Sequence record: MZ443771.1
Direction: 5' to 3' (one strand)
DNA length: 64,000 bases
Shown: positions 1-64,000 of the stretch, one piece after another
How the letters are laid out: every line of letters begins with the position of its first letter
Position numbering within the stretch: position 1 is the stretch's first letter
Translations under genes and position numbers: made by a program
Notes under the pieces: model-generated
Database searches by the model: none
What the model was told of the DNA's origin: nothing
What the model saw: the letters and a program-made list of their open reading frames with translations, nothing else

Positions 1-27
1 TCTTTTCTCAATCTGGACTATCCCACA

Positions 28-2559
28 ATGGCGAAAACGAACAACAAGGCCGAGAAAAAGGCAGAGAAGAAAGCTAAAGTCAAAGCCAAGAAAAGTGGCG
101 CATCGGCTGTAGCTTCTGACGATATCGGCGGCGTAGAGGTCATGGGCTTTGACCTTGCGAGTTTGATGGACGATGTGCTTGACGGCATCGAAAAGAAAAC
201 GAAAGTAAGCTCTCAGGATGCAGCACGTCACGCACCTCGTATTTCTACTGGTTGCCTTGCGCTTGACATGTACCTGTCTGGTGGTATTGTACCGGGCGGT
301 TGGTATACGTTCAGCGGCGGTGAGCAGTCGTGCAAGTCAACAATGACCATGAGTATCATGGCGAGCCTGATTCGTCTGCATTACTCTGGCATTAGTGTAG
401 TGTTCGACTACGAAGGTTCAACCGATGCAGAGTACGTTGCTGGTCAGTTGAAGACGTTCGGCGTTAAAGTTGATCCGAAGACAATCTTCGGTGTGCGTGA
501 CGACGAAGACGGTAGTTGGATCGTTAAGCCTAAGATCCGTTACTATGCACCAGACAACGGTGAGCGCTTCTTCGATTATATGTCGATGCTGCGTCGTCGT
601 CTGCCTGACAAGATCGTTGAGAAAGACGGCTCTGCGTACTACATCTTTGAGAACAACAAAGAGAACGCGAAGAAGCTGGCTGGCAAGTACGACAAGAAAT
701 GGTTCAGTCGTAACAACCAGTTCAAAGTCGCTGCGCCTGACGGTCACATGCAAGCGATGGTTATCGTTGACTCTTATCCGGCAATGCTGCCTGATCAGGT
801 CGATGATGATGACGGTTCGAAAGCAATGGCGCTGCAAGCGCGTATGTTCTCTGACGGCATCAAACGTTTCCGTGGCGGTATGCGTCGTAAGATGATGACC
901 ATCGTTGGCGTTAACCAGTTGCGTCAGAAACCTGCTGTAATGTTCGGCAGCCCTGAGTATGAGCCCGGTGGCGATGCGTTGAAGTTCTACTGCTTCGACC
1001 GTGATACTCAGATTCGTACTAATCACGGTGTGCTGACTGCACCTCAGATCAAAGAGCTGTTGGACAACGGCACTGAGGTGAGCGTTGAGTCGTTCGATGG
1101 CTACCAGAAGATCAATGGTGCGTGGAAAGTTGAAGACGCTCCGTTCCCAATCGAACTGAACGCTGGTGGACACGCATACGTTGGTAGCGCTGAACACCGC
1201 CAGTTTACTTTCATGTTCGACACAACTGCTGATGGTATGGCCGTGCTGCGTCCTGAGTGGAATACGCTCAACCAGCTTGCTCAGTACCCAGAGCAGAAAG
1301 GTCAGTATGCAGCACTGCGCGTACCGCCTGTGAAAGAACTGAAAGAGAACGTGCCTGATGCGTTTGATGAAGCAAGCCAGCTCGTTAGTAACCTGCTTGG
1401 TAATGCTGACTTCGAAAGCGTACAACTGCCTCTGGCATCTTTCGGTGATACCACGTTCGCAGCGAACGTACTGACCACCAATATGATTGGCGATCAGGAC
1501 GATGTTCACACGTTCTCTTTGTGGGCACGTCACCTGCTGTCTATCGGTATCTACGCGTATGCTGACGAAAGCGGTCTGCACATTCCGGGTCTGAACAAAC
1601 ATGAACTGGAAGCGGCTGTAGCGCAAGACGAACTCGGTGCGTTTGCTGGTATCAGCTTCGAAGCCACCAGCCGTCAACGTCAAACGCAGATGCTGTCTGT
1701 TATCGCTGACGTGTTCCCTGAACTGACTCGCTACGTTTTGGACTATCAGTTGCAGACAGGTCAGGATAAAATCTATCTGGGCCCAGAACAAGACTTCGCT
1801 CAGGCACTCGATCTGATTCTGCACAAACAGATTGAAGGTTACGATGACCTGTACGATCTGCTGATGCAGCAACTGGCCTACGTTGAAGACTGGTACAACT
1901 TCGACAACTCAATCGTTCCTGTTCCGTTCACGCTGAAAGCTATCGTGAATCCGACTGAGTTCTGGGATGTGAACGTTGCCGAAACGTCTGTGGTGATCAC
2001 TAACGGCTTCGTCAGTCACAACTCTGACGTGCGTGTGCGTCTGGCCTCTCGTGCTGTTCCTGAAGGTTGGCCGAAACTCAAAGACGCTCCAGGCATCGTT
2101 GGTGAGAAGTCTGTTACTGTCGAAGGCGGCACTGACCGCTATCGTTTCATTGCTGCTAAGACCATCAAGAACAAGATGGGTGGCATCCCTAACCAGAGCA
2201 CTTGGCTGCGCTTGTGGGAAGCTGACGGCAACGGTGAAGCGCGCGGCTTTGACCCAGTGTTTGATACGTGGCACTATCTGAAAACTCTCGGCCTGATTAA
2301 CGGTACTCGTAAGAGCTTCAAGATCAAAGCGCCTTGCCCGCTCGCATCTGATGTTAAGATGGACTGGGATGACTTCCGTACTCTCATCAACGGCAGCAAG
2401 ACTCAGGTTGTCGATGTGTGTAAGAAACTGAAAGTCAAACCTGCTGGCTTGCGTCTGTGGTGCTTCAAGTTCGTGCAGTCCACCAAGGGCAACGAGATGT
2501 TGAAGAACGCTATCAGTAAGTCGGCGAAGTCTTCTAACGACGATGACGACGACGAGTAA
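28..2559 (+). CDS. recA: RecA/UvsX-like recombinase precursor containing an intein
   Basis: Walker A-like GGEQSCKST, Walker B VIVDS, QARMFSDGI, NQLRQK..MFGSPEYEPGGDALKFY|SDVR (RecA core motifs interrupted by a 344-aa insert); Lys-rich N-tail, acidic C-tail. Confidence 0.9.
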   Translation: MAKTNNKAEKKAEKKAKVKAKKSGASAVASDDIGGVEVMGFDLASLMDDVLDGIEKKTKVSSQDAARHAPRISTGCLALDMYLSGGIVPGGWYTFSGGEQSCKSTMTMSIMASLIRLHYSGISVVFDYEGSTDAEYVAGQLKTFGVKVDPKTIFGVRDDEDGSWIVKPKIRYYAPDNGERFFDYMSMLRRRLPDKIVEKDGSAYYIFENNKENAKKLAGKYDKKWFSRNNQFKVAAPDGHMQAMVIVDSYPAMLPDQVDDDDGSKAMALQARMFSDGIKRFRGGMRRKMMTIVGVNQLRQKPAVMFGSPEYEPGGDALKFYCFDRDTQIRTNHGVLTAPQIKELLDNGTEVSVESFDGYQKINGAWKVEDAPFPIELNAGGHAYVGSAEHRQFTFMFDTTADGMAVLRPEWNTLNQLAQYPEQKGQYAALRVPPVKELKENVPDAFDEASQLVSNLLGNADFESVQLPLASFGDTTFAANVLTTNMIGDQDDVHTFSLWARHLLSIGIYAYADESGLHIPGLNKHELEAAVAQDELGAFAGISFEATSRQRQTQMLSVIADVFPELTRYVLDYQLQTGQDKIYLGPEQDFAQALDLILHKQIEGYDDLYDLLMQQLAYVEDWYNFDNSIVPVPFTLKAIVNPTEFWDVNVAETSVVITNGFVSHNSDVRVRLASRAVPEGWPKLKDAPGIVGEKSVTVEGGTDRYRFIAAKTIKNKMGGIPNQSTWLRLWEADGNGEARGFDPVFDTWHYLKTLGLINGTRKSFKIKAPCPLASDVKMDWDDFRTLINGSKTQVVDVCKKLKVKPAGLRLWCFKFVQSTKGNEMLKNAISKSAKSSNDDDDDE
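991..2022 (+). mobile_element. Intein (344 aa) in RecA-like gene
   Basis: Starts Cys (CFDRDTQIRT), block B-like SAEH, ends VITNGFVSHN followed by Ser; removal restores ALKFY-SDVRVR. Confidence 0.93.
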
Positions 2560-2566
2560 CACACGC

Positions 2567-2597
2567 GGGAGGGCTTCGGCTCTCCCATCTTTTGTTT
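2567..2597 (+). terminator. Intrinsic terminator
   Basis: GGGAGGGC-TTCG-GCTCTCCC then T-rich tract just after recA stop. Confidence 0.8.
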
Positions 2598-2609
2598 GAG
2601 GAGAATGTA

Positions 2610-3038
2610 ATGCGCACTCAAATCTTTACCGCTGATATCCTTAATCTGGAAACAGTGACTGTCAACGAAGAAGACGGTAGTGAAGTTCGTACACCCACTA
2701 TCGTGCCTAACGTTGAAGGCGAACCTGAGTTTAACATCTACACCATTCAGTCTCTGATTCAGTCAACAACTACCGGCGAGCCTGTGTCTGACACGCGCCT
2801 GATTGTGTTGATCACACCTGACCTGCTGGCGGGCTTCTCTACTAACGGTCTGGAAAACTACTTCGACCCTATTGCTCGCGTCGAAGATATCGCTGCTGGT
2901 AACGTCGGTAGCGTCCTCGGAAAACAGGTTGTTATCAACGACAAGTCTGTTGCGCCGTGTCTTGCAGTAGCAAACGTTAGCGATGTTGAAGAGGGTGTCA
3001 CAATCCTCGCGTACAGCGCCGCGCAGGTAAAACTGTAA
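2610..3038 (+). CDS. Hypothetical protein
   Basis: SD GAGGAG before ATG 2610; biased codon use; no motif recognised. Confidence 0.8.
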   Translation: MRTQIFTADILNLETVTVNEEDGSEVRTPTIVPNVEGEPEFNIYTIQSLIQSTTTGEPVSDTRLIVLITPDLLAGFSTNGLENYFDPIARVEDIAAGNVGSVLGKQVVINDKSVAPCLAVANVSDVEEGVTILAYSAAQVKL

Positions 3039-3092
3039 ATACTGATTAACAACCGAACACAAATGCTGTGTGTAGTCTCGCCCGTCTTGGGC

Positions 3093-3123
3093 ATGGGAGA
3101 GCCGGATGGCCTCCCATTTTTTT
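3093..3123 (+). terminator. Intrinsic terminator
   Basis: ATGGGAG..GCC-GGAT-GGC..CTCCCAT then T run. Confidence 0.7.
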
Positions 3124-3139
3124 ATTCTGAGGAATTTTT

Positions 3140-4213
3140 ATGAGCCAGCATAAAACTGAATTGTGGGATGAAGCTCTAGGCGGTGCACTGTCTGCTAAAT
3201 ACAATCAAACGGCTGAGTACGTCCCCGTGATTCGTAGCGTCAATGCACGACTCGTCGAGGAGATTGCTCCATTCCGTAGACGGCTTGTTGCGGGGTTTGA
3301 AAAGTTCCTGACTGACGCTAAAGGTAAGATTGAATACTTCGGTCCTTCACTCGAACAGTTCGCGTTATGGCTACAGCCGAACGGTAACTTCCAAAAGTCT
3401 GACTATGATATTGCTGTATTGTCTCATACGCATACCCATTTCTTTTGGCAGTATACCCGAGCAGAGTTTGAGTTCGAAGAAGAAGTGATGGAGCATATCA
3501 TCGAATCAGAAACACCTACCAAGATACCAGCGTCAATCATCAAGCAACTTCCTTACTGGACTCAATGGGTACGCGCACCTATAGGCGTTGATATCACAGG
3601 GGAACCTGCTGCATCTCAAGGCGCTAACCTGCACTTCTTTGGCGCTCTTGTGAGTTATTTGCGCTACGACAATAAAACGTTTCTGAATCTAAACGCGCCT
3701 GTGTTTACTGAGCGTGGGGATTGGAAAGACCCAGCGCTTATGGCTGCTAACGTTCGCGTGTGCATTGATGATGACATTGACTTCACCGACCCGAATACAA
3801 TCATTCCTTATATGCAGGGTACGCATGAAAATTTGAGTGAGGAAATGAAACAAAAGATATTCGGTGCTGTGCGTGAATGGGCGCCGAAGATGATCAGTTG
3901 TGTGTTGTTCTTGTGCTCCCAGCAAGAAGCAGTATACAAACAGGGTGCAGTGCAGCAAGCAGTTCGCCGTAAAGGCAACAACTATAAAATGCAAGCGCTG
4001 TCCAAATCGAAACAGTTTACTGTCGGCGGCGAGTTCGTTGACCAAATACGTGAGTACGAAGCTGACGCTATGCGCTCTGCATCATGGCAGCGCCGTGCTC
4101 ATATCAGACGTGGGCACTATCACCACTTCTGGACAGGGCCAAAAACAGGTGAGCGTAAACTCATTTGCAAATGGCTTCCACCGAGCATTGTTCGCGGTAC
4201 TGCCGCAGAGTAA
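3140..4213 (+). CDS. AcrVA2/FinQ-family-like protein
   Basis: C-terminal RRAHIRRGHYHHFWTG...KWLPPSIV plus W..T...F.FEEEV...IP.SI...LP.W..WV and LFLC segments match AcrVA2 as recalled from memory. Confidence 0.7.
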   Translation: MSQHKTELWDEALGGALSAKYNQTAEYVPVIRSVNARLVEEIAPFRRRLVAGFEKFLTDAKGKIEYFGPSLEQFALWLQPNGNFQKSDYDIAVLSHTHTHFFWQYTRAEFEFEEEVMEHIIESETPTKIPASIIKQLPYWTQWVRAPIGVDITGEPAASQGANLHFFGALVSYLRYDNKTFLNLNAPVFTERGDWKDPALMAANVRVCIDDDIDFTDPNTIIPYMQGTHENLSEEMKQKIFGAVREWAPKMISCVLFLCSQQEAVYKQGAVQQAVRRKGNNYKMQALSKSKQFTVGGEFVDQIREYEADAMRSASWQRRAHIRRGHYHHFWTGPKTGERKLICKWLPPSIVRGTAAE

Positions 4214-4261
4214 TAGCTCTTTTCTAAACTCCACGTATGGGCGTTATGCCCGGAGGTTAAT

Positions 4262-5020
4262 ATGTCCCGTGTACAAACTCTATGGATTCCAGATATGGAA
4301 TCGTATGAACCTTATGTCCGTTCTCTGTGTCATATGGCGCGAGCGCTGGAAAACAATGGCCTGAACTATGGTAAGTTGAAACGCGTAGTTGTTATCGGCC
4401 TGTCGAAACGCAGTGTTGAGTCTTACGTTAAACAACTGCTTAACTCTAACACTCTGCCTAACACTCTCGTCTGTTTCGGTATCGACGAAGCGCCTGACAG
4501 CCACAAAGAATTTTCGTTCATCGGCTCGCATGTTGTGTTGATGCACGACCTGACGTATGCCGGTGACAATGCGATGCACCGTGTGTCTCAACGTGTTCTC
4601 GAAATAATCCTGAGCTTGAAGCCTAAGCCACAAGACACTGAGCTTAAAAACGGTGCGCTGTCTCTCGTATACCAGAATCCTATGCTCTGGTCATTCATAC
4701 GTGACACTGGCTCAAGTATGTACGGACACAGCCGTCACATTCAATACGCAGAAGGGATCGCATCGACTGTCGGCGTAGATCAACTAATGTCCTGCGAGAA
4801 CAACGAGGACTTCCATAAGCTCCATGCGCAGACAATCACAATCGGCCAAGAGTTCTTCTACGTTAAGACCTCAGAACTGCTGTCAAGGTTAGGCAGTCTT
4901 AGTTGGTCGCTCGGCTGCATAAACAGTGAGTTCAGAGCCGACTATAAAATCGTGCTGCATGAGGATCTGCGCATACCAATCTTCGAAGAATTTCTGTTAG
5001 GTGACTTCGGGGGCTTTTAA
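4262..5020 (+). CDS. Hypothetical protein
   Basis: 252-aa ORF, SD GGAGG upstream. Confidence 0.75.
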   Translation: MSRVQTLWIPDMESYEPYVRSLCHMARALENNGLNYGKLKRVVVIGLSKRSVESYVKQLLNSNTLPNTLVCFGIDEAPDSHKEFSFIGSHVVLMHDLTYAGDNAMHRVSQRVLEIILSLKPKPQDTELKNGALSLVYQNPMLWSFIRDTGSSMYGHSRHIQYAEGIASTVGVDQLMSCENNEDFHKLHAQTITIGQEFFYVKTSELLSRLGSLSWSLGCINSEFRADYKIVLHEDLRIPIFEEFLLGDFGGF

Positions 5021-5093
5021 GAATATTCTTAGCCTGCTCTCTAATTTCTATATGTTGGCAAGTAGTGCTGACGTATCGTTATTGGAGAATAAC

Positions 5094-5354
5094 ATGTGCG
5101 AACGTAGCCATCTGCGGTTGAAGTACCTCGCACGGTCATCGAACTGGTGCAATAATAAAGTAAACGCTTGTAGTGAGCGGAAGGCGAGAGATGTTCAGTG
5201 CGAAGAATTTTTGGCTGCGACCAAAGATTGTCGTTCGATTCAGAACTCGTCCAGTGTTGTTTCTTTCTTCTCTGGCCAAGAGCTTGTTGGTCAGGCTATC
5301 TGGCGTGAGATAGAGGGAGACAACATGCTTCAATTCCGGTTGCTACTTGCTTAA
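5094..5354 (+). CDS. Possible small hypothetical protein
   Basis: SD GGAG then ATG 5094; fills gap before terminator; atypical composition. Confidence 0.4.
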   Translation: MCERSHLRLKYLARSSNWCNNKVNACSERKARDVQCEEFLAATKDCRSIQNSSSVVSFFSGQELVGQAIWREIEGDNMLQFRLLLA

Positions 5355-5358
5355 CGAC

Positions 5359-5396
5359 AAAAGGGCTTTCAGAGAAAATCTGATGGCCCTTTTCTT
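5359..5396 (+). terminator. Intrinsic terminator
   Basis: AAAAGGGC...TCAGA-GAAAA-TCTGA...GCCCTTTT hairpin with T tract. Confidence 0.7.
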
Positions 5397-5449
5397 ATTC
5401 TATTGCTAATTTTCATCGACAAACACACTAACCGAATCTGAGGTAATTT

Positions 5450-7090
5450 ATGTCTTTGATTTCACTTAAAGGCGTAGCGTCCACATCTGCCCCTACCAAA
5501 GCGCAGAAAGATGCTGCTGTCTATATGTTTGGCTCTAAGGGCCATTCAATCGTTGCTGTGCTCGACAAATTCAGTCGTGCGAAAGAGCTACGCACCGCAC
5601 ACGTTGACGGTATGCTCAAGATGATGAAAGAAGGTGAAGATGACGAGATCATCAAGTTCACCGAGTCTGCTGCGGGTCGTAAGGCAATCGCTGCTGCTAA
5701 AGCATTCGCCGTAGCTAAAACGCTGACCGCCAGTATCAAAGCGCTGAAACTGATTCGCGTTCCTGTTAAGTGGGTAGCTGGTCATTCAGACGCGGCTGCT
5801 GCGCGTATCACCGAGACAAAAGAGATTCGTGCTCGCAAGTCTGCTGCTGGTAAAGCAGAGAAGCCGATCAAGCTCGACAACCCGGGCGCACCTGAGTCTA
5901 CCACAGTAGACAACAAAGTGATTGACGCGAAGAAAGGTTCTGCAACACCGGCAACCGATGACGTAAGCGTGATTGACCGTGTAGTCAAAAACCCTTCTAT
6001 CAAAAACACGTCTATCATTATCCGCCGCCTCTTTAAAGGCCATGAGACTACATCTTCATTGATGTTCCGCAAGGGTGTCGGTACTCAATCGACGCTTCTG
6101 GGTCTTGGGTCTCACGGCAACGGACACGAGACTGGTGCCGGACTGCTGGTGGCTGCATTCAAAGCTACCGGCATCAAACCTAAGTGGTACTTAGCTGATG
6201 CTGGCGATGCTGCTTTCGATTTAGGTTCTGCTGCAAACGTAACGAAAGTGTTCAAGTGGTTGTCTGCGAGAAAGCCGGGCGAAACTTTTGCTGCCACTGC
6301 GAAGCTGCCTAAATCTGGTAAAGTACCTGCAGGTGCAACGCGTGTTGTGCGCGATCATATCGGCAAGCCTGAGCCTGTGTCGAAAGAAAAACTCGCTTCT
6401 TCGACGTTTGATTTTGTAGGCGTTAAGTCTGCTGCTGGTGGCGCACTTAAACTGCAATTCAAACAACCGAAGAATGACAACGAATGGTCACTGACAATCC
6501 GTCGTGATAAAGACTCTATTACGAGTGACCACGATGGTTCTTCTGGCTACCAGACTGCTGAGTCTTTCCTGCAACGCGGTATTACTGCAATCGGCGGTTC
6601 TGTTGTCGCAGAGCACCAGCAGCCGGGCAGCGCGATCTTCCAGTTTGCGAGCGAAGATCAGGCTAAAGCATATATTGCTTGGCTTAAAAAGCAGAAAGCT
6701 CAAACCATCAACTACAAAACTGAGCCTAAGATCACGGTAACCAAAGCTGCTTCATACACACCGTCAGGTAAAACTGATGTTTCGCTGGTGGATGAAATGG
6801 CAGAAGTACCTGCACGTAAGATCGCAGCCAAGCCTTTGCAGGCGCGTGAAGAATATTTCAATGCTCTGCGCAACATCCTGCAAAATAATCTGCCTAAGTC
6901 AGAAGTGTCCGCAACATCTAACGGTGTTGTCGTAGCGAAAGGTACCAAGATGTACACGATTCGCCTCGAGGACAAAGCGTGGACAATTCAGACTGGCGTT
7001 ACTGGCAAGGCGAAACGTATCGGCGCAACGTTCGATATCGTTGACCTGCTCGGTATGATCGACAAGTCAATTCTGCGTCCCAAAGCGTAA
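5450..7090 (+). CDS. Large Ala/Lys-rich hypothetical protein
   Basis: 546-aa ORF, SD GAGG, own terminator, strongly biased codons. Confidence 0.85.
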   Translation: MSLISLKGVASTSAPTKAQKDAAVYMFGSKGHSIVAVLDKFSRAKELRTAHVDGMLKMMKEGEDDEIIKFTESAAGRKAIAAAKAFAVAKTLTASIKALKLIRVPVKWVAGHSDAAAARITETKEIRARKSAAGKAEKPIKLDNPGAPESTTVDNKVIDAKKGSATPATDDVSVIDRVVKNPSIKNTSIIIRRLFKGHETTSSLMFRKGVGTQSTLLGLGSHGNGHETGAGLLVAAFKATGIKPKWYLADAGDAAFDLGSAANVTKVFKWLSARKPGETFAATAKLPKSGKVPAGATRVVRDHIGKPEPVSKEKLASSTFDFVGVKSAAGGALKLQFKQPKNDNEWSLTIRRDKDSITSDHDGSSGYQTAESFLQRGITAIGGSVVAEHQQPGSAIFQFASEDQAKAYIAWLKKQKAQTINYKTEPKITVTKAASYTPSGKTDVSLVDEMAEVPARKIAAKPLQAREEYFNALRNILQNNLPKSEVSATSNGVVVAKGTKMYTIRLEDKAWTIQTGVTGKAKRIGATFDIVDLLGMIDKSILRPKA

Positions 7091-7096
7091 ACAAAG

Positions 7097-7121
7097 AGGG
7101 TAGCTTCGGCTGCCCTTTTTT
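7097..7121 (+). terminator. Intrinsic terminator
   Basis: AGGGTAGC-TTCG-GCTGCCCT then T run. Confidence 0.85.
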
Positions 7122-7187
7122 ACGTCTGATTGACCTGAAAAGTGACTGTGACTTAACTCAAACTGAGACTGCCCAGAATCTGCGAAG

Positions 7188-7243
7188 TCTGCAAATAACT
7201 GGTCAAAATAGCTCTTTATACGCACACGCGCCCGTGATACAAT
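7188..7243 (+). promoter_or_regulatory. Repeated phage promoter (CTGGWCAAAAT box + extended -10)
   Basis: TCTGCAAATAACTGGTCAAAAT-28nt-TACAAT with TG at extended -10. Confidence 0.75.
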
Positions 7244-7296
7244 ATATGCAGACGCTACACAACGTAGCACATACAACTAATGCTGAGGAGCATACA

Positions 7297-7623
7297 ATGA
7301 AAACTTACAACGCTGAGAACAAACACGAAATCGAAGAATTTGCGGCTGAGATCAACAAACGCATGAAGCGTACCGATGCGAAAGCAATCGTAACCAACGC
7401 CTACGCAGACGACGAGTTTTGTTTGATGGTTGTTGAGTGGGACGCAGAACTAAATGAAGAAACTGGCGAGTGTGGTTACTTCATTGATATCCCGAGCGAA
7501 GACGGCGAAAAGCATCGCATCACCTATGCAGGTGTGCCGCACCCAGAAGATAAAGAGTACGTGTTCTACTTCGACATGTACGAAGAATTGATGCCTGAGA
7601 TTGAACGTCTGAATCTCGCCTAA
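7297..7623 (+). CDS. Acidic hypothetical protein
   Basis: SD GAGGAG before ATG 7297. Confidence 0.8.
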   Translation: MKTYNAENKHEIEEFAAEINKRMKRTDAKAIVTNAYADDEFCLMVVEWDAELNEETGECGYFIDIPSEDGEKHRITYAGVPHPEDKEYVFYFDMYEELMPEIERLNLA

Positions 7624-7676
7624 GCAAATATCTGGTCAAAAGCGCCGTTGCTTGAAGACGTGTGACGGCGTATTAT
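7624..7676 (+). promoter_or_regulatory. Repeated phage promoter
   Basis: GCAAATATCTGGTCAAAAG-28nt-TATTAT; TTGCTT 17 nt upstream of -10. Confidence 0.7.
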
Positions 7677-7725
7677 GTAATCTCTAGCGCAATGACGCGC
7701 TCAACACTGAAAGAGGCAACAAACA

Positions 7726-7971
7726 ATGGCTGAGAAACAAATCGCACTTGACCTGATCGCAGACGTAGCATCGCCAACTGAAATCGTATTTGAAGACGGC
7801 GAGACTTCTACTGAATGGCTTGCGCCTTACGATCTGCGCCTGACTGTGCTGAATGCCAGTGGCCCGAACGGCTACCCCGAAGTGAACATCATCGGCGAAG
7901 AAGATAATCTGCGCCGCTTCTTGGCAGAAAAGCTGCCTGACGTTGACGACTTAGTTGAAGACGTTAACTGA
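7726..7971 (+). CDS. Small acidic hypothetical protein
   Basis: SD GAGG; followed by hairpin 7989-8006. Confidence 0.75.
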   Translation: MAEKQIALDLIADVASPTEIVFEDGETSTEWLAPYDLRLTVLNASGPNGYPEVNIIGEEDNLRRFLAEKLPDVDDLVEDVN

Positions 7972-8033
7972 TCGACAACGCTGACACTGCGGGGTTACGG
8001 CCCCGCTTCTTCTATTCTGCCTGAGATAAAACA

Positions 8034-8540
8034 ATGAAAAATTCATATTTGATTATTCGCATTAACGCCAAAGACATGTATGATCGCCAGTTTTTAATGC
8101 GTGGCTTCAATGCGAAGCGCATTGAGAGAGTCATCGGCGTTATTGCTATTGTTGGCGAAGGTCTGCTGACAGATGAATCTAAGATGTATTACATGGGGCG
8201 TGTAGGCATCGAACTGCTTGAGTCTGATACTCAACAAAACTGGGCGCGTCTTACTTGGGCTGGCGTTGACGAGAAACGCATTGATGCAGGTATGCGCCGT
8301 CTGCCTGCGGAATTGCGCGATAGAATTATGACGATGCGTACTAATCGCATCTACACTGAGGTAGATGTAGCTATACCAGAAGCGTTTCGTGAATGTCACA
8401 CTAAGTTCGTGTACAAGACACGCCCCGAACGTCGCCTCGTTGTGGCATCTGATAAGACAGGTACACTTGACGATTTCTCTGTAGAAGAAATCGTCGCTAA
8501 CCTGAAGAAACGCATTAGCGGCGTCACTATCACTTTCTAA
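8034..8540 (+). CDS. Hypothetical protein
   Basis: 168-aa co-oriented ORF; followed by UACG hairpin 8553-8572. Confidence 0.75.
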   Translation: MKNSYLIIRINAKDMYDRQFLMRGFNAKRIERVIGVIAIVGEGLLTDESKMYYMGRVGIELLESDTQQNWARLTWAGVDEKRIDAGMRRLPAELRDRIMTMRTNRIYTEVDVAIPEAFRECHTKFVYKTRPERRLVVASDKTGTLDDFSVEEIVANLKKRISGVTITF

Positions 8541-8602
8541 TCATCATCTGACTGTGGCGTTACGGCGCCACATACTTCACATTCTAATTGAGAGAACATG
8601 CC

Positions 8603-9217
8603 ATGAACCTCGTAACAACTTTCTTCGTTAAACGCTCTTACGCTTCACTCGCTGCTGGCAGTTTTGCAATCGACGCCAAACACGTTCAAGAATTGATTGA
8701 ATGTGAGTGCATGATCGTACACGTTGATACGGGCCATCGTAATGCGTTCGCCTTGAAGAACATCGCTCTGACGCCTATCGACGAGCACAACGTGCGCGTT
8801 ACGTTCGACCCTCTGACAGACGCACACGCAATGCCGTCTTCTGTCATGCCGAAAGATCTGAAAGGCAGTATTCAAGTCTATGGCATGTACAGTGAAGATC
8901 TGAAAGACGTGCCACGCTTCGACGTGTCAAACGATGCGTCAGGCAACAACCCAAACATTCTGTCACTTGATCTTGAATGCCGCCAGCGCCTGATGCAGTA
9001 TCACGGTGGCATGTGTACGCTGACCGAACTGTGCCTGTCACTCTTTGAGAAAGGCATTCACATTGTCGATATTCATCACAACGTCAAACAGCACGATCAC
9101 GGCGTCGGCGTTTTCACTCAGCGCTATCGCACTGCGTTTGAGCTGAACAAAGACAACGGCATTAAACGCCACAACGATGATTATCCAGTTCTGGCGCGTA
9201 TGACTGTTTTAATGTAA
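8603..9217 (+). CDS. Hypothetical protein
   Basis: Co-oriented ORF; terminator-like hairpin 9227-9250 follows. Confidence 0.75.
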   Translation: MNLVTTFFVKRSYASLAAGSFAIDAKHVQELIECECMIVHVDTGHRNAFALKNIALTPIDEHNVRVTFDPLTDAHAMPSSVMPKDLKGSIQVYGMYSEDLKDVPRFDVSNDASGNNPNILSLDLECRQRLMQYHGGMCTLTELCLSLFEKGIHIVDIHHNVKQHDHGVGVFTQRYRTAFELNKDNGIKRHNDDYPVLARMTVLM

Positions 9218-9266
9218 ACACACAATGCCTCGCAACGTGCGGGGCTTTTTCTATTTGGAGAATGTT

Positions 9267-9527
9267 ATGGTATACGAACGCGAAGAACTTCAAGACATGC
9301 CGCTTGATGTGCTCTACCATCTGGCGTGCGCTAAAGGTCTGCTGGACGATCTCGACGATGAAGACGATGTGCCTGATCGTGAAGTGCTGGTGGGCATGAT
9401 TCTTGATGCGCAGAGCGAAGATGAACAGGCAGAACAAAACGCTGCCGACAAACAACGCGCCGAAGATGATCGCGATCCGCGTATCAATCGTCGTGATGGC
9501 CAAGACGGATCTGAGGACTACTGCTAA
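9267..9527 (+). CDS. Small acidic protein with HeH-like (Rho-N/SAP/LEM-like) module
   Basis: EELQDMPLDVLYHLACAKGL...DREVLVGMILDAQ; SD GGAG. Confidence 0.7.
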   Translation: MVYEREELQDMPLDVLYHLACAKGLLDDLDDEDDVPDREVLVGMILDAQSEDEQAEQNAADKQRAEDDRDPRINRRDGQDGSEDYC

Positions 9528-9745
9528 TGTCACCTACTGAACTGAATGAATATGTTCACCTCGTACTGACGCCTGTTGCTATGGCGTGGCGCGAGCAATT
9601 CCCCAAAAAGAAACAAACGATTTGTACGATGAAGACGCCGTACTCTTGTCGTATCAAGTTCGTTGATGACCGTGAAGTTGAAAAAGCGTGGCAAGCATTC
9701 TGCCGCACACACGGTATCAAGAACGAAGAAACACTCGAAGTCTAA
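9527..9745 (+). CDS. Hypothetical protein
   Basis: TAATG coupling with upstream gene. Confidence 0.7.
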   Translation: MSPTELNEYVHLVLTPVAMAWREQFPKKKQTICTMKTPYSCRIKFVDDREVEKAWQAFCRTHGIKNEETLEV

Positions 9746-9749
9746 ATTC

Positions 9750-9778
9750 AAGGGCTGCCATTGCTGGTGGCCCTTTTT
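9750..9778 (+). terminator. Intrinsic terminator
   Basis: AAGGGCTGCCA-TTGC-TGGTGGCCCTT then T run. Confidence 0.8.
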
Positions 9779-9824
9779 CATTTCTGTAAATACTCCGCAC
9801 ACTAACCACAACGCGGAACTTATA

Positions 9825-10193
9825 ATGCGCCGATTTGTACTCATCTTCAACGTCAGTCAGGAAGAGCTAGATGGCCGTCGTTTCTTTCAAGCAAAGCTCA
9901 ACATTGTCTCATCACTGCGCCGCGCTCGCTGTGTGTTTCTCGTCGTGCGCGAGACAAAGCAGGTACTCTGTGTCTCTGAGCTAACGTATCAACCAAGCGT
10001 CGAACCCGGCATTCGTCAGGTAGACTTCGACGCCCCGCGTGATGTGACCGCATACGTTCTGCCATTCACCGAACTCACTACTGCTATGGTCAATAACTCG
10101 CAAGACCCAAGCATTCGCTACTTCGGCCGTCAGCTTGAAATGGATGCTGACCAGCTCAAACGTTTTCACACTCAACTGGAGATTGTCCCATGA
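9825..10193 (+). CDS. Hypothetical protein
   Basis: ATG 9825 downstream of CTGTAAATA motif; ATGA overlap with next gene. Confidence 0.7.
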   Translation: MRRFVLIFNVSQEELDGRRFFQAKLNIVSSLRRARCVFLVVRETKQVLCVSELTYQPSVEPGIRQVDFDAPRDVTAYVLPFTELTTAMVNNSQDPSIRYFGRQLEMDADQLKRFHTQLEIVP

Positions 10194-10432
10194 GTCAGTC
10201 ATTAGGCGCTTCACTTGGTGCTCGCTTCGCTGTTAGCTCTCAGGAGAATATTGAGCGCCGTAAGAAGCGTGACCCGAAGAACAAGACGCTGACCTGTGCT
10301 GGCACTACAGCGCAGTACAATGCTGTCGGTATGCTCGCTAACAAACTCGACGTGTCACGCTCGCGTGTCATTGAAATGGCAATCGAAGAATTGCTGGCGA
10401 AGCATGGTATTAAGGTTGAGAGTGATGAGTAA
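10190..10432 (+). CDS. Ribbon-helix-helix (CopG-like) DNA-binding protein
   Basis: TLTCAGT...LANKLDVSRSRVIEMAIEELL matches the RHH pattern. Confidence 0.6.
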   Translation: MSQSLGASLGARFAVSSQENIERRKKRDPKNKTLTCAGTTAQYNAVGMLANKLDVSRSRVIEMAIEELLAKHGIKVESDE

Positions 10433-10790
10433 CGATACGCATATCTTTTGCCGACTGTATGGCGTACAGCACCGACTGCGTATCATCGCATATAACTTCC
10501 TCAAACCTCAGCACATGATAACAGTCGATCCCTCTGACGTGCTCAAGATGATGCCTCGCATTATGGTGGGCGCAGCATACGACACGTACACGCCGTACAA
10601 AGTGATCAAGGCGGGACGTGCTGACTTCAAAATCCGCCTGATAGAGCGCACTGATGCGAACGTGTGGCGCTACGTGTTCGAAGACTATCGAGGCAAGCTG
10701 TTTGAGACTTACTTAAATCGGAGAACGTATGATACAGCTGGGGACGATAACAGCGTTAAGTCTAAAAGACAAAGCGCCACGATCCACTGA
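10425..10790 (+). CDS. Hypothetical protein
   Basis: Overlapping start in operon. Confidence 0.65.
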   Translation: MSNDTHIFCRLYGVQHRLRIIAYNFLKPQHMITVDPSDVLKMMPRIMVGAAYDTYTPYKVIKAGRADFKIRLIERTDANVWRYVFEDYRGKLFETYLNRRTYDTAGDDNSVKSKRQSATIH

Positions 10791-11364
10791 CATTGATATC
10801 ACGCCCGTATCGAAAGACGAAGACTGGGGCTCATTGAGTCCCTTTCATCTCGGGCCGTGTCGCACACCTGATGGTACGATGTTTCTCAACATGGAGAACT
10901 TGTGGCAGTACAGCAAGGTCTATGAAGACCACATCGTCAACTCGAACGATATCTTTCACGGGGAGATAAGCAGGGAGTGGTACGAGTGGCATCTCAAAGG
11001 TGCTGGTTCAAAACAGGCGCATCGCTATCCTATGGGGAAAGGTCAAAAGGCTTTGTTCTCCAAATGGGGCGACTTGCGCCTTTCTTACGTTTCAGCACGA
11101 AAACAAATCTACGTGCCGGAATATGCCAAGCTGGTAATCAATCAGCCGAAGTTCAAACGTCTGCTCAAGGAATATAAGAAAGGTGCGAAGATCGTTGTAC
11201 GCGATTATGACACCTACGATATTCTACGCGCCTACCAAGATGCTCGTAGTCCTTGGCTAGAAGCGATCAACAACCCGAACGCGAAGTTTGGTCACTCATT
11301 TGTGATTGCCCTCGCCCTGCTGTTTCACGACAGACCACTATGGTACAATCAATGGATAATCTAA
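10729..11364 (+). CDS. NADAR/DUF6939-like protein
   Basis: LSPFHLGP...MENLWQYSKVY...HRYP...ARKQIYVPEY...DYD; resembles the NADAR E-x-x-[FW]-Q-x-x-K motif. Confidence 0.45.
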   Translation: MIQLGTITALSLKDKAPRSTDIDITPVSKDEDWGSLSPFHLGPCRTPDGTMFLNMENLWQYSKVYEDHIVNSNDIFHGEISREWYEWHLKGAGSKQAHRYPMGKGQKALFSKWGDLRLSYVSARKQIYVPEYAKLVINQPKFKRLLKEYKKGAKIVVRDYDTYDILRAYQDARSPWLEAINNPNAKFGHSFVIALALLFHDRPLWYNQWII

Positions 11365-11669
11365 AGTATCTGGCTTGCATTGAACTGAGCACAAGGGAAG
11401 GTAATCTGAATCTCCCTATCCTGCCTAAGTGTGATATGCAGGCGTTTCTGCTTGACAGCCGTACTAAAACGAAAGTGCCCATAAAGCTCAATGCCACAAA
11501 CGTGGTGAAAGTCTGCGGCAAGACGTGTGGCAGCCTACAATGGTTCGACTGCGTTAATCTGCTTATCTGGTCGTCGTTCGAGCCAGAGCGTTTCACGCTG
11601 TATATTGAGCGGACACTCAAAGCAGACGAGACAGCAAGCGCCCTGCAATCTGCTGAACTCTGCAAATAA
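11352..11669 (+). CDS. Hypothetical protein
   Basis: Overlapping ATG in operon. Confidence 0.65.
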   Translation: MDNLKYLACIELSTREGNLNLPILPKCDMQAFLLDSRTKTKVPIKLNATNVVKVCGKTCGSLQWFDCVNLLIWSSFEPERFTLYIERTLKADETASALQSAELCK

Positions 11670-11714
11670 CTGGTCAAAATAGCCGTTCTATTTAGTAGCT
11701 CGATATGATATACT
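11659..11714 (+). promoter_or_regulatory. Repeated phage promoter
   Basis: First 25 nt identical to 7188-7212; box-28nt-TATACT with extended TG. Confidence 0.75.
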
Positions 11715-11762
11715 AAGAGCGAGCGCTATTGCTCAAAAACAACTAAAGCTGAGGAGCTTATC

Positions 11763-12203
11763 ATGACTACTACTTACAACATCGCTGATCTGAAAACCCC
11801 TGAAATGTTCGCAGATGCCCGCCTGGGTCACTTGTCAGATTTTGCTGATAAACTTCGCGCTCTGCTGGGTCGTGAAGATATGTATCTGGAACTTGAAGCA
11901 GAAGAGGGCGCTGATATTTCCGATGTGTGCCCTGATGCAGATTCTGTTGTGGGTGACAATCTGATCAACCTGCACATTCATTATGCAGATGACCCTGATC
12001 ATGTAAGCGATAAGGGTGCATGGTACGCTTACTTAGCTTTCCCTCATGTTGAAAATCACTGGGGCGAGTGGACAAATAGTTTCATCCTGTTTGTCGAATC
12101 TAACGACGGGGATTTCCTTGAAGAGATCGCGTTCGAAAATGGCAACCCGAAAATGCTGTCTGATATTGTCGACCGCATTAACTACTGGTTCCCTGCCGAG
12201 TAA
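11763..12203 (+). CDS. Acidic hypothetical protein
   Basis: SD GAGGAG. Confidence 0.8.
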   Translation: MTTTYNIADLKTPEMFADARLGHLSDFADKLRALLGREDMYLELEAEEGADISDVCPDADSVVGDNLINLHIHYADDPDHVSDKGAWYAYLAFPHVENHWGEWTNSFILFVESNDGDFLEEIAFENGNPKMLSDIVDRINYWFPAE

Positions 12204-12250
12204 GTGATTTGTGTTGAGCATTCGCTGAGTGCTCAATGAAAATCCAAACA
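12201..12250 (+). repeat. Intergenic hairpin repeat, copy 1
   Basis: GATTTGTG-TTGAGCATTCGCTGAGTGCTCAA-TGAAAAT. Confidence 0.8.
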
Positions 12251-12274
12251 ACACCCTAAGCTAAGGAGCTTAAC

Positions 12275-12592
12275 ATGTCTTCATCTACTACTCTGACTTT
12301 CATCTTCCCAGAAATGACTACTCTGGAAGTTTCAATCGGTAACGGCGTTGTGCCCGCTTATCTGGGTCTCGCAGAAAACAGAGACATAACATTCAGCGAT
12401 GTTAAAGCGCTGCGTCTGATGGGCGATTCGAACATCGTGGGCGCAATGAACCGCTTCGATCAGTCGATGCTTAACATGCTGATCGCCCGTCATGAAACGC
12501 ATGAGCACATTCGTTGCCGTGATGCAATTGAGCAGGGTACTGAGTATTTCCCGTCTACTTGTCTCTACCTGAAAGTAGCGCACCACCGCTAA
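12275..12592 (+). CDS. Hypothetical protein
   Basis: SD AAGGAG. Confidence 0.8.
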   Translation: MSSSTTLTFIFPEMTTLEVSIGNGVVPAYLGLAENRDITFSDVKALRLMGDSNIVGAMNRFDQSMLNMLIARHETHEHIRCRDAIEQGTEYFPSTCLYLKVAHHR

Positions 12593-12636
12593 GATTTGTG
12601 AAGGGCATTCGCTGAGTGTCCTTTGAAAATCAAACA
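12590..12636 (+). repeat. Intergenic hairpin repeat, copy 2
   Basis: GATTTGTG-AAGGGCATTCGCTGAGTGTCCTT-TGAAAAT; compensatory stem changes relative to copy 1. Confidence 0.8.
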
Positions 12637-12655
12637 CTGTTCTGAGGAGAACAAC

Positions 12656-13009
12656 ATGCACAACATCGAACTGCCTGTAGACGCTCGCCACTTTGACGAT
12701 CTGACCAACGCAGAGTTCCTGCAAGTGTGTCGCGCTCTGTCTACTGTCACGGGTCGTGAAGACCTTGAGTTTCGTTCGCATCTGATGAGTCGCTTCATCG
12801 ACATTGCGTATCGCTCTGGCGGCACTAACACGTTCGGTATCAGTAAGTGCCGTGTGCTAATGCCGTCAGAAGTTCAACGTGAGGATATCGTTGAAGACTT
12901 CGAGATTCATCACGGCGATGCAGTCATCTCTATCGAACGCCAGCGCGATACAGAGACAACGCTGCAACGTATCGCAGGTGCCATTGAAGCCTGTTTGCCG
13001 AGAGAGTGA
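12656..13009 (+). CDS. Hypothetical protein
   Basis: SD GAGGAG. Confidence 0.8.
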   Translation: MHNIELPVDARHFDDLTNAEFLQVCRALSTVTGREDLEFRSHLMSRFIDIAYRSGGTNTFGISKCRVLMPSEVQREDIVEDFEIHHGDAVISIERQRDTETTLQRIAGAIEACLPRE

Positions 13010-13080
13010 TTGTTGCTCGCAGATTCTTACGAGAGTCTGCTGTCAACATAACCCAAACCACCTAGGCTGAGGAGCTTAAC

Positions 13081-13491
13081 ATGAAACAATTCCCACGTCG
13101 CGGCGAAACGTATACGCTGAAACAAATCGAAACTGAACTGGACCTGCGTGACGCACCGTTCCTGCGTTTCATCCCGCAGAAAGTGCGTTATGAGCATGAG
13201 AGTGCAGCGGGCATTCAGGTTATTCAGTCTGCGAATGTCGTTGACCTGCATCACCTTGACGGCTGGGCAGACACTGAGTGGGTATTCGTTCGTGAAACCG
13301 AAGAGTGGATTCCACTGTTCCGTGCGAAAGACGATGCCGCGATTGAAGCGCTCTGTGTTATCGAGCCTTCTACCGATTACAGTAGTCGTATTGATGGCGG
13401 TATGCACATCTACCCGAAAGGTACTGAGCATCGTCAATACGAACCGTATGACGAGAAGCTGCATGGCGATCTGCTGGTGGCAGTAAAATAA
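13081..13491 (+). CDS. Hypothetical protein
   Basis: SD GAGGAG. Confidence 0.8.
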   Translation: MKQFPRRGETYTLKQIETELDLRDAPFLRFIPQKVRYEHESAAGIQVIQSANVVDLHHLDGWADTEWVFVRETEEWIPLFRAKDDAAIEALCVIEPSTDYSSRIDGGMHIYPKGTEHRQYEPYDEKLHGDLLVAVK

Positions 13492-13497
13492 ATAACA

Positions 13498-13528
13498 GGG
13501 ATGCTCGCATAAGCGGGTGTCCCATTTT
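13498..13528 (+). terminator. Intrinsic terminator
   Basis: GGGATGCTCGC-ATAA-GCGGGTGTCCC then ATTTT. Confidence 0.75.
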
Positions 13529-13573
13529 ACATTCGGGTCATTAACCTGAATACTTAACTTGAAGGGAAATAAA

Positions 13574-14095
13574 ATGCTGGATAAAATCACCCACATCGTT
13601 CACACAATGATGACCTCTCTTAAAGACATTCGCAACGTGCAGGAAGTTCGCTTCATCGGTAACGAAGCTGTGCGTTTCCGTTTGCATGACAGAACGTTTG
13701 ACGTGCGCGGCAACTACCCGCTGTTCTCTGTGCATGAGATCGAAGGGTCTTGCATGTGTGGTTCGAAAGCTGCCCGCGATGTTGAAGCGCAGATGAATAG
13801 CGGTGGCGTAGACGGCGAAGAAGATTTCGGGCATAACGCTAGCGACGAAGCGCTCAATGATCTGCTGTGTGCTCACGTTGAGTCTATGGCAGAAGAAGCT
13901 GTGCGTCGATACAACGAAGAATGTGGTGGCCCTGACTTAGACCCGATTAACAGTCAGCGCACTTGGTTGAAGACGCACTTCCTGCATATCGGGCACAACA
14001 CGCCTGACCTACTCGAAACAGTATTGATGATGGAAGGTAGAGAGCGCCGTGACGAACTGGCAAAAGCCGTTAAGGAGAAGATATGGTCAGATTGA
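13574..14095 (+). CDS. Hypothetical protein
   Basis: SD-like AAGGGA; co-oriented. Confidence 0.75.
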   Translation: MLDKITHIVHTMMTSLKDIRNVQEVRFIGNEAVRFRLHDRTFDVRGNYPLFSVHEIEGSCMCGSKAARDVEAQMNSGGVDGEEDFGHNASDEALNDLLCAHVESMAEEAVRRYNEECGGPDLDPINSQRTWLKTHFLHIGHNTPDLLETVLMMEGRERRDELAKAVKEKIWSD

Positions 14096-14373
14096 TCATA
14101 GGCCTCATTCGTGACTGGCGCAAGCAGAAGCAACTCGAATTTAAGACTGAGGTGCTTGAGGCAATAATGATGTTAGACCTGCGTGACAAGCAACTGCTGT
14201 GTCGTGCATTCGGTGTCCCTGTTGATATGAATGGCATTCATGCTATCGCAAGCATGAACCGTAAAGAGTTAGCGAAACAGTGTGCGCAGTATTACGTGCG
14301 TTTCGCCGATAAGAAGTGGAAAGTGTTACCTGCTTTCCGCGATGTGCTGTACAACATCCGAAGAGGAAAATAA
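14083..14373 (+). CDS. Hypothetical protein
   Basis: SD AAGGAG. Confidence 0.75.
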   Translation: MVRLIIGLIRDWRKQKQLEFKTEVLEAIMMLDLRDKQLLCRAFGVPVDMNGIHAIASMNRKELAKQCAQYYVRFADKKWKVLPAFRDVLYNIRRGK

Positions 14374-14376
14374 GTA

Positions 14377-14814
14377 ATGAGCGAAATAGATATTCTGATC
14401 CGAGAGTTTGAGCGGGCGTATCTCAAGTCACTTGCGTCTGCCTGGGGAAACGTTGCATATCATGCTGGCGACTACAACCCTGAGCTGAAAAACATTCGCA
14501 TGTACTTGCGCTTTCGCACCCAGCAACAATGTTTGTGGAATCGTCCTGTTCTGGTACTCTCTACTATCGACGTCACTAATCCGGGTCAAGGCGAGTTCTC
14601 AAAGTTACTCGCACGTACCAAAGAGATGTGTCGTCAGCGTGACTGGATTCTGCAAATCGAAAACGTACTGACGCCTAAGTTCAGGAAGTTTCTTCAACGT
14701 GGTGGATTCAAACCTTTCGGTATTGACGCAGAAGTGCCGTACGGAAGTTTGTATTGGTTCCACGACGAAACAATCCCGCAGCAATGTGCGATGTACCCGG
14801 AGATTAGACGATGA
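14377..14814 (+). CDS. Possible GNAT-fold protein
   Basis: LSTIDVTNPGQGEFSKLL (motif A-like) and ENVLTPKFRKFLQRGGF (motif B-like). Confidence 0.45.
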   Translation: MSEIDILIREFERAYLKSLASAWGNVAYHAGDYNPELKNIRMYLRFRTQQQCLWNRPVLVLSTIDVTNPGQGEFSKLLARTKEMCRQRDWILQIENVLTPKFRKFLQRGGFKPFGIDAEVPYGSLYWFHDETIPQQCAMYPEIRR

Positions 14815-15257
14815 CTATCTGGTGGCCTACAATAATAATCTGCTTCGTGCTGCCCATGTCTGCTTGCTATGCGACTATCCCGTGGTTTCGTGCTGCTGTT
14901 AATCGCAGACTGACGTTCAAGCCGTTTGACTATGACGCGCTCACTCAAATCTTCGAGCGTGGTCTGCCTGAGCGTTTGACCATTGAGTGTCTGCAAGCAA
15001 CGTACAAGGGCAACACACCCGAACATTTGTTCGTGGATATTTATCCGCACAAAGAGAACGTTGCTGCTGTTCGTTTTCGTGTGGACGAAGACTTTCCCAT
15101 AGCGCATATCTTTCACAATGCGCTGGTGGGTAACTATAGTGCGCTGTGCATTCGTAGCAAGAAGCCGCCTGTGTTGAGTATCAACCAGTCTGTGTATCGT
15201 GTGATCGAATACGAATATGATAGCCAGTACCTGTTGATCTACCTCAAACACGAGTAA
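14811..15257 (+). CDS. Hypothetical protein with N-terminal hydrophobic segment
   Basis: ATGA overlap; hydrophobic first ~25 aa. Confidence 0.7.
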   Translation: MTIWWPTIIICFVLPMSACYATIPWFRAAVNRRLTFKPFDYDALTQIFERGLPERLTIECLQATYKGNTPEHLFVDIYPHKENVAAVRFRVDEDFPIAHIFHNALVGNYSALCIRSKKPPVLSINQSVYRVIEYEYDSQYLLIYLKHE

Positions 15258-15263
15258 ACAATC

Positions 15264-15563
15264 ATGGTCACTCAACAACAACTCAAAGAGTTCTCGGCGT
15301 TACCTTCTTTACAGCGGAAAGTGTTTCTTCGAAGTCTTCAGGTAGAGATGTTGAGTGGCCTACCCGAAGTAGAACCGATAGTACGTGAGATGCTATGTCG
15401 CGCTATCGTGGTTGATATTGCTCAGGCTGAACTGGCATTACTTGCCGCTCGTCAAATGTGCGAGAACAAGGACGTTAAGAAAGCCATTGATGAATTGCTT
15501 CAATTCGCTGCGCGTCTGCATGACGCCGCATCTGATACTTTATTCTTAGGAGATACCGCATGA
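15264..15563 (+). CDS. Hypothetical protein
   Basis: Co-oriented ORF in operon. Confidence 0.7.
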   Translation: MVTQQQLKEFSALPSLQRKVFLRSLQVEMLSGLPEVEPIVREMLCRAIVVDIAQAELALLAARQMCENKDVKKAIDELLQFAARLHDAASDTLFLGDTA

Positions 15564-16609
15564 ATACGATTTCTGGCGCAATGATTGATGAAGATGTTCT
15601 GGAGTGGCTGGACGATTTTAATGGTCACAAGATTCGTGAGATGTGCGAAGCGATCAATCAGCTTGCGTATGCGCATCGCACCGAGCTGTCTATCCCGAAC
15701 ATGGGTAGCGATGAAGATCTGGCTGCGCTGTCTCATGCTGACCTGTTTACTATTCTGTCTCTCGCTTGCCCTGATGCGAAGTATGACCTGATGTTGTCTA
15801 ACGTGCAACTGCTTGGTCTTGCGCTTGCTGCCAAAGGCGTTATCGACTATCACCTGCCTGAATTGAATAGCCCGATTCTGGCAAAGCGTGAGTTTGCAGA
15901 CAAGCACCGTAAAAACATCATCGGAGGCACAAGCACTCGTGGTCAGATCGTCGCTGCCCTTAACGAATGGATCTGCGGTATGCGTGATCTTGAGATTGTA
16001 CATGCGGGTACTGACTTACCGCCTGATATTGCAGGTATGTATCTGTGTCTCGACGAGCACGAACAAGTTCGCTACGGTCGCTTGTTCCCTAACGGCAGTC
16101 AGGGTTGGACGTTCTGTGAATCGTATGCTGACGGTGGCTCTACTGGTTGGTATAGCGGTGATACGGATCACATGAGCGATGACGATCTGCCTATGTCACT
16201 ACTGACTGGCTGGGTGCTCATCTCTGAGTGGCATAGCCCGTCGCGTGAAGTGAAAGACAACGTTGTACCCATTGGCCTGAGCGACACGCATCGCATCTTT
16301 ATGTTCCTGCGCAGTCTTAGCCCTCACGTAAAAGCAGAGCTGGTGGCACACTTCGAAGGTGTGCTTGACTATAAATCGCCGACCTCTGTTGACACTATCG
16401 GTCGTTTGACTACGCACGATTGGCGTATGGCTGCTGTTGCTGTTGCTGATGACAGTGAGATACCTGATGGTGCGACAAGCTGGACTAACGTACCTGCCTG
16501 GGCGTGTTTCGTTGCAGTCGCTAAAGCACTTGGCTTCAACTTCGAAACACGCCAGTTCGACCCTCAGTTCGACTATCAGGCTAACGACGATCATTTAGAA
16601 GGAGAGTAA
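15560..16609 (+). CDS. Hypothetical protein
   Basis: 349 aa, SD AGGAG, ATGA overlap. Confidence 0.8.
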   Translation: MNTISGAMIDEDVLEWLDDFNGHKIREMCEAINQLAYAHRTELSIPNMGSDEDLAALSHADLFTILSLACPDAKYDLMLSNVQLLGLALAAKGVIDYHLPELNSPILAKREFADKHRKNIIGGTSTRGQIVAALNEWICGMRDLEIVHAGTDLPPDIAGMYLCLDEHEQVRYGRLFPNGSQGWTFCESYADGGSTGWYSGDTDHMSDDDLPMSLLTGWVLISEWHSPSREVKDNVVPIGLSDTHRIFMFLRSLSPHVKAELVAHFEGVLDYKSPTSVDTIGRLTTHDWRMAAVAVADDSEIPDGATSWTNVPAWACFVAVAKALGFNFETRQFDPQFDYQANDDHLEGE

Positions 16610-16610
16610 C

Positions 16611-17144
16611 ATGGCAAAGTCACTGGGTGTATACATGACGTATATTCTGCGTCATAAACCTCAGGACATTGGCATCGCAATGGACACCCAAGGATGGGTG
16701 TCTGTTCTGGATTTCTTGCAGAAAGCAAAGTACAAAAAGCAAGTGACCAGAGAGATGCTGATCGAAGAAGTAGAAGCGGACGATAAAGGTCGTTTTGAGT
16801 TTAACTCGAACAAGTCCAAGATTCGCTGTGTTCAAGGGCATTCTGTTGAGCACGTCATTCTCAATCTCGAACCTTGGACTGATTGTTCGCCTCTGTATCA
16901 TGGCACCGCAGAGAAGAATGTCGCTGCTATCCAGCATGAAGGTATTCTCCGACGTAAACGCAAGCACGTCCATATCAGCAACGATATCGAAACAGCTCGA
17001 CGTGTTGGACAACGCCACGGTGTACCTGTTGTGTTTCAAATCGACACACAGGCAATGATCACTCACGGTTATAAGTTCTACCGCGCAGAGAACGGAGTCA
17101 TCCTCACCGATCACGTACCGTCGCGCTATATCAGATTGGTGTAA
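16611..17144 (+). CDS. kptA: RNA 2'-phosphotransferase (KptA/Tpt1)
   Basis: ILRH, DDKGRF, IRCVQGHS, LYHGT, RKHVHIS, NGVILTDHVP motifs. Confidence 0.93.
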   Translation: MAKSLGVYMTYILRHKPQDIGIAMDTQGWVSVLDFLQKAKYKKQVTREMLIEEVEADDKGRFEFNSNKSKIRCVQGHSVEHVILNLEPWTDCSPLYHGTAEKNVAAIQHEGILRRKRKHVHISNDIETARRVGQRHGVPVVFQIDTQAMITHGYKFYRAENGVILTDHVPSRYIRLV

Positions 17145-17146
17145 GT

Positions 17147-17548
17147 ATGGATAAAACGTACATGCGACATTGGGGATCACGCTACGTGCGGTCCTCATCT
17201 GGCAAGTGGTATTCAGTTCATGGACGTGAAGGAACGTGGGTGACGAATCGCTACGGCACATCATTCTATCGTAGCGGTTCAGAAGTGTGGCGCGACATAT
17301 CTGCCGCAGATCGTAATGCGTTGGAACGAGAGTTAGTTTCCCGTACACGCAAAGACTTCAAAGACACTAAGCTCAAGTATAACCACTGGGGCAAGATTGT
17401 CCTGACTATTGCGAGACAGTCAGAAGAAGAAAACAACCCACACACGTCAGAGCTAGCTGAGATGCTTGAGTCGCTGAGACAGACTTTCTACGGACAGAAG
17501 GTACAGCAACTAAGCACAATATTGGACGAAATAGGGCTTAAAGAGTAG
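17147..17548 (+). CDS. Hypothetical protein
   Basis: Co-oriented ORF in operon. Confidence 0.7.
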   Translation: MDKTYMRHWGSRYVRSSSGKWYSVHGREGTWVTNRYGTSFYRSGSEVWRDISAADRNALERELVSRTRKDFKDTKLKYNHWGKIVLTIARQSEEENNPHTSELAEMLESLRQTFYGQKVQQLSTILDEIGLKE

Positions 17549-17615
17549 GCTCGTTTGTGCTATAATAGAGATGAACGCTAGACACTCGTTTAGCTACTTA
17601 CATGAGGATATGTAT

Positions 17616-19070
17616 ATGAAAAAGATTAAATACACTTTTCGCCTGACTGACCTTGTTCGCATCTCCAAAACTCTGCCTGTAACTATGAAGCATTTCGATG
17701 GTGCAGGAGAAGAAGCCATTGTTGTTGGTCGTCAGAATGAAAAAGACGAGTACGCGTTACACATCAAACATCATGGTTATGTTGCATGGTACCCAGCCGA
17801 GTGCTTGACGCTGATCTCTCACAATAACGGTGAGCTGCTTGATCAGTGGGAAGCAGGTGACTACGGTCGCGATAAGAAGAAGAAACGCAAGATGCCAGAG
17901 GCGCTGCGTAACTTCACTGCTATTCTGCCTGTCACCTGCAACGCTGATTGCTCGTTTTGCCCAGAGAAAGAGATGGAGCAGAAAGCTGCCCAGCAAGAAT
18001 GGCAAGACGGTTTGATTGCTTCGATCAAACGCATGTACAAGAAAACGAAGTTCGACCACGTATCAATCTCTGGTGGCGAACCTACACTGCGCACGAAGTT
18101 CTTGTTTGAGACTATCGACCGCATTCAGAAAGAAACGCCAATCAAGAAAGTAGGCTTGACGTCTAACGGCTTCTTCCTTGAAAAGCAAAACAGCACGTTC
18201 GACTTCTTAGACCGTAACACTACGCCTGAGATGACGAGCAAGCTGTCGCATCTGAATATCAGTATGCACTCGTTCAATCGTGATCTCGCAAACAAGATCA
18301 TGGGCGTGAACTACAAACAGACTCTGGAAGATCTTGTGCGCTTCCGCCGTCAGCTTGGTCGTGAAGTTAGTTTCCACATTAACTTTGTGATCAACGACAA
18401 GACCGGCTCAATCACCGAAGAGTTCAAACGTGCCGCCAACTTCATGCGAGCGAACCCGTTCATCGACATTGTGTTCCGTGTTGACTACAACGATGTTGAA
18501 CTGTCCAAAGCACTGCGCAAATATGCTATGGATTATGCAGAGTGGGAAGAAGAAAGTCGCATCGCCGCTGCTGCTCGTAAGAAATGTAGAATGAAGGAGC
18601 CGAAAGCACCTCACATCGTTCAGAAGTTTGATCGTTTCTTTGGAGGCAGCACTAACGATGAAGCTGAGAGTGCATGGACTACAGGCTGCCCATCATGCTT
18701 CACCCATGCGTCTAACATCGTCAATAACAGTCGCGCATTCTTGAAAGCGTCTTCATACGAACCGAACGACGACGAAGAAGAATACACTGAGCTGGTCTAT
18801 CACATGGACGGCGCTCTGTATTGGGACTGGACTCGTAATGACCCTGTACCAGAACCACGCAGCAAACGTTTCGACTTCGAAATGAAAGAAGAAACTGTCA
18901 CTCAACCAAAAGCTGTTAAGAAACCTAAGAAGGCCAAACCTGTTGCTATGACCAGCAAGCAGAAGAAAGAAGTTGAGCGTGAGTCTGGTGTTGATAGCTG
19001 CAACTATTCATCTCGCTGTGGTTTTGTTGGCGGTAACGGTCGCTGTGGCTTCGGCAGCGGTCTGTGCTAA
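17616..19070 (+). CDS. Radical SAM protein with N-terminal beta-domain and C-terminal Cys/Gly tail
   Basis: CNADCSFC (CxxxCxxC), SISGGEPT, LTSNG, LNISMHS, GCPSC. Confidence 0.88.
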   Translation: MKKIKYTFRLTDLVRISKTLPVTMKHFDGAGEEAIVVGRQNEKDEYALHIKHHGYVAWYPAECLTLISHNNGELLDQWEAGDYGRDKKKKRKMPEALRNFTAILPVTCNADCSFCPEKEMEQKAAQQEWQDGLIASIKRMYKKTKFDHVSISGGEPTLRTKFLFETIDRIQKETPIKKVGLTSNGFFLEKQNSTFDFLDRNTTPEMTSKLSHLNISMHSFNRDLANKIMGVNYKQTLEDLVRFRRQLGREVSFHINFVINDKTGSITEEFKRAANFMRANPFIDIVFRVDYNDVELSKALRKYAMDYAEWEEESRIAAAARKKCRMKEPKAPHIVQKFDRFFGGSTNDEAESAWTTGCPSCFTHASNIVNNSRAFLKASSYEPNDDEEEYTELVYHMDGALYWDWTRNDPVPEPRSKRFDFEMKEETVTQPKAVKKPKKAKPVAMTSKQKKEVERESGVDSCNYSSRCGFVGGNGRCGFGSGLC

Positions 19071-19080
19071 GGACAATCGA

Positions 19081-19440
19081 ATGAAACAACGTACCTTCTA
19101 TTATGACAGCCCGTTCTATTACGGGCTTATCGTGTGGCGCAAGCGTCTGCGCAATGTTGTGCTGATGCTATGCGCAATACTCATCATTCACGGCTGGCAT
19201 GTGCCTGTAGTTGAAAACATGTGGGCATGGACTGGCACTATCTTCGGTATCTTGTTTCTCGTTTGCTACATTAAGATGTGGGAATACGAGCGCATGATTC
19301 TCGAAGCGTGTGGTCCGCTAGATACGCACACTGTTATCGGTGTGTTGAACTTCGAAAGTTTAGAGCGCAAACATGCTGTCTGGTACGAAAAGAAGTTCGG
19401 ACACAAGCCACCTAAAACTAACTCATGGAGTATCGACTAA
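19081..19440 (+). CDS. Small membrane protein
   Basis: Two hydrophobic segments; SD AAGGA. Confidence 0.7.
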   Translation: MKQRTFYYDSPFYYGLIVWRKRLRNVVLMLCAILIIHGWHVPVVENMWAWTGTIFGILFLVCYIKMWEYERMILEACGPLDTHTVIGVLNFESLERKHAVWYEKKFGHKPPKTNSWSID

Positions 19441-19862
19441 TGCCTCGCATGTTTACTGAGACTCATCGCAATAAGTATTTCCGTGATCGTAATCATCCTG
19501 GGTATCACGGTGACGTGTGCGCGCAAATCCATGTTGAGGGTATGGAAACGCTAAAAGACCTGAAATACTATCAGACAGCAATTTCGATGCTGCGCCGTAG
19601 TACACCTAAACGTACCAGTGAATACAGCCACGACATTCTGTATCTGCGTACTCACTTTAAAGAAGCTGCTGCGCGTATGAAGTCGCTACGCATTGCATAT
19701 ACCGAAGAGCATTGTCGCAGACACGGTGAGCGTATGCGCCTCGAAGTGAAAGACGCTGACGGCAATCGTGTTGATTTGTTCGTGACGTATGACGCGGCCA
19801 AATACTGCAAACTGCGTTCTGGTCTTGGCGCAACTATCGAACGTTACGAGGAAAAGAAATGA
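19440..19862 (+). CDS. Hypothetical protein
   Basis: TAATG coupling; SD GGAG. Confidence 0.75.
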   Translation: MPRMFTETHRNKYFRDRNHPGYHGDVCAQIHVEGMETLKDLKYYQTAISMLRRSTPKRTSEYSHDILYLRTHFKEAAARMKSLRIAYTEEHCRRHGERMRLEVKDADGNRVDLFVTYDAAKYCKLRSGLGATIERYEEKK

Positions 19863-20575
19863 TGCCGAAAATATTCACGCTGAAACATTCAGGCGCTGAC
19901 GTTATCATGCCTGTGATCTTGTTCGAATTGAACAAGCAAATGAAAGCTGGTGCAGTAGTCGACCTGGCCGAAGCGTACTCACTGTTGAACGATACGCAGG
20001 CTGTTTACCTGACGTTAGCTAGCTCCGACAATGATGCGTATTACAAACAGCTTGAGCCTACGATTCGTTCGTTGCTTGCTAAGTACGGGCTACAGTGGAT
20101 TCTCATTGAGAACGATCTGTCTCGATACTGTGAACGTTACGCAGAACTCAAAGGCTTCAAACGTGTAGACGGGAACGTATGGTCACACGCTACAGGCGAA
20201 GTTGAGATCGATAACTATGACCGCATCATGCTACGTGCTCTGCTGGAAGAATGCAGCGCTGCACGGTTTCTCGAAAGTGTCGATGAACTTGTCGAAGAAC
20301 AGACGGCAGTAGATGAGATTGACCACAAACTCGATCTCATTGAAGACGGCAAGTGTTCCGAATGCGGCGCAGAGCGTGACCCTGATGTAGACGATGAATA
20401 TATGTGTCTGTCGTGTCGCTTAGCCGCAGAGGATGAAGAACGTGCGGAAGAAACATACGACTATCATCTGGTTGACCCTCGAATGCGCGTTCGTTTCAAA
20501 ACAAACGATTTTGAAGCTGCTGAAAAGTATGCTGAGTCGCATCGAGAGTGTAAAGTGTTGTACGTAGGGGAATAA
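19859..20575 (+). CDS. Hypothetical protein with zinc ribbon
   Basis: CSEC-x13-CLSC. Confidence 0.75.
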   Translation: MMPKIFTLKHSGADVIMPVILFELNKQMKAGAVVDLAEAYSLLNDTQAVYLTLASSDNDAYYKQLEPTIRSLLAKYGLQWILIENDLSRYCERYAELKGFKRVDGNVWSHATGEVEIDNYDRIMLRALLEECSAARFLESVDELVEEQTAVDEIDHKLDLIEDGKCSECGAERDPDVDDEYMCLSCRLAAEDEERAEETYDYHLVDPRMRVRFKTNDFEAAEKYAESHRECKVLYVGE

Positions 20576-20579
20576 CAAA

Positions 20580-20843
20580 ATGGCTGTAGGCTTTGTCAAA
20601 GATGATGGCGTCAACGATACCATCGAAACAAACGTGCTGAATGAGATCGACCGCGCTCGTTCAGAACTTCAAGGCGCAGGTTCTGATTACTGCGTCAACC
20701 CTGATTGCGGTGAGAAGATTCCTGTGATGCGTAAACTCGCTATGCCCAATGCGCGTTACTGCATCAACTGTCAGGCAGCGCACGACGGCACTGCTAACGT
20801 CGGCTATAATCGCCGTGGCTCAAAAGATTCTCAACTGAGGTAG
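20580..20843 (+). CDS. ybiI: DksA/TraR-family C4 zinc finger protein, YbiI-like
   Basis: C..PDCGEKIP..R..AMP.ARYCINCQ and terminal GYNRRGSKDSQLR as in enterobacterial YbiI. Confidence 0.9.
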   Translation: MAVGFVKDDGVNDTIETNVLNEIDRARSELQGAGSDYCVNPDCGEKIPVMRKLAMPNARYCINCQAAHDGTANVGYNRRGSKDSQLR

Positions 20844-20848
20844 TTATT

Positions 20849-21277
20849 ATGGAAGCTAAAATAACGCAGACTGGTACTGAGTGGCACGTTAAAGCGACTC
20901 AAAACGATCAGCCAAGTAATACGTTCACCGCTGTCTATCACTCCGAAGAAGAGTACGAGAAGTGGATGAACCTGCACAAGAAAGACTTCACTGTAGAAGT
21001 GAACGTCGTTCAGGTGCTGACCATTGAAGTGAAGAAAGGCACCTACCCTGATGTTCAGCCTGTAGTTGACCCGAACGTGACGTACTCGCTCGAAGCGTTT
21101 GTCAAAACTGCCAACGACTGGGTAGTTATTCGTAGCGGCATCACAACACCAGAAGAAGTTATCCAGCTGGTTGATCGTCTTGATATCAGACAGCGCAAGC
21201 CGGAAGACGTGACTCATTTCCGTGTCGTGCGTGTCGTGCGTAGTGAAGTAGAACAACTGTGGGGAGAGATGTGGTGA
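20849..21277 (+). CDS. Hypothetical protein
   Basis: SD GAGG. Confidence 0.75.
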   Translation: MEAKITQTGTEWHVKATQNDQPSNTFTAVYHSEEEYEKWMNLHKKDFTVEVNVVQVLTIEVKKGTYPDVQPVVDPNVTYSLEAFVKTANDWVVIRSGITTPEEVIQLVDRLDIRQRKPEDVTHFRVVRVVRSEVEQLWGEMW

Positions 21278-21408
21278 GTGACAAAGAGCCATACTCACGT
21301 TGCGAAGACTGCCGTACACCTCTAGCAGAAGATGAAGTGTACGGCGAGTACGACGATCTGTGTGAGAACTGCTGTGCTGATCGCGAAGATGATGGAGAGC
21401 CAACATAA
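21274..21408 (+). CDS. 44-aa zinc-ribbon microprotein (not in supplied ORF track)
   Basis: GTG start overlapping upstream stop, SD GGGAG; MSDKEPYSRCEDCRTPLAEDEVYGEYDDLCENCCADREDDGEPT; TAATG coupling to next gene. Confidence 0.65.
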   Translation: MSDKEPYSRCEDCRTPLAEDEVYGEYDDLCENCCADREDDGEPT

Positions 21409-21725
21409 TGTTGCGTAAACTTTGGGTAGCTATAGGCTTCAAATTTCCTACGGTTGCTGACGCTATGCGTAAACGACAGGCATGTACACGCGTTGGCTAT
21501 AAGAGCTACTGCGTTATGAACCGTGCTGGATTCGCAGAGGCATTCACGCATCACCTGCATGAATACCGAGATTCTAGCCCATCGTTGGCCGTGCTTAATA
21601 AACACAAACACGAAGACGTGGCAGCAAAAGCGCAGCGTATGGATTATCCGTGTGTTGTCGTCTTTGCTGATGACGGCTTCTCTGCAATTGCAATTGATCC
21701 ACCTACTATGGAGCGCCATGTATGA
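21408..21725 (+). CDS. Hypothetical protein
   Basis: Coupled start and stop. Confidence 0.7.
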   Translation: MLRKLWVAIGFKFPTVADAMRKRQACTRVGYKSYCVMNRAGFAEAFTHHLHEYRDSSPSLAVLNKHKHEDVAAKAQRMDYPCVVVFADDGFSAIAIDPPTMERHV

Positions 21726-22075
21726 AACTGACAAAGCTGCCGCGTTACTTGTGGCTTACAGGCAAACAGGTGACGTACTTCTTCAAGCTGCTTAAAGCGA
21801 ATCGTGAACTCGCTGCTATGGAGCATGAAGCCGAAGTGCTCAAAGCTCTGCACGATCTCACTGAGCGCGATATGCAGAACGGAACTATTGTCTGCATCAA
21901 GGTGCTTTCGTTCTTTCAGGAGTTGAAGCGCCCTCGTGGTGTGAAGTTCAATCTCCCCTACCTGTGGCCGAAGCGTGACCTGATTCGCTTGCTCAACAAG
22001 AACGGTGTTGCAGTAGGCCCAGTGCCGAACTACTTCGCAGCTTTCCATCAACTCGTAGACAAAGGGTTTAAGTGA
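21722..22075 (+). CDS. Hypothetical protein
   Basis: ATGA overlap. Confidence 0.7.
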   Translation: MKLTKLPRYLWLTGKQVTYFFKLLKANRELAAMEHEAEVLKALHDLTERDMQNGTIVCIKVLSFFQELKRPRGVKFNLPYLWPKRDLIRLLNKNGVAVGPVPNYFAAFHQLVDKGFK

Positions 22076-22794
22076 TGAACCACCTAGAACATTTAGATGC
22101 AATCAAACAAATCACTGTTGACCAGATTCAAGCGTTCTCAGGTATCGCAGAAGTAATGCACGAACGGGGTCGCATTCAGCCTGAAATCTTTACCGAAGTG
22201 TGGCAGCGCACCGTATGCGAACAGCTTGGTCTGAACTACGATCACTGGCGCTACTACAACGAACTGGCTAACTTCATGACTCTGGGCATGGTGCCATACA
22301 TGCCTGTGCTGCAAATTGCTGTGACTGCTTTTGTCGGCGCTGACGTGCGCGAGACACTGCAACGCTTCTCGCATCTCGATAAAGAAACTGTGGTATCTGC
22401 CTATGAAGTTGGTAACGAGTGGGTGCTGGACAATCATCGCATGATTTGCACATGTCGCGCTATCGACTCCTTAGTTAGTTTGTACTCGACGCACAAGTTG
22501 GAGATTGACGAACAGGAAGAGAATCGTTGTGTAGCCTACCCGGGAATGCCGAACATGCCGCACCAGTTTGTTGAAATGTACAAGCTGATTGACGAGGCTC
22601 GTCTGATTGTTAGTGGTCGTTGGCGTACACCTCTGCGTTATTTCCATTCGAGAGAGCGTGACTACATCTGGAACTATCCGCCAACAATGTCAACTAAAGG
22701 TAACGTCATCATTCAGACAGACGCAGGTACTATCTATCTGAATGGCGCGCCTAAGCGCGGTGATACTAACGCAAACCATTTACGCTCAGTGTAA
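22072..22794 (+). CDS. Hypothetical protein
   Basis: Overlapping start in operon. Confidence 0.75.
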   Translation: MMNHLEHLDAIKQITVDQIQAFSGIAEVMHERGRIQPEIFTEVWQRTVCEQLGLNYDHWRYYNELANFMTLGMVPYMPVLQIAVTAFVGADVRETLQRFSHLDKETVVSAYEVGNEWVLDNHRMICTCRAIDSLVSLYSTHKLEIDEQEENRCVAYPGMPNMPHQFVEMYKLIDEARLIVSGRWRTPLRYFHSRERDYIWNYPPTMSTKGNVIIQTDAGTIYLNGAPKRGDTNANHLRSV

Positions 22795-22803
22795 GGGGCA
22801 ATC

Positions 22804-23466
22804 ATGAACATCATTCAATTCCTCATGGATGAGGACGAAGTACAGGACGCATTCGTTGCGTATCGCACTGACCCTACCGATGAAAACAAACGTCGTGTGA
22901 TCGAAACGCTTTTGCGTGAACAAGCGTCAGCAACTAACGTAACAGAGAAAGCTACGGTGCTGGGTAAGCCTCCACATCGTTTTGTGCTTATTCCACAAAC
23001 AGACGCTATCACTCGTGAGCGAGTAGAAACCAGTGAAGGTCAGATTAGCTGGGACAGGCCCGTTGATCGTAGACTACTCGATCTGGCGAAGTGTGCTACC
23101 CGTGTCAGTAATCACGTACACGAACTTGGTGGCTCTGCTGTGTTTGTGCGATTCACTGCCGAAGAGTGGCACGAGACTTTCCTGACTCAGGGCCTTCCGA
23201 TGTATCTTGCGGCGATGCAAGAAGCCTTGCAGGAAACAGAGAGTCTCGAAGCTATCGCAGTCTCTATGGAGAAACTAATTCGCGTTGTCGGTAACATGAC
23301 CGAACTTGCATATTCAAAACGACTGATAGGTCAGATGTATGCCGTTGCCGAAAACAGACACGACGACACTGTTAGCCCTGCGCTTGTCGCCATGGTAGAT
23401 CTGGGGAGAACGAAGAACATCCCTGCTATCTGTAAAGAGACAGAAGACGAGAACGAGGAAGAATAA
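22804..23466 (+). CDS. Hypothetical protein
   Basis: SD AAGGGG. Confidence 0.75.
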   Translation: MNIIQFLMDEDEVQDAFVAYRTDPTDENKRRVIETLLREQASATNVTEKATVLGKPPHRFVLIPQTDAITRERVETSEGQISWDRPVDRRLLDLAKCATRVSNHVHELGGSAVFVRFTAEEWHETFLTQGLPMYLAAMQEALQETESLEAIAVSMEKLIRVVGNMTELAYSKRLIGQMYAVAENRHDDTVSPALVAMVDLGRTKNIPAICKETEDENEEE

Positions 23467-23838
23467 ATGATCAAACAAATCCCAAGACAACTTTCGACCA
23501 AAGATCGTAGTCTGTCTATCGACGGCTTTGCTTCTACAGTCAATCTGGAAAACTATACTGCTGTCGTTCGCGGTCCGTGGAAGTTATTGCGCGGCACTAA
23601 CACCAGTGGTAACTTCACTATCGTGCTGGTGGGCCCTCATGCCGTCCCCTCGAATTTGGTAGGCATTCAAATCTTAATGGCTGCTGGCTTCTCTGATGTT
23701 GACGCGATGCTGGCACTCGGCGTTTCACGTAATGAATATCGTGCATGGACAAAAACGCAGCGCACTCGCAAACGCGAAGCAGCCGCACAACCACGCATGG
23801 GCAACACAACTTCACTCGACGATCTCCAGAGGAAATAA
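23467..23838 (+). CDS. Hypothetical protein
   Basis: Abuts upstream stop. Confidence 0.7.
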   Translation: MIKQIPRQLSTKDRSLSIDGFASTVNLENYTAVVRGPWKLLRGTNTSGNFTIVLVGPHAVPSNLVGIQILMAAGFSDVDAMLALGVSRNEYRAWTKTQRTRKREAAAQPRMGNTTSLDDLQRK

Positions 23839-23839
23839 G

Positions 23840-24622
23840 ATGAAACAGTTATTCGTAGGCAGTCACCCAAATACAGTTCGCTTCTCTGATCTCGATGCGC
23901 GTGATCGCGTGTGTGAGATTCGTGTACTGATCGCAAATGCGTATACTATCCTGCGCGATGCTATCGGTGAGAAAGCCAAAGACGAAGCGAACGTCTTCCA
24001 CGGCCCGTGGCTTGTGTTTCGTAACCTGATGAACGAGCACCCAGCATCCTGTCTTGAAGAGTTTCGTCACGCTTCAATCTACTTCGATGCAGATACCGAA
24101 AACATGGTGACTGAGATCGCTGACCTGATCGAACAGCACAACGAGCTGGTTCGTCAGGACTACGAACGAAAAGGCATTCACAGGCATCAGGCAGATGCAA
24201 TGATCAGTATTGACGATACTATCAAAAATACTGCGCGTGAAGTAACGATGCGTGTCGGCGCAGGTAAGACGCGCAGTGTTGTAGGTGAGATTGAGAGTAA
24301 CAATCCACATCTGATGTTGGCAGATAATGTTCGAGCGTATACGCAGTTTGCAGCCAAGACCACATCGGTATTTGCGTTCTGCTCGCGTTTGACCAAGAAA
24401 TTGGGATCTGATTGTTATGATCGCTACGACGACATGACCCAGGAAGAAATGATCGACTGCGTACACGGTCTCATTCTCGCTTCATCTAAAAGTGTAGATC
24501 AAATTCAGCGCCATGTACGTCAGTGCATCGAAGCCTTATCCATGCCTAAGTGTAAGGCTGATGGTGACTTCGACTTCAAAGTAGGTGGCTGTGACAATGG
24601 CACATTTGACTTCCGTATGTAA
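23840..24622 (+). CDS. Hypothetical protein
   Basis: SD GAGG before ATG 23840. Confidence 0.75.
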   Translation: MKQLFVGSHPNTVRFSDLDARDRVCEIRVLIANAYTILRDAIGEKAKDEANVFHGPWLVFRNLMNEHPASCLEEFRHASIYFDADTENMVTEIADLIEQHNELVRQDYERKGIHRHQADAMISIDDTIKNTAREVTMRVGAGKTRSVVGEIESNNPHLMLADNVRAYTQFAAKTTSVFAFCSRLTKKLGSDCYDRYDDMTQEEMIDCVHGLILASSKSVDQIQRHVRQCIEALSMPKCKADGDFDFKVGGCDNGTFDFRM

Positions 24623-24800
24623 ACGTTACTGGCGCGAAGCAATGGTGCTGGCAGTGCTTGTCATCATTGCTTTCGCTTTACCTTATTTCGAAGTACGCAA
24701 CCCAATGCTGACTATGCTGGTGGCTGTCATCGTTGCTGTGTACTTCTTTGCTACGTGGGCATGCAAGCCTCGTCACGGAGATAACAGTGAAAAAGAATGA
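24597..24800 (+). CDS. Small membrane protein
   Basis: Two hydrophobic helices. Confidence 0.6.
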   Translation: MAHLTSVCKRYWREAMVLAVLVIIAFALPYFEVRNPMLTMLVAVIVAVYFFATWACKPRHGDNSEKE

Positions 24801-25338
24801 GATCGTGTTGAGCAAGGAAGAAATTGCTGAGGGTGTTGAGAAGATCAATCACGCGCTGTTGCTTATTGGTCTTCGCTGCAACGAAGGTGATGTCGGTTAC
24901 GAGACTGTGTACACTGACGACCACGGTGAAACACAGGGAGGCTGGTACGCCGAGTTCGATACTAAGTCCCGGGAGAAACTGCGTAACTCTAAGCAAGTGT
25001 CGTGGCGTAACGTTGGTATGATTAGCGGTGATACGCTTGACAGCATTCTCAAAACAATAACGAACTTGAAGTTCCGCAACTGTGTGAAAGAACCAACGCC
25101 GCTGCAAGTTCGTCGCGCAGAGCACAAGCAGAACAAAGTCGAATCGACCAAGCGAGCGCTTGAGATCTTCAACTCTGCCCAGCCTCTGTCTGATGGTGAT
25201 CTGCACATCTGCATTGAGCACTTCCGCACTCTGGAAGAAATGATCAAAGCAGACCCGATGTTGAAACTGGCGCTGCCGTATGTTGTAAACAACCTGTATC
25301 AACTCGAAAACTATCTTCGCGCACGTAAAAGCAAGTAA
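24787..25338 (+). CDS. Hypothetical protein
   Basis: SD GGAG then GTG; terminator-like hairpin 25345-25370 follows. Confidence 0.75.
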   Translation: MKKNEIVLSKEEIAEGVEKINHALLLIGLRCNEGDVGYETVYTDDHGETQGGWYAEFDTKSREKLRNSKQVSWRNVGMISGDTLDSILKTITNLKFRNCVKEPTPLQVRRAEHKQNKVESTKRALEIFNSAQPLSDGDLHICIEHFRTLEEMIKADPMLKLALPYVVNNLYQLENYLRARKSK

Positions 25339-25396
25339 CAATCGTGGGAGACTCTTAACGGGGTTTCCCATTAGTCATTTCTGGAGCAAAATTCGC

Positions 25397-26377
25397 ATGA
25401 GACTTGGATTCGCCTGTAAGCTGATTGACGCACAAGGCAAGCAACCGTACCCAAACAAAAGCATTAGCTACACGCACTTTGCAAAACTCGATCTCGACCA
25501 GCGTCGTCAAAAGCTACTCGACATTGTGACCGTCAACCTGACGTCACTGTACGATATGATCGCACACGTTGCGATGTTACGCCGAGACATGCGCATGTTT
25601 CGTATCACCAGCGAATTGCTCCCGCTGTTCACGCACCCACAAGTTGCGCACTTATACCAAGAGCGTGAACTTGCCGCGCACATCGAACACTGGTTGTGGA
25701 AGTGCGGTACGTTAGCTCAGTCATCTGGCGTTAGACTTTCGTTTCACCCAGGTCAGTTTACCGTGCTCGCATCTGATCGACCTGACGTTGTGCTCAATTC
25801 AATCCACGAACTTGAGTACCATGCGTACTGCGCCTATCACATGGGGTACGGTCGACGCTTTCAAGACTTCAAGATCAACATTCACCTGTCTGGTCGTCTT
25901 GGTGCTAAAGGCTTTCGTGCTGCACACTCAAAACTTTCTGATCACTGCCGAAAGATGTTGACCGTTGAGAACGACGAGATCACGTCCAGCATTGAGGACT
26001 GTCTTGAGCTTGCGGACATTTGCCCGATTGTGCTCGATATTCATCATCACTGGGTAATGACTAACGAGTACATACAGCCGACCGATGATCGTGTGCAACG
26101 TGTCATTGAGTCGTGGCGAGGCATTACACCGACAGCGCATTACTCTGTGTCTAAGCCTGAGTTCGTGCCGTCGCGTGGTCTGCCAGATCAAAACAAGCTG
26201 ACTGCTAATCGAATGCAGCTACGCGCACACTCTGACTACTACCACAACGATGACGTAAACGAGTGGGCCCTCAGCTTCACTGATTTTGACTTAATGTGCG
26301 AGTCGAAAGCGAAGAATCTCGCTCGTGCAAAATTGGCGTGTTTTACAGCGAACTCTGCAAATAACTGGACAAAATAA
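25397..26377 (+). CDS. uvsE: UV damage endonuclease (UvsE/UVDE)
   Basis: RLGFAC, FRITSELLP, RLSFHPGQF, INIH, LTVENDE, VLDIHHH, AHSDY, MCESKAK. Confidence 0.93.
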   Translation: MRLGFACKLIDAQGKQPYPNKSISYTHFAKLDLDQRRQKLLDIVTVNLTSLYDMIAHVAMLRRDMRMFRITSELLPLFTHPQVAHLYQERELAAHIEHWLWKCGTLAQSSGVRLSFHPGQFTVLASDRPDVVLNSIHELEYHAYCAYHMGYGRRFQDFKINIHLSGRLGAKGFRAAHSKLSDHCRKMLTVENDEITSSIEDCLELADICPIVLDIHHHWVMTNEYIQPTDDRVQRVIESWRGITPTAHYSVSKPEFVPSRGLPDQNKLTANRMQLRAHSDYYHNDDVNEWALSFTDFDLMCESKAKNLARAKLACFTANSANNWTK

Positions 26378-26410
26378 GGCTTGTTTCTGATGGTTGCCCT
26401 ATGATACACT
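26354..26410 (+). promoter_or_regulatory. Repeated phage promoter
   Basis: TCTGCAAATAACTGGACAAAAT-29nt-TACACT with extended TG. Confidence 0.75.
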
Positions 26411-26457
26411 GTTTATGAGCACTTTTGCTCGTTATAACTAGACAGAGGAAATAGACA

Positions 26458-26760
26458 ATGTTCAATACAACAACCATCGTGAAGAAAGCAAGCGCTGTCC
26501 AGAACGTCAACCACTCTTTTGGCATTACCGGTATCACACCGACTAACCGCATCTCCTGCGTTTGGCCTGGCGCTCTGGAAGTACCTGCGAATATCAAACG
26601 TTGGTGTCGTGTAAACGAAATCACCAATGACCTTGATGCTTACATGCGTGTTCGCTTCAAGGGTCGTCGTGCAGACATTCTGAATTTGGTTGCTAAACAT
26701 TTAGCGCCGAACAATCCTGAACTGGCTGTGCGTATTCTCGCTACTATCACTGAGGCCTAA
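26458..26760 (+). CDS. Hypothetical protein
   Basis: SD GAGG. Confidence 0.75.
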   Translation: MFNTTTIVKKASAVQNVNHSFGITGITPTNRISCVWPGALEVPANIKRWCRVNEITNDLDAYMRVRFKGRRADILNLVAKHLAPNNPELAVRILATITEA

Positions 26761-26761
26761 A

Positions 26762-27025
26762 ATGAAAGTCCAAGCAATGGAAGCTATTTACGGTGCTACG
26801 AACACCAACACTTCTCTCGTAGAGAAGCGGGGCTTCCGTACTGTCGAATCGAAATACGTCGATGGAACGGAGGTTAGATTACAACGTCTATCACACGATA
26901 TACATGAACGTGTGGTTGTGGGTTACGACCGTTTTGGTCGAGCTGTGTATGGAACACAAGTACCACAATCCACGTTCGAAGTGCGTGACAGCAAGGAAAG
27001 CGAACCGAATAACACGGCGCCCTAG
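26762..27025 (+). CDS. Hypothetical protein
   Basis: SD GAGG. Confidence 0.7.
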   Translation: MKVQAMEAIYGATNTNTSLVEKRGFRTVESKYVDGTEVRLQRLSHDIHERVVVGYDRFGRAVYGTQVPQSTFEVRDSKESEPNNTAP

Positions 27026-27096
27026 CAAGCTCACAACCAGAAGCCATAGAATAACCAACAATAAATTCATGCGCTGACCTATCGTGGGGTGTCAAA

Positions 27097-27474
27097 ATGA
27101 TTGTCATTTGTAACAGTTCAAAACAGTTTTGTGCTGATCGCCTAGCACATGGGGATGCTTTTGTTTTTGGGAAGACACGCATGTTACTACGTGCTGACTT
27201 CATCGTCCTGACCGACAAGAACAATTGCTTCTATGTAGTACGCAAATCTGATGTTGTTTGGGCTCCCGAGCTTACGGGTGCGACGCATGTGATTAAAATC
27301 CGGGCGTTCGCCCAGATTAAGCCGTTCGAACTTAACGCAGCATGTCCTCAGTTCAATAGCCGTGTGTTTGGAACAATCGCGTTCCGTAACCCACACTTCG
27401 AACATAGACTTAGCGGTCTAAACTATGTAGAGACAATCTTCGGAGGTTTACATGGCACGGTATCATGTGTTTAG
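27097..27474 (+). CDS. Hypothetical protein
   Basis: Co-oriented ORF. Confidence 0.65.
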   Translation: MIVICNSSKQFCADRLAHGDAFVFGKTRMLLRADFIVLTDKNNCFYVVRKSDVVWAPELTGATHVIKIRAFAQIKPFELNAACPQFNSRVFGTIAFRNPHFEHRLSGLNYVETIFGGLHGTVSCV

Positions 27475-27703
27475 CGCTACCCACAAATACTACGGCGAAG
27501 CATATCAAGGTACGTGGCTGAAAGAGATCGCTCTCAACGGCCAGCAAGTATCAGAAGCCGAGTTTAAAGACTTCGAGACCGCAAAGGAATGCGCGGATAA
27601 GTTACATCAGGTTTGCGACATAGGGTGGATCGTCTATAACGCTTTTTCAGAAAGAGCGATGTACGACACCCGTACTGAAAGCCAAGAGTCTGTAAATAAC
27701 TAG
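27452..27703 (+). CDS. Hypothetical protein
   Basis: SD GGAGG. Confidence 0.7.
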   Translation: MARYHVFSATHKYYGEAYQGTWLKEIALNGQQVSEAEFKDFETAKECADKLHQVCDIGWIVYNAFSERAMYDTRTESQESVNN

Positions 27704-27775
27704 CAGGCTCGCCTGCACTTCTACTCAACGTGGAGCTTACGGGCTTCACAAAATTCACTATCAATGAGGTTCAAA

Positions 27776-28288
27776 ATGAAATTCACTTCAATCGCTATCG
27801 CACTGGTCATGGCTGCTTCTTCTGCTAACGCTGCAAACTTCAAAGCGCCAGCTCCTGCTGCGGGCATGGAGTCTTCCGGCATGACTATCTCTGACAAACT
27901 GGACGACTCTTGCCTGAGCAAGCTCGCTGCTGCATCTGACCTGCGTGGCGCTGTTGTTGACTTCGCTGTGTCGCGTGATGCTATCGACACGGTAGCTCTT
28001 TGGCCTCTCGTCTGTGCGCCGACTGTCGAATCAAAATCAATCGACGTTGAGCGCTCCGGCGCTGACATGACTCTGACGTACATCAACAAAGATGCGACGA
28101 TGCCCAAACTCGTTCTGGTGCTGCAACGTGTCAAGTCTGAAAACGACGACGATGCACCTGCGTATCAAGTTGTTCAGGTCGGTGATATGAATGCTATGGG
28201 TTATGAAGAACAGGCCGCCGTCAAAGACTGGCTGCTTGATTGCTATGCAGCTACCGTACAAGATGACCTGACGGTGGTACTGAACTAA
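27776..28288 (+). CDS. Exported protein with Sec signal peptide
   Basis: MKFTSIAIALVMAASSANA|A signal pattern; SD GAGG. Confidence 0.75.
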   Translation: MKFTSIAIALVMAASSANAANFKAPAPAAGMESSGMTISDKLDDSCLSKLAAASDLRGAVVDFAVSRDAIDTVALWPLVCAPTVESKSIDVERSGADMTLTYINKDATMPKLVLVLQRVKSENDDDAPAYQVVQVGDMNAMGYEEQAAVKDWLLDCYAATVQDDLTVVLN

Positions 28289-28596
28289 TGCCAAAGAAGG
28301 ATATGTCTGCGTTCAATGCGCAACGCACTTTAATAAACAAAGCCGCATCAACTCCCGCAGATTGGGAAACGTTCAAACAAATGTTACTCAATCTGCGTCT
28401 GGCTGTTGCTGTTGAGCCTCGTCCTGATGCTGCTGTACGTCACCTTGCGCGTACATGGTACACTGACGACAAATACCCGCTGCCTGTCTGCAAAGCAACG
28501 CTGTTGAAACTTATGGCGTTGAAGAAGGCTAACCGCAATCTTGAAGAAATGATCGCGCTCTATATTGACCTCGAAGGAGAAACAACTAATGTCTGA
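28288..28596 (+). CDS. Hypothetical protein
   Basis: TAATG coupling. Confidence 0.7.
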   Translation: MPKKDMSAFNAQRTLINKAASTPADWETFKQMLLNLRLAVAVEPRPDAAVRHLARTWYTDDKYPLPVCKATLLKLMALKKANRNLEEMIALYIDLEGETTNV

Positions 28597-29785
28597 TCTG
28601 AATGAACTGTCTGTGGCCGCTCGTCGTCTGTTTGCTAACGGTGATGCTCATGTGCGTGATGCGCTTCGTGCCGTAGCAAACACGGTTATCGCAGACTCTG
28701 CTCGATTCAAGTATGAGTTCTCCGAGCCTGCTGTCGAGTCTGTCTATCGTACTCTCGAAAGTCTGACGTTCTCAGGTGACGGTACGTTGCTTCTGCCCGC
28801 AGATGAAATTTATGCGTTTGACCAGCTTCTGAACAAGAAGTACCGCGACAACTTCTACTCGTCTGTGTGCAACGTTGCGTTCACTCAACGGCAAACCAAC
28901 CCGCGTACTTCAATGCTCGAAGCGTTCCCGCGCAGCAACGAATACATGTGCGAAATTCTGGCTCGCGCATTTGTGTGGGTGCTGATGCAGACTGGACTGG
29001 ATAATCTTCTGGTAAAAGATTGCATCGTTGCTGGTCACACGCGTCTGCCGCAATTCATTATTGCGTTGCAGACAGAAGGCCAGGACGAAGGCTATACCAG
29101 CCTGTTCTCGTTATTCAACCCTCTGTCCGATGATTATCAGGCAGTGTCTGCTACAAACTTCTTCCCAGAAGAATACCGTAAGCAGTTGCTGGCAGAAGCT
29201 ACCGGGAATCTGCCGCCTGAGTACCGAGAAGTTGACAACATGACATTCGAACAACTCGGTGCGCTGTTGACTCGTCTTAACTTGGTAGGCCCAGCGTCTG
29301 CTAAGAAGAAATATCGCTGTGGTTGTGAAGGTGATTGCGAAGATGATTGCGATGCGTCTGGCTCCTCTTACAATAACCTTGAAGACTTCGATGACGCCAG
29401 CGATCTGCGTGACGTCTTCTACAACCACTACGGTTGGCCTGACGACGATATCGAAATTGACGACTCTCTGTGGGTAACTGGTAAGTCGAAGATGAAAGTC
29501 AACATCGACATTCCGGTAGTAACTCTTGCCGAACCTAAAGCTGCGAAAGAGCGTGGCTACAGGTCTAAAAAGATGCCGAAGAAAGCTATGGCTAAGTCCG
29601 GCACTCGTATTGAACTGGACTACACCCAACAACTGTGGCATCCGGTAACTCTCGATACCGAAGGCGCGAATCGCGTGTTTGCTATCACTCTCGTTTCTCG
29701 TCACACGTCTGGTGTCAATCGCGCAGTAGCTACTGCCCGTGAAGCGTTCGCAATTGCCGCCGTACTTGCTGATCTTGACAAATAA
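28589..29785 (+). CDS. Hypothetical protein with Cys/acidic linker
   Basis: SD AAGGAG; CGCEGDCEDDCD segment. Confidence 0.8.
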   Translation: MSDLNELSVAARRLFANGDAHVRDALRAVANTVIADSARFKYEFSEPAVESVYRTLESLTFSGDGTLLLPADEIYAFDQLLNKKYRDNFYSSVCNVAFTQRQTNPRTSMLEAFPRSNEYMCEILARAFVWVLMQTGLDNLLVKDCIVAGHTRLPQFIIALQTEGQDEGYTSLFSLFNPLSDDYQAVSATNFFPEEYRKQLLAEATGNLPPEYREVDNMTFEQLGALLTRLNLVGPASAKKKYRCGCEGDCEDDCDASGSSYNNLEDFDDASDLRDVFYNHYGWPDDDIEIDDSLWVTGKSKMKVNIDIPVVTLAEPKAAKERGYRSKKMPKKAMAKSGTRIELDYTQQLWHPVTLDTEGANRVFAITLVSRHTSGVNRAVATAREAFAIAAVLADLDK

Positions 29786-29830
29786 CTGGACAAACTAGCG
29801 CTTCGATTTGAGGCGCTTTTCTGCTATAAT
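29779..29830 (+). promoter_or_regulatory. Repeated phage promoter
   Basis: CAAATAACTGGACAAACT-28nt-TATAAT with extended TG. Confidence 0.75.
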
Positions 29831-29897
29831 AGCAGCTAGAGCAATATAGCTCTCAACGTCATTTTTAACTATACGTTTATCACGGGAAACTTTTATA

Positions 29898-30200
29898 ATG
29901 TCACGCAAAATTTCACGCAAGAAAGCAGTCGACCTGATGTCCAAAACTTACAACGCAAAACATCCTGAATATCTTCCGCGTCTGTTAGCCGAAGATATGG
30001 ACTCGACTCACCTGTTCGAGTTTCGTGAGATGGTCGTTGCTAAGATTCAGGCTGGCGAAGACCCAACTAAAGTTGTCGATGATATGATCGACACTGCGAT
30101 TCGTGTGACTCAGGTTCGTCGTCGCACCAGCAACGACTACAACCCGAAAATTGCAGACGTACTTACTGACGAACTGCGTGATATGCTCCGTAACCTCTAA
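29898..30200 (+). CDS. Hypothetical protein
   Basis: First ORF after promoter; biased codons. Confidence 0.75.
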   Translation: MSRKISRKKAVDLMSKTYNAKHPEYLPRLLAEDMDSTHLFEFREMVVAKIQAGEDPTKVVDDMIDTAIRVTQVRRRTSNDYNPKIADVLTDELRDMLRNL

Positions 30201-30208
30201 GGATAAAA

Positions 30209-30763
30209 ATGAAAAGCTACGGTTACTTCTATATTCTGAATCACATCGCTATGGCCGTAGATGCACCCAACAAGGAAGTTGGGTTTAAAGCTCTCGTTGA
30301 ACTGGACATGTTCAATCGCGCATCTATCTTCACTCGTCCTGATAGCGAACCACGCGCTGCAAAGCTCGTTCGTGATCTGACAGACGCTATCTATCCGAAG
30401 TCTGCTGATGCAAACCCGACTATCGAGCAACGCATGATGCTTGTGCAAGCGCTGCACGATCAGGAACTCGAATCGATCTTAGGTGACATTCGCTTCTTCG
30501 TGCCGTTCGCGTACACGAAAGAGCAGTTGACCGAGCAGTTCGGTTTCTTCGATACAGGCGAAGCGCTCAACGTGCCGTACTTCTTACGTCACATGTTCAT
30601 GGATGATCAAGCTGTCTTCTGTGACGGCAAGCTGACTAGCTTCGCTCATTCATGTACTCACGGTGAAGTATCTCAGACTGCCCGTCAGTACGGTCTCTTC
30701 CCTGCTCAGGCGTATGGCAAAAACGATATCCCTGAGCGTTACAAACATCTGCCTCTGTTTTAG
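30209..30763 (+). CDS. Hypothetical protein
   Basis: SD AAGGA. Confidence 0.8.
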   Translation: MKSYGYFYILNHIAMAVDAPNKEVGFKALVELDMFNRASIFTRPDSEPRAAKLVRDLTDAIYPKSADANPTIEQRMMLVQALHDQELESILGDIRFFVPFAYTKEQLTEQFGFFDTGEALNVPYFLRHMFMDDQAVFCDGKLTSFAHSCTHGEVSQTARQYGLFPAQAYGKNDIPERYKHLPLF

Positions 30764-30775
30764 GAGACACTGCTC

Positions 30776-31234
30776 ATGGGAGTTGTTCGCGGTATAACAG
30801 CAACCACGTTCCCATCACGGGGACGTGACGAGGGCCAGAAGATTGCTCTCAAGACTCGCTGGGGAATCTACCCAGCAGTCATCGTTCGTCAAGACAACGA
30901 TCAGCCATACAATGAGATATGGAAGATCGATGCGAAGAATCTTCCTCGTCGCTATTTCACCGAGAGCGACGACCTGTTCGTGTCGCGTCATTACATTGAG
31001 AACTACGCCAAGCATTCGCCTATCTGTGCTAAGGGTGAGCTTGAAGGTCAGTTCGTCGATGTAGTGTTTGACTACGACACGGCGAACAAATGCGAGGGCG
31101 TCATCATGACGCATCGTGATCTGCTTTTGGTAATTCTGATTACCACGGGCCCACATTCAGGACGCTACGTCACAGGCAAAGAATGTCAGTACGCACCGCG
31201 ACCTCGTTCCACCAAAGAACTTATCGACAACTAA
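30776..31234 (+). CDS. Hypothetical protein
   Basis: SD AGGAG. Confidence 0.75.
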   Translation: MGVVRGITATTFPSRGRDEGQKIALKTRWGIYPAVIVRQDNDQPYNEIWKIDAKNLPRRYFTESDDLFVSRHYIENYAKHSPICAKGELEGQFVDVVFDYDTANKCEGVIMTHRDLLLVILITTGPHSGRYVTGKECQYAPRPRSTKELIDN

Positions 31235-31244
31235 GGATATAAGA

Positions 31245-31814
31245 ATGCAATTCAAAGTAATGCCAGATCTCGAACGTTTCCCTGACTTCATTATGCCTAA
31301 ACGCGCCACTGCGCATTCTGCTGGGTTTGATTTGTTTGCTCAGGAAGATATGATTATCACTGAACAAACAACTCTGTTCGAGCTGGGCTTCAAAGCTGCC
31401 GTACCCCGCGACTTTAGCGGCGCAAATGATCAGGTACCGAAAGAGTATGTCGGCATCATCTTCCCTCGCAGCGGCCTGGGCGCTAAGTTCAACTGCCAAC
31501 TGTCAAACACTCTGGGCGTTATTGATTGTGATTATCGCGGTCAGTGGATGGCTGCCATGCACCTCGGCGGTAAAGGCACTAAGAGCGGCGCGCTTGAAAA
31601 AGTACGTGCTTTATTACAGCGCGTTGCGCCTGCGGTCGCTTCTCTGGTGTCAGGGCCAGACACTCAACTTGCGCTCCACATCAAACGCGGCGAAGCATTT
31701 GCACAAGTGCTGTTCTTCGAAGTGCCTATGATGGATATCGTTCAGGTGGCCGAGCTGGACGACACTGAGCGCGGCGAGGGTGGCTTCGGTTCTACCACGA
31801 AGTCTCGTGGTTAG
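31245..31814 (+). CDS. dut: Trimeric dUTPase
   Basis: SAGFDL, PRSGLG, GVIDCDYRG, FAQ, TERGEGGFGST (five dUTPase motifs). Confidence 0.95.
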   Translation: MQFKVMPDLERFPDFIMPKRATAHSAGFDLFAQEDMIITEQTTLFELGFKAAVPRDFSGANDQVPKEYVGIIFPRSGLGAKFNCQLSNTLGVIDCDYRGQWMAAMHLGGKGTKSGALEKVRALLQRVAPAVASLVSGPDTQLALHIKRGEAFAQVLFFEVPMMDIVQVAELDDTERGEGGFGSTTKSRG

Positions 31815-32022
31815 TTTCATTGTCATATTGACTGCCTACTATATTGTGGGCGTCATCATTTTTGTGCGGGACGTCATGAGCCTTGACGACGATGATCCAG
31901 CGCTCAAGATTCTCAATCAAACATTGGACAAAGAAAGCGACCGAAGCGTTCTTTGGACGGCAGTGAAGCTGGCAACGTTCATTGTATTCGTGCATATCCC
32001 TATGTGGATTATCCGATTATAG
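31807..32022 (+). CDS. Small membrane protein
   Basis: Two hydrophobic segments; start uncertain. Confidence 0.55.
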   Translation: MVSFIVILTAYYIVGVIIFVRDVMSLDDDDPALKILNQTLDKESDRSVLWTAVKLATFIVFVHIPMWIIRL

Positions 32023-32080
32023 TGATGTTACTCACACGAGGGGCCTTACGTGGGCTCCTCATTATCGTAATATAAACACT

Positions 32081-32395
32081 ATGGCAAAGAAAACTTATCT
32101 GCTACCCCGAGAGCGACCAAGCCCGTTGCCTAACTTACGAGCCTATCTCGCGTATCTCGCCCGGAAGCCAAATGCTAATCGTGAAGTATTAGAATCGTAC
32201 TGCAAAGCAAGTCTGGCCCAGATGCGTCGCAATCGTTTCTTTGTAGGTAAACTCTTTGGCTATAAGGTGTATACGAAGTCGAACAAGCTCGCATACACGG
32301 TTGTGTGGATTGACCCATACAACTATGACTGTCTTGTTCTGAATCATCAAAGGAGAGAAGTAGAGTTCAAAAACCTTTATGGCCTGCTTTTATAG
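32081..32395 (+). CDS. Basic hypothetical protein
   Basis: ATG 32081 after hairpin 32038-32061. Confidence 0.65.
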   Translation: MAKKTYLLPRERPSPLPNLRAYLAYLARKPNANREVLESYCKASLAQMRRNRFFVGKLFGYKVYTKSNKLAYTVVWIDPYNYDCLVLNHQRREVEFKNLYGLLL

Positions 32396-32432
32396 TTAGG
32401 TCCTAGCGCCTTCACACTAGGGGATTCTTCCG

Positions 32433-33113
32433 ATGATAACTGTTCTTAACAATCGTACCGACGAGGTAATTAAACGCCTGAACGTAGCAGTATGGTCTTG
32501 TGTAGCGTTTGCAACTGTATGTCTGATTGCAGTGCTCTTAACGCCAGCAAACGCCAGTATGTCTACAGGCCCTGACAACGCCATTGATATGTCTTCCACC
32601 GTGTCGCTCGATCCCTCCAATCGTGTAGCGACAAAATACAAGGAGATCGAAAAGGCAATTGTAGTCAAAGAGGAACGAAGGCCAAAACGCTATGTAACAC
32701 GCGAGCGCCTCCGACAACTCTATGCGCATCTGCCTCACCCGACTGACTTAGGCAAGCAGATTGATTTGGCCGCAGAGAAGTACAGTGTAGACGCAAAATT
32801 GCTTCTCTCTATCTGCGTCTCCGAGTCGCATCTTCGTGCTAAAGTCAGGAACAAGTCCGGCGCTACTGGCTTATGTCAAGTAATGCCAAAGATGCACGGA
32901 CGTTCTGCACGGGAACTCATGGACTACCGAATCAATCTTGATCAGGCAGCCCAGATAGTAGCAACACTAGACAAGCAGTGTAAAGGTCGTCGTGCTTGTA
33001 TCATTCAGGCATACAACACTGGTTGGGGAGCATATTTAAAAGGTGTGCGTTCACCACAATACTTAGCGAAAGTCCAGACAGAGTATCGCAAAAAGCATAC
33101 TCCTTCTTCCTGA
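32433..33113 (+). CDS. Lytic transglycosylase (SLT family) with N-terminal signal anchor
   Basis: AAEKYSVD..LL.SICVSES, ATGLCQVMP, AYNTG; hydrophobic N-terminal segment. Confidence 0.88.
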   Translation: MITVLNNRTDEVIKRLNVAVWSCVAFATVCLIAVLLTPANASMSTGPDNAIDMSSTVSLDPSNRVATKYKEIEKAIVVKEERRPKRYVTRERLRQLYAHLPHPTDLGKQIDLAAEKYSVDAKLLLSICVSESHLRAKVRNKSGATGLCQVMPKMHGRSARELMDYRINLDQAAQIVATLDKQCKGRRACIIQAYNTGWGAYLKGVRSPQYLAKVQTEYRKKHTPSS

Positions 33114-33127
33114 TAGAGGATATAATA

Positions 33128-33802
33128 ATGAACATGAATATCACCACACTGTACAAGATGCAATTCCAGTTGCTGAAACCTTTCTCGCCTCGTCAGGAGT
33201 ATGCGCTTGTTGTGCTGCTTAATGACAACGTGCGTGATGGTGACGTTGCTGCAATGGCAGAGATAATCGTTCGTGACTACCCGCACGTTGCTCGTCTGTA
33301 TGACGCGTTCGCTGCGGCTAATCAGTATGAAAACGCAGTGCCATTCATCGTGCCTGTGTTGAACTCGGAAGAAGTGACCGAAGAGATCTTCTGCATCCGT
33401 GATCACGCGCTGGTTGTAGCCCCGGAATTACGTGAACTCCTGCAACAGGCTTTATCTCGCGTTGTGATGATGCGTGAAACGCCTGATGAATTGCTGATGC
33501 GTGACGGCATCGAACTGATCTTAGTCGCAGACGCTATTCCACATCTGCTCGGTCAGTTTGTTGACAGTATGCTTGACGCGTACAACTGTGGTGTGTTGCC
33601 AATGGTCGTGCGTCCGACTAAAGGTCAACAGGCGATGCGTGATGATCGTCTGCTGTCCTTCGAGTTGCTGCGCGAACATGATATGTTCTCTGGAAGTCTG
33701 GACTTCACTAAAGCATTACAGCCGAGCGAACGTGCTCGCGTTGTAGCCCAACAACTGCTTGCCCGCTTGCGCAATAACACGCTGCAAGCTGTAACACAAT
33801 AA
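33128..33802 (+). CDS. Hypothetical protein
   Basis: SD GAGGA. Confidence 0.75.
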   Translation: MNMNITTLYKMQFQLLKPFSPRQEYALVVLLNDNVRDGDVAAMAEIIVRDYPHVARLYDAFAAANQYENAVPFIVPVLNSEEVTEEIFCIRDHALVVAPELRELLQQALSRVVMMRETPDELLMRDGIELILVADAIPHLLGQFVDSMLDAYNCGVLPMVVRPTKGQQAMRDDRLLSFELLREHDMFSGSLDFTKALQPSERARVVAQQLLARLRNNTLQAVTQ

Positions 33803-33806
33803 AACA

Positions 33807-33837
33807 AACGGGAGACCTTAACTGGTTTCCCGTTTTT
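33807..33837 (+). terminator. Intrinsic terminator
   Basis: AAACGGGAGACC-TTAACT-GGTTTCCCGTTT then T run. Confidence 0.8.
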
Positions 33838-33862
33838 CATTTCTGCGCAAATTTTTGAGACT

Positions 33863-34813
33863 ATGACAATGACAAAGACTGCTACCTTCCCGTGGAAAAG
33901 TGCCGACCATCGTAACGTGGATTTCGCACTGCGTATCAACAAACTGAATCTGATGGAAACGTGGAACTACGTTAAGGCTAATAACAAGCCTGACGCAGAA
34001 GGTGACGCGCTTCTATCCATGATGCACTACCACTCTACCGAGCACATGCGTCAGGTAACAGTGATTGCTCTCTGGTTGTTAGAGCGTGAGTCAGAACAAG
34101 CATGGCAGTATGACGTCGGTGCGTTACCTCTGGCAGTCGCGTGTATGTTCCACGACATGAATCACTCGCTCGGTAAAACTGACGACGAGCAGAACGTGGC
34201 CGTAGCCCAAGAGGCATTCAAGCAGTATCTCACTGTTACCGAAGATCAGCGTATCATCGATCAACAGGACATTATTCTTGAGCTGATCAAAATCACTCAA
34301 TTCCCGTACTCGAGGACACGTCAGCCGAAGAATCTTGTCGAGCGCTGCATCCGTGATGCGGATATCCTGTACGGTATGCAGGAAGATGTTATCGACTATG
34401 TAATGTTTTCGCTTCGCCGTGAACTGAATCGTCGTCCGAAAACTTCTACGTTGAAGTATGACCGAGAGCAGTGGGCAGCAATGCGCATTGACTTCCTGTT
34501 CTCAATCGAAATCTATACGCCGACAGCCGAAGCAATCATGGGCTGGGAGTTGTCTTCGACCAACGACAATAGCCACGAAGATAAATTGCAGGCGTGGGTG
34601 AGCGATGACCCTGTGTTCTACGTTACCACCGCAAATGCGTTGAAAGCGAATGACGTGTTGTTTATCGACACGCCAGAAGACGCAACGACGAAGCGCCGTC
34701 TGATCGAGCGCATTACAGACATGGGTGTTGGCTTCAACATCTATTTCAATGACGGTGACTCGCTTCATCTGCGCAACGGTGAGAAGTGCGTAGCAGTCGA
34801 AAGACGCAAATAA
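33863..34813 (+). CDS. HD-domain phosphohydrolase
   Basis: YHSTEH...MFHDMNH...IRDAD (H-HD-D arrangement). Confidence 0.8.
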   Translation: MTMTKTATFPWKSADHRNVDFALRINKLNLMETWNYVKANNKPDAEGDALLSMMHYHSTEHMRQVTVIALWLLERESEQAWQYDVGALPLAVACMFHDMNHSLGKTDDEQNVAVAQEAFKQYLTVTEDQRIIDQQDIILELIKITQFPYSRTRQPKNLVERCIRDADILYGMQEDVIDYVMFSLRRELNRRPKTSTLKYDREQWAAMRIDFLFSIEIYTPTAEAIMGWELSSTNDNSHEDKLQAWVSDDPVFYVTTANALKANDVLFIDTPEDATTKRRLIERITDMGVGFNIYFNDGDSLHLRNGEKCVAVERRK

Positions 34814-34858
34814 TAGGCTGAAATCGCCGTACTGTCTAAAGTGCGTTTATGCTACAAT
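34806..34858 (+). promoter_or_regulatory. Degenerate copy of repeated promoter
   Basis: GCAAATAATAGGCTGAAAT-28nt-TACAAT with extended TG. Confidence 0.6.
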
Positions 34859-34890
34859 ATGCGTAGACGCACTAACAAAGAGAAAACGAT

Positions 34891-35595
34891 ATGAAGCCAT
34901 TAAAACGCATCTATATTGGTTCAGATACAAATCTGTTTGCGATTAACGCCATCGTCCATCGAACCGCATTTATGTATTTGGACGTCACGGTACATTCTGA
35001 TACTCGGGGAGACAGGGAAATAAAATTACCTGTGCGTGTCAATCCTGATGTTCCTGCCGAATTACGTATGGCCGGTGTGAGTTATGGTATATACATGCCT
35101 GTATTAGCGTGTCACCCTGCTTCTGATACCGAGTTCCACATTGAGCTGGGTTACACCGATGTTGACGCGAAGCACTTCGACCTGTACAGCCAGAAGTGTA
35201 CGCACTGGGCGTATATGGGGCTGCTGCCGGATGTAGCTACTTCTGATGTGCGTGATGCTCGGTACGTTGCCCCGTTGCGTGTGTACGAAGTACCGAAGCC
35301 ATTCAACATGCCTGCCAGATATCACCACTATCGCAAATACGGCGCATCGTTGCGTACTGACTATCTGCGTACTTCTGCGCTCGATAGCATTGACGATGAA
35401 ACGTGGGCGGCGCTTCTAAGCAAACCTGACCACGGTACTTCATGGTCGCAGTTCTTGAACTCTGTTACTAATGGTCGCTTGACGCCGCATGACGATCTGT
35501 CCGAGTGTCTCGTAGACATTGACCAAGAGTTCATGCCCGAGAACGTCATTAAACGTCTGCGTCTTGCTCAACTCGAAAGACGCCTGAGAGGTTAA
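34891..35595 (+). CDS. Hypothetical protein
   Basis: First ORF after promoter. Confidence 0.75.
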   Translation: MKPLKRIYIGSDTNLFAINAIVHRTAFMYLDVTVHSDTRGDREIKLPVRVNPDVPAELRMAGVSYGIYMPVLACHPASDTEFHIELGYTDVDAKHFDLYSQKCTHWAYMGLLPDVATSDVRDARYVAPLRVYEVPKPFNMPARYHHYRKYGASLRTDYLRTSALDSIDDETWAALLSKPDHGTSWSQFLNSVTNGRLTPHDDLSECLVDIDQEFMPENVIKRLRLAQLERRLRG

Positions 35596-35597
35596 TC

Positions 35598-35828
35598 ATG
35601 ATGCACGATATATACAAGGTGAGTGCTGTCCTGTTCTATCTGCTTGGCGCTATGGCTTTCCTTGCACATATCGTTGGCTTCGTGAAGAACTGGATGAAGA
35701 TAAAAGAGATGCGGCAGAAAGCACAGGCGAAGATTGCTAAAGTGAAAACGCCTCATGAATTGATTAAACGCCGCTTGCGTAAAGCAGAAGAACGCGCACG
35801 GTACCGCCCGCGTAAGATAGGAAATTGA
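35598..35828 (+). CDS. Small membrane protein with basic tail
   Basis: One hydrophobic helix then K/R-rich tail; SD GAGG. Confidence 0.7.
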   Translation: MMHDIYKVSAVLFYLLGAMAFLAHIVGFVKNWMKIKEMRQKAQAKIAKVKTPHELIKRRLRKAEERARYRPRKIGN

Positions 35829-35830
35829 CT

Positions 35831-36139
35831 ATGCCTGTTGTTACTCGCAGTAAACGTCTGGAAGATAAAGTCAAACACGCTGTAGAAATGTGTTGGGATG
35901 AAACTACTACAGACAATGAGGGGCCGAAGACGTATAGTTTCTTGGCCACAACATTTGCACAGGATGGAAAAGAACTGCATGGCAGGGAAGTGCAAATGAT
36001 CAACCATATCCTGAGTGATGCGCGTTACGTTAACCTTTATGGGCGCTACGTGACCGCGTTACAAAAGAGCAAGCACGGTGACAGACTCATATTCCAACCC
36101 GTCGCTGATCTCGAAGACATTATTGAACTGGAGCTGTAA
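35831..36139 (+). CDS. Hypothetical protein
   Basis: SD AGGA. Confidence 0.7.
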   Translation: MPVVTRSKRLEDKVKHAVEMCWDETTTDNEGPKTYSFLATTFAQDGKELHGREVQMINHILSDARYVNLYGRYVTALQKSKHGDRLIFQPVADLEDIIELEL

Positions 36140-36140
36140 C

Positions 36141-36449
36141 ATGGAAAAGATTAAACCTAATCTGCAATATATCCAAACGGTAACGCTGCGTACTCTTGAG
36201 GACATTGCGCAGCGTAAGCGTGAGCGCAATCTTCCGCCTAACACGTCATTCTCTATCAAGCAGTCACATCTGTTCCCTGAGCATGAGATGACGATTCGTA
36301 ATGCAAGCGACATGGCGATCTTTCTATCATCACCGAGTTTGTGTGAAAAGTATGGTCGCTGGGCGATAGCTCCTGAGCGTAATGCACAAGGGGATCGCGT
36401 TGTCGTCTTCGTCCCTGTCCCAGAAATCCCTGATGTTGAGGAGCTGTAA
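36141..36449 (+). CDS. Hypothetical protein
   Basis: SD GGAG. Confidence 0.7.
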   Translation: MEKIKPNLQYIQTVTLRTLEDIAQRKRERNLPPNTSFSIKQSHLFPEHEMTIRNASDMAIFLSSPSLCEKYGRWAIAPERNAQGDRVVVFVPVPEIPDVEEL

Positions 36450-36450
36450 C

Positions 36451-37029
36451 ATGGAGCAGATCGATTTGTTTGATACTAAAGGTGCCCACGAGATTTCTGA
36501 GTATATAGAACTCGGTTCAGATGGACTTCCTCTAATGTTGGCTACACGCAATGACTGGCGAGTGTATGCTGCGTTCGGCGATCCTGTAGTGCGCGCGGAA
36601 CTTTTGGAAAAGCACCCAGACCTGAAGCCGGGAAAATTGAAGTTCCGCAAGAAGCTGGTCATGATTCAAGAGTTTGTGTTGGTCACTCATGACACACTCA
36701 AGGAAAGTCTGCGCAAGAAACAAGGCGATGTATACTCTGGAAGCTACGACAGGGACCCGCAGTACCTGATCAATGTGTATAATCACACTGAGAAGGTAGC
36801 GTTGTTCATGCGTGACTTCGAAGACTTCATGTCGGGCTTCATGAACGCCGTGCATCTGTTCACTGTGTCAACTGTGTATGACGGTCGCCTGTTGATCTTC
36901 GCAGAGAACGGAGCACCTATTGTCTCCGCAGAAGAAACGCTGGAGATGCTTAACGAGATTGAGCACTTCATTAACCGAAGCAAAGTGTATCGCGTACACT
37001 CACAACACGCCATCTACCGTACAATCTAA
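36451..37029 (+). CDS. Hypothetical protein
   Basis: SD GAGGAG. Confidence 0.75.
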   Translation: MEQIDLFDTKGAHEISEYIELGSDGLPLMLATRNDWRVYAAFGDPVVRAELLEKHPDLKPGKLKFRKKLVMIQEFVLVTHDTLKESLRKKQGDVYSGSYDRDPQYLINVYNHTEKVALFMRDFEDFMSGFMNAVHLFTVSTVYDGRLLIFAENGAPIVSAEETLEMLNEIEHFINRSKVYRVHSQHAIYRTI

Positions 37030-37076
37030 TCTATCAATAGCGGCAGCGCTCACGGGTGCTGCACAGGAGAAACATT

Positions 37077-38726
37077 ATGTCATTCGATATGCGCAAAAAC
37101 GTACTCATGGTTCGCTCTATGTCTCACGGCCAACCGTTCTATAACTTCTACAATGCAGTGGGCATCGAGTTTACGCTTGCCGGTTACCAGCTTAAAGAGA
37201 TTTATGATTGCCATTACCAAGGTAAGCTGAGTGGCATTCGCACGTATTGGGGCTTCTCAAACAAAGCCACCAGTGAGACTTTCGAGTTCTCATCGCGCGG
37301 CGATCTGATGTGGAACGTGTCGCTGAACAATACTTGCCACACTCTGCTTCCGTTTGAAATGATTATCGGGCATGAGGGTTTCAACGTTGTTAATGGCTTC
37401 ATGATTGAAGACCATGTACGCAAGCTGATCCGAATCCACCAGAGAGCTGTTGGTCGCACTCTCGAAAGTTATGTGTGGTTCGAAAAAATGACTGAACCTC
37501 AGATGCGTGAGATGCTGGCTGCTCTTGGCCTGGGCCCGCTGCGCATTGAACGTGCAGACCGTGCTGAACTGATCAAGATTCATACCGAATGGCTGCGTAA
37601 GCATGACGACGAGTTTAAGTATACGCACGATGCTATTGGTCTCGATCACGACCAGAAGATACCTGCTGACTTCTACGATGACCACGGTCGCCGTATCTCT
37701 CGTCGTATGCTGGCTGCACACAAAACAGTTGAGATGATGGCCACCGAGCTGTCCAATCTCATTCGCATTTTCGACCTGAACCCTAACTTCAATCACAAAG
37801 ATCCGATGTGGGAGTTCGGGCTTGCTACAATCGCCGAGCGTTTCATCTATGCAGAAGACGCGAAAGAAGCGCTTGCTGCTATTCTCGAAAACAGCCAGTT
37901 CGTTGTTAACGGTGTGTATGCGTTAGCGCGTGATTACGATTGGCGTCAAGTCAACGAAGAAACAGAGGAATACCGCCAATCGTTGATTCGTCGTCTGCTG
38001 CAAGAACTGCGCAATGAAATCGAAGCCGAAGATTCGATGTTTGTTGTCGAAGACGGGATTGTGATGATCAAAGCTGTCGCTGTCACTGCGCACAACGAAC
38101 AACTGTTGGCCGAACCTGACCTCGAAGAAGATGAAGAAGAGGACGAAGAAGAAGAGGTTGATGAGGTAGAAGATACGTCCGAAGAACAACGCGCCGTGTT
38201 GAAAGCACTCACTGCTCTGCCTGACGATTCTCTGCGTAAGCTGTGTACTAATCATAAGCTCGCGCCTAAGCATCGTATTAGAAAGCTGACTCGCACTGAG
38301 ATGATTGAACTGTGCTGCGATTCATTCGGTACTGAACTGCCTGACGATATGGATGACGTAGACCCAGAAGCTGAGGCGGAAGTTGAGGCAAAAGCTGAAT
38401 CAGGCAAACGTCCACGCAAGTACCCAGCTTTGGTTGATGACGTTAATATCAGCTACGACACTATTCGCTCTATTCTCATTCGTGCTAAAATCCCAGGCAC
38501 TGATCATAAAGGCGAACTGCATCGTGGTACGAAAGAGGCCCGAGCTATCGCTCGCAAGAAAATACTCAATAGCCTGAAAACTGCTGTTGATACAGGCTTG
38601 CTTGAGACACTGGCTGCCTTTACGCTCGAAGCACTCGCCTGTGCTCTGACTAAAATGAAAGACGGTGATCGCTATCCTCGTGACTCTGCGTACCTGAAAG
38701 AACTAATTAAACACGCAACTCGTTAA
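37077..38726 (+). CDS. Multidomain protein with two HeH-like modules and an acidic linker
   Basis: FEKMTEPQMREMLAALGL...DRAELIKI; LTALPDDSLRKLCTNHKLAPKHRIRKLTRTEMIELCCDSFG; SD AGGAG. Confidence 0.8.
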   Translation: MSFDMRKNVLMVRSMSHGQPFYNFYNAVGIEFTLAGYQLKEIYDCHYQGKLSGIRTYWGFSNKATSETFEFSSRGDLMWNVSLNNTCHTLLPFEMIIGHEGFNVVNGFMIEDHVRKLIRIHQRAVGRTLESYVWFEKMTEPQMREMLAALGLGPLRIERADRAELIKIHTEWLRKHDDEFKYTHDAIGLDHDQKIPADFYDDHGRRISRRMLAAHKTVEMMATELSNLIRIFDLNPNFNHKDPMWEFGLATIAERFIYAEDAKEALAAILENSQFVVNGVYALARDYDWRQVNEETEEYRQSLIRRLLQELRNEIEAEDSMFVVEDGIVMIKAVAVTAHNEQLLAEPDLEEDEEEDEEEEVDEVEDTSEEQRAVLKALTALPDDSLRKLCTNHKLAPKHRIRKLTRTEMIELCCDSFGTELPDDMDDVDPEAEAEVEAKAESGKRPRKYPALVDDVNISYDTIRSILIRAKIPGTDHKGELHRGTKEARAIARKKILNSLKTAVDTGLLETLAAFTLEALACALTKMKDGDRYPRDSAYLKELIKHATR

Positions 38727-38761
38727 TCGTCTAACCATACCTAACATTGTAGGGAATCAAA

Positions 38762-39214
38762 ATGAAAGAGAAAAATATTCTGGTACTGAATCGTGTTCGC
38801 CTCGTTATGGAAGATATGCTCGTTGAGCAATTCGCTGACTTGGCCCGCAAAGACCAAGAACGTGCAGGCGACCTGAGCGTTATCATGCTGTCTAAGATTC
38901 AGCAGGGTGTTAACGCTATGCTTGCGAACGGTAACCCAGAAGCATGTTGTCGTGCTGATGTTGCGTGGACAGAATGCTCGTTCTTATCGACGACTGGTCT
39001 GTTCGTGATTGCATCGTCTGCCGATGCTGAGGTGCTCAATCACTTTGAAGACTCGGACTATCTATGCCACATACGGGCTATCGAGCACTTCGCAAAAGAA
39101 GCTGGCTTCAAGTTCACTGTTGAGCCTATTCGTGTAGCGTTTCCATTCGAGAGCACGATCATCCCAGAAGCTCTGCGCTACGTGCCACCTACAGATAACT
39201 TGACTAAGCGCTAA
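38762..39214 (+). CDS. Hypothetical protein
   Basis: SD AGGGA. Confidence 0.75.
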   Translation: MKEKNILVLNRVRLVMEDMLVEQFADLARKDQERAGDLSVIMLSKIQQGVNAMLANGNPEACCRADVAWTECSFLSTTGLFVIASSADAEVLNHFEDSDYLCHIRAIEHFAKEAGFKFTVEPIRVAFPFESTIIPEALRYVPPTDNLTKR

Positions 39215-39217
39215 AAC

Positions 39218-39271
39218 AGCAAAAATCTGGACAAAATGAGGGTAGTATGCGAAACTGCCCTATGCTATAAT
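39218..39271 (+). promoter_or_regulatory. Repeated phage promoter
   Basis: AGCAAAAATCTGGACAAAAT-28nt-TATAAT with extended TG; 26 nt identical to 41479-41504. Confidence 0.78.
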
Positions 39272-39322
39272 AGAAGCGTAGCATGTGCTACGCTTTCTAA
39301 CGTATGTCTGAGGAGACAAATC

Positions 39323-39784
39323 ATGCAAGAGCATAAAGCAACCCCGGCCGATATCGAACTGCAAGATCGTATGATGGAAGCGGGTGTCCAGCGCATCATC
39401 GAATTGAAACCTGAGTGGATCGACGTTTGTACTGCGGGACTTCGTTTGTACCTGACCGTGTGCGATCAAATCGGCGGTCCGATTCCTGAACTGCGTTTCG
39501 TCCATAACAGCAAACCTTGTCGCATTCAATTCAACTTGAACGAATCGGCAGAAGGTACCGAGTTCACTGCGAACGATATCGATCACGAAAAGCAAATGGC
39601 AATATGTGATGCCATTCTTGATGTGGCCGACGCGAACGAAGATGGCCACTCGCTGTTAGACCTTGCCATTTGTTCTGGTCGCCTGTTCATGATTGGTTAT
39701 GACGGGCTTGCGGGTACGGTTGAGAAAGTTTGCTTCCGTTTCGCCAAGAAGAACTACACAATGAATCTGGTCAAAGGTGAATAA
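39323..39784 (+). CDS. Hypothetical protein
   Basis: SD GAGGAG. Confidence 0.8.
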   Translation: MQEHKATPADIELQDRMMEAGVQRIIELKPEWIDVCTAGLRLYLTVCDQIGGPIPELRFVHNSKPCRIQFNLNESAEGTEFTANDIDHEKQMAICDAILDVADANEDGHSLLDLAICSGRLFMIGYDGLAGTVEKVCFRFAKKNYTMNLVKGE

Positions 39785-39785
39785 C

Positions 39786-40475
39786 ATGAAACTCTCGCCA
39801 ACTATGTTGAAACGCAGCAAGCTAAACCCTGATGTGTTTGCGCTTGTTCGTGAAGGTGAAGTGCTGTCCTCATTCAAACCGAGCAAGCTCTTTGCGGCGC
39901 TCAATGCCGTTGTTAAAGACAGCGGGCTGAAAGAAGTCGATATCGTGTGGCGTGACGGTACGCGCACTGTAGAACATCTCATTGTTCACCACACGCGCAA
40001 GCTAGTATCGACTGACACAATCATGAACTACTACAACGTGTGCCTGATGCTTCGCGCTCAAGGCGCTGCTGCTAGTCTGTCTACGCCTGTAGACATTCGT
40101 ACTATGTTTGATTCGAACGGGCCTCTGATTAGCGAGATTCACATTGACCCTGAAATCGTCGATAAGCTGGTGGACGCACTTACACCCAAGCATCCTATGT
40201 TTGATGATGCGCATGGCATCTGCGAAGAAGACGATGACATGTTCGACGACGATGACGATTACGACCCTGATGACTTCGACGATGAAGACGATCTCTCCGA
40301 AGATATCTCACCAGAAGAAGATCGTCTGAGCATTAGCGCTTGGGGATATCGCGCCGAAGACTGGACGACTACTCTGACGGACGACGATATTCAGGAAGTG
40401 CATAGCCTCGAAGTGGGTGTTGACCCTGACATTGAATTGCCACTCGCACCTGACGCGAAGGACAAATACTTCTAA
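39786..40475 (+). CDS. Hypothetical protein with acidic C-terminal half
   Basis: SD AAGGTG; D/E-rich tract. Confidence 0.8.
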   Translation: MKLSPTMLKRSKLNPDVFALVREGEVLSSFKPSKLFAALNAVVKDSGLKEVDIVWRDGTRTVEHLIVHHTRKLVSTDTIMNYYNVCLMLRAQGAAASLSTPVDIRTMFDSNGPLISEIHIDPEIVDKLVDALTPKHPMFDDAHGICEEDDDMFDDDDDYDPDDFDDEDDLSEDISPEEDRLSISAWGYRAEDWTTTLTDDDIQEVHSLEVGVDPDIELPLAPDAKDKYF

Positions 40476-40666
40476 TGAAAAGCACTAACGAACTGGTCAA
40501 AGAATTGAAGCAACGCGGCGAGCTTATTATTGACGAGCGAAACAAAGACATGCTGCCTGATTTGACATTCACGCTTGATTGCATGTGTATCACCTACAAG
40601 AAGCGGGAAGTAGAAACAACTAAGCGCGGCCGCGTTGTCAGAATCAAACTGACCAGTATTCACTGA
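40475..40666 (+). CDS. Small hypothetical protein
   Basis: TAATG coupling, SD AAGGA. Confidence 0.65.
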   Translation: MKSTNELVKELKQRGELIIDERNKDMLPDLTFTLDCMCITYKKREVETTKRGRVVRIKLTSIH

Positions 40667-40805
40667 TGTTCTCTTTGGCCCGACTGCCCAGCGATGCTCA
40701 TCCCCCAGAAGAGGTGCCTCGCGCAGAGGCATGGCAGTTCGGGTCCTTTTTGAAGCGCACTTGCGAGTACGCTGCATAAAGTAAAAACAAACAGGAGGCT
40801 GTTGA

Positions 40806-41267
40806 ATGAAATTCACCGAAGTAAGTAAAGATGCACAGGTCATTCTCATGGGTTCCGCACTTGCGGGAGTTATCGAAGTGTTTGGCCGCGATGCCGATGA
40901 CGGCGGGCGCAAGCTGCTGATTACTGCATTGAATCAGATTGGCCTGACGCCTGACGAGTTCAAGGCTCTGATCAACAACATGACAATTTCAGTCAGGGCA
41001 GAAGTTGGTGCAGTGCGTGTGCTCGAAGCAGATCCGGACGATGACTTCGAAGAAGACGCCGAAGACTTCGGTGCCTGTGCTGAGTGCGATCGTCCAGTAG
41101 AAGATTGCGTGTGTGACGATGAAGACGACGACCTCGATACGTCAGAGCAACGTCCAGGCAATCTGAACGATGACGGTCGGACAGACGAAAATGGCTGGCA
41201 GAATCTCGATGAAGATGCCGTCTGCCGTGTATGCCACCAACAAGTGTGTGAGTGCCGAGGCTACTGA
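40806..41267 (+). CDS. Acidic protein with two small Cys clusters
   Basis: CAECDRPVEDCVC and CRVCHQQVCEC; SD AGGAGG. Confidence 0.8.
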   Translation: MKFTEVSKDAQVILMGSALAGVIEVFGRDADDGGRKLLITALNQIGLTPDEFKALINNMTISVRAEVGAVRVLEADPDDDFEEDAEDFGACAECDRPVEDCVCDDEDDDLDTSEQRPGNLNDDGRTDENGWQNLDEDAVCRVCHQQVCECRGY

Positions 41268-41479
41268 TGAGCAGACCGACACAAGACGAAATCAATGGTC
41301 AGATAGCTGCCTCCGAAGAGCAACGCTATAACGAGCAGATCGCTCAATACGATGACTGGACAGACGACGAGCTGGCTGATGCTGTAGAAGCAAACGAGCT
41401 TGTGGGTGAAGACGAAGACGCAAGCGACTACAGCCGCGAAGCGCTGATTCGAATGCTGCTGGCGGATCGACGATTCTAA
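41267..41479 (+). CDS. Small acidic HeH-like protein
   Basis: YDDWTDDELADAVEANEL...DYSREALIRMLLAD. Confidence 0.7.
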   Translation: MSRPTQDEINGQIAASEEQRYNEQIAQYDDWTDDELADAVEANELVGEDEDASDYSREALIRMLLADRRF

Positions 41480-41532
41480 GCAAAAATCTGGACAAAATGA
41501 GGGTTGTCTCAAAACAGCGCCCCTGATACAAT
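41479..41532 (+). promoter_or_regulatory. Repeated phage promoter
   Basis: Box-28nt-TACAAT; TTGTCT 17 nt upstream; extended TG. Confidence 0.8.
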
Positions 41533-41539
41533 ATAAAGA

Positions 41540-41733
41540 CAGCGAGACATGTTCTCTCTGTTATGTGCCTATAACGTTTTGACCGTGTGTTTATCTTTTC
41601 CCGGGCACACGGTCCTTTTTAAAGTCGCTTCGATGAGGCTGCTTTAAAAAGGGTTCAATACCCTTTGAGCGCACCGGGCTTTACGCGGTTTCCGCCTTGT
41701 GTGCTCTCATGCTAAACCGCAAAGGAAATAGAT
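41540..41733 (+). ncRNA. Structured ~195-nt 5' leader or ncRNA with candidate pseudoknot
   Basis: Stems 41581-89/41606-14, 41616-24/41642-50, 41667-74/41699-706, and loop 41685-91 complementary to 41714-20. Confidence 0.55.
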
Positions 41734-42546
41734 ATGCCAAACTTACGTGCTAAACCAGAAGACAAATTCTCTAAAGCTCGTTCTGCGAAGAACTCACCTG
41801 AACGTCAGGCTGCTGCTGAGAAGAAACGCACAACCCCACGCGGTCCGTCTTCTGCTAAACCTCGTCAGTTGCCGCCGGGCTATGGCTATAAGTCAAAAGC
41901 TACAGGCGAACGTGCGCCAGAGCGTGACGATAAAGAGTCCCAGAAACCTGATTTGAGTAAGAAAGACTGGGTTGCTCGTCGTGACGCAACGCCGAAGATG
42001 CGTGATGAAGAACGTGTATTCAATCTCGTTCACGCAATTCTGGCTGCATGGAAAGCGGATATCGGACACGCCGAACATACGGCAGCATCTTCTGGTATCA
42101 TCAAAGTGTCTCGTCGTAAAGTTGAAGGCGCATTGCGCGATCTCAAGAATACGCGCTTCACTAAAATCCCAACGCTCATCAATGAAATTCTGACACACTC
42201 TGATGTGTGTGAGGAATTCGGGATGTGGGTGTACGTCGAGCACGACACGCCGGATTGGATCTTCGTGCGTCTGCCTGAAGACAGCACGCCTGTGCTTCGC
42301 GCTGATATCGTCTACGACCGCACAGGTCAAACTGCTACGACGATCACGACTTCGAGTGAACCGCTGCTTGAAGTCTTAGGGGAAGACGACGAGCCAGAAA
42401 TGCTCGAATGCAATGAGCGCGATATTGAAGACCTTGAAACTAAGGCAATGCGCAAAGAGCTGATCGACAAGGGCATCATCAAGCCAGAAGCTGCTGATAA
42501 GCTGAGTCGACCGGATCTGATGAAGCTGTTAGCGTACTACGCATAA
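41734..42546 (+). CDS. Protein with basic disordered N-terminus and C-terminal HeH-like module
   Basis: K/R/P-rich first ~90 aa; IEDLETKAMRKELIDKGII...KLSRPDLMKLL; SD AAGGA. Confidence 0.8.
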   Translation: MPNLRAKPEDKFSKARSAKNSPERQAAAEKKRTTPRGPSSAKPRQLPPGYGYKSKATGERAPERDDKESQKPDLSKKDWVARRDATPKMRDEERVFNLVHAILAAWKADIGHAEHTAASSGIIKVSRRKVEGALRDLKNTRFTKIPTLINEILTHSDVCEEFGMWVYVEHDTPDWIFVRLPEDSTPVLRADIVYDRTGQTATTITTSSEPLLEVLGEDDEPEMLECNERDIEDLETKAMRKELIDKGIIKPEAADKLSRPDLMKLLAYYA

Positions 42547-42555
42547 GCAATAACG

Positions 42556-42585
42556 AGCAGGGCGCTGAAATATAGCTGCCCTGCT
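42556..42585 (+). terminator. Terminator-like hairpin
   Basis: AGCAGGGC...GCCCTGCT; weak T tract. Confidence 0.55.
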
Positions 42586-42596
42586 ATCTGCGAAGT

Positions 42597-42652
42597 ATGC
42601 AGAAAACTGGACAAAATCGTGGTTGTTATCTGACAGCCACCTATGCTACAAT
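42597..42652 (+). promoter_or_regulatory. Repeated phage promoter
   Basis: AAAACTGGACAAAAT-29nt-TACAAT; TACAATATATGCAGACGC identical to the 7238 copy. Confidence 0.78.
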
Positions 42653-42712
42653 ATATGCAGACGCAGTGAGCGTCGAAATCAAACTAAACAACAATACTGA
42701 GGAGTATTTATC

Positions 42713-44314
42713 ATGGCACGTATCGAAACTAACTCTAACCTGGTTGGCAAAACTATCATCCTGCTGAACGGCACCAAATCTAAAATCGAAGATGCTATCG
42801 CGTCCGGTTACAAGGTGAAAGGTCAGAGCAAACGTATCGCAACCCGCTGCGTTATCAAAGAGGGTTCTCACTTCCGTGAGATCGAGCGCATGAATCTGAG
42901 CCAGCTTGAAGATACCGGCGAAGGTTACGTCAAGCTGAAAGAAGCGAAAGCGTCCGGCAAGAAAACTGCCGGTAAGAAAGAAGCTGCAACGCCGAAAGCG
43001 TCCGGCAAGAAAACTTCTGGTAAGAAAGATGCGAAACCGTCGAAAGACAAAGAACCTAAAGTTCGTCGCAAATCTTCCGAAGAGCAGTCCGAAGATTATC
43101 AGAATCTGGCACACGCTATCATCAAAGGCGGCAAAGCTAAACCTGCAGTTGAAATCGAAACTGTTGACGAAGCGCTGACCGATACTGTGGCAAAACGTAT
43201 CGCCGATATCGTGCTTAACACTGACGTTGCGAAAGTGTGCGCTGATAACAAAACGCCGATCGCAAACGCCCTGGATGTTACTTACGGCGCCGAGTATGCT
43301 GCTGATGGTAACGTCATGCAGATCACTCTGAACCTGCAATACGCGAAGCCTGTCAAAGTGCTTGCTCGCCCTACGCTCGAAAATGCAGAAGCTATCGCAA
43401 TGCGAGCGCAGAAAATGATCGCGCCTAAGCTGTCTAAGAAGCTGGCGAAAGCGATTCGTGAAGCGTTCAATATCGAAGACGCAGACGAGCTGGAAGCAGG
43501 TACTATGCTGCTGAAAGACGGCGAAGAGTTTGTCTTCTACGGCGAATCTGCGAAGCACCTCGGCAAAGCGCTGCTGTATGTCGTAGCTACCGACAAGTTC
43601 AAATCTGTCCTTGGCTCTACGCTGGGTGAGTACGAAATCCCAGACGCAGAAGAAGAAAACGACGACGAGGAAGAAGTCGAAGAAGAGGAAGAAGAAGAGG
43701 TCGAAGAGGAAGAGGAAGAAGAAGACGGCGAAGAAGATAGTGAAGAAGACGGCGAAGAAGAAGATGCCGCCGAGTACGAATACGTCAAAGTCACTAAAGA
43801 CCATATCAGCATGGTTAACAAGAAAGTGACCGCGAAGTATCACGCCGCGCTGGCTGAACGCTTCAACACTACCGAAGAAGTTCTCGTCCCTGGCCTCGTA
43901 TTGACTGACGGCGACACAACGTTCGCGTACCTTGGCTGTGATAGCAAAGGCGGCCTGCTCGTTATCGACGTAGAAGCTGAGGCAGATGATGAAGATGTTC
44001 TGCTGTATAGCAAAGCGGATATCAAAACGCTGAACGACTTCAACCCTGTGATCGATAGCGGCCTCGTTTCTGACGACGAAGAAGAAGACGGTGAAGAAGA
44101 TACCGAAGACTTCGAAGACGGTAACGACGATGAAGAAGAAGAAGAAGACGGCGAAGACGAAGAAGAGAGCTTCGAATTTGACGACGAAGAATCTGTTGAC
44201 CTCGAAGATCTGTCTGACGACGAACTGCGTGAACGTGCCGTTGAGCTGGGTCTGACTACACCGCGCAAATCTGAAAACATGACCGGCGCACAACTGCGCA
44301 AGCTGCTGAAATAA
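42713..44314 (+). CDS. Multidomain basic/acidic low-complexity protein with C-terminal HeH-like module
   Basis: SD GAGGAG; K-rich linker, two E/D tracts, duplicated ~45-aa beta-module, LEDLSDDELRERAVELGL...MTGAQLRKLL. Confidence 0.88.
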   Translation: MARIETNSNLVGKTIILLNGTKSKIEDAIASGYKVKGQSKRIATRCVIKEGSHFREIERMNLSQLEDTGEGYVKLKEAKASGKKTAGKKEAATPKASGKKTSGKKDAKPSKDKEPKVRRKSSEEQSEDYQNLAHAIIKGGKAKPAVEIETVDEALTDTVAKRIADIVLNTDVAKVCADNKTPIANALDVTYGAEYAADGNVMQITLNLQYAKPVKVLARPTLENAEAIAMRAQKMIAPKLSKKLAKAIREAFNIEDADELEAGTMLLKDGEEFVFYGESAKHLGKALLYVVATDKFKSVLGSTLGEYEIPDAEEENDDEEEVEEEEEEEVEEEEEEEDGEEDSEEDGEEEDAAEYEYVKVTKDHISMVNKKVTAKYHAALAERFNTTEEVLVPGLVLTDGDTTFAYLGCDSKGGLLVIDVEAEADDEDVLLYSKADIKTLNDFNPVIDSGLVSDDEEEDGEEDTEDFEDGNDDEEEEEDGEDEEESFEFDDEESVDLEDLSDDELRERAVELGLTTPRKSENMTGAQLRKLLK

Positions 44315-44395
44315 TCTCGCTGTAAACTGAACGACTGTGCGGTTCAAATCGAGCCGCACATTTATTGACAACTAAGCTGATTGAGGAATCACACT

Positions 44396-45634
44396 ATGTC
44401 AAACGCAAACAAAAATCTGCTGAATGCCCGTGTTCGTCGTCTGGACGGTACTACCACTTACATCAACAAAGTGAACGCTAACGGTTATAGCACCGACGCG
44501 AAGGGCCCTCAAATCCCTGTGAAACGCATCGTGCTCGCGGGCAAAACGCTGAAAGAGATTGAAGCGCCCTACGCGAAAACTGAGCACGTTCTGATTGACG
44601 GCATCACTGTGAAGCTGAACAAGCGCCAGCAAAAAGATCTGCGCAACGATGAAATCGACGTTGACACGATCAAGCCTGATTTTAGTTCTCTGGTGTACAT
44701 CGACCCGGAAACAGGCAAGCCTGCTGTAGCGAAAGCTACGAAGCCGAAAGGCGGTGTGAAAGCGACGCGCGAGCGCAACAAAGACACGCGCTCTAAGAAA
44801 GAGCGTAAAGCAGAAGCAGACGCGTCGAGTGCTGACCTCGATATGATCCCACGCTCTGATGCGATTGACCGCAAAGCAGAGCTGGTGCAAATGATCGACG
44901 CGACAATCGCCGACGCAACGACGAAAGATCGTCGCAAGATGTTGAGCGAAGCGTTTGACATGGACTGGAAAGATGTTAAGCATCACGGTGGCAAGGGTGT
45001 TGTCAAGCACATGGGACGCAAGGCAGCACAACGCGCCTGTGATAAGCTGCGCGTAGCAACTACCAGCGATGCGTATATTAAGCAGATGCCCATCGAGCTT
45101 AAACGTCTTATTCAAGACGGTAAGCTGACGCTCAACAAGAAACAGATTGAGCGTGTGTTAGACGTGTTTGGGCTTGATATGCAGTTCTATGCAACTGCGA
45201 TGCAGACGCTGCTGGGTAATCTCAAGCTGTCGCTCGATAAATCTATCGAGAACCCGAAAGTGAAAGAGAAGAAAGCGAAACACAAACTCGCTGTGCCGAC
45301 CTACGCGTCTGAGAAAGAACAGACCAAGCGTGTGCGCAAGATGACTGTAAAACTCATCAAGCCGCCGAAGTCTGCAATGGCAGAGGCGAAAGCGCACATC
45401 AAAGAGTCGAAAGCGACTATCGCCAAGAAGCTGGGCATCAAGCCTGCTGACGTGAAGCGTGGTCTGCTGTGTTATAAACCGAACGGCGTTGAGCTGATGT
45501 TCGTAGCTTGCGACATGACCGGCCCTGTCTTCGTTGAGAAAGACGGTAGCGAGTGCGTAATGTCACACGCGAACGTGAAGCACACTTTCAACCTGACGCT
45601 GGGCACTAACTCTGAACTGGACGCGGCTGTATGA
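44396..45634 (+). CDS. Basic protein, partial paralogue of 42713-44314
   Basis: SD GAGGA; N-terminal 50 aa align ungapped with the upstream gene (14 identities by eye). Confidence 0.85.
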   Translation: MSNANKNLLNARVRRLDGTTTYINKVNANGYSTDAKGPQIPVKRIVLAGKTLKEIEAPYAKTEHVLIDGITVKLNKRQQKDLRNDEIDVDTIKPDFSSLVYIDPETGKPAVAKATKPKGGVKATRERNKDTRSKKERKAEADASSADLDMIPRSDAIDRKAELVQMIDATIADATTKDRRKMLSEAFDMDWKDVKHHGGKGVVKHMGRKAAQRACDKLRVATTSDAYIKQMPIELKRLIQDGKLTLNKKQIERVLDVFGLDMQFYATAMQTLLGNLKLSLDKSIENPKVKEKKAKHKLAVPTYASEKEQTKRVRKMTVKLIKPPKSAMAEAKAHIKESKATIAKKLGIKPADVKRGLLCYKPNGVELMFVACDMTGPVFVEKDGSECVMSHANVKHTFNLTLGTNSELDAAV

Positions 45635-46014
45635 CGAACAACGAGATTATCCTGACAGGTGTATTTGCTCAATTGTACTCGCGGCTGACTACAGCCGCTG
45701 TACTTGAAACGTATGTGTACTATTCTGATTTGGCCCCTGTAGTGTTTGGTGTGCAACTGTCCACCGTGAGCAATTCGCAGTACAACGCCTTGTGGGAACT
45801 CGTTGCGAAAACAATGCGCGTCGATATCGCAGCGGGCAGACCACCGCTTGCTGCGTTGTACGTGTCTCGCGCAACTGACGAGAAGACACCGAGCAAAAAG
45901 TTCTTCAAAGAATACTACAAACTCACGGGCGTACATCTGTCTGAGACAGACTGGCGAGCACTCGTTGAACATGTGTGGAAATCTTATGCACCAGATCTTC
46001 GGGAGCCATCATGA
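45631..46014 (+). CDS. Hypothetical protein (possible winged-helix)
   Basis: YSDLA...GRPPLAALYVSR..P.KKFF pattern; ATGA overlap. Confidence 0.6.
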   Translation: MTNNEIILTGVFAQLYSRLTTAAVLETYVYYSDLAPVVFGVQLSTVSNSQYNALWELVAKTMRVDIAAGRPPLAALYVSRATDEKTPSKKFFKEYYKLTGVHLSETDWRALVEHVWKSYAPDLREPS

Positions 46015-46472
46015 AAAAGGCCAAAGTTGTAATTAGTCGCGGTGGCTATAGACCGTCATCGCAAGAAGAATCTCAAAAGCTGGTCGCTGAGTTTCTTCTC
46101 GGTAATATCGGAATCAACCCTACTGTTATCAGCCAGCAAATGTTGCTCAACATTGCGAACTATAACTACCTGACGTCTATCGTAGACACGGGCAAAGCTA
46201 CGCAAGCGAACCAGAGCACATTGCATAAAACTGTAAAAGAACTTAATGCGTTCTGTAGATCGCACAAAATTCCTCTGGGTTTGCTAATTATGCCCCATAC
46301 TTCGACCAGCGATTATGCCGGTGATGAGGTGGTAGCGATTCCTTGGGAGCATGTGCGCTCGAACACATTGAGCCAGTCGGCCATCGAATCTCTGTTTGAA
46401 ACAGTTGAAGCTGATGGTTACCCGCAGTTTGTGACTGATGCGAAGACAGTAGAGGGATACAATGTTTTATGA
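46011..46472 (+). CDS. Hypothetical protein
   Basis: SD GGGAG; ATGA overlap. Confidence 0.7.
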   Translation: MKKAKVVISRGGYRPSSQEESQKLVAEFLLGNIGINPTVISQQMLLNIANYNYLTSIVDTGKATQANQSTLHKTVKELNAFCRSHKIPLGLLIMPHTSTSDYAGDEVVAIPWEHVRSNTLSQSAIESLFETVEADGYPQFVTDAKTVEGYNVL

Positions 46473-47742
46473 TCACGTATTCAACCACGACGAGAAGCAA
46501 TTGCTTTTGAAGGTGGCTGAGTCTAAATATCTGGTGCGGCTAGACTGCCCCGACTATTTGAAGAAGTCGAAACACGCGATTGAGATCAGACATACTGTGA
46601 CCAACCGTGGCGAGCAACGTCGAAGCGGTACGATAACAACCGCATTCGTACCGCGCATTCATTCTGCGACTGTGCAGCGACTGGTACGTGAAGTGCGAGA
46701 CAGCCAAAGCAAAAGCGCGTCTGAGGGACTCGCTGCGTTATTCGAGTTAGGCCTGGGTGTGCCGAAGCAACGTGATATCGCAACGTACCTGCGCGACTAC
46801 TCGCGTGAGAACGATAAGAAGGGTGTGGGTATCAAGTATATCCGCAAACTGATTAATGAGTATCACCGCAAGCACCGTCATAGTTTTGCTGGCAGTCGCT
46901 GGTTGATGCCCGCTGCGTATACAGCGAACATGCTCAACATGCAGTCGTTCATTCATCTGAAAGAGAACGGTTACTCGAAGAAAGTCAAAGTACCTGACGG
47001 CGTTCCTGTGATCTTCATCTATCAGAACACGAACCACGAGAATGCAACGTACAGCATGTGTGACGCATTCGTGATTAGCCCGCTCGGTTACCCGATGCCG
47101 TTCGCTCAAATCGCGTTGCGCCCTGAGTTCAAAGCTGCGCCGAAAGAGTTCAGCTCGAAAGCGTTTCGTGGTAAGAGCATGTACGCTATGGTAATGGGTG
47201 TGCTGCACTGGGAGAAGGGCGATGCGCTCGATAACTTCCGTGAGCTGGTGGAGATTGACGACGAGCCGTATCTGACGTTGCTTAGTGATGAACGTTATGC
47301 TGATCGTCGTTCGCCTGAGTATCAAGCTCTACTGGACGAACGTGCTGCGATGAATGCGAAGCGCCAGAAGTGGAGTGACGTGATTGCGAAGTATGGCAAC
47401 ACGACACGCACACTCAAGCCAGAACAGGCTGAGCGTCTGGCAAAAGCCGAAGCGTTCTTCATTAAGCGCAAAGAGTTCTTGGACGCTTTCGACAAGTTCG
47501 AAAAGAAAGAGAACAGCAAAGCCGCCCGTAAGTTTGCTGCCGCATCTGCATCGTTCGCTGCTGTTGATTGTGGTGTTGTGATTGACCGAACAACGTATCG
47601 CTCTGTGTCGTCAGGCTTGGATGTTGTGAACAAGATTCTCACTCGCTGGGGATTCACGACAATCAACACTGTCGATAGTAGTCAGAAGAAATCCATTTTA
47701 ACCTATGACCTGAAAAATGCAAGTCGCATTTGGTCTCTGTAA
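46462..47742 (+). CDS. Basic hypothetical protein
   Basis: 426-aa ORF. Confidence 0.8.
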   Translation: MFYDHVFNHDEKQLLLKVAESKYLVRLDCPDYLKKSKHAIEIRHTVTNRGEQRRSGTITTAFVPRIHSATVQRLVREVRDSQSKSASEGLAALFELGLGVPKQRDIATYLRDYSRENDKKGVGIKYIRKLINEYHRKHRHSFAGSRWLMPAAYTANMLNMQSFIHLKENGYSKKVKVPDGVPVIFIYQNTNHENATYSMCDAFVISPLGYPMPFAQIALRPEFKAAPKEFSSKAFRGKSMYAMVMGVLHWEKGDALDNFRELVEIDDEPYLTLLSDERYADRRSPEYQALLDERAAMNAKRQKWSDVIAKYGNTTRTLKPEQAERLAKAEAFFIKRKEFLDAFDKFEKKENSKAARKFAAASASFAAVDCGVVIDRTTYRSVSSGLDVVNKILTRWGFTTINTVDSSQKKSILTYDLKNASRIWSL

Positions 47743-47768
47743 ACAACTTATCTGAGGAGATAACGCAC

Positions 47769-50700
47769 ATGTCTAATAACAATCTGGGTGGCGCTGCTGC
47801 TTTTGGCTCTGAGACACAAAAGCATCTGTCCGAACAACAACGCCGCGCTTCATCGTCTGAAAGCGGTCACGTAAACAAATGCACAATCGTTGTGCTGACC
47901 TCGCTTAATGCTCATAATCGTTTCTCGTGGATGACGGCAGACGAGCAACTGAAAGAAAAGCAGATCGAAGGTAAAGTGCTCGACCGTTTGCCAAAACTGA
48001 TCGAACGTGCGACTGGCCCGTCTACTGACACGAACAGCGCGTACTTCATTTTGCACCCAAACAACGGTGTGCCTACTCGCATTGACGAGCGTATCAAAGT
48101 CGGCGAAGGCGATGCAGTAATCGTTTCATATACTGTAAACAAAGCAGTGTCTGAAATGCACGGTAGTTTATCGCTTGCTCTGTTTAGCGCGGGTGAAACT
48201 GACCTGGCTGATCTGGCATCTGAGTATGGCATCCACACCATCTCGATTGTCGAAGAAAGCAAAGCTGGTCCGTTCATCAAAGCGCTCGCCGCACAGGTGG
48301 AAGCTCTGCAAACTGTAAATATCAGTAGCATTGACGAAACTGATGGTGCGTTCGAAAAAGCGGTAATTGACTACAGCGTTCTGCCGGGTAACCCTGTAAC
48401 TGTACTGACCGGCGCTGTGCGTACCTTCATCATGCAAACTATTAGTGGCGAAGTCTTCGCTGCAATCCCCAATAACGGAGAACTGAACGTGAAACAACCT
48501 ACCACTGCACCGATTGTCGACCTGAGCGAAGACTTCGACGAAGGTGATGAAATCATCGACCAGAACGAAGGCGACAATGACGGTGAAGCTACCGGTACTG
48601 ATCTGCTGGGCTACAAAGCAGAAACTCTGACTATCGAACAGATGGTCGAAGCGCTCGAAGCGCTGGAGTACGATGTGTCTGCGATGAGCGAAGAAGGTAT
48701 TCGTGAATCGTTCCTCACTGAGCAGGAACTCTGGTTGAGCAACAACGATCAGTCTGCCACTGACGACGAAGAAGAAGAAGACGGTGAAGAAGTTGACGGC
48801 GATGCCGAAGACGAAGAAGCCGAAGAGGACAGCGAAGAAGAAGAGTTTGACGCTGTGCAATTCCTCGCTTCTGTGCTGGTTGCCGAAGAACTGGATCGTG
48901 ACGGCCTGAAAGTTCTGATTCGTACTCAAGACCTGAAGGTCATGAAGTCTGACACCGTCGAAACTCTGACCGCCAAACTGCTTGAGCTGGTCGAAGGCGC
49001 TACCGAAGAAGAGATGGTAGAAACGCTGAACACCTTCGTAGCTGCTCTGCAAGAGCGTGGCATCGACTGTCCAAACATGCTGGCCGCTCTGTCTTCTGAT
49101 GAAGAAGACGAAGAAGAAGAAGTTGACGGCGAATCCGAAGAAGAGGAAGAAGAAGATTCTTCCGAAAGCGCGGACGAAGAAGAAGACGAAGACGACATTC
49201 AGGCGCAAATCGACGCTGTGACTGATCCTCTCGACTACTTCGCTTTCGCCGGCGGTATGCTTGACGCTGAACAGCGTTCTGCCGCAGTTGCTGCGATGGG
49301 CGAAGACACCACGAACATGACCATTGTTCAGGTGATGAAAGCGTTCACCCGTATTCAAAGCCAGACCAATACTCTGGACATTGAAGCCGAAGCGCATGAC
49401 GAAGACGCAGAAGACGCGTCAAACGTTGACACTCTGACTGAACTGCTGGGTCAGTATGACGAAGACACCGTTGAGCACGTAGCTGGCGCTCTGGGTATCG
49501 ACACTGCTGGTTGCGAAAATGTAGACGAAGTAATTGCAGCAATCGCAGACGGCGGTAGCGAAGAAGACTTCGCAGTAATCGAAGCGCTGGCAACCGACCT
49601 GGGTGTTGACCTGTCAGAAGTTGCTGACGGCGATCAGCTGGATTATGTTGACGCTGTGCTCGCTGTGCTGCCGGTGTACTTCGAAGACTCAGACGAAGAC
49701 GACACCGAGCAGGAAGAAGAGTCCGACGAAGAAGTTGAAGACGAAGGCGATAACGAACACGAGCAAGCTGCCGAAGGCGATGACGCTAACGATAGCATGA
49801 AGTTCGTCACTGACGTTGACACCGAAAACTCTGTCGGCCCGATGCTGTCTGTCGATATGGACCAGACGCTGATCATCAACTACACCCTGACCGACGGTGA
49901 CACCTACTCTGCAATCGAAAGCGAGCTGGCTGATATCGAAGGTGTTAACTACCGCTTCCCGTTCAACCTGGGTAAAGCCGGTAAAGCGCAGGGCTCTATG
50001 CACCTGCCAGCGCAGTCTCTGCTGGAAATCTGCGAGCGTGTTAAAACAACTCGTTTCCTCGCTGACCCGCGTTCGTTCGATGTTGCTGTGTGGTCTAGCA
50101 GTCTTGAGCAAACTCTGGAGCAGGAAATCCGTGCTGCGCTGTATGCCGGTCGTATCGAAGAAGGTATGGACCCAAGCGAAGCGGGCATCGTAGTTGGTGA
50201 CTTCATCGACGACGAAGAAATGCGCGAAGCGATGGAACTCGGTCACATTGACCCGTCGCAGTACGACGAACTGCAGGGTGAGCGTCTGCCGATTGAAAGC
50301 CTGTATAGCGCACGTACTCGCGTTCGCCCAGTTCAGGTTGACACTGCACACGTTGCACTGCACACCACCGTGCTGAACATTGCGCTGCCGGGCTTCTGGG
50401 GTGATCAGTCTGTTGCACGTATGATGCAGGGCGCAGTTAACCGCGTCATCGCTCAGGCGCAGTCTACCGAAGGCATCAAAGTGTACGCTGGCTTCACTAT
50501 GGAATCTGCTGCACTGGTCAACAACGACCGCCTGTTTGAAGCGCTGGAAACTCTGCGTAGCTTCGACGGTGTTCAGTCTTACTCTGCCGCTGATGCTGCA
50601 AACTTCGACGACGCCGAAGACGTTATCGAAGTAGCGTCTGCACTGGACACCCGCGACCTGCCGCTGTCTGTGCTGTCTGGTGGCCTGGCCGCTGCAACGT

Positions 50701-50798
50701 TCGACAACGGCGGTGACCTGACCATTCTGATTCCGTGCTCTGTCGAAGAAGAAGACGAGCTGGACGAAGAAGCAGAAGACGAAGGCGACGACGAGTAA
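47769..50798 (+). CDS. Very large acidic protein with repeated HeH-like modules and D/E linkers
   Basis: SD GAGGAG; ~1010 aa; several E/D tracts between short helical modules; highly expressed codon bias. Confidence 0.9.
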   Translation: MSNNNLGGAAAFGSETQKHLSEQQRRASSSESGHVNKCTIVVLTSLNAHNRFSWMTADEQLKEKQIEGKVLDRLPKLIERATGPSTDTNSAYFILHPNNGVPTRIDERIKVGEGDAVIVSYTVNKAVSEMHGSLSLALFSAGETDLADLASEYGIHTISIVEESKAGPFIKALAAQVEALQTVNISSIDETDGAFEKAVIDYSVLPGNPVTVLTGAVRTFIMQTISGEVFAAIPNNGELNVKQPTTAPIVDLSEDFDEGDEIIDQNEGDNDGEATGTDLLGYKAETLTIEQMVEALEALEYDVSAMSEEGIRESFLTEQELWLSNNDQSATDDEEEEDGEEVDGDAEDEEAEEDSEEEEFDAVQFLASVLVAEELDRDGLKVLIRTQDLKVMKSDTVETLTAKLLELVEGATEEEMVETLNTFVAALQERGIDCPNMLAALSSDEEDEEEEVDGESEEEEEEDSSESADEEEDEDDIQAQIDAVTDPLDYFAFAGGMLDAEQRSAAVAAMGEDTTNMTIVQVMKAFTRIQSQTNTLDIEAEAHDEDAEDASNVDTLTELLGQYDEDTVEHVAGALGIDTAGCENVDEVIAAIADGGSEEDFAVIEALATDLGVDLSEVADGDQLDYVDAVLAVLPVYFEDSDEDDTEQEEESDEEVEDEGDNEHEQAAEGDDANDSMKFVTDVDTENSVGPMLSVDMDQTLIINYTLTDGDTYSAIESELADIEGVNYRFPFNLGKAGKAQGSMHLPAQSLLEICERVKTTRFLADPRSFDVAVWSSSLEQTLEQEIRAALYAGRIEEGMDPSEAGIVVGDFIDDEEMREAMELGHIDPSQYDELQGERLPIESLYSARTRVRPVQVDTAHVALHTTVLNIALPGFWGDQSVARMMQGAVNRVIAQAQSTEGIKVYAGFTMESAALVNNDRLFEALETLRSFDGVQSYSAADAANFDDAEDVIEVASALDTRDLPLSVLSGGLAAATFDNGGDLTILIPCSVEEEDELDEEAEDEGDDE

Positions 50799-50810
50799 TG
50801 TCGTCTGATT

Positions 50811-50840
50811 GAGTGGCTCGAAAGGGCCACTCGCTTTTCT
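50811..50840 (+). terminator. Intrinsic terminator
   Basis: GAGTGGCTC-GAAA-GGGCCACTC then GCTTTTCT. Confidence 0.7.
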
Positions 50841-50854
50841 GGGGATCTGTAAAC

Positions 50855-51685
50855 ATGACACAAGAAGTAGACCACGGCGCTAACATTGTACAGATGATTA
50901 CTGCCCGTGACGATAAAATCCGCGAACTGACTGAAAGCAACGAACAGACTGCTGGCCGCAACGAAGATGTTGAAGCCGAGTTGCAGGAACTGTCCCGCGA
51001 TCATCTGGCGCTCAAAATCAAACTGCGTAGTACCGAGCGTGAGCACACCGCTGAAATCGCACTACGCGATGAGCGCATTCGTGAAGTTGTTGGATTCTGC
51101 AATGAGCAGTCCCAACAAATTCGTGAACTGCAAGCAGAACTCGAATCTGTAAAGAATAGTCAGACACCGATGAGTGTAACGCAGCATGCCCTGCATACAA
51201 TCATGACCGCTGGTGTTAGCAAGTATCATGCTATCGTTGCGCAGTTATCCCAGCATAGCGTGAACAACGATTCAAACAAATCGCGGCGCGCTATCAATAC
51301 GCTGTATCAAACCGATACCGTGACAGCGCATCCCTCGATGTACCGCGCAATTGCTCGCTACGTTAATGCCTCAGGTAGTACGCTACCATCGGTAGACGCA
51401 CTGCGTAAAGCGATTCGCCAGTACATCGTCGATAACCACGACCTCTTCTACAAAGATGCTGAGTACGAGTTATCGCGGTTGGCACTACGTGAAGTCTGGG
51501 TGATGAAACGCAACCCTGCGCACCTGGGTTTTGCTGCACGTAATATCTGTCAGGCGTTCGATTGGTTACCCGCTGCATACAACGATGACCTCGATATGCT
51601 TGACGACGAAAGTGAGTATGAAGATTTATTTGTCGATTCTGTTGCGAAAATTTGTACGCATTTGATTGACGATAGCTTTAAATAA
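50855..51685 (+). CDS. Coiled-coil hypothetical protein
   Basis: Heptad-like N-terminal half. Confidence 0.8.
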   Translation: MTQEVDHGANIVQMITARDDKIRELTESNEQTAGRNEDVEAELQELSRDHLALKIKLRSTEREHTAEIALRDERIREVVGFCNEQSQQIRELQAELESVKNSQTPMSVTQHALHTIMTAGVSKYHAIVAQLSQHSVNNDSNKSRRAINTLYQTDTVTAHPSMYRAIARYVNASGSTLPSVDALRKAIRQYIVDNHDLFYKDAEYELSRLALREVWVMKRNPAHLGFAARNICQAFDWLPAAYNDDLDMLDDESEYEDLFVDSVAKICTHLIDDSFK

Positions 51686-51731
51686 ATCTGTAAAACTTTC
51701 CTGCAATCGAATCTGTAAACACTAATTGAAG
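51686..51731 (+). promoter_or_regulatory. CTGTAAAYA motif (candidate phage-specific promoter), two copies
   Basis: ATCTGTAAAAC and AATCTGTAAACACTAATTGAAG, intergenic. Confidence 0.55.
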
Positions 51732-51778
51732 TTCGAACCGAGCACTACGCTCAAACTAATACATCCCGGAGTATTACA

Positions 51779-52324
51779 ATGTCTAAAGTTGCAAAGAACA
51801 GTTCACTGGTTCCTACCCTGGCTCAACGTATCGCTAAGAAGTCTGGCTCTATCGGTACTTCAAAAGTTAAGCCGTCTGAGCTGCCGCACGACATTCTGAT
51901 CGAAAGCGTTCACGCTGTTGAGCTGATTGGCTTCATCACTGACCGCACCGAAAACAGCGTTACCATTCGTCACAAACGTGGCTTTGGTTCTTCTGCGCAA
52001 ATCGTTTCTACTTTCGGTCCTAACCAAATCCTGTCTGTCCTGGGTGAAGCCGGTACGCACGGTAGCGTTACTGCTCTGATCTCTGCTCCGATTCGTGAGT
52101 ACAAAGGCTTCAAAGTTAAATACGTTGGCTCCATGATCCACGCGACCTCCGTTGAAACCGGTGAAGTTGTTCAGATCAATACCGCGCTGCCTGGTTACAC
52201 CGTGCGTCCTACCGTGAACGAAACTGCTGCTGCTAAAAAGTACGGCACCCCGGCGCCAGCCAAAGCTGCTAAGAAAGACAAAGCAGAAAAATCTGGCAAG
52301 CTGGCCAAGAAAGTAAAAAAGTAA
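51779..52324 (+). CDS. Beta-rich protein with Lys/Ala tail
   Basis: SD GGAG; highly expressed codon bias; PAPAKAAKKDKAEK tail. Confidence 0.85.
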   Translation: MSKVAKNSSLVPTLAQRIAKKSGSIGTSKVKPSELPHDILIESVHAVELIGFITDRTENSVTIRHKRGFGSSAQIVSTFGPNQILSVLGEAGTHGSVTALISAPIREYKGFKVKYVGSMIHATSVETGEVVQINTALPGYTVRPTVNETAAAKKYGTPAPAKAAKKDKAEKSGKLAKKVKK

Positions 52325-52358
52325 TAAAGTCTGACGAAGACTTTTAACTGACTTTCTG

Positions 52359-52438
52359 AAATCTGTAAATATTAAGTATGCAGCGAGATAAAAAGTTCTC
52401 GCTGCCTGTCTCTCGAAATCTGTAAATATTAATTGAAG
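52359..52438 (+). promoter_or_regulatory. CTGTAAATA motif, tandem copies around a hairpin
   Basis: AAATCTGTAAATATTAA twice; CAGCGAGA/TCTCGCTG stem between them. Confidence 0.6.
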
Positions 52439-52473
52439 CAACGTCGCTTCTACTCAAACAGGAAATAAATACC

Positions 52474-53265
52474 ATGGCTAAAGCAACCGCAAATACCGCA
52501 GCAATCGTTCTGGCTAAAATGCTGGGCGTAGTTATCGAAAGCGCCGATGCGAAAGAAATCGCAGCAATTCTGAAAGAAGCCGGTCTGACTGTCTCTGGCG
52601 GTAAAGTGGTAAAAGCTGAAAAAGGCGGTAAAGCTGCTAAAGGCAAAAAGGCTAAAGCGCCTACCGTTGCTGAAATCGTCGCTGCTGTTAAAGACGAAGA
52701 AGAACTGGACATCTCCGGCGTTGACGAAGATACTCTGCGCGAAGCAGTGATCAAAGCCAAGCTGTCTACCAAGAAAAAGGCAGGCGCGCTGGACGAAGAT
52801 GAACTGCGCGAACTGCTGAACGACAACCTGGGCGGCGAGTCCGAAGAGGACGAAGACGACGAAGAAGAAGAAGAGGACGAGGACGAAGACGACTCGGACG
52901 ACGAAGATGAAGACGGCGACGACGACGAAGACGAAGACGACGACTCTGATGATGAAGAAGAGGACGAAGACGACGAAGACGGCGACGACGAAGAAGAGGA
53001 CGAAGACGACGAGGACGAAGATGAAGACGAGGACGAAGATGATGAAGACGCCCTCGACCTCGACGACCTCGACAAGAAAGAGCTGTTAGCTCTGGTCCTG
53101 GAACACAAGCTCGCGCCGAAGAAAAAGGCGTCTAAGATGGACGAAGACGAACTGCGCGAACTGTGCGAATCTCACTTCGGCGGTGACGACGAAGAAGACG
53201 ACGAAGACGAAGATGAAGACGACGAAGACTTCGACGACGAAGACGAAGACGAAGACGACGAGTAA
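52474..53265 (+). CDS. Protein with basic N-terminus, two HeH-like modules and ~70-residue D/E tract
   Basis: SD AGGA; DEDTLREAVIKAKL...LDEDELRELL and LDKKELLALVLEHKLAPKKKASKMDEDELRELCESHFGG. Confidence 0.88.
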   Translation: MAKATANTAAIVLAKMLGVVIESADAKEIAAILKEAGLTVSGGKVVKAEKGGKAAKGKKAKAPTVAEIVAAVKDEEELDISGVDEDTLREAVIKAKLSTKKKAGALDEDELRELLNDNLGGESEEDEDDEEEEEDEDEDDSDDEDEDGDDDEDEDDDSDDEEEDEDDEDGDDEEEDEDDEDEDEDEDEDDEDALDLDDLDKKELLALVLEHKLAPKKKASKMDEDELRELCESHFGGDDEEDDEDEDEDDEDFDDEDEDEDDE

Positions 53266-53344
53266 TATCATCTGATCTCCGGCGCGCCCCTCTAGTTCTG
53301 ACGAATGAGCGAGGGGCAAATATTCGATAAAATATTTCGAATAT

Positions 53345-53397
53345 TTTTGTAAAAAGTTTCAAAATTTCTTGCAGACGTATGTTGAATATAATAATGT
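53345..53397 (+). promoter_or_regulatory. Sigma70-like promoter with AT-rich UP element
   Basis: TTGCAG-17nt-TAATGT preceded by A/T tracts; lacks the CTGGAC box. Confidence 0.5.
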
Positions 53398-53483
53398 ACG
53401 TCTACAGGAAATCAAAACCTGAACAAATTTATCTTTTCATCCAGCGGTGAAAACGCCGCATCAAAACAAAGTAAGGAAATCCA

Positions 53484-54002
53484 ATGAGCAAGAAAATCGT
53501 TAGCGGCCTGAACAAAGAAATCCGCGCCCTGGACAAGTCTGAGAAAAACCTGGTTAAAACTGCTGCTGGCCTGACCAAAGAAGCAGAAGCGATCGCTGAA
53601 CGTCGCGCTAACCTGACTGCCCAGGTTGAAGCTCTGCAAACTGGCGGTGACGCTGCTCCAGCTAAAGCTGCTAAGCCTGCGAAAGCAGACAAGAAAGCTA
53701 AAGCTGAAAAAGCGGCCAAGCCTGCTAAAGCAGAAAAAGCTGGCAAGAAGGCTAAAGCTGAGAAAGCTGAGAAGCCTGCCAAAGCTGAAAAAGCTGGTAA
53801 GAAAGCTAAAGCAGAAAAAGCTGAAAAGCCTGCTAAAGCTGACAAGAAAGCTAAAGCTGCTAAGGCAGACAAAAAATCCGCTAAGCCTGCCAAAGCTGAA
53901 AAAGCTGGCAAGAAAGCAAAAGCTGAAAAGCCGGCCAAAGCTGATAAAAAAGCTAAAGGCAAAAAGAAAGAAGCCGAAGACTTCGACTTCGATATGGAAT
54001 AA
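53484..54002 (+). CDS. Histone H1-like (PAKA repeat) protein
   Basis: N-terminal coiled coil, 7 PAKA units within K/A/E repeats, acidic tip EDFDFDME; SD AAGGA. Confidence 0.85.
   Translation: MSKKIVSGLNKEIRALDKSEKNLVKTAAGLTKEAEAIAERRANLTAQVEALQTGGDAAPAKAAKPAKADKKAKAEKAAKPAKAEKAGKKAKAEKAEKPAKAEKAGKKAKAEKAEKPAKADKKAKAAKADKKSAKPAKAEKAGKKAKAEKPAKADKKAKGKKKEAEDFDFDME
53650..53965 (+). repeat. Imperfect coding tandem repeats (KAEKAEKPAKAEKAGKK)
   Basis: Recurrent GCTAAAGCWGAAAAAGC units. Confidence 0.85.
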
Positions 54003-54035
54003 GCAAGTAATCGCGCACTAGCGGTCACTTGATCG

Positions 54036-54068
54036 AAAGGGCAGCGCTGACGAGCGTTTGCCCTTTTG
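54036..54068 (+). terminator. Intrinsic terminator
   Basis: AAAGGGCAGCGCT-GACG-AGCGTTTGCCCTTTT. Confidence 0.8.
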
Positions 54069-54101
54069 TCATATCTGTCTCGAATTTTTTGAGGTTACCC
54101 A

Positions 54102-54596
54102 ATGTCTGCTGAACATCTTCTCAATGACGACCTACCAGACGATACTCGCGTCGTTAACGTTCCCCAAACAAAAGAAAAGCCTAGCTACTACGAGCTAATG
54201 TCTCTGCGCTTAGAAGCTGGTGCACGTCTTTCCCGCGCTATCAAAACGTTACGTGATGCTAACGTTCTCCCAACATCTGGCACTGGTTCAACGCTTCTCG
54301 CTGCTGCTCTAGACGTAGCCGAACGTCACTTCGCTGATATCTGCATGGGACTTGTTCCTGTTCGTGACGGTGCTGACGTATGCACAATCAAAATGCGTGA
54401 AGACCTTCCCGCGTGTGTCGAAGCGTTTCGTATTATCGTCATGGAACATGCGCAACGTGAAGCCCTTGAGCGTGAGTGCCGCAACATGATCGCTGACGGT
54501 AACGGCTTCAAGATTCTCACTCAGCCTCAAGTGCTGCACATCGAAAACAAACACGTCTGTAATGAGGACTGCAATCATGGGCCAGAAACTGTCTGA
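54102..54596 (+). CDS. Hypothetical protein
   Basis: SD GAGG. Confidence 0.75.
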   Translation: MSAEHLLNDDLPDDTRVVNVPQTKEKPSYYELMSLRLEAGARLSRAIKTLRDANVLPTSGTGSTLLAAALDVAERHFADICMGLVPVRDGADVCTIKMREDLPACVEAFRIIVMEHAQREALERECRNMIADGNGFKILTQPQVLHIENKHVCNEDCNHGPETV

Positions 54597-55323
54597 GCAA
54601 ATCAACCGCTATTTCAATCTCATGGAGAAAATCCGTGAGCAAATGTACCGCGTACTGCCTGTATCTAATCGCTACCTGTGTGTAGTAAGTTTCAGCACTC
54701 AACTACAGGCACTCCAGTGTGTGCTTGTAAGCAAAGAGTCGCTCATGGAAGCGAAGCTCATTGAAGGCCTAACGGGGCAAGAGCTGATCACCTATGGTCA
54801 GTACATGAGAACAGCCGAAGAGTGGGTCGCCAACGGTATGCAAGATGATTACCCGTTCACTCAGGATAAAGATGTGTACGAGGAGTACCGCAGCCTGACA
54901 CGCGACGAACAGATGCCTGTTCCTGAAATGGATGATGGCGAAGAAGATGATCTCGACGTACAGGAGATGGACGATCTGCGTACATCAATTCTCTGCGCCG
55001 ACAAAGCCACACTGATGCAGATGTTTGCTGACGAAGGCTTAGGTACAAAAGGAACTGCTGCTGATATGGATGTGGGTCAGTTGCAGGATGCTCTGTGCGA
55101 TCACTATGGCCTTAACCCGGATGTTGGCGTCAAAGTTGTTGACGTTGTTGGTGCGTTGGTTGAGCGTTTAGAAAACATGCCTAAACACGAAGCTCTGAAA
55201 GAAGCGCATCACCTGACAAAAGAGGAACTGCTCAGTCTCGCAGACGCATGGGGAATTGAGAAAGACGCACACGAAAGCACAATGCGCTCTCTGATTAAGG
55301 GTCATATACTGCGCCGTACTTAA
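54577..55323 (+). CDS. Protein with two C-terminal HeH-like modules
   Basis: ADKATLMQMFADEGL...MDVGQLQDALCDHYG; LTKEELLSLADAWGI...TMRSLIKGHI. Confidence 0.78.
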   Translation: MGQKLSEQINRYFNLMEKIREQMYRVLPVSNRYLCVVSFSTQLQALQCVLVSKESLMEAKLIEGLTGQELITYGQYMRTAEEWVANGMQDDYPFTQDKDVYEEYRSLTRDEQMPVPEMDDGEEDDLDVQEMDDLRTSILCADKATLMQMFADEGLGTKGTAADMDVGQLQDALCDHYGLNPDVGVKVVDVVGALVERLENMPKHEALKEAHHLTKEELLSLADAWGIEKDAHESTMRSLIKGHILRRT

Positions 55324-55330
55324 CTCAAAC

Positions 55331-55386
55331 TCTGCAAATAGTTGGACAGAATGCGGGTATATAAGAATAGTCTTATGTGATATAAT
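55331..55386 (+). promoter_or_regulatory. Repeated phage promoter upstream of gyrB
   Basis: TCTGCAAATAGTTGGACAGAAT-28nt-TATAAT with extended TG. Confidence 0.75.
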
Positions 55387-55460
55387 AGCTAGAGACAAGT
55401 AGTGTCTGAACTTGCTAATATCGAGTAGTCTACATGCTACTCACTCAGGAGAACACGAAA

Positions 55461-57491
55461 ATGGCCAAAGCGCCTAAAGCCGTTAAGGTTAAAAAGAAAA
55501 CGGGAGATGGGTCCGAACAAGAAGGATTCATGATCGCAGAAGGTCTTGATGGTATAAGACTGAATCCCGGGATGTACATGGGGGAGCGCGGTCCCGATAT
55601 GGCTTACCGTGCTGTCAAAGAACCTGTAGATAACGATTACGACGAATACATCGCAGGTCGAAACAAACTTATCGAAGTAGTCATTGATTACGATAACGAC
55701 CTGAACGTTGTCGCAGATATGGCGAAAGGTATTCCTACCGACTTCAAGAAATTGAAAGATGGTTCGAAAGAAACGATCATGACCGCAGCGTTTAGCCGTG
55801 CTCACGCTGGTGGCAAGTTCGATGATAAAGCATATAAGACCTCTGCCGGTACTCACGGTGTAGGCGTTGCAGCACTGAACGCAATCTCAAGTCGCCTGCG
55901 TGTGTGGTCAATGTACAAAGGCGGTTGTGCGTATCAGATGTGGGAGTGCGGCGTTGCCAAATCTGGCAAAGACCCGAAACAAGTTAAAGCAGTAGACAAA
56001 GATGTTATGTCTCTGCTGCGTGAAAAGAAACACAACAAGTACGGTACGATTGTCGCGTGGACGCTCGACCAGACTGTCGTGTCTGCTGACGTGCAGCGTG
56101 GTAAGAAGCTGCCTAAGAACTATCGTCACGCTGCACCAGACCCAGCGCAACTTGGTTCGTGGCTGCGTAACATGTCTATGCTCAACCCTGGACTCGAAGT
56201 TCGCCTGACGTTGATCAAGAAAGGCAAGCGCAAAGAGTTCACTTTCATCAACAAGAAAGACCTTGTGCATGTCGTGAAGACGATGGTGGAAGAACGTGAG
56301 CTGGGTTCTGTTGGCAAGCCGTTCATCTTCAAAAACGACAACATCACTGCTGCGCTGACGTGGACAGATCACGCCGACACTGATAACTTCCTCAGTTTCG
56401 TTAACACAAGCCCTACAATTGACGGCGGGTGGCACGTTGTAGGTTTCCGTGATGCGCTGTTCGAAGCAATCAAACCTTTCATGAAAGAATCGAAAGGCAA
56501 AGGCAAGAAGAAGCAGAACTTCAAACAGGAAGATTTGCTTATCGGCCTGACTGGTATGTTCGACTGGCGTATGCACGGCGCTCAGTACACGTCACAGGTT
56601 AAAGACAAGCTGGCGAGCCGTGTTGAAAAAGAAGTATACGAGATGCTGAAAGATGCGTTCGTGAAATACTTCAAGGACAATAAGAAAGTCGCAACGACGA
56701 TCATCAAACGTGCCGAAGCGATGAACAAAGGCCGCGAAGAATTGTCCGCTGTTGTTAAGTCTATGGCAGACACGAAGAAGAAGCTGAAGGGCAACGCACT
56801 CCCTGCTGACCTGATATCTGCGCTCAAGTGTAAGCCCCACGAACGTGAGCTTATCGTTGTAGAAGGTGACTCTGCTGGTGGTACTGCGAAACACGCACGT
56901 AACCCTGACCATCAGGAAGTTATGCTCGCTGGTGGTAAACCGCTCAACGGTCTGAAAGCAAGTCTGGCTGATGTGCTCAAACACAAAGAAGTTCAAGGCA
57001 TGTTGGTATCTGTTGGTGCAGACCTGAAATCGTTAGACCCGAAAGCAGAAGCGCCGAAACTGAGTACGAAGAATCTGCGTATCGGTAACCTACTGTTCCT
57101 GATGGATGCTGACCCAGACGGCTTCCACATCGCAACGTTGTTCCTGGGTGTTATCTATCGTCTGCTGCCTGACCTGATGAAAGAAGGGCGTGTGTGGATT
57201 GTCGATGCTCCTCTGTATAACGTGATGCACAAAGGCATTCACTATGGCGGTATGTCATTTGACGAATGCCGCGCGAAAGCGCCTGCTGCTGTAAAAGATA
57301 AAGAAATCGTTCGTGCAAAAGGTTGGGGTGAAGTCGAACCTGATGTGCTCGAAGCGATTGCATTTAATCCGAAGACTCGCCGCTTGATTCGTGTGAACCC
57401 ATTCACTAGCGTTGAGCAAGAGCGCTTCTTCCGTGGTGTGCTGGCAGAAGATGCAGTCCATCGTCGTCGTCTGCTGGGTCTGGAGGAATAA
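55461..57491 (+). CDS. gyrB: Type IIA topoisomerase B subunit (GyrB/ParE-like)
   Basis: EPVDN..DE, HAGGKFD..YKTSAGTHGVG, EGDSAGG, MDADPDG..I. Confidence 0.95.
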   Translation: MAKAPKAVKVKKKTGDGSEQEGFMIAEGLDGIRLNPGMYMGERGPDMAYRAVKEPVDNDYDEYIAGRNKLIEVVIDYDNDLNVVADMAKGIPTDFKKLKDGSKETIMTAAFSRAHAGGKFDDKAYKTSAGTHGVGVAALNAISSRLRVWSMYKGGCAYQMWECGVAKSGKDPKQVKAVDKDVMSLLREKKHNKYGTIVAWTLDQTVVSADVQRGKKLPKNYRHAAPDPAQLGSWLRNMSMLNPGLEVRLTLIKKGKRKEFTFINKKDLVHVVKTMVEERELGSVGKPFIFKNDNITAALTWTDHADTDNFLSFVNTSPTIDGGWHVVGFRDALFEAIKPFMKESKGKGKKKQNFKQEDLLIGLTGMFDWRMHGAQYTSQVKDKLASRVEKEVYEMLKDAFVKYFKDNKKVATTIIKRAEAMNKGREELSAVVKSMADTKKKLKGNALPADLISALKCKPHERELIVVEGDSAGGTAKHARNPDHQEVMLAGGKPLNGLKASLADVLKHKEVQGMLVSVGADLKSLDPKAEAPKLSTKNLRIGNLLFLMDADPDGFHIATLFLGVIYRLLPDLMKEGRVWIVDAPLYNVMHKGIHYGGMSFDECRAKAPAAVKDKEIVRAKGWGEVEPDVLEAIAFNPKTRRLIRVNPFTSVEQERFFRGVLAEDAVHRRRLLGLEE

Positions 57492-57492
57492 C

Positions 57493-57750
57493 ATGGACTT
57501 CAATCTTGGCTGCATGTCAGACGATACGCAGATTCGTTTTCTGGATATGCCTGTGCTCGAACACAAGCAGTTGACCGCCGAGCAGCATAAGCAGTACGGT
57601 GAACTTATGCCTAAGATTCGTGAGCTGTCAAAGCACTGCATCGTATCTGCGCATCGCGTAGTTGACGGCAAACCTGTGGAGCGTGTGCAACTGCAAATGT
57701 CACGTACAACTCTGGATAAGATTAACGCGATTGCCAAAGGGGAACTGTAA
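57493..57750 (+). CDS. Small hypothetical protein between topoisomerase subunits
   Basis: SD GGAGG; TAATG coupling to gyrA. Confidence 0.75.
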   Translation: MDFNLGCMSDDTQIRFLDMPVLEHKQLTAEQHKQYGELMPKIRELSKHCIVSAHRVVDGKPVERVQLQMSRTTLDKINAIAKGEL

Positions 57751-59399
57751 TGGCAGTTAAGCCGAAGAAAGTTAAAGTCGTGAAGAAAGCGACTGCGGTG
57801 GCGAAGCCTGCAAAGGTGAAGTTGAAATCGAAAGCTGTTGCTGTCGATGACATGCCGAAAAAGAAAAAGAAGAAAGGCGAAGTTGCTGTAGCCAGCACTG
57901 GTGCTTCATTGTACCCGATGCTTGGGCAAGACGAGTCTCTCATTCGTGACGAGAACCTCGCAGACTATACGCGTCGTGCTCTCTTCCAGTACGGTTCATA
58001 TGTTGTTGAAGACCGAGCGATTGCTGACTATCGTGACGGCCTCAAGCCTGTACACCGTGCGTTACTTTGGTCATTGTGTGACTTGGGCTTGCGTCCCGGA
58101 GGCGCATTCAAGAAGTCTGCGCGTACAGTGGGTGATGCGTTAGGTAAGTATCACCCACACGGTGACGCTGCTTGTTATGGTGCGATGGTCACTATTGCAA
58201 ACACAGTGCCTCCTGCTGTAGCTGGTCAAGGTAACTGGGGCGACCCTGTAGCACCTGCCGCGGCGATGCGTTACACAGAAGCGAAAATGAGTAAGTTTGC
58301 TGGTAGCTTCCTGCTGGACCCTGACTATCTTGAAGTAACGCCTATGGTGGACAACTTCTCAAACGATATGAAGATTCCACTGTATCTGCCAGCGCTGTTG
58401 CCGTACATGTTGTTTAACGGTAGTGTGCCTGCGCCAGCATACGGCGTTAAGTGTGGCAACCCTACATTCAGCTTCACGTCAGTCGCCAAAGTCGTTTGCG
58501 ATATGCTCAACGGCAAAGAGTATAGCGCGAAGAAACTCGCTGACACGCTCAAAGTCAACCACGAGTATGGTTGCTTGGACGTAAGCTCGGATGAAGACTT
58601 CCTCGCTCTCATGTCTACTGGTCGTGGTAAAGTAACCTACGAACCGCAGATGAAGATTGACGAGAAAGCGAAGACGATCACGATTCAGACCTACGTGCCG
58701 GGTGGAATGTCGAACAACTCCACCATCACTAAGAAGCTGGAGAAGATTGCCGAGTGGCCGGGCGTTGTATCTGCGTCTAACGCCAGTTCTAAAAAGAACA
58801 AAGATGCAGGTCCGTGGGGCGCAGCATTCGCCATCAAATGTCGTGGCAGCGAAGACCAGCTGTATGAACTCGCAACCAAGATTCAGCGTGAAGTAACATC
58901 TGCCATCAACTACTCGTTGGGTGTTACCGTTCGCCGTGCAGACGCATCGAACAAGTTTATGTACCTGTCGTATGTGAACTACTTCAAAGCGTGGGTTGCA
59001 TATCGCATCAAGCTGGAAACAGCGATGCTCAAAAACAAATTGGCCAAAGCAGAACGGCAGTTGTACCTCAATGAGGTATATTTGTGGGCTGTGGATAACA
59101 TGGACAAGTTGCTCAAAGCTCTGCCTAAAGTTCTTATGGCTAAAGACCCTGACGAAATGCTGGCGAAGATTTTCAAGATTAAACTTGAAAGCGCCAAGAT
59201 CATACTCGACCGTCAGGTTCGTAAGCTGGCAAGACTCGAACGCGCAGCATTAGCCCAAAAAGTTAAAGAGCTGAAGGCTGAGATTGCCGAATATAAAGGC
59301 GGTCTGAAAGAACCAGGCAAATACGCTGCTGCTGGTACTGCTGCAAAAGTTAAGGCTTATCTGAAATCACCAGACGATAAACTCCCTGTCGCTCTGTGA
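57750..59399 (+). CDS. gyrA: Type IIA topoisomerase A subunit (GyrA/ParC-like, no C-terminal pinwheel)
   Basis: DGLKPVHR, KSARTVG, YHPHGD, AAMRYTE; 549 aa. Confidence 0.95.
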   Translation: MAVKPKKVKVVKKATAVAKPAKVKLKSKAVAVDDMPKKKKKKGEVAVASTGASLYPMLGQDESLIRDENLADYTRRALFQYGSYVVEDRAIADYRDGLKPVHRALLWSLCDLGLRPGGAFKKSARTVGDALGKYHPHGDAACYGAMVTIANTVPPAVAGQGNWGDPVAPAAAMRYTEAKMSKFAGSFLLDPDYLEVTPMVDNFSNDMKIPLYLPALLPYMLFNGSVPAPAYGVKCGNPTFSFTSVAKVVCDMLNGKEYSAKKLADTLKVNHEYGCLDVSSDEDFLALMSTGRGKVTYEPQMKIDEKAKTITIQTYVPGGMSNNSTITKKLEKIAEWPGVVSASNASSKKNKDAGPWGAAFAIKCRGSEDQLYELATKIQREVTSAINYSLGVTVRRADASNKFMYLSYVNYFKAWVAYRIKLETAMLKNKLAKAERQLYLNEVYLWAVDNMDKLLKALPKVLMAKDPDEMLAKIFKIKLESAKIILDRQVRKLARLERAALAQKVKELKAEIAEYKGGLKEPGKYAAAGTAAKVKAYLKSPDDKLPVAL

Positions 59400-59420
59400 T
59401 AAATCTGTAAATACAACTCA

Positions 59421-59472
59421 GCAAATTCTTGGACGAAATGCGGTTGTATCAGAATAGTCTTAATGATATAAT
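59421..59472 (+). promoter_or_regulatory. Repeated phage promoter downstream of gyrA
   Basis: GCAAATTCTTGGACGAAAT-27nt-TATAAT; TTGTAT 17 nt upstream; near-identical to the 55331 copy. Confidence 0.75.
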
Positions 59473-59479
59473 GGTACTG

Positions 59480-59740
59480 TTGAGATGGGTCAGATAACGG
59501 CATTGTTTGACCCATCTTTTAACCACGAGGAAAAAATGAGGAGGAGCTAGCGCAGCAAATCACAACTCAAGGGCAATAGAATAAACCGAGCCTAAAAGGC
59601 CGAACCGCCAGACTCTGGATATAACCAGAGCAGAGCAATACTATAATCGACCCAAGTAATACTAATATGCTTATGCAACATTGGTATTCGAAGTGTCGCT
59701 AGGACTAGAACGTATGGTCCTCAACTCTTAATGAAGTTTG
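59480..59740 (+). ncRNA. Candidate structured non-coding RNA or long leader
   Basis: Stem 59483-92/59508-17 plus U tract, CTCTGG/CCAGAG, AATACTAAT/ATTGGTATT, AGGAC/GTCCT; no long ORF. Confidence 0.45.
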
Positions 59741-59752
59741 GAAACCACAAGC

Positions 59753-61027
59753 ATGAAAAATCCGGTAAACAACCTTAAGGCTGGTTTAGAGACAGTTAAT
59801 GGAACATTGGCTGCACTCCGTTCAGGCAGTAATTTGAAACGCCAGCACGTTGTTGAATCGCTGGGTCAACCGAAGAACATCTTGGCTGATCTCACGAAAT
59901 CATTAAAGAGTAATACCTACAAGTCGTACCCCGATGTTTTGCAACTGCGTGATTCTGTACGCGCAACTTGCACCACCTGCCTAAGCCTGTCAGAACAAGT
60001 GGCCGCTAAACGCATCAAGCCACGCGAACTGATGGAAAAGCTCGGTGAAATTGTGAAGTCGTTCAAGGCTGATATCGCATTAGCCAACGCCTGTTTAGAA
60101 TATCTCCCTGCATCGCGTAAAGCCGTTTCGCTCGACGATATGCCCGCAGATGTTGAAGGCAAAGCTCGCTTACAAGCGGCGCAAGCTATCGACAAAGAGA
60201 TGTACGAACAGGAAGTGAATGACAAGGCCGTTCGTCGTGAACAGCGCGAAGATGCAGCGACTGCCAAAACAAGTCGCGTATTGAGCCGTCTCAAAGACGC
60301 ACATGCCCACAAAGTACCGAGAACGTTCAACAAAGCTATTCAGATAATCCAACTTCCTGTGATGGCCAGATTCGGTACACTCTCAATGAGTCCCGAAGCG
60401 CTGTCTCGCATGGGCTTCAAAATCGAAACTGCCGGTCTGCACTCGACCCCTAGTTCTGACCTCGGCATCATCTTTGAAGGCCAGCTTCTGTTATTCTTCC
60501 GTATGTCCGACGCGAAAGGCATGGCAGAAGAAGCTGCGAAAGATCACAAGAACCTTGACGGTACCCTCGTCGAACGCAAACGCCTCCAGAAAGAACGCAA
60601 CGCTGAACGCCGCGATCTCAAGAAGCTCAATCAGCTTTTAGAGCAAGCAAAGTCGCTGAAAGCTCGTCGTGCTATTCGTGAACAAATCGAAGACGCGCAG
60701 ACGAACATCAATGACGCTACAGCGAAGCTCGAAGCTATGGATGCGCGTGTGCGTCTTGCTGGGTCCCGTGAGCGTGTGTATCGTCAGATGAAGACGTCGA
60801 ACGATCACGCGATGTTAGATTATCTTAACCCCATTGTCGATATGCTCAATGAGAAAAGCAGTTCATCGCTTGGACTGTTTACCACAATGCCTCTGCGTGG
60901 TGTGATGAAAGACGCAGATGTTTACTGTGCGTGGCTCATGGAGAAATCAGCTATCAACCTATTGTTGCGCCATACAGGCGGCGACATGAAGTTGCAGAAC
61001 TGGTTCCTGCCGTGGACTAATGGCTAA
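59753..61027 (+). CDS. Hypothetical coiled-coil protein
   Basis: ~424-aa ORF with long helical K/E/R segment. Confidence 0.8.
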   Translation: MKNPVNNLKAGLETVNGTLAALRSGSNLKRQHVVESLGQPKNILADLTKSLKSNTYKSYPDVLQLRDSVRATCTTCLSLSEQVAAKRIKPRELMEKLGEIVKSFKADIALANACLEYLPASRKAVSLDDMPADVEGKARLQAAQAIDKEMYEQEVNDKAVRREQREDAATAKTSRVLSRLKDAHAHKVPRTFNKAIQIIQLPVMARFGTLSMSPEALSRMGFKIETAGLHSTPSSDLGIIFEGQLLLFFRMSDAKGMAEEAAKDHKNLDGTLVERKRLQKERNAERRDLKKLNQLLEQAKSLKARRAIREQIEDAQTNINDATAKLEAMDARVRLAGSRERVYRQMKTSNDHAMLDYLNPIVDMLNEKSSSSLGLFTTMPLRGVMKDADVYCAWLMEKSAINLLLRHTGGDMKLQNWFLPWTNG

Positions 61028-61559
61028 CGAAAACCGACTTCCTGCGGTAGTGAAAGGTGAGTTGACTCAGTGTGTGATTTGCGGTAGATTTGTGCGCAAC
61101 ATTCACTGGCACCACACAACACCCCGCTCACTGGGTGGCGAGCACATGCTCCAAATCCCAATAGACGGTGACTGCCACACAACGCTACATGCGAAAGCAG
61201 AAGCGGTGGTAGCGAAGTTAGCAGGTAACCGTAAACAACCTATCGGTACGTTCTGGGATGACCCGGAAGTTGAAGATAGGGCACAAACGTGGTTAGACAT
61301 TCTGGTACAAGCTATGCTCAACCCGCCGGTGCAGCCCGGACAGAAAGAAGTGCTGCTGCCGATGATTAAGGTTGACATGACTACCAGACATGCTCTCGAA
61401 CTCTTGAAGCGCGACACGCCTGGCATTACTAATATGAGCCAAGTGTTGCGGTATTGCATTGAGACAACATTAAAATCAAAGGGGTTAAAAAATGGCGAAT
61501 CAAAAAGTACGCACTCTGGACATCAAAACTCTCGTAAAAAGCGAACTGAGCTGTGGTGA
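61020..61559 (+). CDS. HNH-motif protein with possible C-terminal RHH
   Basis: CVIC...HWHHTTPRSLGG...DGDCHTTLH; IKVDMTTRHALELLK...NMSQVLRYCIE. Confidence 0.7.
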   Translation: MANENRLPAVVKGELTQCVICGRFVRNIHWHHTTPRSLGGEHMLQIPIDGDCHTTLHAKAEAVVAKLAGNRKQPIGTFWDDPEVEDRAQTWLDILVQAMLNPPVQPGQKEVLLPMIKVDMTTRHALELLKRDTPGITNMSQVLRYCIETTLKSKGLKNGESKSTHSGHQNSRKKRTELW

Positions 61560-62358
61560 TTGCCGTGGCCTGACACGAGATGCTTTACTCCCGACTGCCG
61601 AAAAGCCGTGTGCTACACAAGGTCAGTTAGCAGATTCTAAGATCTGCAAACACTATCGTTCTGACAGCCAATCACTGACTGAACTGATGACCGAGCATGG
61701 CGATACGCTCGTTGCTCTTTTCAACACGTTCCGTAAACTGAGTGACAAAGACCTGCGCGTTGTCGCTGGTATGTTGTTGTCAGAATCTAAAACACGCCGT
61801 CACGGTGTGAAGATGGGACAAGCTGTTTTCGTTCGTTATCAAGGTCGTGAGACTCGCAACTACCTGAATAACTTCATGGCTGCGCGTGTTCTCGATGTAG
61901 ACGCAGATTCGATTCGCCTTATTTCCGAGAAAGGTGATATCGTTCTGACGTATGCAAACACCGGCTTCAATGGTCCTTCCGTATATACCAAAAAGCAGTT
62001 TGCTAAGTTACGCGCTGACATGATCAAAGCAGGTAAGCTGGTTGATCCTGAGCGTGAGATCAAAACTACCAAACGTCTTCTGCCGCAAGAAGACAACGTT
62101 AACTTCTCTGCACCAAGCGAACTCGATGGCTTCTCTCTTCCTCGTATGGAAGAAGTTACCAAGGGTCGTGGTGGCAAGCGTAAAGGTCGTAAGACTCAGA
62201 CGCTGGTCGATATCGTGTCAATGATTGAGAACGGTCATGACATGGGTGCTGAACAAGACGAGTCAGGTGTGATGAGTCTTGGTGGCAATAGCTACAAAGC
62301 CAAGAAGAAGAAAATCAGCGTTGGTAAAAACGGTGTTGTCGAACTCGGCGACCTGTAA
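61492..62358 (+). CDS. Hypothetical protein with N-terminal Cys cluster
   Basis: CGDC...C...CKHY; SD AGGGG. Confidence 0.8.
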   Translation: MANQKVRTLDIKTLVKSELSCGDCRGLTRDALLPTAEKPCATQGQLADSKICKHYRSDSQSLTELMTEHGDTLVALFNTFRKLSDKDLRVVAGMLLSESKTRRHGVKMGQAVFVRYQGRETRNYLNNFMAARVLDVDADSIRLISEKGDIVLTYANTGFNGPSVYTKKQFAKLRADMIKAGKLVDPEREIKTTKRLLPQEDNVNFSAPSELDGFSLPRMEEVTKGRGGKRKGRKTQTLVDIVSMIENGHDMGAEQDESGVMSLGGNSYKAKKKKISVGKNGVVELGDL

Positions 62359-62412
62359 TTAAGATCTAATACTCACAGCAACCTCAAATATACGAATAGG
62401 ATCTCGGAAAAA

Positions 62413-63552
62413 ATGATCACAGAAGAATTAGGTCTTAATGCTTATCTGGCACAGCGTCTGGGTATTGAGGAAACCTCAGAGGCGTTCCAACGAGTATACG
62501 CTGCAACGATTCGTTACATTGGCAGCGGGTATAAATCTATCGCGGGTTATCACCGCGACTTGCAAGCAGCCGTGGATTTTAAGCAGTACGAATTTACTGC
62601 CCCGGACTTGCGTATCGAACTTTCTTCCATCTGTCGTTTCACGTTGAAGATGCGTTTCTTTGTGCTGGCCGTGTGTCTGCATAAAGACCCTAAAGCAACA
62701 ATCCAGAAGTATGCTCAGTATGGGCTGTCGCGCCGTGAAGCAGTGTTAGCATGGAACCTGATTTTGAAGCACAACGATCAGCGTACTCAAATTCGTCGTT
62801 GTGCTAAAGCGCGTTCAAAAACCAAGGGTGGTCTTGATATCACTATGGTGAGCAGTAACGAACTGCAAATGCGCTTAGAACAAACAGCCAGCCTGTTTGG
62901 TGAGATTCATCGTAACGCCAAGCGTCTGGTCAGAAAGAACCTGCAGTGGGTGTCAGTCAGTCATAACATTCCGATTGCTGACTTGACGTGTGACATTATG
63001 TGCAAGGTGCTGCTGTCGTACTATCAGTCCTTGCCTAATCGTTTCAGCGAGGGCCACCAGCTCAACTATCTTCGTGCATCACTGACGAACCGCATTAACA
63101 ACATGAACAACTACTACGGCGCTGAGAAGCGCAAGCGTATGAAGAAAGTGGGCGAAGACAAATACGAGATCATTGTTATGTCTGACAATCAGATGTGGCA
63201 TAATCCAGAAGATGATTCATCCAATTCATACGAAGACATGTTGGGTGTGGATGCTCGCGTACATACCGAGCAGATGGAAAACAACTTGACGATCAATCGT
63301 CTGTTGGAAGATTCAGAAGGAACGAAACGCCACAAACTGTATCAAACGGTACTCGGCCGTGATTGTGCTGAGTTCACCGAATATCTGCGTGAGAACGGAA
63401 TGTTGAAACAGACCATGACGTGTGCTACCCAGTGGATAATGGCGAAGCCCGCGAAGTTCATACGCAAGACTCTAGCCAAGTGGCTTGAGGTTAGCGTTGA
63501 TGCCGTGTCTGGCGGTCTGGACACATTACGTGGTTCATTACAGGTCGCATGA
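62413..63552 (+). CDS. Putative divergent RNA polymerase sigma factor
   Basis: Region 2-like ADLTCDIMCKVLLSYY...FS...LNYLRASLTNRINN; region 4-like TLAKWLEVSVDAVSGGLDTLR. Confidence 0.5.
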   Translation: MITEELGLNAYLAQRLGIEETSEAFQRVYAATIRYIGSGYKSIAGYHRDLQAAVDFKQYEFTAPDLRIELSSICRFTLKMRFFVLAVCLHKDPKATIQKYAQYGLSRREAVLAWNLILKHNDQRTQIRRCAKARSKTKGGLDITMVSSNELQMRLEQTASLFGEIHRNAKRLVRKNLQWVSVSHNIPIADLTCDIMCKVLLSYYQSLPNRFSEGHQLNYLRASLTNRINNMNNYYGAEKRKRMKKVGEDKYEIIVMSDNQMWHNPEDDSSNSYEDMLGVDARVHTEQMENNLTINRLLEDSEGTKRHKLYQTVLGRDCAEFTEYLRENGMLKQTMTCATQWIMAKPAKFIRKTLAKWLEVSVDAVSGGLDTLRGSLQVA

Positions 63553-63569
63553 GAGGTCACCGTATAAAT

Positions 63570-63938
63570 ATGCAAGCTATCCTTAACACTGATGTGGAGC
63601 GTTCTGCATTAGCGCTGTTCAGCCGTCCTCAACTGGAAGAGGACTATAAGCGTACCGTGATGTACCTCGTGTATAAGACTGTAAATCGTAATGGCATGAT
63701 GCAAGTCAAGCGTCTGATGTTTGAACTGAGTCAGACGTATGGCCTGAACAAAGAAGATGTTATGTCTGCTATCAGTGCTCTCAAAGCGCCAGCGACATTC
63801 AACGCGCTCTCTGTGTTCGTGCCTCGTGCAGATATGAAGGCTAATCGTGTTTGTCGCGTCAATTCGAATACTGCGATTGAAAGTTGGATTGCAGAAGTAG
63901 AAGCGACTCGACCGCACATCACTCGCTTGTTGCAGTAG
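63570..63938 (+). CDS. Hypothetical protein (possible winged helix)
   Basis: SD GAGG; helical pattern VKRLMFELSQTYGLNKEDVMSAISAL. Confidence 0.7.
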   Translation: MQAILNTDVERSALALFSRPQLEEDYKRTVMYLVYKTVNRNGMMQVKRLMFELSQTYGLNKEDVMSAISALKAPATFNALSVFVPRADMKANRVCRVNSNTAIESWIAEVEATRPHITRLLQ

Positions 63939-63946
63939 GGGCATAG

Positions 63947-64000
63947 ATGGAAATGTTTTCGCTTGGCCTTGAAGTCAGGGCCATTCGAACTGTTACGAAC
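63947..64000 (+). CDS. Partial ORF at window edge
   Basis: SD AGGGG then ATG 63947; open to the window end. Confidence 0.4.
   Translation, partial: MEMFSLGLEVRAIRTVTN

Follow-up and report, generated by a model that had tools for sequence, protein, structure and literature searches.

What does a homologue of the anti-CRISPR protein AcrVA2 do in a lytic jumbo phage whose host has no reported Cas12a, and which molecule might be its target? This question is raised by a locus of an Erwinia phage whose gene content, relatives, variation and selection we describe here. To our knowledge, AcrVA2 is the first bacterial case of polypeptide-specific, translation-coupled destruction of an mRNA, and we know of no established natural target other than Cas12a, though the AcrVA2 family has thousands of members. 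According to published work, AcrVA2 binds Cas12a at the N-terminal peptide while this is still nascent (bioRxiv 10.1101/2022.11.29.518452), the C-terminal part of AcrVA2 is found in association with ribosomes and polysomes (PMC13728456), and it is a cellular enzyme recruited in this way, not AcrVA2 itself, that degrades the translated mRNA (bioRxiv 10.1101/2022.11.29.518452; PMC13728456).

The same work, that of Marino et al., which according to PMC13728456 appeared in Nature in 2026, reports homologues of AcrVA2 that are carried by plasmids and megaphages, typically in the absence of Cas12a, and that may hit other targets (bioRxiv 10.1101/2022.11.29.518452). FinQ, which inhibits the conjugation of the F plasmid and lowers tra mRNA, is one of these homologues (bioRxiv 10.1101/2022.11.29.518452). 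In addition, proteins of huge phages that cluster with AcrVA2 were noted by Al-Shayeb et al. 2020 (PMC7162821), and a putative AcrVA2 (ORF43) has been described in the Shewanella phage vB_SbaS_Y11, whose host genus has a type I-E system (PMC10846135). The idea that the AcrVA2 family has targets other than Cas12a is already published, and the gene studied here is one more member of that family; the new target proposed in the first-pass annotation thus repeats, for this member, a hypothesis that is already in print. No Erwinia phage is named in the portion of the text supplements of bioRxiv 10.1101/2022.11.29.518452 that we covered.

An intact gene among early-type DNA-metabolism genes

The DNA analysed in our study, which we call the window, is a stretch of 64,000 nucleotides that is 100% identical to the Erwinia phage pEa_SNUABM_3 (MZ443770 / NC_061445; 266,175 bp, genus Alexandravirus, host Erwinia amylovora); position 1 of the window corresponds to position 201,848 of that record, and the first-pass annotation, made from the sequence alone, was right in calling its source a jumbo phage. 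The gene of interest is a single ATG-started open reading frame on the plus strand (3140..4213) which, according to the ORF list and its translation, encodes 357 amino acids without an internal stop. It is gp247 of pEa_SNUABM_3 (YP_010301360.1), where it is annotated as a "hypothetical protein". All of the stretches that the first-pass annotation had quoted are present in the translation: FWQYTRAEFEFEEEVM at residues 102-117, IPASIIKQLPYWTQWV at residues 129-144, VLFLCS at residues 255-260, FTVGGEFVDQIREYE at residues 292-306, RRAHIRRGHYHHFWTG at residues 318-333, and KWLPPSIV at residues 344-351.

Direct reading of the sequence places a Shine-Dalgarno-like GAGGA (3129..3133, plus strand) 6 nt 5' of the gp247 start codon. 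The upstream gene is closed by a terminator-like element on the same strand (3093..3123), formed by a hairpin with one bulge (3093-3117) and a run of T (3117-3123); a simple terminator scan passed over this hairpin owing to its bulge, and it was revealed by folding the RNA of positions 3075-3140 (-25 kcal/mol, z -2.5). No sigma-70-like site was found 5' of gp247 in the promoter scan, and neither a tRNA nor an Rfam family was found within the window.

The genes that flank gp247 all lie on the plus strand. Those annotated on its 5' side are an RNA ligase, a sigma factor, an SSB, an 843-aa UvsX-like recombinase and then the 142-aa ORFan gp246, and its 3' side is occupied by ORFans of 252, 100 and 546 aa; gp247 sits among early-type DNA-metabolism genes. 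No Pfam or PHROG family was found for the neighbours gp246, gp248, gp249 and gp250, and none of the family matches in the neighbourhood hints at a partner or a target. Neither an adjoining acrVA1, nor an aca-type or acr-associated regulator, nor a recognisable anti-defence gene was found among the neighbours of gp247.

Relatives of gp247 in sequence and predicted fold

The first-pass annotation had proposed a likeness to AcrVA2 and FinQ from collinear motifs and suggested a profile comparison with both; the likeness is borne out for the two proteins by several methods. When gp247 was compared with PDB sequences by phmmer, AcrVA2 (7ci1/7ci2) was the sole match, with an E value of 2.4e-8 over two collinear stretches. 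A profile of eight relatives matched AcrVA2 in the PDB at E 9.6e-10, and a profile of 118 relatives matched 7CI1 at E 5e-38, covering residues 8-320 of its 323-residue chain. In the case of plasmids, a tblastn search identified 563 records (545 of them conjugative) at E 1e-5, and the matches listed fall within genes annotated as 'protein FinQ'. FinQ WP_023063753.1, whose gene adjoins trbA on the IncI-gamma/K1 plasmid pCMY42_035148, is 26% identical to gp247 (BLASTP E 3e-14), and the profile-profile comparison of the two (hhalign) gives a probability of 99.9% and an E value of 1.4e-34. These results strongly support the view that gp247 is a true homologue of both AcrVA2 and plasmid FinQ, with a likeness far beyond chance.

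Family databases give a matching picture. Residues 64-356 of gp247 match phrog_6160, a family without a known function, at E 8.5e-52, and all close relatives of gp247, including a protein that is 95% identical to it, carry the precomputed Pfam assignment PF26125, 'AcrVA2-like'. Our Pfam-A and NCBIfam scans of gp247 gave no match, and a Pfam-A scan of five relatives was likewise without one; the PF26125 model is apparently absent from the Pfam-A copy used. With word-indexed protein searches we obtained 8 and then 11 relatives, and 263 once the alignment was more diverse, while the exhaustive profile search identified 2,668 clusters (50% identity) at E <= 1e-3, with 1,097 at E <= 1e-10.

The AlphaFold2 model of gp247, built on the alignment of 118 sequences, has a mean pLDDT of 85.2 and a pTM of 0.83, with disorder confined to residues 1-19, where the pLDDT falls below 50. 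When this model was compared with the PDB by Foldseek, the only significant matches were the AcrVA2 entries 7ci2_A, 7ci1_A and 7ci1_B (E 9e-12 to 9e-11, probability 1.00), and the next match had an E value of 0.13. The superposition of the model on AcrVA2 gives TM scores of 0.47-0.55 and an rmsd of 9-11 A; these values indicate a predicted fold match that is real yet loose over the whole chain, most likely because the domains of the modelled protein are oriented differently. In a comparison with predicted viral structures, the jumbo-phage homologues of Yoloswag, Dickeya JA13 and Erwinia RisingSun scored best.

Essential residues and uneven conservation along the protein

Marino et al. (bioRxiv 10.1101/2022.11.29.518452) reported that AcrVA2 loses its activity upon any of the substitutions H286A, R288A and H291A and is less active upon W79A or D89A. 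In the HMMER alignment, where the numbering of the crystallised AcrVA2 chain equals the native numbering plus 1, H286, R288 and H291 correspond to H321, R323 and H326 of gp247, W79 corresponds to W103, and the position of D89 is taken by E113, a conservative change. W103, H321, R323 and H326 are among just ten invariant columns of the 118-member alignment, and the last three residues are also invariant in 14 phage alleles.

Based on these comparisons, the protein can be divided into three parts. An N-terminal helical region (residues 1-135; 3140..3544, plus strand), delimited by the AlphaFold2 secondary structure and the alignment to 7ci1, contains W103 and E113; its first 37 residues are an extension specific to the allele class of gp247, the relatives aligning from residues 38-53 on. 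It is followed by a central beta-sheet/helix region (residues 141-260; 3560..3919, plus strand), with predicted strands in residues 141-226 and a helix at 234-260, which is the most variable part between the phage allele classes described below: in 20-residue bins, the share of identical residues in 13 other alleles is 0.07-0.27. The third part, delimited by the allele alignments, is a conserved basic C-terminal module (residues 318-357; 4091..4210, plus strand) with the motif H321-x-R323-x-x-H326, and its composition includes 6 R, 3 K and 4 H versus 2 E.

The distribution of identity along the chain is markedly uneven. Between classes whose overall identity is 23-34%, 21-31 of the 40 C-terminal residues are identical (53-78%), whereas outside these 40 residues the identity is 11-40%, with values of about 5-27% in residues 1-60 and 141-260. 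This modular conservation, in which the C-terminus is kept and the rest varies, fits the C-terminal ribosome binding reported for AcrVA2 (PMC13728456). Outside the C-terminus, gp247 and AcrVA2 are only ~15% identical, and for this reason the target recognition of AcrVA2 is not transferable to gp247.

A single-gene cassette with discrete alleles

A tblastn search of phages found one copy of the gene in each of 87 records, 60 of which are Erwinia phages, and among the matches listed nearly all phage genomes measure 254-307 kb. In Alexandravirus, Yoloswagvirus, Sasquatchvirus and Rivsvirus, the gene keeps a fixed place 3' of the one for the UvsX-like protein, a synteny that spans about 60 Erwinia/Dickeya jumbo-phage records. 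It is important to note that so nearly universal an occurrence at a single locus could equally mean a housekeeping or regulatory role.

At this fixed place, the sequence of the gene changes abruptly between otherwise similar genomes. The neighbouring proteins of pEa_SNUABM_3 and pEa_SNUABM_23 are 99-100% identical, versus 32.7% for the gp247 counterpart, and between pEa_SNUABM_3 and pEa_SNUABM_33 the UvsX-like proteins are 94% identical and the gp247 counterparts 32%. The nucleotide identity to pEa_SNUABM_23 is 97-100% up to ~3119, falls below 60% over most of 3120-4109 (two of the 30-nt bins reach 70% and 73%), is 63-77% over 4110-4229, which includes the conserved C-terminal coding part, and returns to 100% from 4230. 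Since near-identity is regained only past the stop codon, the whole gene is the exchanged unit: a cassette at 3124..4229 that comprises the ribosome-binding site, the coding sequence and 16 nt past the stop, its left edge lying just 3' of the terminator-like element (3093-3123). What has been exchanged between these backbones of 98-100% identity is exactly one gene together with its ribosome-binding site. A right-hand junction inside the C-terminal motif, which blastn had suggested, was dropped, as the finer alignment places the 63-77% identity of that segment in conserved coding sequence.

The pairwise identity matrix resolves at least three allele classes within one phage genus, with no more than 34% identity to one another. 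Class (a) includes pEa_SNUABM_23, _30, _1 and _22, Alexandra and Dickeya AD1, with mutual identities of 66-95%; class (b) consists of pEa_SNUABM_33 and _32 (94% identical to each other), whose nearest relatives are Y3 (56%), _21 and Yoloswag; and class (c), the type found in the window, also includes pEa_SNUABM_20, _40 and a metagenomic 266-kb contig (94-95%). Alleles of class (c) are 27-34% identical to Erwinia/Dickeya alleles of the other classes and 23% identical to the homologue of a Klebsiella jumbo phage. The opposite combination is seen in the metagenomic contig, which has the allele of the window (95% identity in amino acids, ~92% in nucleotides) between flanking genes that are only 68-84% identical. 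An optional upstream gene of 233-235 aa showed no co-variation with the allele class, and the composition of the cassette gave no sign of a foreign origin (GC 0.45-0.50 versus 0.45-0.53 in the flanks).

Purifying selection and a case of loss

Within allele classes, the dN/dS of the gp247 gene is 0.05-0.07, versus 0.07-0.43 for the UvsX-like gene, gp246 and gp248 in the same phage pairs, and it lies below all but two of the comparisons with neighbours. Judged from these substitution ratios, the gene is under strong purifying selection within classes. Given these values, the alleles are old, discrete and well conserved, and they are reassorted by recombination instead of diverging by fast drift.

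An allele of the window type that lacks the C-terminal third, including the motif, was found on a 266-kb contig from an assembly labelled Salmonella Infantis. No trace of the missing third was found in any frame of this contig; the next gene has lost its 5' part as well, in what is one rearrangement, and the genome is otherwise intact. This one case suggests that the gene can be lost and may be dispensable.

Possible mechanism, target and alternatives

Taking these observations together, we favour, with a probability of roughly 0.55, the reading that gp247, a selectively maintained AcrVA2-like/FinQ member at an allele-swapping locus, would act by AcrVA2-like mRNA silencing on a target other than Cas12a. 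By analogy with AcrVA2, an AcrVA2-type mechanism is plausible for gp247. The C-terminal module, that is, H321-x-R323-x-x-H326 and the following WTGP...KWLPP strands, would be the common effector part; it would serve the ribosome-linked step, with a host enzyme degrading the mRNA under translation. The variable N-terminal and central domains may recognise a particular nascent polypeptide, which would more likely belong to some other host defence or to a competing mobile element than be Cas12a, and the different allele classes may plausibly aim at different targets. The existence of discrete classes in phages from the same host species favours a polymorphic target over a conserved housekeeping one, and the near-universal presence of the gene makes a regulatory role conceivable. 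A TM score of about 0.5, E113 in the place of D89 and the lack of an adjacent aca or anti-defence gene were counted against the main reading.

The published description of CRISPR-Cas in E. amylovora lists a type I-E system between CRR1 and CRR2, plus a type I-F remnant array, without any mention of Cas12 (PMC9004355). Based on this literature, which lists type I-E as the only system of the isolation host, Cas12a is an unlikely target of gp247. It is important to consider that this absence of Cas12a concerns the isolation host E. amylovora only and that the pEa phages are water-borne. That gp247 might nevertheless be a genuine anti-Cas12a anti-CRISPR like AcrVA2 is suggested by its membership in the same family and by the same essential residues; we consider it very improbable, given that only type I-E cas genes and the I-F remnant are described in the host (PMC9004355), that the identity to AcrVA2 is ~15% outside the C-terminal module, that three mutually divergent classes cannot all suit one conserved Cas12a peptide, and that most family members are found in hosts without Cas12a (bioRxiv 10.1101/2022.11.29.518452). 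Less credible still is a decaying or functionless relic that merely resembles the family, an idea that could appeal to the annotation as "hypothetical" and to the one relative without its C-terminal third, and that has to contend with an intact reading frame, a dN/dS of 0.05-0.07, the presence of every family-invariant residue and a confident fold prediction.

The two other explanations accept that gp247 is a functional protein and differ in what it would act on. One is a conflict between mobile elements of the kind known from FinQ, in which the genes of a competing plasmid or a co-infecting phage, and not a host defence, would be lowered by the same translation-linked route. The homologue FinQ does inhibit F conjugation and lower tra mRNA (bioRxiv 10.1101/2022.11.29.518452), discrete classes among phages of one host species fit competition as well as they fit anti-defence, and unrelated Erwinia jumbo phages (RisingSun) carry homologues too; however, FinQ as annotated lacks the ~115 N-terminal residues of gp247, so that the recognition parts are not comparable, and no recognisable exclusion or immunity gene adjoins gp247. 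We regard this explanation as rather unlikely. The other is a housekeeping or take-over factor, a conserved regulator of host or phage expression with no role in defence or competition, which might act, for instance, on a single conserved host protein or on when phage genes are expressed. This would suit a gene that almost every record of Alexandravirus, Yoloswagvirus, Sasquatchvirus and Rivsvirus has as one copy in the same place, that is placed among SSB, UvsX-like, sigma-factor and RNA-repair genes and that is under strong purifying selection. Such a role fails to explain why alleles that are at most 34% identical occur in backbones of 98-100% identity from the same host species, and the relative without the C-terminal third and its motif, whose 266-kb genome is otherwise intact, suggests dispensability; we therefore consider it decidedly unlikely.

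Within the preferred reading, in which gp247 silences the mRNA of a target other than Cas12a, a further step can be proposed tentatively: the allele classes may be specificity variants of one co-translational mRNA-silencing platform, swapped to match the defences that the phages meet. The ribosome-directed C-terminal module would then be common to all classes, and each class would join it to a reader of nascent peptides of its own, directed against a different defence or competitor protein. We consider this possible, with considerable doubt.

Relation to known systems and significance

AcrVA2, from mobile elements of Moraxella bovoculi (PDB 7CI1/7CI2), is the known protein that gp247 resembles over its full length by profile and as its sole significant PDB fold (E 5e-38 for the profile). 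Both are borne by mobile elements and they are similar in size (357 aa for gp247 versus 322 aa). gp247 differs from AcrVA2 in its low identity (~15%), in E113 for D89 and in ~37 extra N-terminal residues; moreover, it is found in a lytic jumbo phage without an acrVA1 or aca neighbour, whereas AcrVA2 belongs to a prophage acr locus, and the host of gp247 has no reported Cas12a, unlike the setting of AcrVA2. FinQ, from IncI/F-like conjugative plasmids, is homologous to gp247 from residue ~116 to the C-terminus and has the same C-terminal motif, and Cas12a is not its target in the Enterobacterales that carry it. As annotated, it is a protein of 260 aa without the N-terminal helical region, its gene lies beside trbA on a plasmid, and its phenotype is the inhibition of F fertility, whereas the gp247 gene is located in a lytic phage genome of 266 kb and not on a conjugative plasmid of the IncI/F-like kind.

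PF26125 and phrog_6160 are sequence families that contain relatives of gp247, and their phage members have no assigned target. Like gp247, ORF43 of the Shewanella phage vB_SbaS_Y11 and the AcrVA2-like proteins of huge phages are encoded by phages, lytic or huge, that infect hosts with CRISPR systems of other types; unlike our case, the Shewanella (PMC10846135) and huge-phage (PMC7162821) reports describe no syntenic, allele-swapping locus. What our study adds to these sources is modestly new, namely the fixed synteny in Erwinia/Dickeya jumbo phages, the deep allele classes, the replacement of one gene and the purifying selection within classes.

These results leave the picture of the family unchanged, as gp247 is a further member whose host has no reported Cas12a, in line with what the published survey predicts. 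The locus is, nonetheless, a natural experiment, in which near-identical backbones carry alleles of ~33% identity whose variation lies outside the C-terminal module. Such variation is expected if the variable part sets the specificity for the target, and it offers material for finding targets by expression profiling. If the allele classes were indeed specificity variants, the near-isogenic pair pEa_SNUABM_3 and pEa_SNUABM_23 would be a ready comparison for identifying the first targets other than Cas12a.

Gene content of the window and RNA-related genes

The annotated genes of the window lie nearly all on the plus strand and are nearly all hypothetical, and in its entire length (positions 1-64000) we found neither tRNA genes nor any Rfam family at the gathering threshold. 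According to the record annotation, gp272 (16602-17135, plus strand) encodes an RNA 2'-phosphotransferase and gp241, located just upstream of the window start, encodes an RNA ligase; on the basis of these annotations, the two genes may provide RNA-repair functions.

Homologues of the AcrVA2-like protein and plasmid activity

A structural homologue of the AcrVA2-like protein was identified in the BFVD entry A0A223LH45, from the unrelated jumbo phage Erwinia phage vB_EamM_RisingSun. This entry carries the name 'putative mycothiosynthase'; here an AcrVA2-like protein has probably been mis-annotated. It has been reported that some E. amylovora strains show an unexplained anti-CRISPR activity, which was ascribed to plasmid pEU30 (PMC9004355).

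Neighbourhood of the AcrVA2-like gene

Upstream of the gene, gp245 (28-2559, plus strand) is annotated as a 'UvsX-like recombinase'; its 843 aa are approximately twice the usual size. The PHROG UvsX-like match covers residues 9-834, and the best stretch of the Pfam RecA match is limited to residues 244-334.

Most of the relatives (loci L003, L005-L013, L015, and L016) carry an extra ORFan of 233-235 aa between gp246 and the AcrVA2-like gene, at locus position ~3100-3900, which is absent from pEa_SNUABM_3, _23, and _30 (the corresponding place lies between window positions 3038 and 3140). This ORFan has no family match in Pfam or PHROG, and among the relatives compared its presence does not co-vary with the AcrVA2-like allele class.

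In the assembly GCA_007314735.1, labelled Salmonella enterica serovar Infantis, contig AAHPOS010000001.1 (L015; 266,303 bp) is an Alexandravirus-like jumbo phage. Its AcrVA2-like copy lacks the C-terminal third, and the 5' part of the following gene is also missing; the two changes form one rearrangement.

The flanking ORFans gp246 (2610-3038, plus strand) and gp248 (4262-5020, plus strand) are fast evolvers: between phages with UvsX-like proteins that are 77-94% identical, the amino-acid identity of these ORFans is 37-83%, and their dN/dS reaches 0.43. Therefore, the entire neighbourhood of the AcrVA2-like gene is a variable region.

Follow-up and report, generated by a model that had tools for sequence, protein, structure and literature searches.

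Most jumbo phages lack an RNA polymerase of their own, and to our knowledge the organisation of transcription in these polymerase-less phages is almost unstudied. Such phages are used in biocontrol cocktails against fire blight, and a regulatory map of them has practical value for annotation. In phage T4, early promoters keep a -35 element, GTTTAC, together with the injected ADP-ribosyltransferase Alt, and middle promoters have a MotA box at -30, with AsiA. Promoter-early stem-loop (PeSL) cassettes have been described in T4-like phages (Arbiol et al., 2010, PMC2839356; Comeau et al., 2014, PMC4122927); they recombine via short homologies, and the Shine-Dalgarno sequence and start codon come after the stem-loop cassette (PMC2839356). 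PeSL cassettes sit at the edges of gene insertions, deletions and swaps. The middle promoter Pm of phage Mu combines the activator Mor with a partial UP element, the Mor dyad being centred at -43.5 and alpha lying just upstream (PMC4390567). The UP consensus selected in vitro reads -59 NNAAAWWTWTTTTNNAAAANNN -38 (Estrem et al., 1998, as quoted in PMC5664571). Members of the PaBG/Lu11/Y3/AD1 group, to which the phage studied here belongs, encode a sigma-70-like factor and no polymerase (PMC7412058; review PMC13282480). Because the group uses the host polymerase and a phage sigma factor, with no polymerase of its own, host-recognised promoters are expected for the first genes.

The window analysed was the last 64 kb of the Erwinia jumbo phage pEa_SNUABM_20 (pEa20, Alexandravirus), whose genome is 265,871 bp. 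With at most three mismatches the box GCAAAWAWYTGGWCRRAAT matched 12 times in the window, always on the + strand (12/12), against a mean of 0.70 and a maximum of 4 in 100 dinucleotide shuffles of the window. An earlier note had counted 11 copies; all of these were recovered, but the count was incomplete, as a twelfth site had been overlooked (box GCACAATATTGGACGAAAT at 17514-17532, -10 TGCTATAAT at 17558-17566). The shorter core CTGGWCAAAAT gave 10 matches with at most one mismatch compared to 2.4 expected, and those at 13577 and 34283 are no promoters. On both strands of the whole 265,871-bp genome, a matrix of the box plus the -10 found the 12 sites only (39-57 bits, all else below 14 bits), this matrix having been trained on the very sites it recovers. 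These data support a single family, here called class A, of extended -10 promoters of the sigma-70 type, each with a sequence-specific element locked in position upstream. Its regulon spans a 52-kb block, in which most genes are small and have no known function, and, as had been claimed, includes the topoisomerase operon, which has a class A promoter at 55334. The twelve promoters are listed below by window position; spacing is 39 nt from the C/T of YTGG to the first base of the hexamer unless stated, and class B is a second promoter motif described further on.

P1, 7191..7243, + strand: box GCAAATAACTGGTCAAAAT at 7191-7209; TGaTACAAT, hexamer at 7238-7243; predicted start about 7250; gene 7297-7623; separate UUCG-loop terminator upstream at 7098-7123.
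P2, 7624..7676, + strand: box GCAAATATCTGGTCAAAAG; -10 TATTAT at 7671-7676, the sole copy lacking TG; inverted repeat CGCCGT...ACGGCG in the spacer; predicted start 7683; gene 7726-7971.
P3, 11662..11714, + strand: TGaTATACT; box overlapping the stop of gene 11352-11669; predicted start 11721; gene 11763-12203.
P4, 17514..17566, + strand: the overlooked site, within the 3' end of gene 17162-17548; TGcTATAAT; spacer hairpin 17534-17552; predicted start 17573; radical-SAM gene 17616-19070 downstream.
P5, 26357..26410, + strand: TGaTACACT, spacing 40; box inside the end of a UvsE-like gene, 25397-26377; predicted start 26417; gene 26458-26760; ortholog in AD1 and Yoloswag.
P6, 29778..29830, + strand: box ACAAATAACTGGACAAACT; TGcTATAAT; between them a terminator-type hairpin, 29797-29817, followed by TTTTC (spacer dG -12.2, z -4.3); predicted start 29837; gene 29898-30200.
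P7, 34806..34858, + strand: variant core GCAAATAATAGGCTGAAAT, retained in AD1; spacer hairpin 34828-34845; TGcTACAAT; predicted start 34865; gene 34891-35595.
P8, 39219..39271, + strand: box GCAAAAATCTGGACAAAAT; TGcTATAAT; 8-bp spacer hairpin and 10-bp 5' stem-loop at 39273-39296 (folding z -4.4 and -4.1); predicted start 39278; gene 39323-39784.
P9, 41480..41532, + strand: TGaTACAAT; TTGTCT at -35, spacer 17; predicted start 41539; leader of about 195 nt; gene 41734-42546.
P10, 42599..42652, + strand: box GCAGAAAACTGGACAAAAT; TGcTACAAT, spacing 40; 9-bp spacer hairpin (z -5.2); predicted start 42659; gene 42713-44314, + strand, encoding a 533-aa acidic protein and ending at a terminator, 44336-44360; orthologs in all four genera.
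P11, 55334..55386, + strand: box GCAAATAGTTGGACAGAAT; TGaTATAAT; predicted start 55393; topoisomerase II operon 55461-57491 and 57750-59399; orthologs in all four genera.
P12, 59421..59472, + strand: box GCAAATTCTTGGACGAAAT; TGaTATAAT, spacing 38; class B motif AATCTGTAAATA directly upstream at 59402-59413; predicted start 59479; leader of about 274 nt; gene 59753-61027.

The spacing was 39 nt in 9/12 copies, 40 nt in 2/12 and 38 nt in 1/12, which agrees with the 27-29 nt previously given between the end of the box and the -10 hexamer. The hexamers were TATAAT (five copies), TACAAT (four), TATACT, TACACT and TATTAT, and they were preceded by TG at -15/-14 in 11 of the 12 copies; among the 11 sites of the note this leaves ten, as it had stated, with 7624 as the exception. 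With TGn directly before a TATAAT-like hexamer and no -35, class A has the make-up of extended -10 promoters. TTGTNT-like -35 elements had also been claimed; such sequences occur in four copies, next to TTGCTT at 7624, but they do not amount to a real -35, as the closest approach to TTGACA at 16-18 nt agrees on average in about 2.9/6 positions and the hexamer is essentially absent. Nor are all sites intergenic, as had been thought, since in five of the 12 (11662, 17514, 26357, 29778 and 34806) the preceding gene has its stop codon within the box or beyond it. Conservation extended further upstream than the box first described, with AACTCT ahead of GCAAAT, whereas the spacer between box and -10 was unconserved (37% identity among paralogs). 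Generic sigma-70 promoter scans of the region gave no more sites than shuffled sequence.

Numbered with the -10 hexamer at -12 to -7, the composite box occupies about -59 to -41, the same span as the rrnB P1 UP element and the UP consensus. The A-tracts of class A, at -57..-54 and about -45..-41, fall on the two best-conserved alpha-CTD A-tracts of the UP element. In 40 promoters the tract at -57..-54 had 3.83/4 matches to the UP consensus compared to 1.28 in the background, and that at -44..-41 had 2.90/4 compared to 1.02. The T-tract of the UP element at -53..-47, however, was at background level in the same 40 promoters (2.62/7 compared to 2.25/7). A conserved core containing G/C takes its place, and G-59 and C-58 are conserved as well. 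A UP element is A/T-rich overall and lacks base-specific G/C positions, and class A departs from this with conserved G/C at -59, -58, -51, -49, -48 and -46; the earlier claim that the box is sequence-specific and not merely A/T-rich was borne out.

The spacers between box and -10 folded better than shuffled sequences (mean z -1.35, p 1e-4), with z below -1.5 in 38% of copies. Terminator-like hairpins were listed at 29797-29817, 17534-17552 and 34828-34845, T-runs precede the -10, and in one Yoloswag copy the AAAAT of the box pairs with the T-run. Class A thereby resembles the PeSL cassettes: a sigma-70 promoter is repeated with a stem-loop terminator in or adjoining it (a terminator-like hairpin in about 38% of the spacers), and these composite cassettes lie where small genes of unknown function abound. 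As in PeSLs, where the stop codon of the preceding gene falls within A/T-rich sequence (PMC2839356), five of the 12 boxes overlap a stop. In contrast, PeSLs have near-consensus -35 and -10 elements and an A/T-rich upstream region with no specific box, whereas class A has no -35 and a box of 19-25 bp at a fixed 39 nt. Class A also differs in its lineage-specific core, in a second stem-loop in the 5' leader, and in its occurrence in an unrelated lineage, the PaBG/Lu11-like 'hairy' jumbo myoviruses.

We found 40 box promoters in pEa20, Yoloswag, JA13 and fHe-Yen9-02, and eight more in AD1, all with 38-40 nt between box and -10; a minus-strand control gave 0-2 matches per genome. The promoters precede orthologous genes in four genera, whose hosts are Erwinia, Dickeya and Yersinia. 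In the Pseudomonas relatives, 87 kb of Lu11 and PaBG yielded no box promoter. Between pEa20 and AD1 the identity was 91% in the box, 93% in the -10, 85% in the spacer, 75% in the 40 nt downstream and 67% in the 8 nt upstream. The two A-tracts, GCAAAT at -59 to -54 and AAAAT at -45 to -41, were invariant in the four genera. The core between them was CTGGWC in Alexandravirus, YGGTC in Yoloswag, GTGTCC in JA13 and YGGCT in the Yersinia phage fHe-Yen9-02. At core positions 11-13 the identity was 81% among non-orthologous promoters of one genome compared to only 46% among orthologs across genera; when genus labels were shuffled within ortholog groups, none of 5000 shuffles came up to the observed value. 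For the spacer beside the box the corresponding values were 37% and 38%. Within genomes the information content of the core was about that of the -10. AD1 (CTGGAC) and JA13 (GTGTCC) were both isolated on Dickeya solani MK10 and yet differ in their cores, that of AD1 being the core of the Erwinia phages. One of the search patterns required G at box position 10; with a looser pattern lacking this requirement G was still found in nearly all true sites, except for two fHe-Yen9-02 promoters with a CCGTCY core, where it is shifted one position on. In JA13 most -10s of the box promoters have no TG and are TAAACT-like, and the JA13 promoters may therefore not work as strong host promoters unaided.

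The genome also carries a gene for a phage sigma factor at genome positions 199477-200514 (RpoD-like, phmmer E 5e-62 to PaBG gp118), and no polymerase domain was detected in the 18 largest proteins when a phage RNA polymerase was sought. A second motif, AAWCTGTAAATA (class B), has about 30 genome-wide copies that are oriented with the genes, and it precedes structural genes. Its presence beside class A fits a switch from host-type to phage-type promoters.

The reading we prefer, at a probability of roughly 0.45, is that class A consists of early sigma-70 extended -10 promoters with a split UP-like element, the core of which would be read by a phage-encoded protein. The note had named two alternatives, a phage factor and an alpha-CTD contact of unusual specificity; the data suggest that both hold, on different parts of the box, as the A-tracts sit at the alpha-CTD positions of the UP element and the core co-varies by lineage. 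It is this lineage-specific core, co-varying over all promoters of a genome, that suggests a reader encoded by the phage. Host RNA polymerase carrying sigma-70 would bind the near-consensus extended -10 TGnTAYAAT, and a -35 would not be needed because the extended -10 suffices; the place of the -35 would often be occupied by the terminator hairpin of the preceding transcription unit. The polymerase would be anchored instead by the composite element at about -59 to -41, with two alpha-subunit C-terminal domains probably contacting the A-tracts GCAAAT and AAAAT, the 5-6 bp core standing in for the T-tract of a normal UP element, and a putative phage DNA-binding protein on the core, between or beside the alpha-CTDs. 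Such a reader could boost the promoters in a class I-like manner, or could shut them at the handover to the phage sigma and the CTGTAAATA promoters. Transcripts would start a few bases before a short stem-loop, which probably protects the 5' end. We infer both the early timing and the start sites of class A, which would lie about 7 nt past the -10. The phage sigma gene itself has the class B motif alone upstream, which we counted against this reading with regard to the order of the cascade. We searched 38 proteins for a candidate reader in Pfam and PHROGs, covering the first gene per promoter, the conserved small early proteins and the AD1_047-like 'repressor', and found no DNA-binding family; the matches were to radical SAM, a TraR/DksA zinc finger and PHROGs of unknown function only. 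For the 533-aa protein behind P10 an Atlas search gave a weak SAP/Rho_N lead only.

That the host alone reads these promoters, the whole box being an unusual UP element for the alpha-CTDs and the core a matter of DNA shape or bendability, or of nothing, seems unlikely to us but deserves the most serious hearing. The A-tracts are where the UP consensus places them, and an extended -10 together with a UP element is enough for strong transcription (PMC4390567). The sameness of the core within a genome would then come from recombination or gene conversion of promoter-terminator cassettes, as in PeSLs, and no lineage-specific reader would be needed; PeSL cassettes do recombine through short homologies (PMC2839356), and one synteny breakpoint with AD1 falls exactly at the box start at 39218, where the alignment resumes, the other breaks not being at boxes. 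However, the spacer adjoining the box has not been homogenised, and therefore the conversion tracts would be confined to about 20 bp. A core with as much information as the -10 also implies selection on G/C bases, which the alpha-CTD is not known to read, and two phages from one host strain, AD1 and JA13, have different cores. The same pair counts against a host transcription factor or nucleoid protein exploited by the phage as a class I activator at about -50 to -60, since the core tracks the phage lineage and not the host. This we consider improbable, even though the box is fixed on one helix face relative to the -10 and its left half, A-CTGGTC, resembles a FadR half-site; the box moreover lacks dyad symmetry. 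Judged by eye against consensus sequences, IHF, Fis, CRP, LexA, the pho box and sigma-54 did not match the box, the marbox did not because the GCA-to-AAA spacing is 14 and not 12, and FadR fitted in its left half-site CTGGTC alone, half of the copies having GGAC.

Equally improbable, in our view, is that class A represents middle promoters used by host core polymerase with the phage sigma-70-like factor, the box being contacted far upstream by that sigma or by a partner protein. The phage does encode an RpoD-like sigma, and the TAAACT-like -10 of the JA13 box promoters resembles class B; but the -10 of class A is the textbook host extended -10, the class B motif, genome-wide and before structural genes, already suits the phage sigma, and no other host-type promoter would be left to begin the infection. 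If TGGWCA were the -35, it would leave a gap of 32 nt compared to the 16-19 nt of sigma-70-family factors; TGGACA was rejected as a -35 likewise, as it would stand 32 nt from the -10 or else require a -10 inside the unconserved spacer. Least probable of all, and very much so, is that the box belongs to the RNA or 3' end of the upstream transcript, as a nut-like box with hairpin or as the A-tract of a bidirectional terminator. A terminator-like hairpin and T-run often follow the box directly, and the pairing of AAAAT with the T-run in the Yoloswag copy would suit this idea. Against it, the distance to the -10 is held at 39 +/- 1 regardless of the presence or size of a hairpin, significant folding is confined to about 38% of spacers, and P1 has its own terminator 70 nt upstream of the box.

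Among known activator-dependent systems, Mu Pm is similar to class A in having no usable -35, and in both a phage protein (hypothetical here) and an alpha-CTD A-tract would lie side by side and stabilise each other; it differs in that the A-tract of class A is proximal (-45..-41), with the specific core upstream of it and no dyad. Like class A, the T4 early and middle classes have conserved positions beyond the -35 and -10, including upstream A-rich tracts, and in T4, as in the system proposed here, a phage protein retunes the host polymerase for phage promoters. No Alt-, MotA- or AsiA-like protein was identified here. Three other promoter types were rejected: a MotA-dependent middle promoter, as the TGCTT-type box at -30 is absent, the class A box lies at -59 to -41 and the -30 region is unconserved; a sigma-54 promoter (TGGCAC-N5-TTGC), as the TGG of the box has no conserved GC at the required distance and the bases after AAAAT vary; and the hairpin promoters of the N4 virion polymerase, as the hairpins differ in sequence and size from copy to copy and most copies have none, and no polymerase domain was detected in the large proteins.

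A further idea, somewhat doubtful at present, is that of a private promoter code, in which a phage protein, possibly delivered with the DNA, would read the lineage core together with the host alpha-CTDs, and this protein and its 10-12 promoters would co-evolve. If so, related phages on one bacterium would have mutually incompatible early promoters. The code would be an early-gene counterpart of T4 MotA/AsiA and a new handle on starting or stopping the first transcription wave in polymerase-less jumbo phages, and its reader a novel type of specificity factor for early promoters. Because the core is lineage-specific and evolves in concert, the phage-reader hypothesis can be tested directly. If there is no reader, class A would be a natural example of strong, -35-less, terminator-embedding promoters, and PeSL-like promoter-terminator cassettes would still be seen to occur outside the T4-like phages. 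Class A offers a complete candidate set of host-recognised promoters for one polymerase-less jumbo phage, with 12 sites and predicted starts, and class B a candidate second, genome-wide promoter class for the phage sigma factor.

A text-string literature search with the box sequence returned primers only, a search on promoters of Alexandravirus, Y3 or AD1 found no paper, and Rfam and tRNA scans of the 64-kb window gave no matches. The sequencing runs that contain the window are metagenomes; in four wastewater RNA libraries the interval 39000-44900 was covered by scattered low-depth contigs, some of them across promoters, which are uninformative on start sites and showed no begin or end pile-ups. 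The GenBank record of Lu11 (JQ768459) annotates AACTGTAAAT, the same motif as class B, as 'putative middle/late promoter'; this class differs from class A and is likely the successor of the box promoters in the transcription programme.

The 19-mer box, with up to three mismatches allowed, gave 12 matches (here P1 to P12), every one on the + strand, compared to 0.70 expected from shuffled sequences. The distance from the box start to the -10 hexamer was 38-40 nt (39 nt in 9 of the 12), and the extended TG was present in all except one. A combined box/-10 matrix run over the whole genome on both strands returned only the same 12 sites, at 39-57 bits with all others below 14, and these are confined to 7.2-59.5 kb of the window. 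In a genome-wide listing of TGnTAYAAT-like sites nearly all good non-coding extended -10s bear the box. Generic sigma-70 promoter scans gave sites that were not in excess of shuffles. The earlier note had described a repeated promoter with an upstream box at fixed spacing, which is borne out by these counts; its 11 copies were all recovered, and it had missed one at 17514 (P4). It had placed all copies between genes, but the sites are not strictly intergenic, since in 5 of the 12 the preceding gene extends to a stop codon inside the box or beyond it. Nor did the TTGTNT-like -35 that it saw in several copies hold up, the -35 being unconserved with a best match averaging about 2.9 of 6.

The phage, pEa_SNUABM_20 (MZ443771.1; pEa20), infects Erwinia amylovora, belongs to the genus Alexandravirus and has a genome of 265,871 bp, the window being its final 64 kb, genome 201872-265871. 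The 7 kb at window 41000-48000 match this record with 100% identity. Genes 1-74 and 222-337 are mostly on the + strand and genes 75-221, including the virion genes, on the - strand; almost all are annotated as hypothetical. It groups with the 'hairy' jumbo myoviruses, as kin of PaBG, Lu11, Y3, Yoloswag, AD1 and JA11, a group that encodes a sigma-70-like factor and no RNA polymerase (PMC7412058). According to a review, jumbo phages without a polymerase rely on the host enzyme together with phage sigma factors (PMC13282480). No polymerase domain was found among the 18 largest pEa20 proteins, which agrees with dependence of the group on the host enzyme.

In an exact-pattern scan of viral contigs the full motif was found in relatives of about 260 kb, and elsewhere only as chance-like A/T-rich matches. 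For comparison we took a syntenic region of 43-50 kb from each of four relatives, AD1 (Dickeya; Alexandravirus), Yoloswag (Erwinia), JA13 (Dickeya; Salmondvirus) and fHe-Yen9-02 (Yersinia). A loose pattern with a -10 test gave, in each of them, 8-12 promoters on the + strand against 0-2 on the opposite one, with a box-to-(-10) spacing of 38-40 nt throughout, and many lie upstream of orthologous genes (topoisomerase, the 533-aa acidic protein, and the 100-aa, 153-aa, 270-aa and 424-aa proteins). When pEa20 is compared with AD1, identity is highest in the -10 (93%) and the box (91%) and falls to 85% in the spacer, 75% in the leader and 67% over the upstream 8 nt. Lu11 and PaBG, the relatives from Pseudomonas, had no box promoters in the 87 kb sampled.

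Two parts of the box are invariant in the 40 promoters compared across four genera, (AACTCT)GCAAAT and AAAAT; with the hexamer set at -12 to -7, GCAAAT falls at -59 to -54 and AAAAT at -45 to -41. The UP element consensus from in vitro selection, as quoted in PMC5664571 from Estrem 1998, runs from -59 NNAAAWWTWTTTTNNAAAANNN to -38, and according to that quotation its most conserved parts are A-tracts at -57 to -54 and -44 to -41 and a T-tract at -53 to -47. PMC4390567 describes the adenines at -41 to -43 as critical.

Agreement of the phage promoters with the tracts of the UP consensus
Distal A-tract, -57 to -54: phage promoters 3.83 of 4, background 1.28
Proximal A-tract, -44 to -41: phage promoters 2.90 of 4, background 1.02
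T-tract, -53 to -47: phage promoters 2.62 of 7, background 2.25

What the genera have in common thus resembles the pair of alpha-CTD contact sites in a UP element, and the segment between the A-tracts does not. Within this segment lies the core, 5-6 bp that differ between lineages.

Core of the box by lineage
Alexandravirus: CTGG(A/T)C
Yoloswag: (Y)GGTC
JA13: GTGTCC
fHe-Yen9-02: (S)YGGCT

Within one genome the information content of the core is about equal to that of the -10. Core positions 11-13 showed 81% identity between non-orthologous promoters of the same genome, compared to 46% between orthologs across genera, and when genus labels were shuffled within ortholog groups the observed within-genus identity was reached in 0 of 5000 trials. 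The flanking A-tract blocks had no such contrast (0.83 vs 0.86, and 0.81 vs 0.79), and the spacer beside the box had 37-38% identity in both comparisons. The core is evolving in concert within each genome. Dickeya solani MK10 was the isolation host of both AD1 and JA13, yet the two differ in their cores, and the core of AD1 is that of the Erwinia phages; the core therefore tracks the phage lineage and not the host, and the case for a phage-encoded reader rests mainly on this.

The part of the earlier interpretation that is well supported is that the box sites are promoters of host type whose upstream element is functional and fixed in position; it is reasonable to regard them as early. In RNA libraries the sequence occurs in wastewater contigs, the ends of which were uninformative. 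The phage factor that it also proposed is our preferred reading, yet unproven: we give a probability of about 45% to a phage factor reading the core, with its full mechanism. Pfam and PHROGs scans of 38 proteins gave no candidate reader. The main rival, which we hold somewhat less probable, is a UP-like element served by the host alone, with homogenisation of the cassettes to account for the uniform cores. Gene conversion between repeated cassettes would need tracts limited to about 20 bp, as the spacer next to the box has not been homogenised. For a phage protein acting jointly with alpha-CTD upstream of a promoter without a -35, the nearest precedent is Mu Pm, where Mor is centred at -43.5 next to a partial UP subsite (PMC4390567). 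Readings as T4 MotA box, sigma-54 or N4 hairpin promoters were rejected, their defining features being absent.

Among described systems the PeSL cassette of T4-like phages comes closest; it has the upstream stop codon in an A/T-rich region, is concentrated among small orphan genes and serves as a recombination point (PMC2839356, PMC4122927). The overall design is common to both, but the pEa20 family lacks a -35, depends on the extended -10, has a specific, position-locked box and belongs to an unrelated phage group. The alignment with AD1 (locus L008, 18164) breaks upstream of P8, where AD1 has an extra gene, and resumes exactly at the box (window 39218), which hints that the cassettes may mediate gene shuffling, as PeSLs are described to do; other synteny breakpoints with AD1 were not at boxes.

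A second promoter-like motif, class B (AAWCTGTAAATA), has about 30 copies in the genome, always in gene orientation and in both strand blocks, 30-60 nt upstream of start codons. Copies stand in front of virion genes, replication genes and the sigma gene. The Lu11 GenBank record annotates this motif as 'putative middle/late promoter', and it is similar to the T4 late promoter TATAAATA.

Class B copies (TGTAAATA) at window positions
3034
9785
27691
48314
52364
52421
59406

The phage sigma factor is the probable reader of class B. The RpoD-like sigma gene is found 2.4 kb before window position 1, at genome 199477-200514, and its product is a homolog of the PaBG sigma gp118 (phmmer E 5e-62). The simplest programme would have three steps: the 12 box promoters would be transcribed first, through host sigma-70; the phage sigma would next take on the CTGTAAATA promoters; and whatever recognises the core would tune or shut off the box promoters. 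The sole promoter-type motif preceding the sigma gene is a class B copy at genome 199437, and neither a box promoter nor a good host-type promoter was found nearby, which leaves a gap in this programme. In JA13 (locus L044; e.g. 24751, 28194, 16724) the box promoters mostly lack TG and have TAAACT-type -10s after CTG, which resemble the class B motif; the two classes may have common ancestry, or a common reader in the JA13 lineage.

Many copies have an inverted repeat between box and -10, followed by a T-run ending at TG. Across the 40 promoters the spacer folded better than shuffles (mean z -1.35, p 1e-4, 38% below -1.5). A second stem-loop of variable sequence follows just past the -10 (mean z -1.41, p 4e-8, 47% below -1.5); it is the more regular of the two and stands behind nearly every box promoter in pEa20 and the four other genomes.

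Hairpins of the box promoters (window positions)
29797-29817, 17534-17552, 34828-34845: terminator-type spacer hairpins with T-runs, the clearest
39241-39264 (P8), 42621-42642 (P10): terminator-type spacer hairpins with T-runs, also among the clearest
39273-39296, 42659-42673, 7254-7268: examples of post-(-10) stem-loops, about +4 to +35 after the -10

The spacer hairpins look like terminators of the preceding units, at the usual place of the -35, and one unit's terminator would then be nested within the next unit's promoter. Spacer stems of the relatives carry compensatory substitutions, e.g. GTTGT/ACAGC to GTTGC/GCGAC in a P10 ortholog. Given what is generally known of 5'-terminal stem-loops and RNase E, the post-(-10) stem-loop, at the predicted extreme 5' end of the transcript, is likely a 5' stabiliser. 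The leaders of P9 (41539-41733, about 195 nt) and P12 (59479-59752, about 274 nt) are unusually long, contain ORFs of 21-32 codons only and had no Rfam match; they could leave room for small RNAs, small proteins or regulatory structures. A strong UUCG-tetraloop terminator, GG(T)GGC/AGC-TTCG-GCTGCC plus a T-run, has 8 nearly identical genome copies, one at window 7098-7123 and seven others in the genome (e.g. 20159, 51748, 135033, 147125).

The first gene behind P4 (17616-19070) encodes a radical-SAM/4Fe-4S protein (Pfam E 3e-13) with 82% identity to its Yersinia phage counterpart. At 20580-20843 an 87-aa TraR/DksA-type C4 zinc-finger protein is encoded (Pfam E 5e-9), 61-67% conserved in Yoloswag, JA13 and fHe-Yen9-02; since proteins of this type bind the secondary channel of RNA polymerase, it may aid in re-tuning host transcription. 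The 843-aa protein gene at 28-2559 has a RecA domain split over two stretches, and intein-splicing or Hint domains occur in genome genes 4 (2487-5321) and 52 (32975-35104); gene 52 encodes a C-5 cytosine methyltransferase. Inteins seem to be abundant in this phage. Three proteins (genes at window 41734-42546, 42713-44314 and 52474-53265), two of them encoded by the first genes behind P9 and P10, contain long poly-acidic tracts together with helix-extended-helix motifs of the SAP/Rho_N type (L..DELRE...LGL....K...L..LL), which are either C-terminal or repeated. The 533-aa one gave a weak Atlas match, and its N-terminal part is lysine-rich and histone-H1-like.

Follow-up and report, generated by a model that had tools for sequence, protein, structure and literature searches.

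In the last 64 kb of the 266-kb genome of the Erwinia jumbo phage pEa_SNUABM_20 (MZ443771.1), the stretch of DNA analyzed here and referred to as the window, we identified a single family of ~40-residue modules that occurs in eight copies in six genes: two each in g37077 and g52474, and one each in g41267, g41734, g42713, and g54577. An earlier sequence-only reading of the window, whose gene starts all agree with the GenBank CDS starts of MZ443771.1 and whose quoted residues were also found, had proposed a genome-wide expansion in at least eight unrelated genes. The recurrence is real, and the module is a portable domain in genes that are otherwise unrelated, but it amounts to eight copies in six genes. 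Moreover, the six carriers form one 18-kb cluster of neighboring non-structural genes (window 37–55 kb), and six-frame HMM scans of the whole 266-kb genome revealed no secure member beyond that cluster, the best additional hit being a partial match of 11.7 bits as compared with a decoy maximum of 10.0; the expansion is thus local rather than genome-wide.

A literal regular expression of the originally described pattern matched a single site and was too rigid to serve as a test, while leave-one-gene-out HMMs, each built from single window sequences, were underpowered: g52474 was recovered clearly, four genes were marginal, and three were missed. We therefore replaced these HMMs with profile–profile comparisons (hhalign) of ortholog-enriched profiles, and compared the scores with those of 105 reversed-column controls (maximum 15.9, median 8.3). 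To be considered a member, a segment had to score above every reversed control against at least one core module (m42713, m52474a, m52474b, m37077b, or m54577a) and to carry the hydrophobic signature at 11 positions. The eight copies each have at least one score of 21.8–64.9 to a fellow member, and, besides the 11 hydrophobic positions, the family signature includes one conserved Arg and one conserved Lys. Independent PHROG profiles also cross-match module to module, and a search of 1.84 billion representative proteins with the module profile returned 35 matches, with E-values down to 8.6e-28. Neither Pfam, NCBIfam, nor PHROG holds an annotation for the module family, and full-length Pfam and NCBIfam scans returned nothing relevant. 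The g52474 and g42713 families correspond to phrog_30618 (E 1.8e-94) and phrog_33433 (E 9.5e-188), respectively, both labelled 'unknown function', and the module that they share has so far not been described as a domain.

The best-conserved copy, m42713 (44201..44311; all coordinates are window positions on the + strand), lies at the extreme C-terminus of the ancestral carrier g42713 (533 aa). It is kept in all seven relatives while the neighboring acidic tracts change length, as does the 46-residue D/E tract that precedes it (44072..44209), and it is also found in the distant JA29 ortholog and in P0005, P0026, and P0034. With a score of 44 (probability 97%), m42713 matches both modules of g52474 (263 aa, 47% D/E). 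These two copies, m52474a (52708..52839) and m52474b (53059..53187), score 64.9 to each other and are joined by a 77-residue D/E tract (52837..53067) that is variable in length among orthologs and predicted to be disordered (pLDDT 47–57). Furthermore, m52474a aligns with the last 42 positions of the PHROG profile for g42713 (E 8.5e-9). The motif HKLAPK...K[LM]...[ML].ELC...FG, which had been pointed out as common to g37077 and g52474, is indeed shared, m52474b and m37077b being among the strongest pairs in the family (hhalign 59.3, probability 98%).

The second copy in g37077 (549 aa), m37077b (38208..38336), also matches the g52474 PHROG family (E 8e-9). It is part of an insertion cassette that is present in four relatives and cleanly missing in three, and that is gained or lost jointly with the 21-residue D/E tract preceding the module (38112..38174); at this site, two further relatives instead have a module of another lineage, one that resembles g52474b. 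The first copy, m37077a (37485..37601), lies within the conserved N-terminal region of the same protein and is kept in all seven relatives; its support is second-tier (25.3 to m42713, 22.5 to m41267, and 21.5 to m37077b). The copy m54577a (54991..55116) of g54577 (248 aa) scores 30.2, 29.0, 24.4, and 22.5 to core modules, and is deleted in two relatives. In the 70-aa g41267, whose gene is present in only some relatives, the last 42 residues constitute an acidic-loop variant, m41267 (41351..41476), that scores 26.9 to m42713 (probability 86%). Finally, m41734 (42424..42543), at the C-terminus of g41734 (270 aa), scores 21.8 to m42713 and is present, missing, or carried by a separate downstream ORF in the relatives. 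The proximity to acidic tracts that had been noted is borne out, as D and E make up 40–92% of the adjacent 25 residues for the core copies. Five ORFs without the module also contain acidic tracts.

Several of the segments initially counted as copies are not supported as members of the family. Four of the five segments of g47769 (b–e; all five within 48621..49676) are at control level, and the fifth, m47769a, is marginal: scores to core modules do not exceed 19.4 and are mostly below 14. These segments were recovered by no HMM, whether leave-one-gene-out or enriched, and have a net charge of about −10 each, as compared with −5 to +2 in core modules; the proposed presence of several copies in g47769 was therefore discarded. 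Likewise, a second copy in g54577, m54577b (55204..55317), is unsupported, its best score being 16.2, and is missed by the enriched HMM. The N-terminal segment of g52474 (m52474n) scores 19.4, but AlphaFold predicts a helix and then a beta hairpin, so that it is not the module; a likeness of this N-terminus to the ribosomal stalk proteins P1/P2 had no Pfam support. The g9225/g9267 segment (9282..9419), also listed as a copy, is conserved in 10 relatives and has a single marginal link, to m41267 (18.7, probability 23%), all other modules being matched at control level. It may possibly be a distant acidic-loop variant.

The predicted structures of both g52474 copies are in agreement with one another, each consisting, as the sequence-only reading would have it, of a helix, a basic linker, and a helix (pLDDT 85–91) between disordered acidic tracts. 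In the isolated model of m52474a (pLDDT 86.3, pTM 0.67), helices are predicted at residues 27–36, 42–47 (a short helical turn in the linker), and 50–60; m52474b has the same layout, with helices at 201–210, 216–219, and 224–235 (pLDDT 87–90). AlphaFold thus predicts the features that characterize the helix-extended-helix (HeH) fold class, i.e., ~40 residues with two helices and an extended linker of ~6–12 residues.

Whether the sequences point to the same class, as had been suggested from a Rho-N/SAP/LEM-like pattern, is less clear: SAP, LEM, Ish1, and Rho_N are the only families that recurrently match, but every match lies below the Pfam gathering score (SAP PF02037, 23.9 bits; LEM PF03020, 24; Rho_N PF07498, 24.9; Ish1 PF10281, 26.6). 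Sub-threshold SAP matches were obtained for six of 47 modules; the best scores are those of m42713 (18.4 bits, E 0.0017), its AD1 ortholog (17.7), and P0029 (20.5). LEM matches reach 17.0 bits for g42713-type modules (E 0.0045) and 11.8 for a g41267 ortholog (E 0.19), while a g52474b ortholog matches Ish1 over its full length (16.2 bits, E 0.014), the best Ish1 E-value among the 47 modules being 5.6e-4. These SAP, LEM, and Ish1 matches arise from three separate module lineages. For Rho_N, no window protein or module reaches even E=1, and P0009, with 14.1 bits, stays below the cut-off. However, the module profile search matched P0025 (E 7.6e-5), whose repeats are Pfam Rho_N domains (E 8.9e-20). 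In-register hhalign scores to genuine Rho_N repeats are 18.5 (33 columns, probability 46%) and, for m54577a, 23.0 (65%), and the score to a SAP domain is 18.8. Reversed controls give 5–13 overall and 5–8 for the Rho_N repeats, an excess that is not decisive. Foldseek searches with the full-length g52474 model, which was swamped by disorder, and with the isolated domain returned no solved relative, Rho, SAP, and LEM structures included, and PDB sequence-profile searches yielded only chance-level matches such as EF-hand proteins and glycosylases; the power of both kinds of search is low for 40 helical residues. A placement of the module as a divergent, uncurated relative of the HeH class is plausible, but weak.

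The carrier genes lie directly upstream of the topoisomerase II genes, and their neighbors encode a RecA-like protein, UvdE, and both topoisomerase II subunits. In other phages, three to four module copies are placed on the unrelated N-terminal domains of P0002 and P0028, and both P0028 and its Serbin homolog (gp45) are encoded within a DNA polymerase/PD-(D/E)XK/AAA_24 block, with the repeats on an acidic linker region. Searches of Pfam, PHROGs, and PDB and a tblastn search all failed to confirm a resemblance between the P0002 N-terminal domain and T4 gp32; similarly, only gene order lay behind the guess that the P0028 N-terminal domain is an SSB, and no family name could be attached to it.

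Across genera, the carrier genes lie together in conserved synteny. In JA29, secure copies in the syntenic arm of 38 kb are confined to the orthologs of g52474 and g42713, indicating that the module reached six genes in a lineage-specific manner. The ancestral carriers are these two families of very acidic proteins, and it was in the Alexandravirus/Sasquatchvirus lineage that the module spread to six genes, via old duplication and via cassette insertion, loss, and replacement. Between sister phages, m37077b, m54577a, and m41734 are cleanly present or missing, so that they behave as discrete cassettes, and copy number varies among homologs of g52474 (two or three) and g42713 (one or two). The variant g37077b cassette and g52474b are just 57–60% identical at the DNA level, and a recent gene conversion between the two was therefore rejected.

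Taken together, the modules constitute a lineage-restricted family of independently folding, HeH-like domains. Each has a first helix of ~10 residues (...[DE][DE]EL-R-x-[AV][VI]...) and a second helix (D-E-x-E-L-R-x-L-L), between which lie a G/K-L turn and a linker of 10 residues. As to function, the module would most likely be a tethered unit that binds nucleic acid or a partner within the DNA-metabolism arm of the genome, and we tentatively favor, at somewhat less than even confidence, a nucleic-acid-binding head. By analogy with other HeH modules, this compact helical unit with its basic loop might bind nucleic acid weakly, most plausibly DNA, and the heads could bring otherwise unrelated phage proteins to one substrate during replication, recombination, or takeover of the host nucleoid. 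The flexible acidic tracts would then serve as spacers and, through electrostatic competition, tune the binding, and proteins with two or more heads might gain avidity or bridge sites. As core modules have a net charge of −5 to +2 and reside in carriers with net charges of −1 to −96, they would be expected to bind DNA, if at all, weakly or in a regulated manner. DNA binding by every copy is disfavored by the linker, which is Lys/Arg-rich in just four of the eight lineages (T-x-K-K-A-x-K-M) and acidic in m41267.

Unlikely, but the strongest of the alternatives, is the interaction tag envisaged in the sequence-only reading: the module would dock all six proteins onto a single protein hub, which could belong to the phage replisome or topoisomerase or come from the host, in the way that partners are brought to SSB by short tails, and the acidic tracts would serve as flexible tethers. 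The presence of the same small domain on unrelated proteins encoded side by side and nowhere else in the genome, mostly at or near their C-termini and usually beside disordered acidic tracts, fits such a tag, and the repeats on the acidic linker region of P0028 and Serbin gp45, in a replication/recombination block, accord with it. Moreover, LEM, a relative within the fold class, binds a protein (BAF) rather than DNA, so that membership in the HeH class leaves the ligand unfixed. Conversely, we found no candidate hub and nothing indicating Rho or RNA polymerase. The linker, the likeliest contact surface, is strongly basic in some lineages and strongly acidic at the other extreme, and this speaks against one partner surface common to all copies.

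We consider it improbable that the modules share no molecular function, i.e., that a stable mini-fold was duplicated and kept as a structural cap or solubility element while the carriers act via other domains. This would fit the lack of functional annotation for the family in Pfam, NCBIfam, and PHROG, and single copies are often lost between sister phages while the gene is retained, suggesting that several copies are dispensable. However, across genera, and even in relatives of ~35% identity, the copies in g42713 and g52474 have diverged far less than the sequences that flank them. Surface Arg and Lys positions are among those conserved, which points to selection beyond fold stability.

Self-association is, if anything, slightly less probable. 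Modules that bind one another, homotypically or heterotypically, would co-assemble the six carriers; with oppositely charged blocks contributing, a multivalent network or a condensate might result. Several carriers are multivalent (two to four copies per protein), g42713, g52474, and g41734 contain disordered Lys-rich and D/E-rich blocks, and the genes are kept together across genera; yet the AlphaFold models cover monomers only, and a match to the EAD7 adaptor domain is a 17-residue, sub-threshold fragment that we disregarded. An extension of this idea, which we regard as a long shot, is that the carriers are clients and scaffolds of a compartment without a membrane, devoted to DNA replication or host takeover, in a jumbo phage that is not known to build a protein-shelled nucleus. 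In it, the modules would be stickers (for DNA and/or each other), the long D/E and Lys-rich tracts charged spacers that drive multivalent assembly, and changes in copy number and cassette turnover a means of tuning valency. The same design recurs in unrelated phages, in the replication-block proteins P0028 and Serbin gp45. Chance likeness of generic amphipathic helices in acidic proteins, although it holds for part of the original list (the g47769 segments, m54577b, and the g52474 N-terminal segment) and although single-sequence leave-one-gene-out HMMs recovered just some copies, is excluded for the eight modules by hhalign scores above all controls, PHROG cross-matches, the 35-hit search, and matching confident structures, and is thus very improbable as a general explanation.

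The statement that no described system resembles this one is fair with respect to the sequence family, but short HeH/SAP modules added to DNA-handling proteins are a known theme. SAP, the best named match for g42713-type modules and P0029, resembles the module in length (~35–40 residues), in its two amphipathic helices, in the pattern L..L...ELR.....GL, Lys-containing linker, L[IR].[LR]L, and in its often terminal position on DNA-handling proteins; in contrast, the linker of the module is ~2 residues longer and predicted to be partly helical. Rho_N shares the succession of helix, basic linker, and helix at similar length, with P0025 as a bridge, but Rho and its thousands of homologs are not matched by the module profile, and there is no tie to Rho function. 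LEM and Ish1 yield recurrent weak matches from g42713-, g41267-, and g52474b-type modules, but they are eukaryotic nuclear-envelope families. Among known add-ons, the HEH/SAP extensions of Ku are likewise ~40-residue helix-extended-helix units at the C-terminus of a DNA-end binder that are gained and lost between lineages (PMC11936186); unlike the phage modules, they occur as one copy per protein, without acidic linkers and without multi-gene dispersal in one genome. About 20 consecutive genes of the region are annotated only as 'hypothetical', and one portable domain in six of these provides a first experimental handle that could place the whole block in a pathway. Since a folded head with long acidic linkers is also seen in replication-block proteins of unrelated phages, this may be a design of general use in the tethering or regulation of proteins associated with DNA.

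The gene starts named in the sequence-only reading coincide with CDS starts in GenBank, and the residues it quoted are present. For testing, we delimited 16 candidate segments (in the following, genes are denoted g plus their start in the window, and modules m plus the gene number, with a and b for copies). Tests with single sequences had little strength: leave-one-gene-out HMMs clearly recovered g52474; g42713, g54577a, g37077 and g9225 were marginal, and g41267, g41734 and g47769 were not recovered. We also built one ortholog profile per module from six relatives in three genera and aligned every profile with every other in hhalign; column-reversed targets served as controls (median 8.3, maximum 15.9). 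Five modules (m42713, m52474a, m52474b, m37077b and m54577a) form a core group with mutual scores of 22–65 (probability 60–98%), and a second group (m37077a, m41267 and m41734) scores 22–27 against this core. The second g54577 segment, the N-terminal segment of g52474 and all but one of the five g47769 segments remained at control level. The exception, m47769a, was marginal (at most 19.4), as was g9225, which with ten orthologs reached 18.7, to m41267 only. The rejected segments had been selected visually because they looked like the motif; they therefore double as a demanding negative control for generic acidic amphipathic helices. In third-party PHROG profiles, residues 76–117 of g52474 align with the C-terminal 42 positions of the g42713 family (E 8.5e-9), and the g52474 family is matched by g37077b and by the C-terminal region of g42713. 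The repeated module is thus real for eight copies in six genes, all scoring above the controls; the "at least 8" genes of the sequence-only reading, with several copies in g47769 and a second in g54577, were too many.

The AlphaFold model of full-length g52474 contains two confident islands (pLDDT 85–91), which are modules a and b. In each, a helix of 10 residues is joined to one of 11–12 residues by a linker that includes a short helical turn; the acidic tracts of this protein are disordered in the model. Module a in isolation, predicted from an alignment of 47 paralogous and orthologous sequences, gave a pLDDT of 86.3 and a pTM of 0.67. The family signature comprises 11 hydrophobic positions (several are hydrophobic in every lineage), a conserved arginine after the first core leucine, and Gly/Lys-Leu ending helix 1. 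Lysine is conserved at two positions of the linker, and both helices have acidic N-caps; in four lineages the linker is rich in lysine and arginine. Core modules are nearly neutral (net charge –5 to +2), as compared to about –10 for the rejected g47769 segments.

That the module lies beside D/E tracts was borne out for most copies. Such tracts also occur in two proteins that lack it, at record positions 108772–110850 (minus strand; 56 qualifying 15-residue sliding windows) and 200554–201837 (19 windows), so the tracts and the module are separable. The C-terminal tail of g52474 (window 53185–53262) ends in 13 residues, EDFDDEDEDEDDE, that are purely D/E plus a single phenylalanine; this tip does not change between Alexandravirus, Y3, pEa_SNUABM_13 and metagenomic homologs, while the acidic tract upstream of it varies freely. 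It is reminiscent of the C-terminal tips, acidic with an aromatic residue, by which SSB-type proteins dock on partner proteins. The acidic genes use GAA codons heavily (116 in g47769, for example), and AT skew is raised to 0.13–0.22 at window positions 40000–56000, versus about 0.03–0.06 in the rest of the window, because of GAA/GAC-rich acidic tracts and not because of a replication signal. The window contains no tRNA gene, unlike pEa_SNUABM_13, in which a tRNA-Glu(ttc) gene lies within the syntenic cluster of extremely Glu-rich genes (locus L012, 8696–8790).

SAP, LEM, Ish1 and Rho_N are related helix-extended-helix (HeH) families, and the sequence-only reading had assigned the module to this class. 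Pfam scans of the full-length window proteins returned no match to Rho_N, SAP or HeH, and no module reached the curated cut-off of any Pfam or NCBIfam family. When the isolated modules were compared with Pfam, only the C-terminus of g42713 gave sub-threshold matches, to SAP and LEM. Recurrent sub-threshold matches were nevertheless all to HeH families: g42713-type modules to SAP and LEM, g52474b-type modules to Ish1 along their whole length, one g41267 ortholog to LEM, and two further proteins to Rho_N (P0009) and SAP (P0029). Searching 1.84 billion representative proteins with an eight-module profile yielded only 35 matches at an E-value of 0.001 or better, leaving the thousands of Rho and SAP proteins in that library unmatched. 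One of these proteins, P0025 (E 7.6e-5), contains repeats that are genuine Rho_N domains (E 8.9e-20) adjoining a canonical SAP domain; hhalign aligned the module to these repeats in register, above control but with modest scores (18.5–23). Neither PDB profile searches nor Foldseek retrieved Rho, SAP or LEM structures, and the only good matches in a viral structure library were uncharacterised proteins from the same phage group. We regard an HeH assignment as plausible, short of proof. We read the module as a divergent, uncurated HeH branch outside SAP, LEM, Ish1 and Rho_N as currently defined; the family is a newly defined form, with a narrow distribution, of an already known type of small domain.

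Six-frame scans of the entire 266-kb genome, first with a seed HMM and then with an ortholog-enriched one, and with locally shuffled sequence as decoy, added no secure copies. The family is hence a regional cluster (window 37.5–55.1 kb), which refutes the proposed genome-wide expansion. The best extra match (11.7 bits versus a decoy maximum of 10.0) was partial: it spans only the linker and helix 2 and lies at the C-terminal end of an unrelated small protein (GLGTTSKDLDEMTDEELRDL; record 18825–19250, outside the window). This may be a degenerate or half copy.

Within this cluster the module behaves as a real, portable domain. The g42713 and g52474 modules are almost unchanged between genera, while the D/E tracts beside them differ freely in length. 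Together with its acidic tract, m37077b is found in four relatives and cleanly missing from three; m54577a is absent from two, and the g41734 module is present, absent or located on a separate downstream ORF. The last arrangement, seen in Dickeya phage AD1 (locus L015, 9716–9832) and pEa_SNUABM_32, is a gene split or frameshift at the acidic linker: the tract ends the g41734 ortholog and the module forms the C-terminus of a separate ORF (AD1_310 in AD1). In two relatives the g37077b site carries a different module lineage, whose identity to g52474b is 62–64% in protein but only 57–60% in DNA, indicating old cassette turnover and ruling out recent conversion between the two. Since the module tree groups by position, the paralogs arose before these genera diverged. 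The distant relative JA29 has a syntenic arm of 38 kb in which the only secure copies are those in the orthologs of g52474 (two) and g42713 (one); a 721-residue protein gives one further marginal match. Two carrier genes are therefore ancestral, and the increase to six is specific to this lineage. We are highly confident in this structural and evolutionary description.

Among other phages, members of the g42713 family occur only in Erwinia, Dickeya and one Yersinia jumbo phage. Clustering at 90% identity divides the g52474 family into ten clusters, none of which has a name or a domain. Copy number varies, P0001 having three modules and P0005 one extra internal module. In P0002 and P0028, three to four copies with acidic linkers between them are attached to unrelated N-terminal domains, for which no family name was found. 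P0028 (locus L035, 8001–9320) directly follows genes for DNA polymerase A, a PD-(D/E)XK nuclease and an AAA_24 ATPase. The same gene order is found in Serratia phage Serbin, whose homolog gp45 (locus L038, 4468–5436) has two diverged helix-basic loop-helix repeats between acidic linkers; overall, this conserved protein has two to four repeats plus a small C-terminal domain, and its place in the gene order points to an accessory role in replication or recombination.

The window matches exactly the final 64 kb of the genome of Erwinia phage pEa_SNUABM_20 (MZ443771.1, 265,871 bp; record position minus 201,871 gives window position), genus Alexandravirus, one of the jumbo myoviruses of the Lu11/PaBG group (PMC7412058). 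The record labels all its listed CDSs "hypothetical protein" except the tail sheath protein, which, like a large minus-strand block, lies outside the window. All genes in the window are on the plus strand, and it is part of a non-structural DNA-metabolism arm, as its genes encode a RecA-like protein (28–2556), a radical SAM enzyme (17571–19067), a UvdE endonuclease (25397–26374) and both topoisomerase II subunits (55434–57488 and 57750–59396). The RecA-like protein (843 residues) matches the RecA Pfam family in two separate stretches and has about double the length of RecA or UvsX, suggesting an insertion or extra domains. An acidic 153-residue protein (40806–41264), for which no family match was found, has two cysteine clusters, CAECDRPVEDCVC and CRVCHQQVCEC, that possibly form a small zinc-binding site.

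The analysis established a discrete folded head, acidic disordered tracts by most copies, dispersal over several genes, variable copy number and the DNA-metabolism neighborhood; the ligand of the head is inferred. The idea that the module is a docking tag, put forward in the sequence-only reading, is a serious rival, if an unlikely one; the acidic-linker variants (m41267 and possibly g9225) fit no single-ligand model comfortably. That the carriers have no common function, or that the modules self-associate, is in either case improbable. Tentatively, and at somewhat less than even odds, we favor weak nucleic-acid binding by the head, which would hold its carriers on DNA, with the acidic tracts acting as putative spacers and electrostatic regulators. 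This preference is based on the Lys/Arg-rich linker in four lineages and on the likeness to SAP/HEH tails, which occur on DNA-handling proteins such as Ku (PMC11936186), and in whose manner the module may serve as a DNA tether.

Follow-up and report, generated by a model that had tools for sequence, protein, structure and literature searches.

The RNase III processing of the polycistronic mRNA of bacteriophage T7 is textbook knowledge. The T7 early region contains five RNase III sites, and the stems folded here fit their positions on the T7 map; one of these sites, R1.1, lies between genes 1 and 1.1. Another small hairpin of phage RNA, the boxB of lambda, has a short stem and a conserved loop which is read by the N protein.

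Site R1.1 is described in PMC4858673 and in the introduction of PMC1540722 as being cut once, leaving a 3′ hairpin. For the Escherichia coli enzyme, PMC1540722 (Pertzev and Nicholson) gives a target in which the cut and the apical loop are separated by a helix of 11 bp or more and which has two boxes of preferred base pairs. The distal box is a U-A pair followed by a U.G pair, the latter being stringently required, so that its replacement by A-U or G-U is predicted to lower cleavage 30- to 50-fold, and the first three positions of the proximal box are G-C, then A-U or U-A but never G-C or C-G, then A-U. Position 4 of the proximal box adjoins the cut and is A-U or U-A; G-C and C-G suppress catalysis there, and some pairs at this position uncouple binding of the enzyme from cleavage. 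The full set of contacts needs roughly 22 bp, about two helical turns (PMC1540722). In processing signals of the R1.1 class, an internal loop confines the cutting to one strand. A further kind of intergenic element is the PeSL of T4-type phages, a composite of an early promoter and a terminator stem-loop (PMC2839356, PMC4122927).

The stretch of DNA analysed here, the window, is the final 64 kb of MZ443771.1, the genome of Erwinia phage pEa_SNUABM_20 (265,871 bp; Alexandravirus; host Erwinia amylovora), to which the 3 kb surrounding the repeat are 100% identical. Between window positions 1 and 50000, every gene annotated in GenBank is on the + strand and is labelled hypothetical. Four small genes on this strand (11763..13491) are kept apart by hairpins: gene 261 (11763–12203, 146 aa), gene 262 (12275–12592, 105 aa), gene 263 (12656–13009) and gene 264 (13081–13491). 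No function is assigned in GenBank to 261, 263 and 264, and gene 262 matches a PHROG of unknown function; this is the only PHROG match among the four, and none of them matches a Pfam family. Their homologues are confined to related jumbo phages. The proteins flanking the repeated junctions described below are only 15–21% identical to each other and are not paralogues; therefore, the repeat unit is the junction and not the gene, and gene duplication was rejected as its source.

Genes 261–264 appear to form a single operon, transcribed by a polymerase of the sigma-70 type, since a promoter-like region lies upstream of them and a terminator-like hairpin downstream. The promoter region, read from the sequence at 11670..11734 (+), contains the conserved upstream motif CTGGTCAAAAT (11670–11680), an extended −10 (TG at 11706–11707 and TATACT at 11709–11714) and, downstream of the −10 region, the 5′ hairpin of the operon (11721–11734). 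We treat this promoter as putative because a simple −35/−10 scan does not list it. The hairpin which closes the operon (13498..13533, +) has 11 pairs, a short U run and the tail ATTTTACATT, and is kept in relatives. The grammar of the promoter region is repeated at seven other intergenic gaps in the window (the full set being 7215–7260, 7636–7680, 11670–11734, 29789–29835, 34820–34865, 39229–39290, 41489–41560 and 42606–42680) and consists of CTGG(T/A)CAAAAT, ~28 nt that often hold a variable hairpin, an extended −10 TGnTAnAAT and a 5′-terminal hairpin. The CTGG(T/A)CAAAAT motif is too far from the −10 for a normal −35 and may therefore be the site of a phage or host factor.

The original prediction had pointed to two consecutive junctions, behind genes 261 and 262, as a repeated hairpin with a covarying outer stem, a fixed loop and fixed flanks. 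Both of the 38-nt strings that it quoted are found, at 12206–12243 and 12593–12630 (+), with no mismatches to the pattern, which has no match in 100 dinucleotide shuffles. The covariation of the outer stem is real, the five variable positions on each side being complementary in both copies, in the second with one G.U pair. What had been taken for a fixed 13-nt loop is instead more of the stem, five further base pairs closed by a 3-nt loop, and the apical loop differs in relatives. The flanks are the same in both copies as claimed, but they are not unpaired: GAUUU and AAAUC pair as a lower stem.

In RNAfold, the two copies of this element (A1 and A2; element A) form a lower stem of 5 bp, separated by a GU/GA internal loop from an upper stem of 11 bp whose basal pair is G.U and which carries the apical loop, with energies of ~−18 kcal/mol. 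The total helix is thus ~18 bp (5 bp, two non-canonical positions and 11 bp). The top five pairs of the upper stem, C-G, A-U, U.G, U-A and C-G, surround a 3-nt loop. Hairpin A1 (12206..12244, +; −17.8 kcal/mol) follows the stop codon of gene 261: its lower stem pairs 12206–12210 with 12240–12244, the internal loop is GU 12211–12212 opposite GA 12238–12239, the upper stem pairs 12213–12223 with 12227–12237, and the apical loop is 12224–12226. From the pair table and the rule-based scan described below, its distal box is U.G 12221.12229 and U-A 12222–12228. Hairpin A2 (12593..12631, +; −18.0 kcal/mol) comes directly after the stop codon of gene 262, with the lower stem at 12593–12597 and 12627–12631, the internal loop at 12598–12599 and 12625–12626, the upper stem at 12600–12610 and 12614–12624, and the apical loop at 12611–12613.

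It is extremely unlikely that A1 and A2 are intrinsic terminators or attenuators. They are stable, GC-containing hairpins right behind stop codons, and a model derived from the T7 sites (below) also matches true terminators, yet both lack a U tract, as originally noted, the stem being followed by the tail UGAAAAUC, and a terminator scan which lists the hairpin at 13498–13523 omits both of them.

In the whole genome there are only two copies, found alike with the 13-nt core at zero mismatches and with covariance models R1 and R2, and the idea of a genome-wide element was rejected on this count. Versions of the element occur in seven jumbo-phage genera, with 1–3 copies per genome of 250–270 kb, all of them in this one operon. 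Comparison of the junctions with those of nine relatives yielded 12 distinct versions, drawn from 10 phages. In the alignment of these 12, 99.5% of the cells pair, against 34–62% in shifted registers, and four pairs have changed on both sides. With more distant phages included, 23 versions from the seven genera (sources include Alexandra, Y3, JA29, Yersinia phage fHe-Yen9-02 and SNUABM_5) have the fold of element A, with compensatory changes in both stems; the lower stem, for example, appears as GAUUU/AAAUC, ACAUU/AAUGU and GGUU/AACC. Model R1 scores A1 at 66.3 bits on the + strand and 19.7 on the − strand, and A2 at 72 and 20 bits, the fold being specific to the mRNA-sense strand because of its invariant G.U and U.G pairs. 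The A1 hairpins are 95.7% identical between phages whose gene 261 proteins are only 37–57% identical, which argues for selection on the element itself. No Rfam family matches; the best hit, to retron msr and on the minus strand, scored 22.5 bits where the cut-off is 52 (E 0.94), and we took it as chance.

The apical loop is free in both sequence and length (3–6 nt) among the 23 versions, in which it reads GCU, GAC, AAC, UGU, UCU, AGU, UGCG, CAAC, UAAC, UAGC, UAAU, GAAA, UUCU, GUUGCU or CACCA. The original prediction had offered a boxB-like antitermination element as one explanation, and this is not supported: boxB is read through its loop, which is conserved, and that of element A varies. Element A resembles lambda boxB/nut in being a small RNA hairpin in an early phage transcript, and differs in its variable loop, its 18-bp stem and its place between cistrons inside an operon. 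Any site for a phage-encoded RNA-binding protein, be it of this kind or a translational operator, seems to us very unlikely. The conservation does exceed structural need, and includes a GU/GA internal loop for which there is no counterpart in T7; but besides the variable loop, the end of the hairpin is >25 nt upstream of the next start codon, the two copies are the only ones and lie inside one operon rather than at its start, and the conserved pairs are the very ones that coincide with RNase III determinants.

This coincidence is close: the positions of element A that never vary fall on the published recognition elements of the E. coli enzyme. With the basal G.U included, the upper stem measures 11 bp in A1 and A2 and in 17 further versions, and 10 bp in the four versions which have a UGCG loop. 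U-A and U.G form the distal box in 23/23 versions across the seven genera, and are invariant in the 12-version alignment. In the proximal box, all 23 versions have G-C at position 1 and A-U or U-A at position 2; at position 3 most have A-U, the A1 of SNUABM_20 and of SNUABM_32/17 has U-A and the outlier from SNUABM_5 has G-C, so that positions 2 and 3 are both A-U or U-A in 22 of the 23. Position 4, beside the predicted cut, is G.U in 21/23, and one JA29 copy has U-A there. Between the boxes and the loop, the pairs are free to vary. A rule-based scan, coded from the rules in PMC1540722 after the match had already been noticed, picks out A1 and A2 only on the two strands of the window and R1.1 only in the T7 early region, with a mean of 0.06 matches in shuffled windows.

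The T7 sites themselves can be compared with element A in both directions. The upper stem of A2 agrees with that of R1.1 at 20 of 24 aligned positions. Model R1, which was built from jumbo-phage elements alone, has R1.1, R1, R0.5 and R1.3 among its five best matches in 6.2 kb of T7, with weak E-values of 0.14 to 3. Conversely, a model made from the five T7 early sites alone has A2 as its top match in the window (19.6 bits, E 0.0025), but it is not specific, because four ordinary terminators elsewhere in the genome score above A2. The terminators scoring on this model are on the minus strand outside the window (MZ443771.1 157147–157176, 106356–106385, 147119–147146 and 176334–176361); they are very uniform intrinsic terminators, built as AAAGGG-stem-CCCUUUUU and in many cases capped by a UUCG-type loop. 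Scanning IMG/VR for the upper-stem pattern gave 88 matches, 36 T7-like, eight Alexandra-like and 44 others including true terminators; since it also occurs in true terminators of other phages, the upper-stem motif alone is not diagnostic. Eight IMG/VR loci of uncultivated phages (L040, L046, L054, L057, L061, L092, L093 and L099) have an R1.1-like upper stem with complementary flanks of their own and no U tract, and judged from their sequences are candidate RNase III sites outside the T7-like phages and the jumbo group. An origin of the operon by horizontal transfer from T7-like phages is not supported, because homologues of genes 261 and 262 are found only in related jumbo phages.

We consider it probable, from the sequence and from the analogy with T7, that A1 and A2 are intercistronic processing signals of the R1.1 type for the host RNase III. 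Of the explanations originally put forward for the repeat, a processing site is thus the one favoured. The enzyme would be that of the host, as a search with working controls found no phage-encoded RNase III (PF14622); nor was a phage-encoded RegB (PF10715) found, in a search that had no positive control. Host RNA polymerase would probably transcribe the four-gene operon from its extended −10 promoter near 11709 as far as the terminator near 13500, and the RNA behind genes 261 and 262 would fold into the irregular hairpin of 18 bp. The two boxes would be what RNase III recognises, the distal one (U-A/U.G) beside the apical loop and the proximal one (G-C/A-U/A-U) at the foot of the 11-bp upper stem. 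The enzyme would cut within the GU/GA internal loop or beside it, on its 3′ side after 12239 in A1 and after 12626 in A2 if R1.1 is a guide. The upstream mRNA would be left with a protective 3′ hairpin, and the downstream cistron would be set free behind a short leader bearing its ribosome-binding-site hairpin. We infer the binding and cutting by RNase III, the location of the cut and the effect on mRNA stability and translation from the features described above. Among assembled contigs from a wastewater metatranscriptome, one ends at 12206 and another spans A2 (12485–12659), the ends of RNA molecules not being readable from contigs. No publication dealing with transcription or with the processing of RNA in Alexandravirus was found. 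To our knowledge, RNase III processing of mRNA has not been described for the jumbo phages of Alexandravirus, Snuvirus, Sasquatchvirus or Salmondvirus.

Several features count against the processing reading. The pair beside the predicted cut is G.U where A-U or U-A is preferred; the helix is ~18 bp, whereas E. coli substrates typically have two turns, with an upper stem of 10 bp in four versions; and copies are few and in one operon. The first two are what would be expected of a hairpin that is not cut, setting the lifetimes of the cistrons either as a barrier to 3′–5′ exonucleases or by binding RNase III without cleavage. The G.U at proximal position 4 is off the optimum, at a position where, according to PMC1540722, some pairs uncouple the two activities, and stable hairpins free of U tracts follow many other genes in the window (e.g. 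at 8541–8602, 27704–27775 and 37030–37076). We nevertheless think such an uncut hairpin fairly unlikely: a plain barrier needs stability alone, yet U-A, U.G, G-C, A-U and A-U, together with GU/GA, are fixed across seven genera.

The junction behind gene 263 has a hairpin of its own, B (13010..13050, +; −16.8 kcal/mol), which follows the stop codon. Its architecture is that of element A, with a lower stem (UGUUG/CAACA), a small internal loop and a 9-bp upper stem with a UACG tetraloop, U-A and U.G pairs near the top, and no U tract, but its sequence is different and it has no helical proximal box. Hairpin B is conserved across Alexandravirus, where a compensatory change has turned A-U into G-C. 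Covariance models R1 and R2 both miss it, and the T7-site model matches it weakly (11 bits). It may be related to element A and have diverged from it, or may simply serve as a stabiliser. Snuvirus, Yoloswag and SNUABM_5 have B-like versions behind other genes.

The shared start context which had been noticed at 11748, 12260 and 13066 is also real and belongs to a second type of hairpin. Each of the four genes is preceded by a hairpin that presents GAGG or AAGG in its loop and whose stem covaries: AAGCU-GAGG-AGCUU at 11746..11759 for gene 261, and its counterparts at 12257–12272 (gene 262), 12638–12653 (gene 263) and 13063–13078 (gene 264), all on the + strand. In the window as a whole, 10 of the 80 annotated starts (7297, 11763, 12275, 12656, 13081, 39323, 40806, 42713, 44396 and 47769) have a hairpin of 4–6 bp with GAGG or AAGG in the loop 7–11 nt upstream, compared with such a stem at 2/321 of the other [GA]AGG words on the + strand. 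The stems include AAGCU/AGCUU, GUUCU/AGAAC, AUGCU/AGCAU, UGUCU/AGACA and AUACU/AGUAU, and most of the genes concerned are the first to follow a promoter or a hairpin.

It is at this ribosome-binding-site module that genes have come and gone. Gene 261 and A1 are missing together in AD1, SNUABM_33 and SNUABM_30, and the indel is bounded by a repeated 20-nt module (loci compared: L014, from AD1, at 2162–2253, L015 and L018, against window 11670–12274); this joint is seen again, at 12258, in a metatranscriptome contig. An additional gene of 105 aa, accompanied by a hairpin, is present in SNUABM_7, the 117-aa gene is missing from SNUABM_34, and SNUABM_17 and SNUABM_32, near-identical in this region, differ in the module after A2 (L011 versus L010, near 2430), which suggests gene conversion between junctions. 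The cassette-capture site that was the other proposal of the original prediction therefore holds loosely, in that gene 261 with A1 is present or absent among relatives, but the breaks are in the ribosome-binding-site module and not in hairpin A. Nothing in the data points to a site-specific recombinase.

These gains, losses and swaps, together with the precedent of PeSLs in T4-type phages (PMC2839356, PMC4122927), are what would be expected if the junctions were DNA-level recombination modules, serving as homology for the shuffling of cassettes in the manner of PeSLs or as folded single-strand sites resembling integron attC. As the explanation of element A, we regard this as highly improbable. 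Besides the position of the breaks, the compensatory changes and the G.U pairs point to selection on an RNA fold. The junctions resemble PeSLs in that conserved intergenic regulatory motifs flank small variable genes of unknown function and in that the end points of indels between close relatives fall in a repeated motif; they differ in having neither promoter nor terminator and in breaking in the ribosome-binding-site module. A scan found no promoter-like site in junctions 12204–12274 and 12593–12655, the sole promoter-like region being that which precedes the whole operon. Gene shuffling may be a by-product, compatible with processing by RNase III.

Processing and shuffling could be connected, though we offer this only as a tentative and rather doubtful suggestion, if the junction, with its RNase III and ribosome-binding-site hairpins, were a portable linker, through which inserted accessory genes would be independently processed and translated and whose repeats would provide homology for the exchange of cassettes among co-infecting jumbo phages. 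That the signal is nearly identical to T7 R1.1 would in that case mean either that it has passed between unrelated enterobacterial phages or that these have converged on the best RNase III substrate; if they have converged, the 23 natural variants would confirm the rules of the distal and proximal boxes in vivo.

Some of these jumbo phages serve in phage cocktails against fire blight; the genomes of the group are annotated almost wholly as hypothetical proteins. If confirmed, element A would be their first concrete post-transcriptional signal and would mark a small operon which the phage takes care to split into separate messages. It would also provide a natural variation series in which the determinants of the two boxes, defined in vitro, are kept by selection, and would extend the classic T7-type mechanism to a new group of phages.

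The comparison with T7 can be drawn as follows. Like R1.1, element A is an intercistronic hairpin in a polycistronic early-type mRNA, without a U tract; it has an upper stem of 10–11 bp with a U-A/U.G distal box and a G-C/A-U/A-U proximal box; and the helix is interrupted below the upper stem, which is where the T7 site is cut once. As in the early processing of T7 (PMC4858673), a promoter, here putative, lies upstream and a terminator-like hairpin downstream of the operon. The internal loop of element A, on the other hand, is small and symmetric (GU/GA) where that of T7 is larger and asymmetric, and its lower stem is just 5 bp. At position 4 of the proximal box, R1.1 has a mismatch and element A a G.U pair, and the flanks are GUG...UGAAAAUC in element A and CUC...UAUGAU in R1.1. 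Finally, element A belongs to an unrelated myovirus of 266 kb and is present in 1–3 copies per genome, compared with the five sites of the T7 early region.
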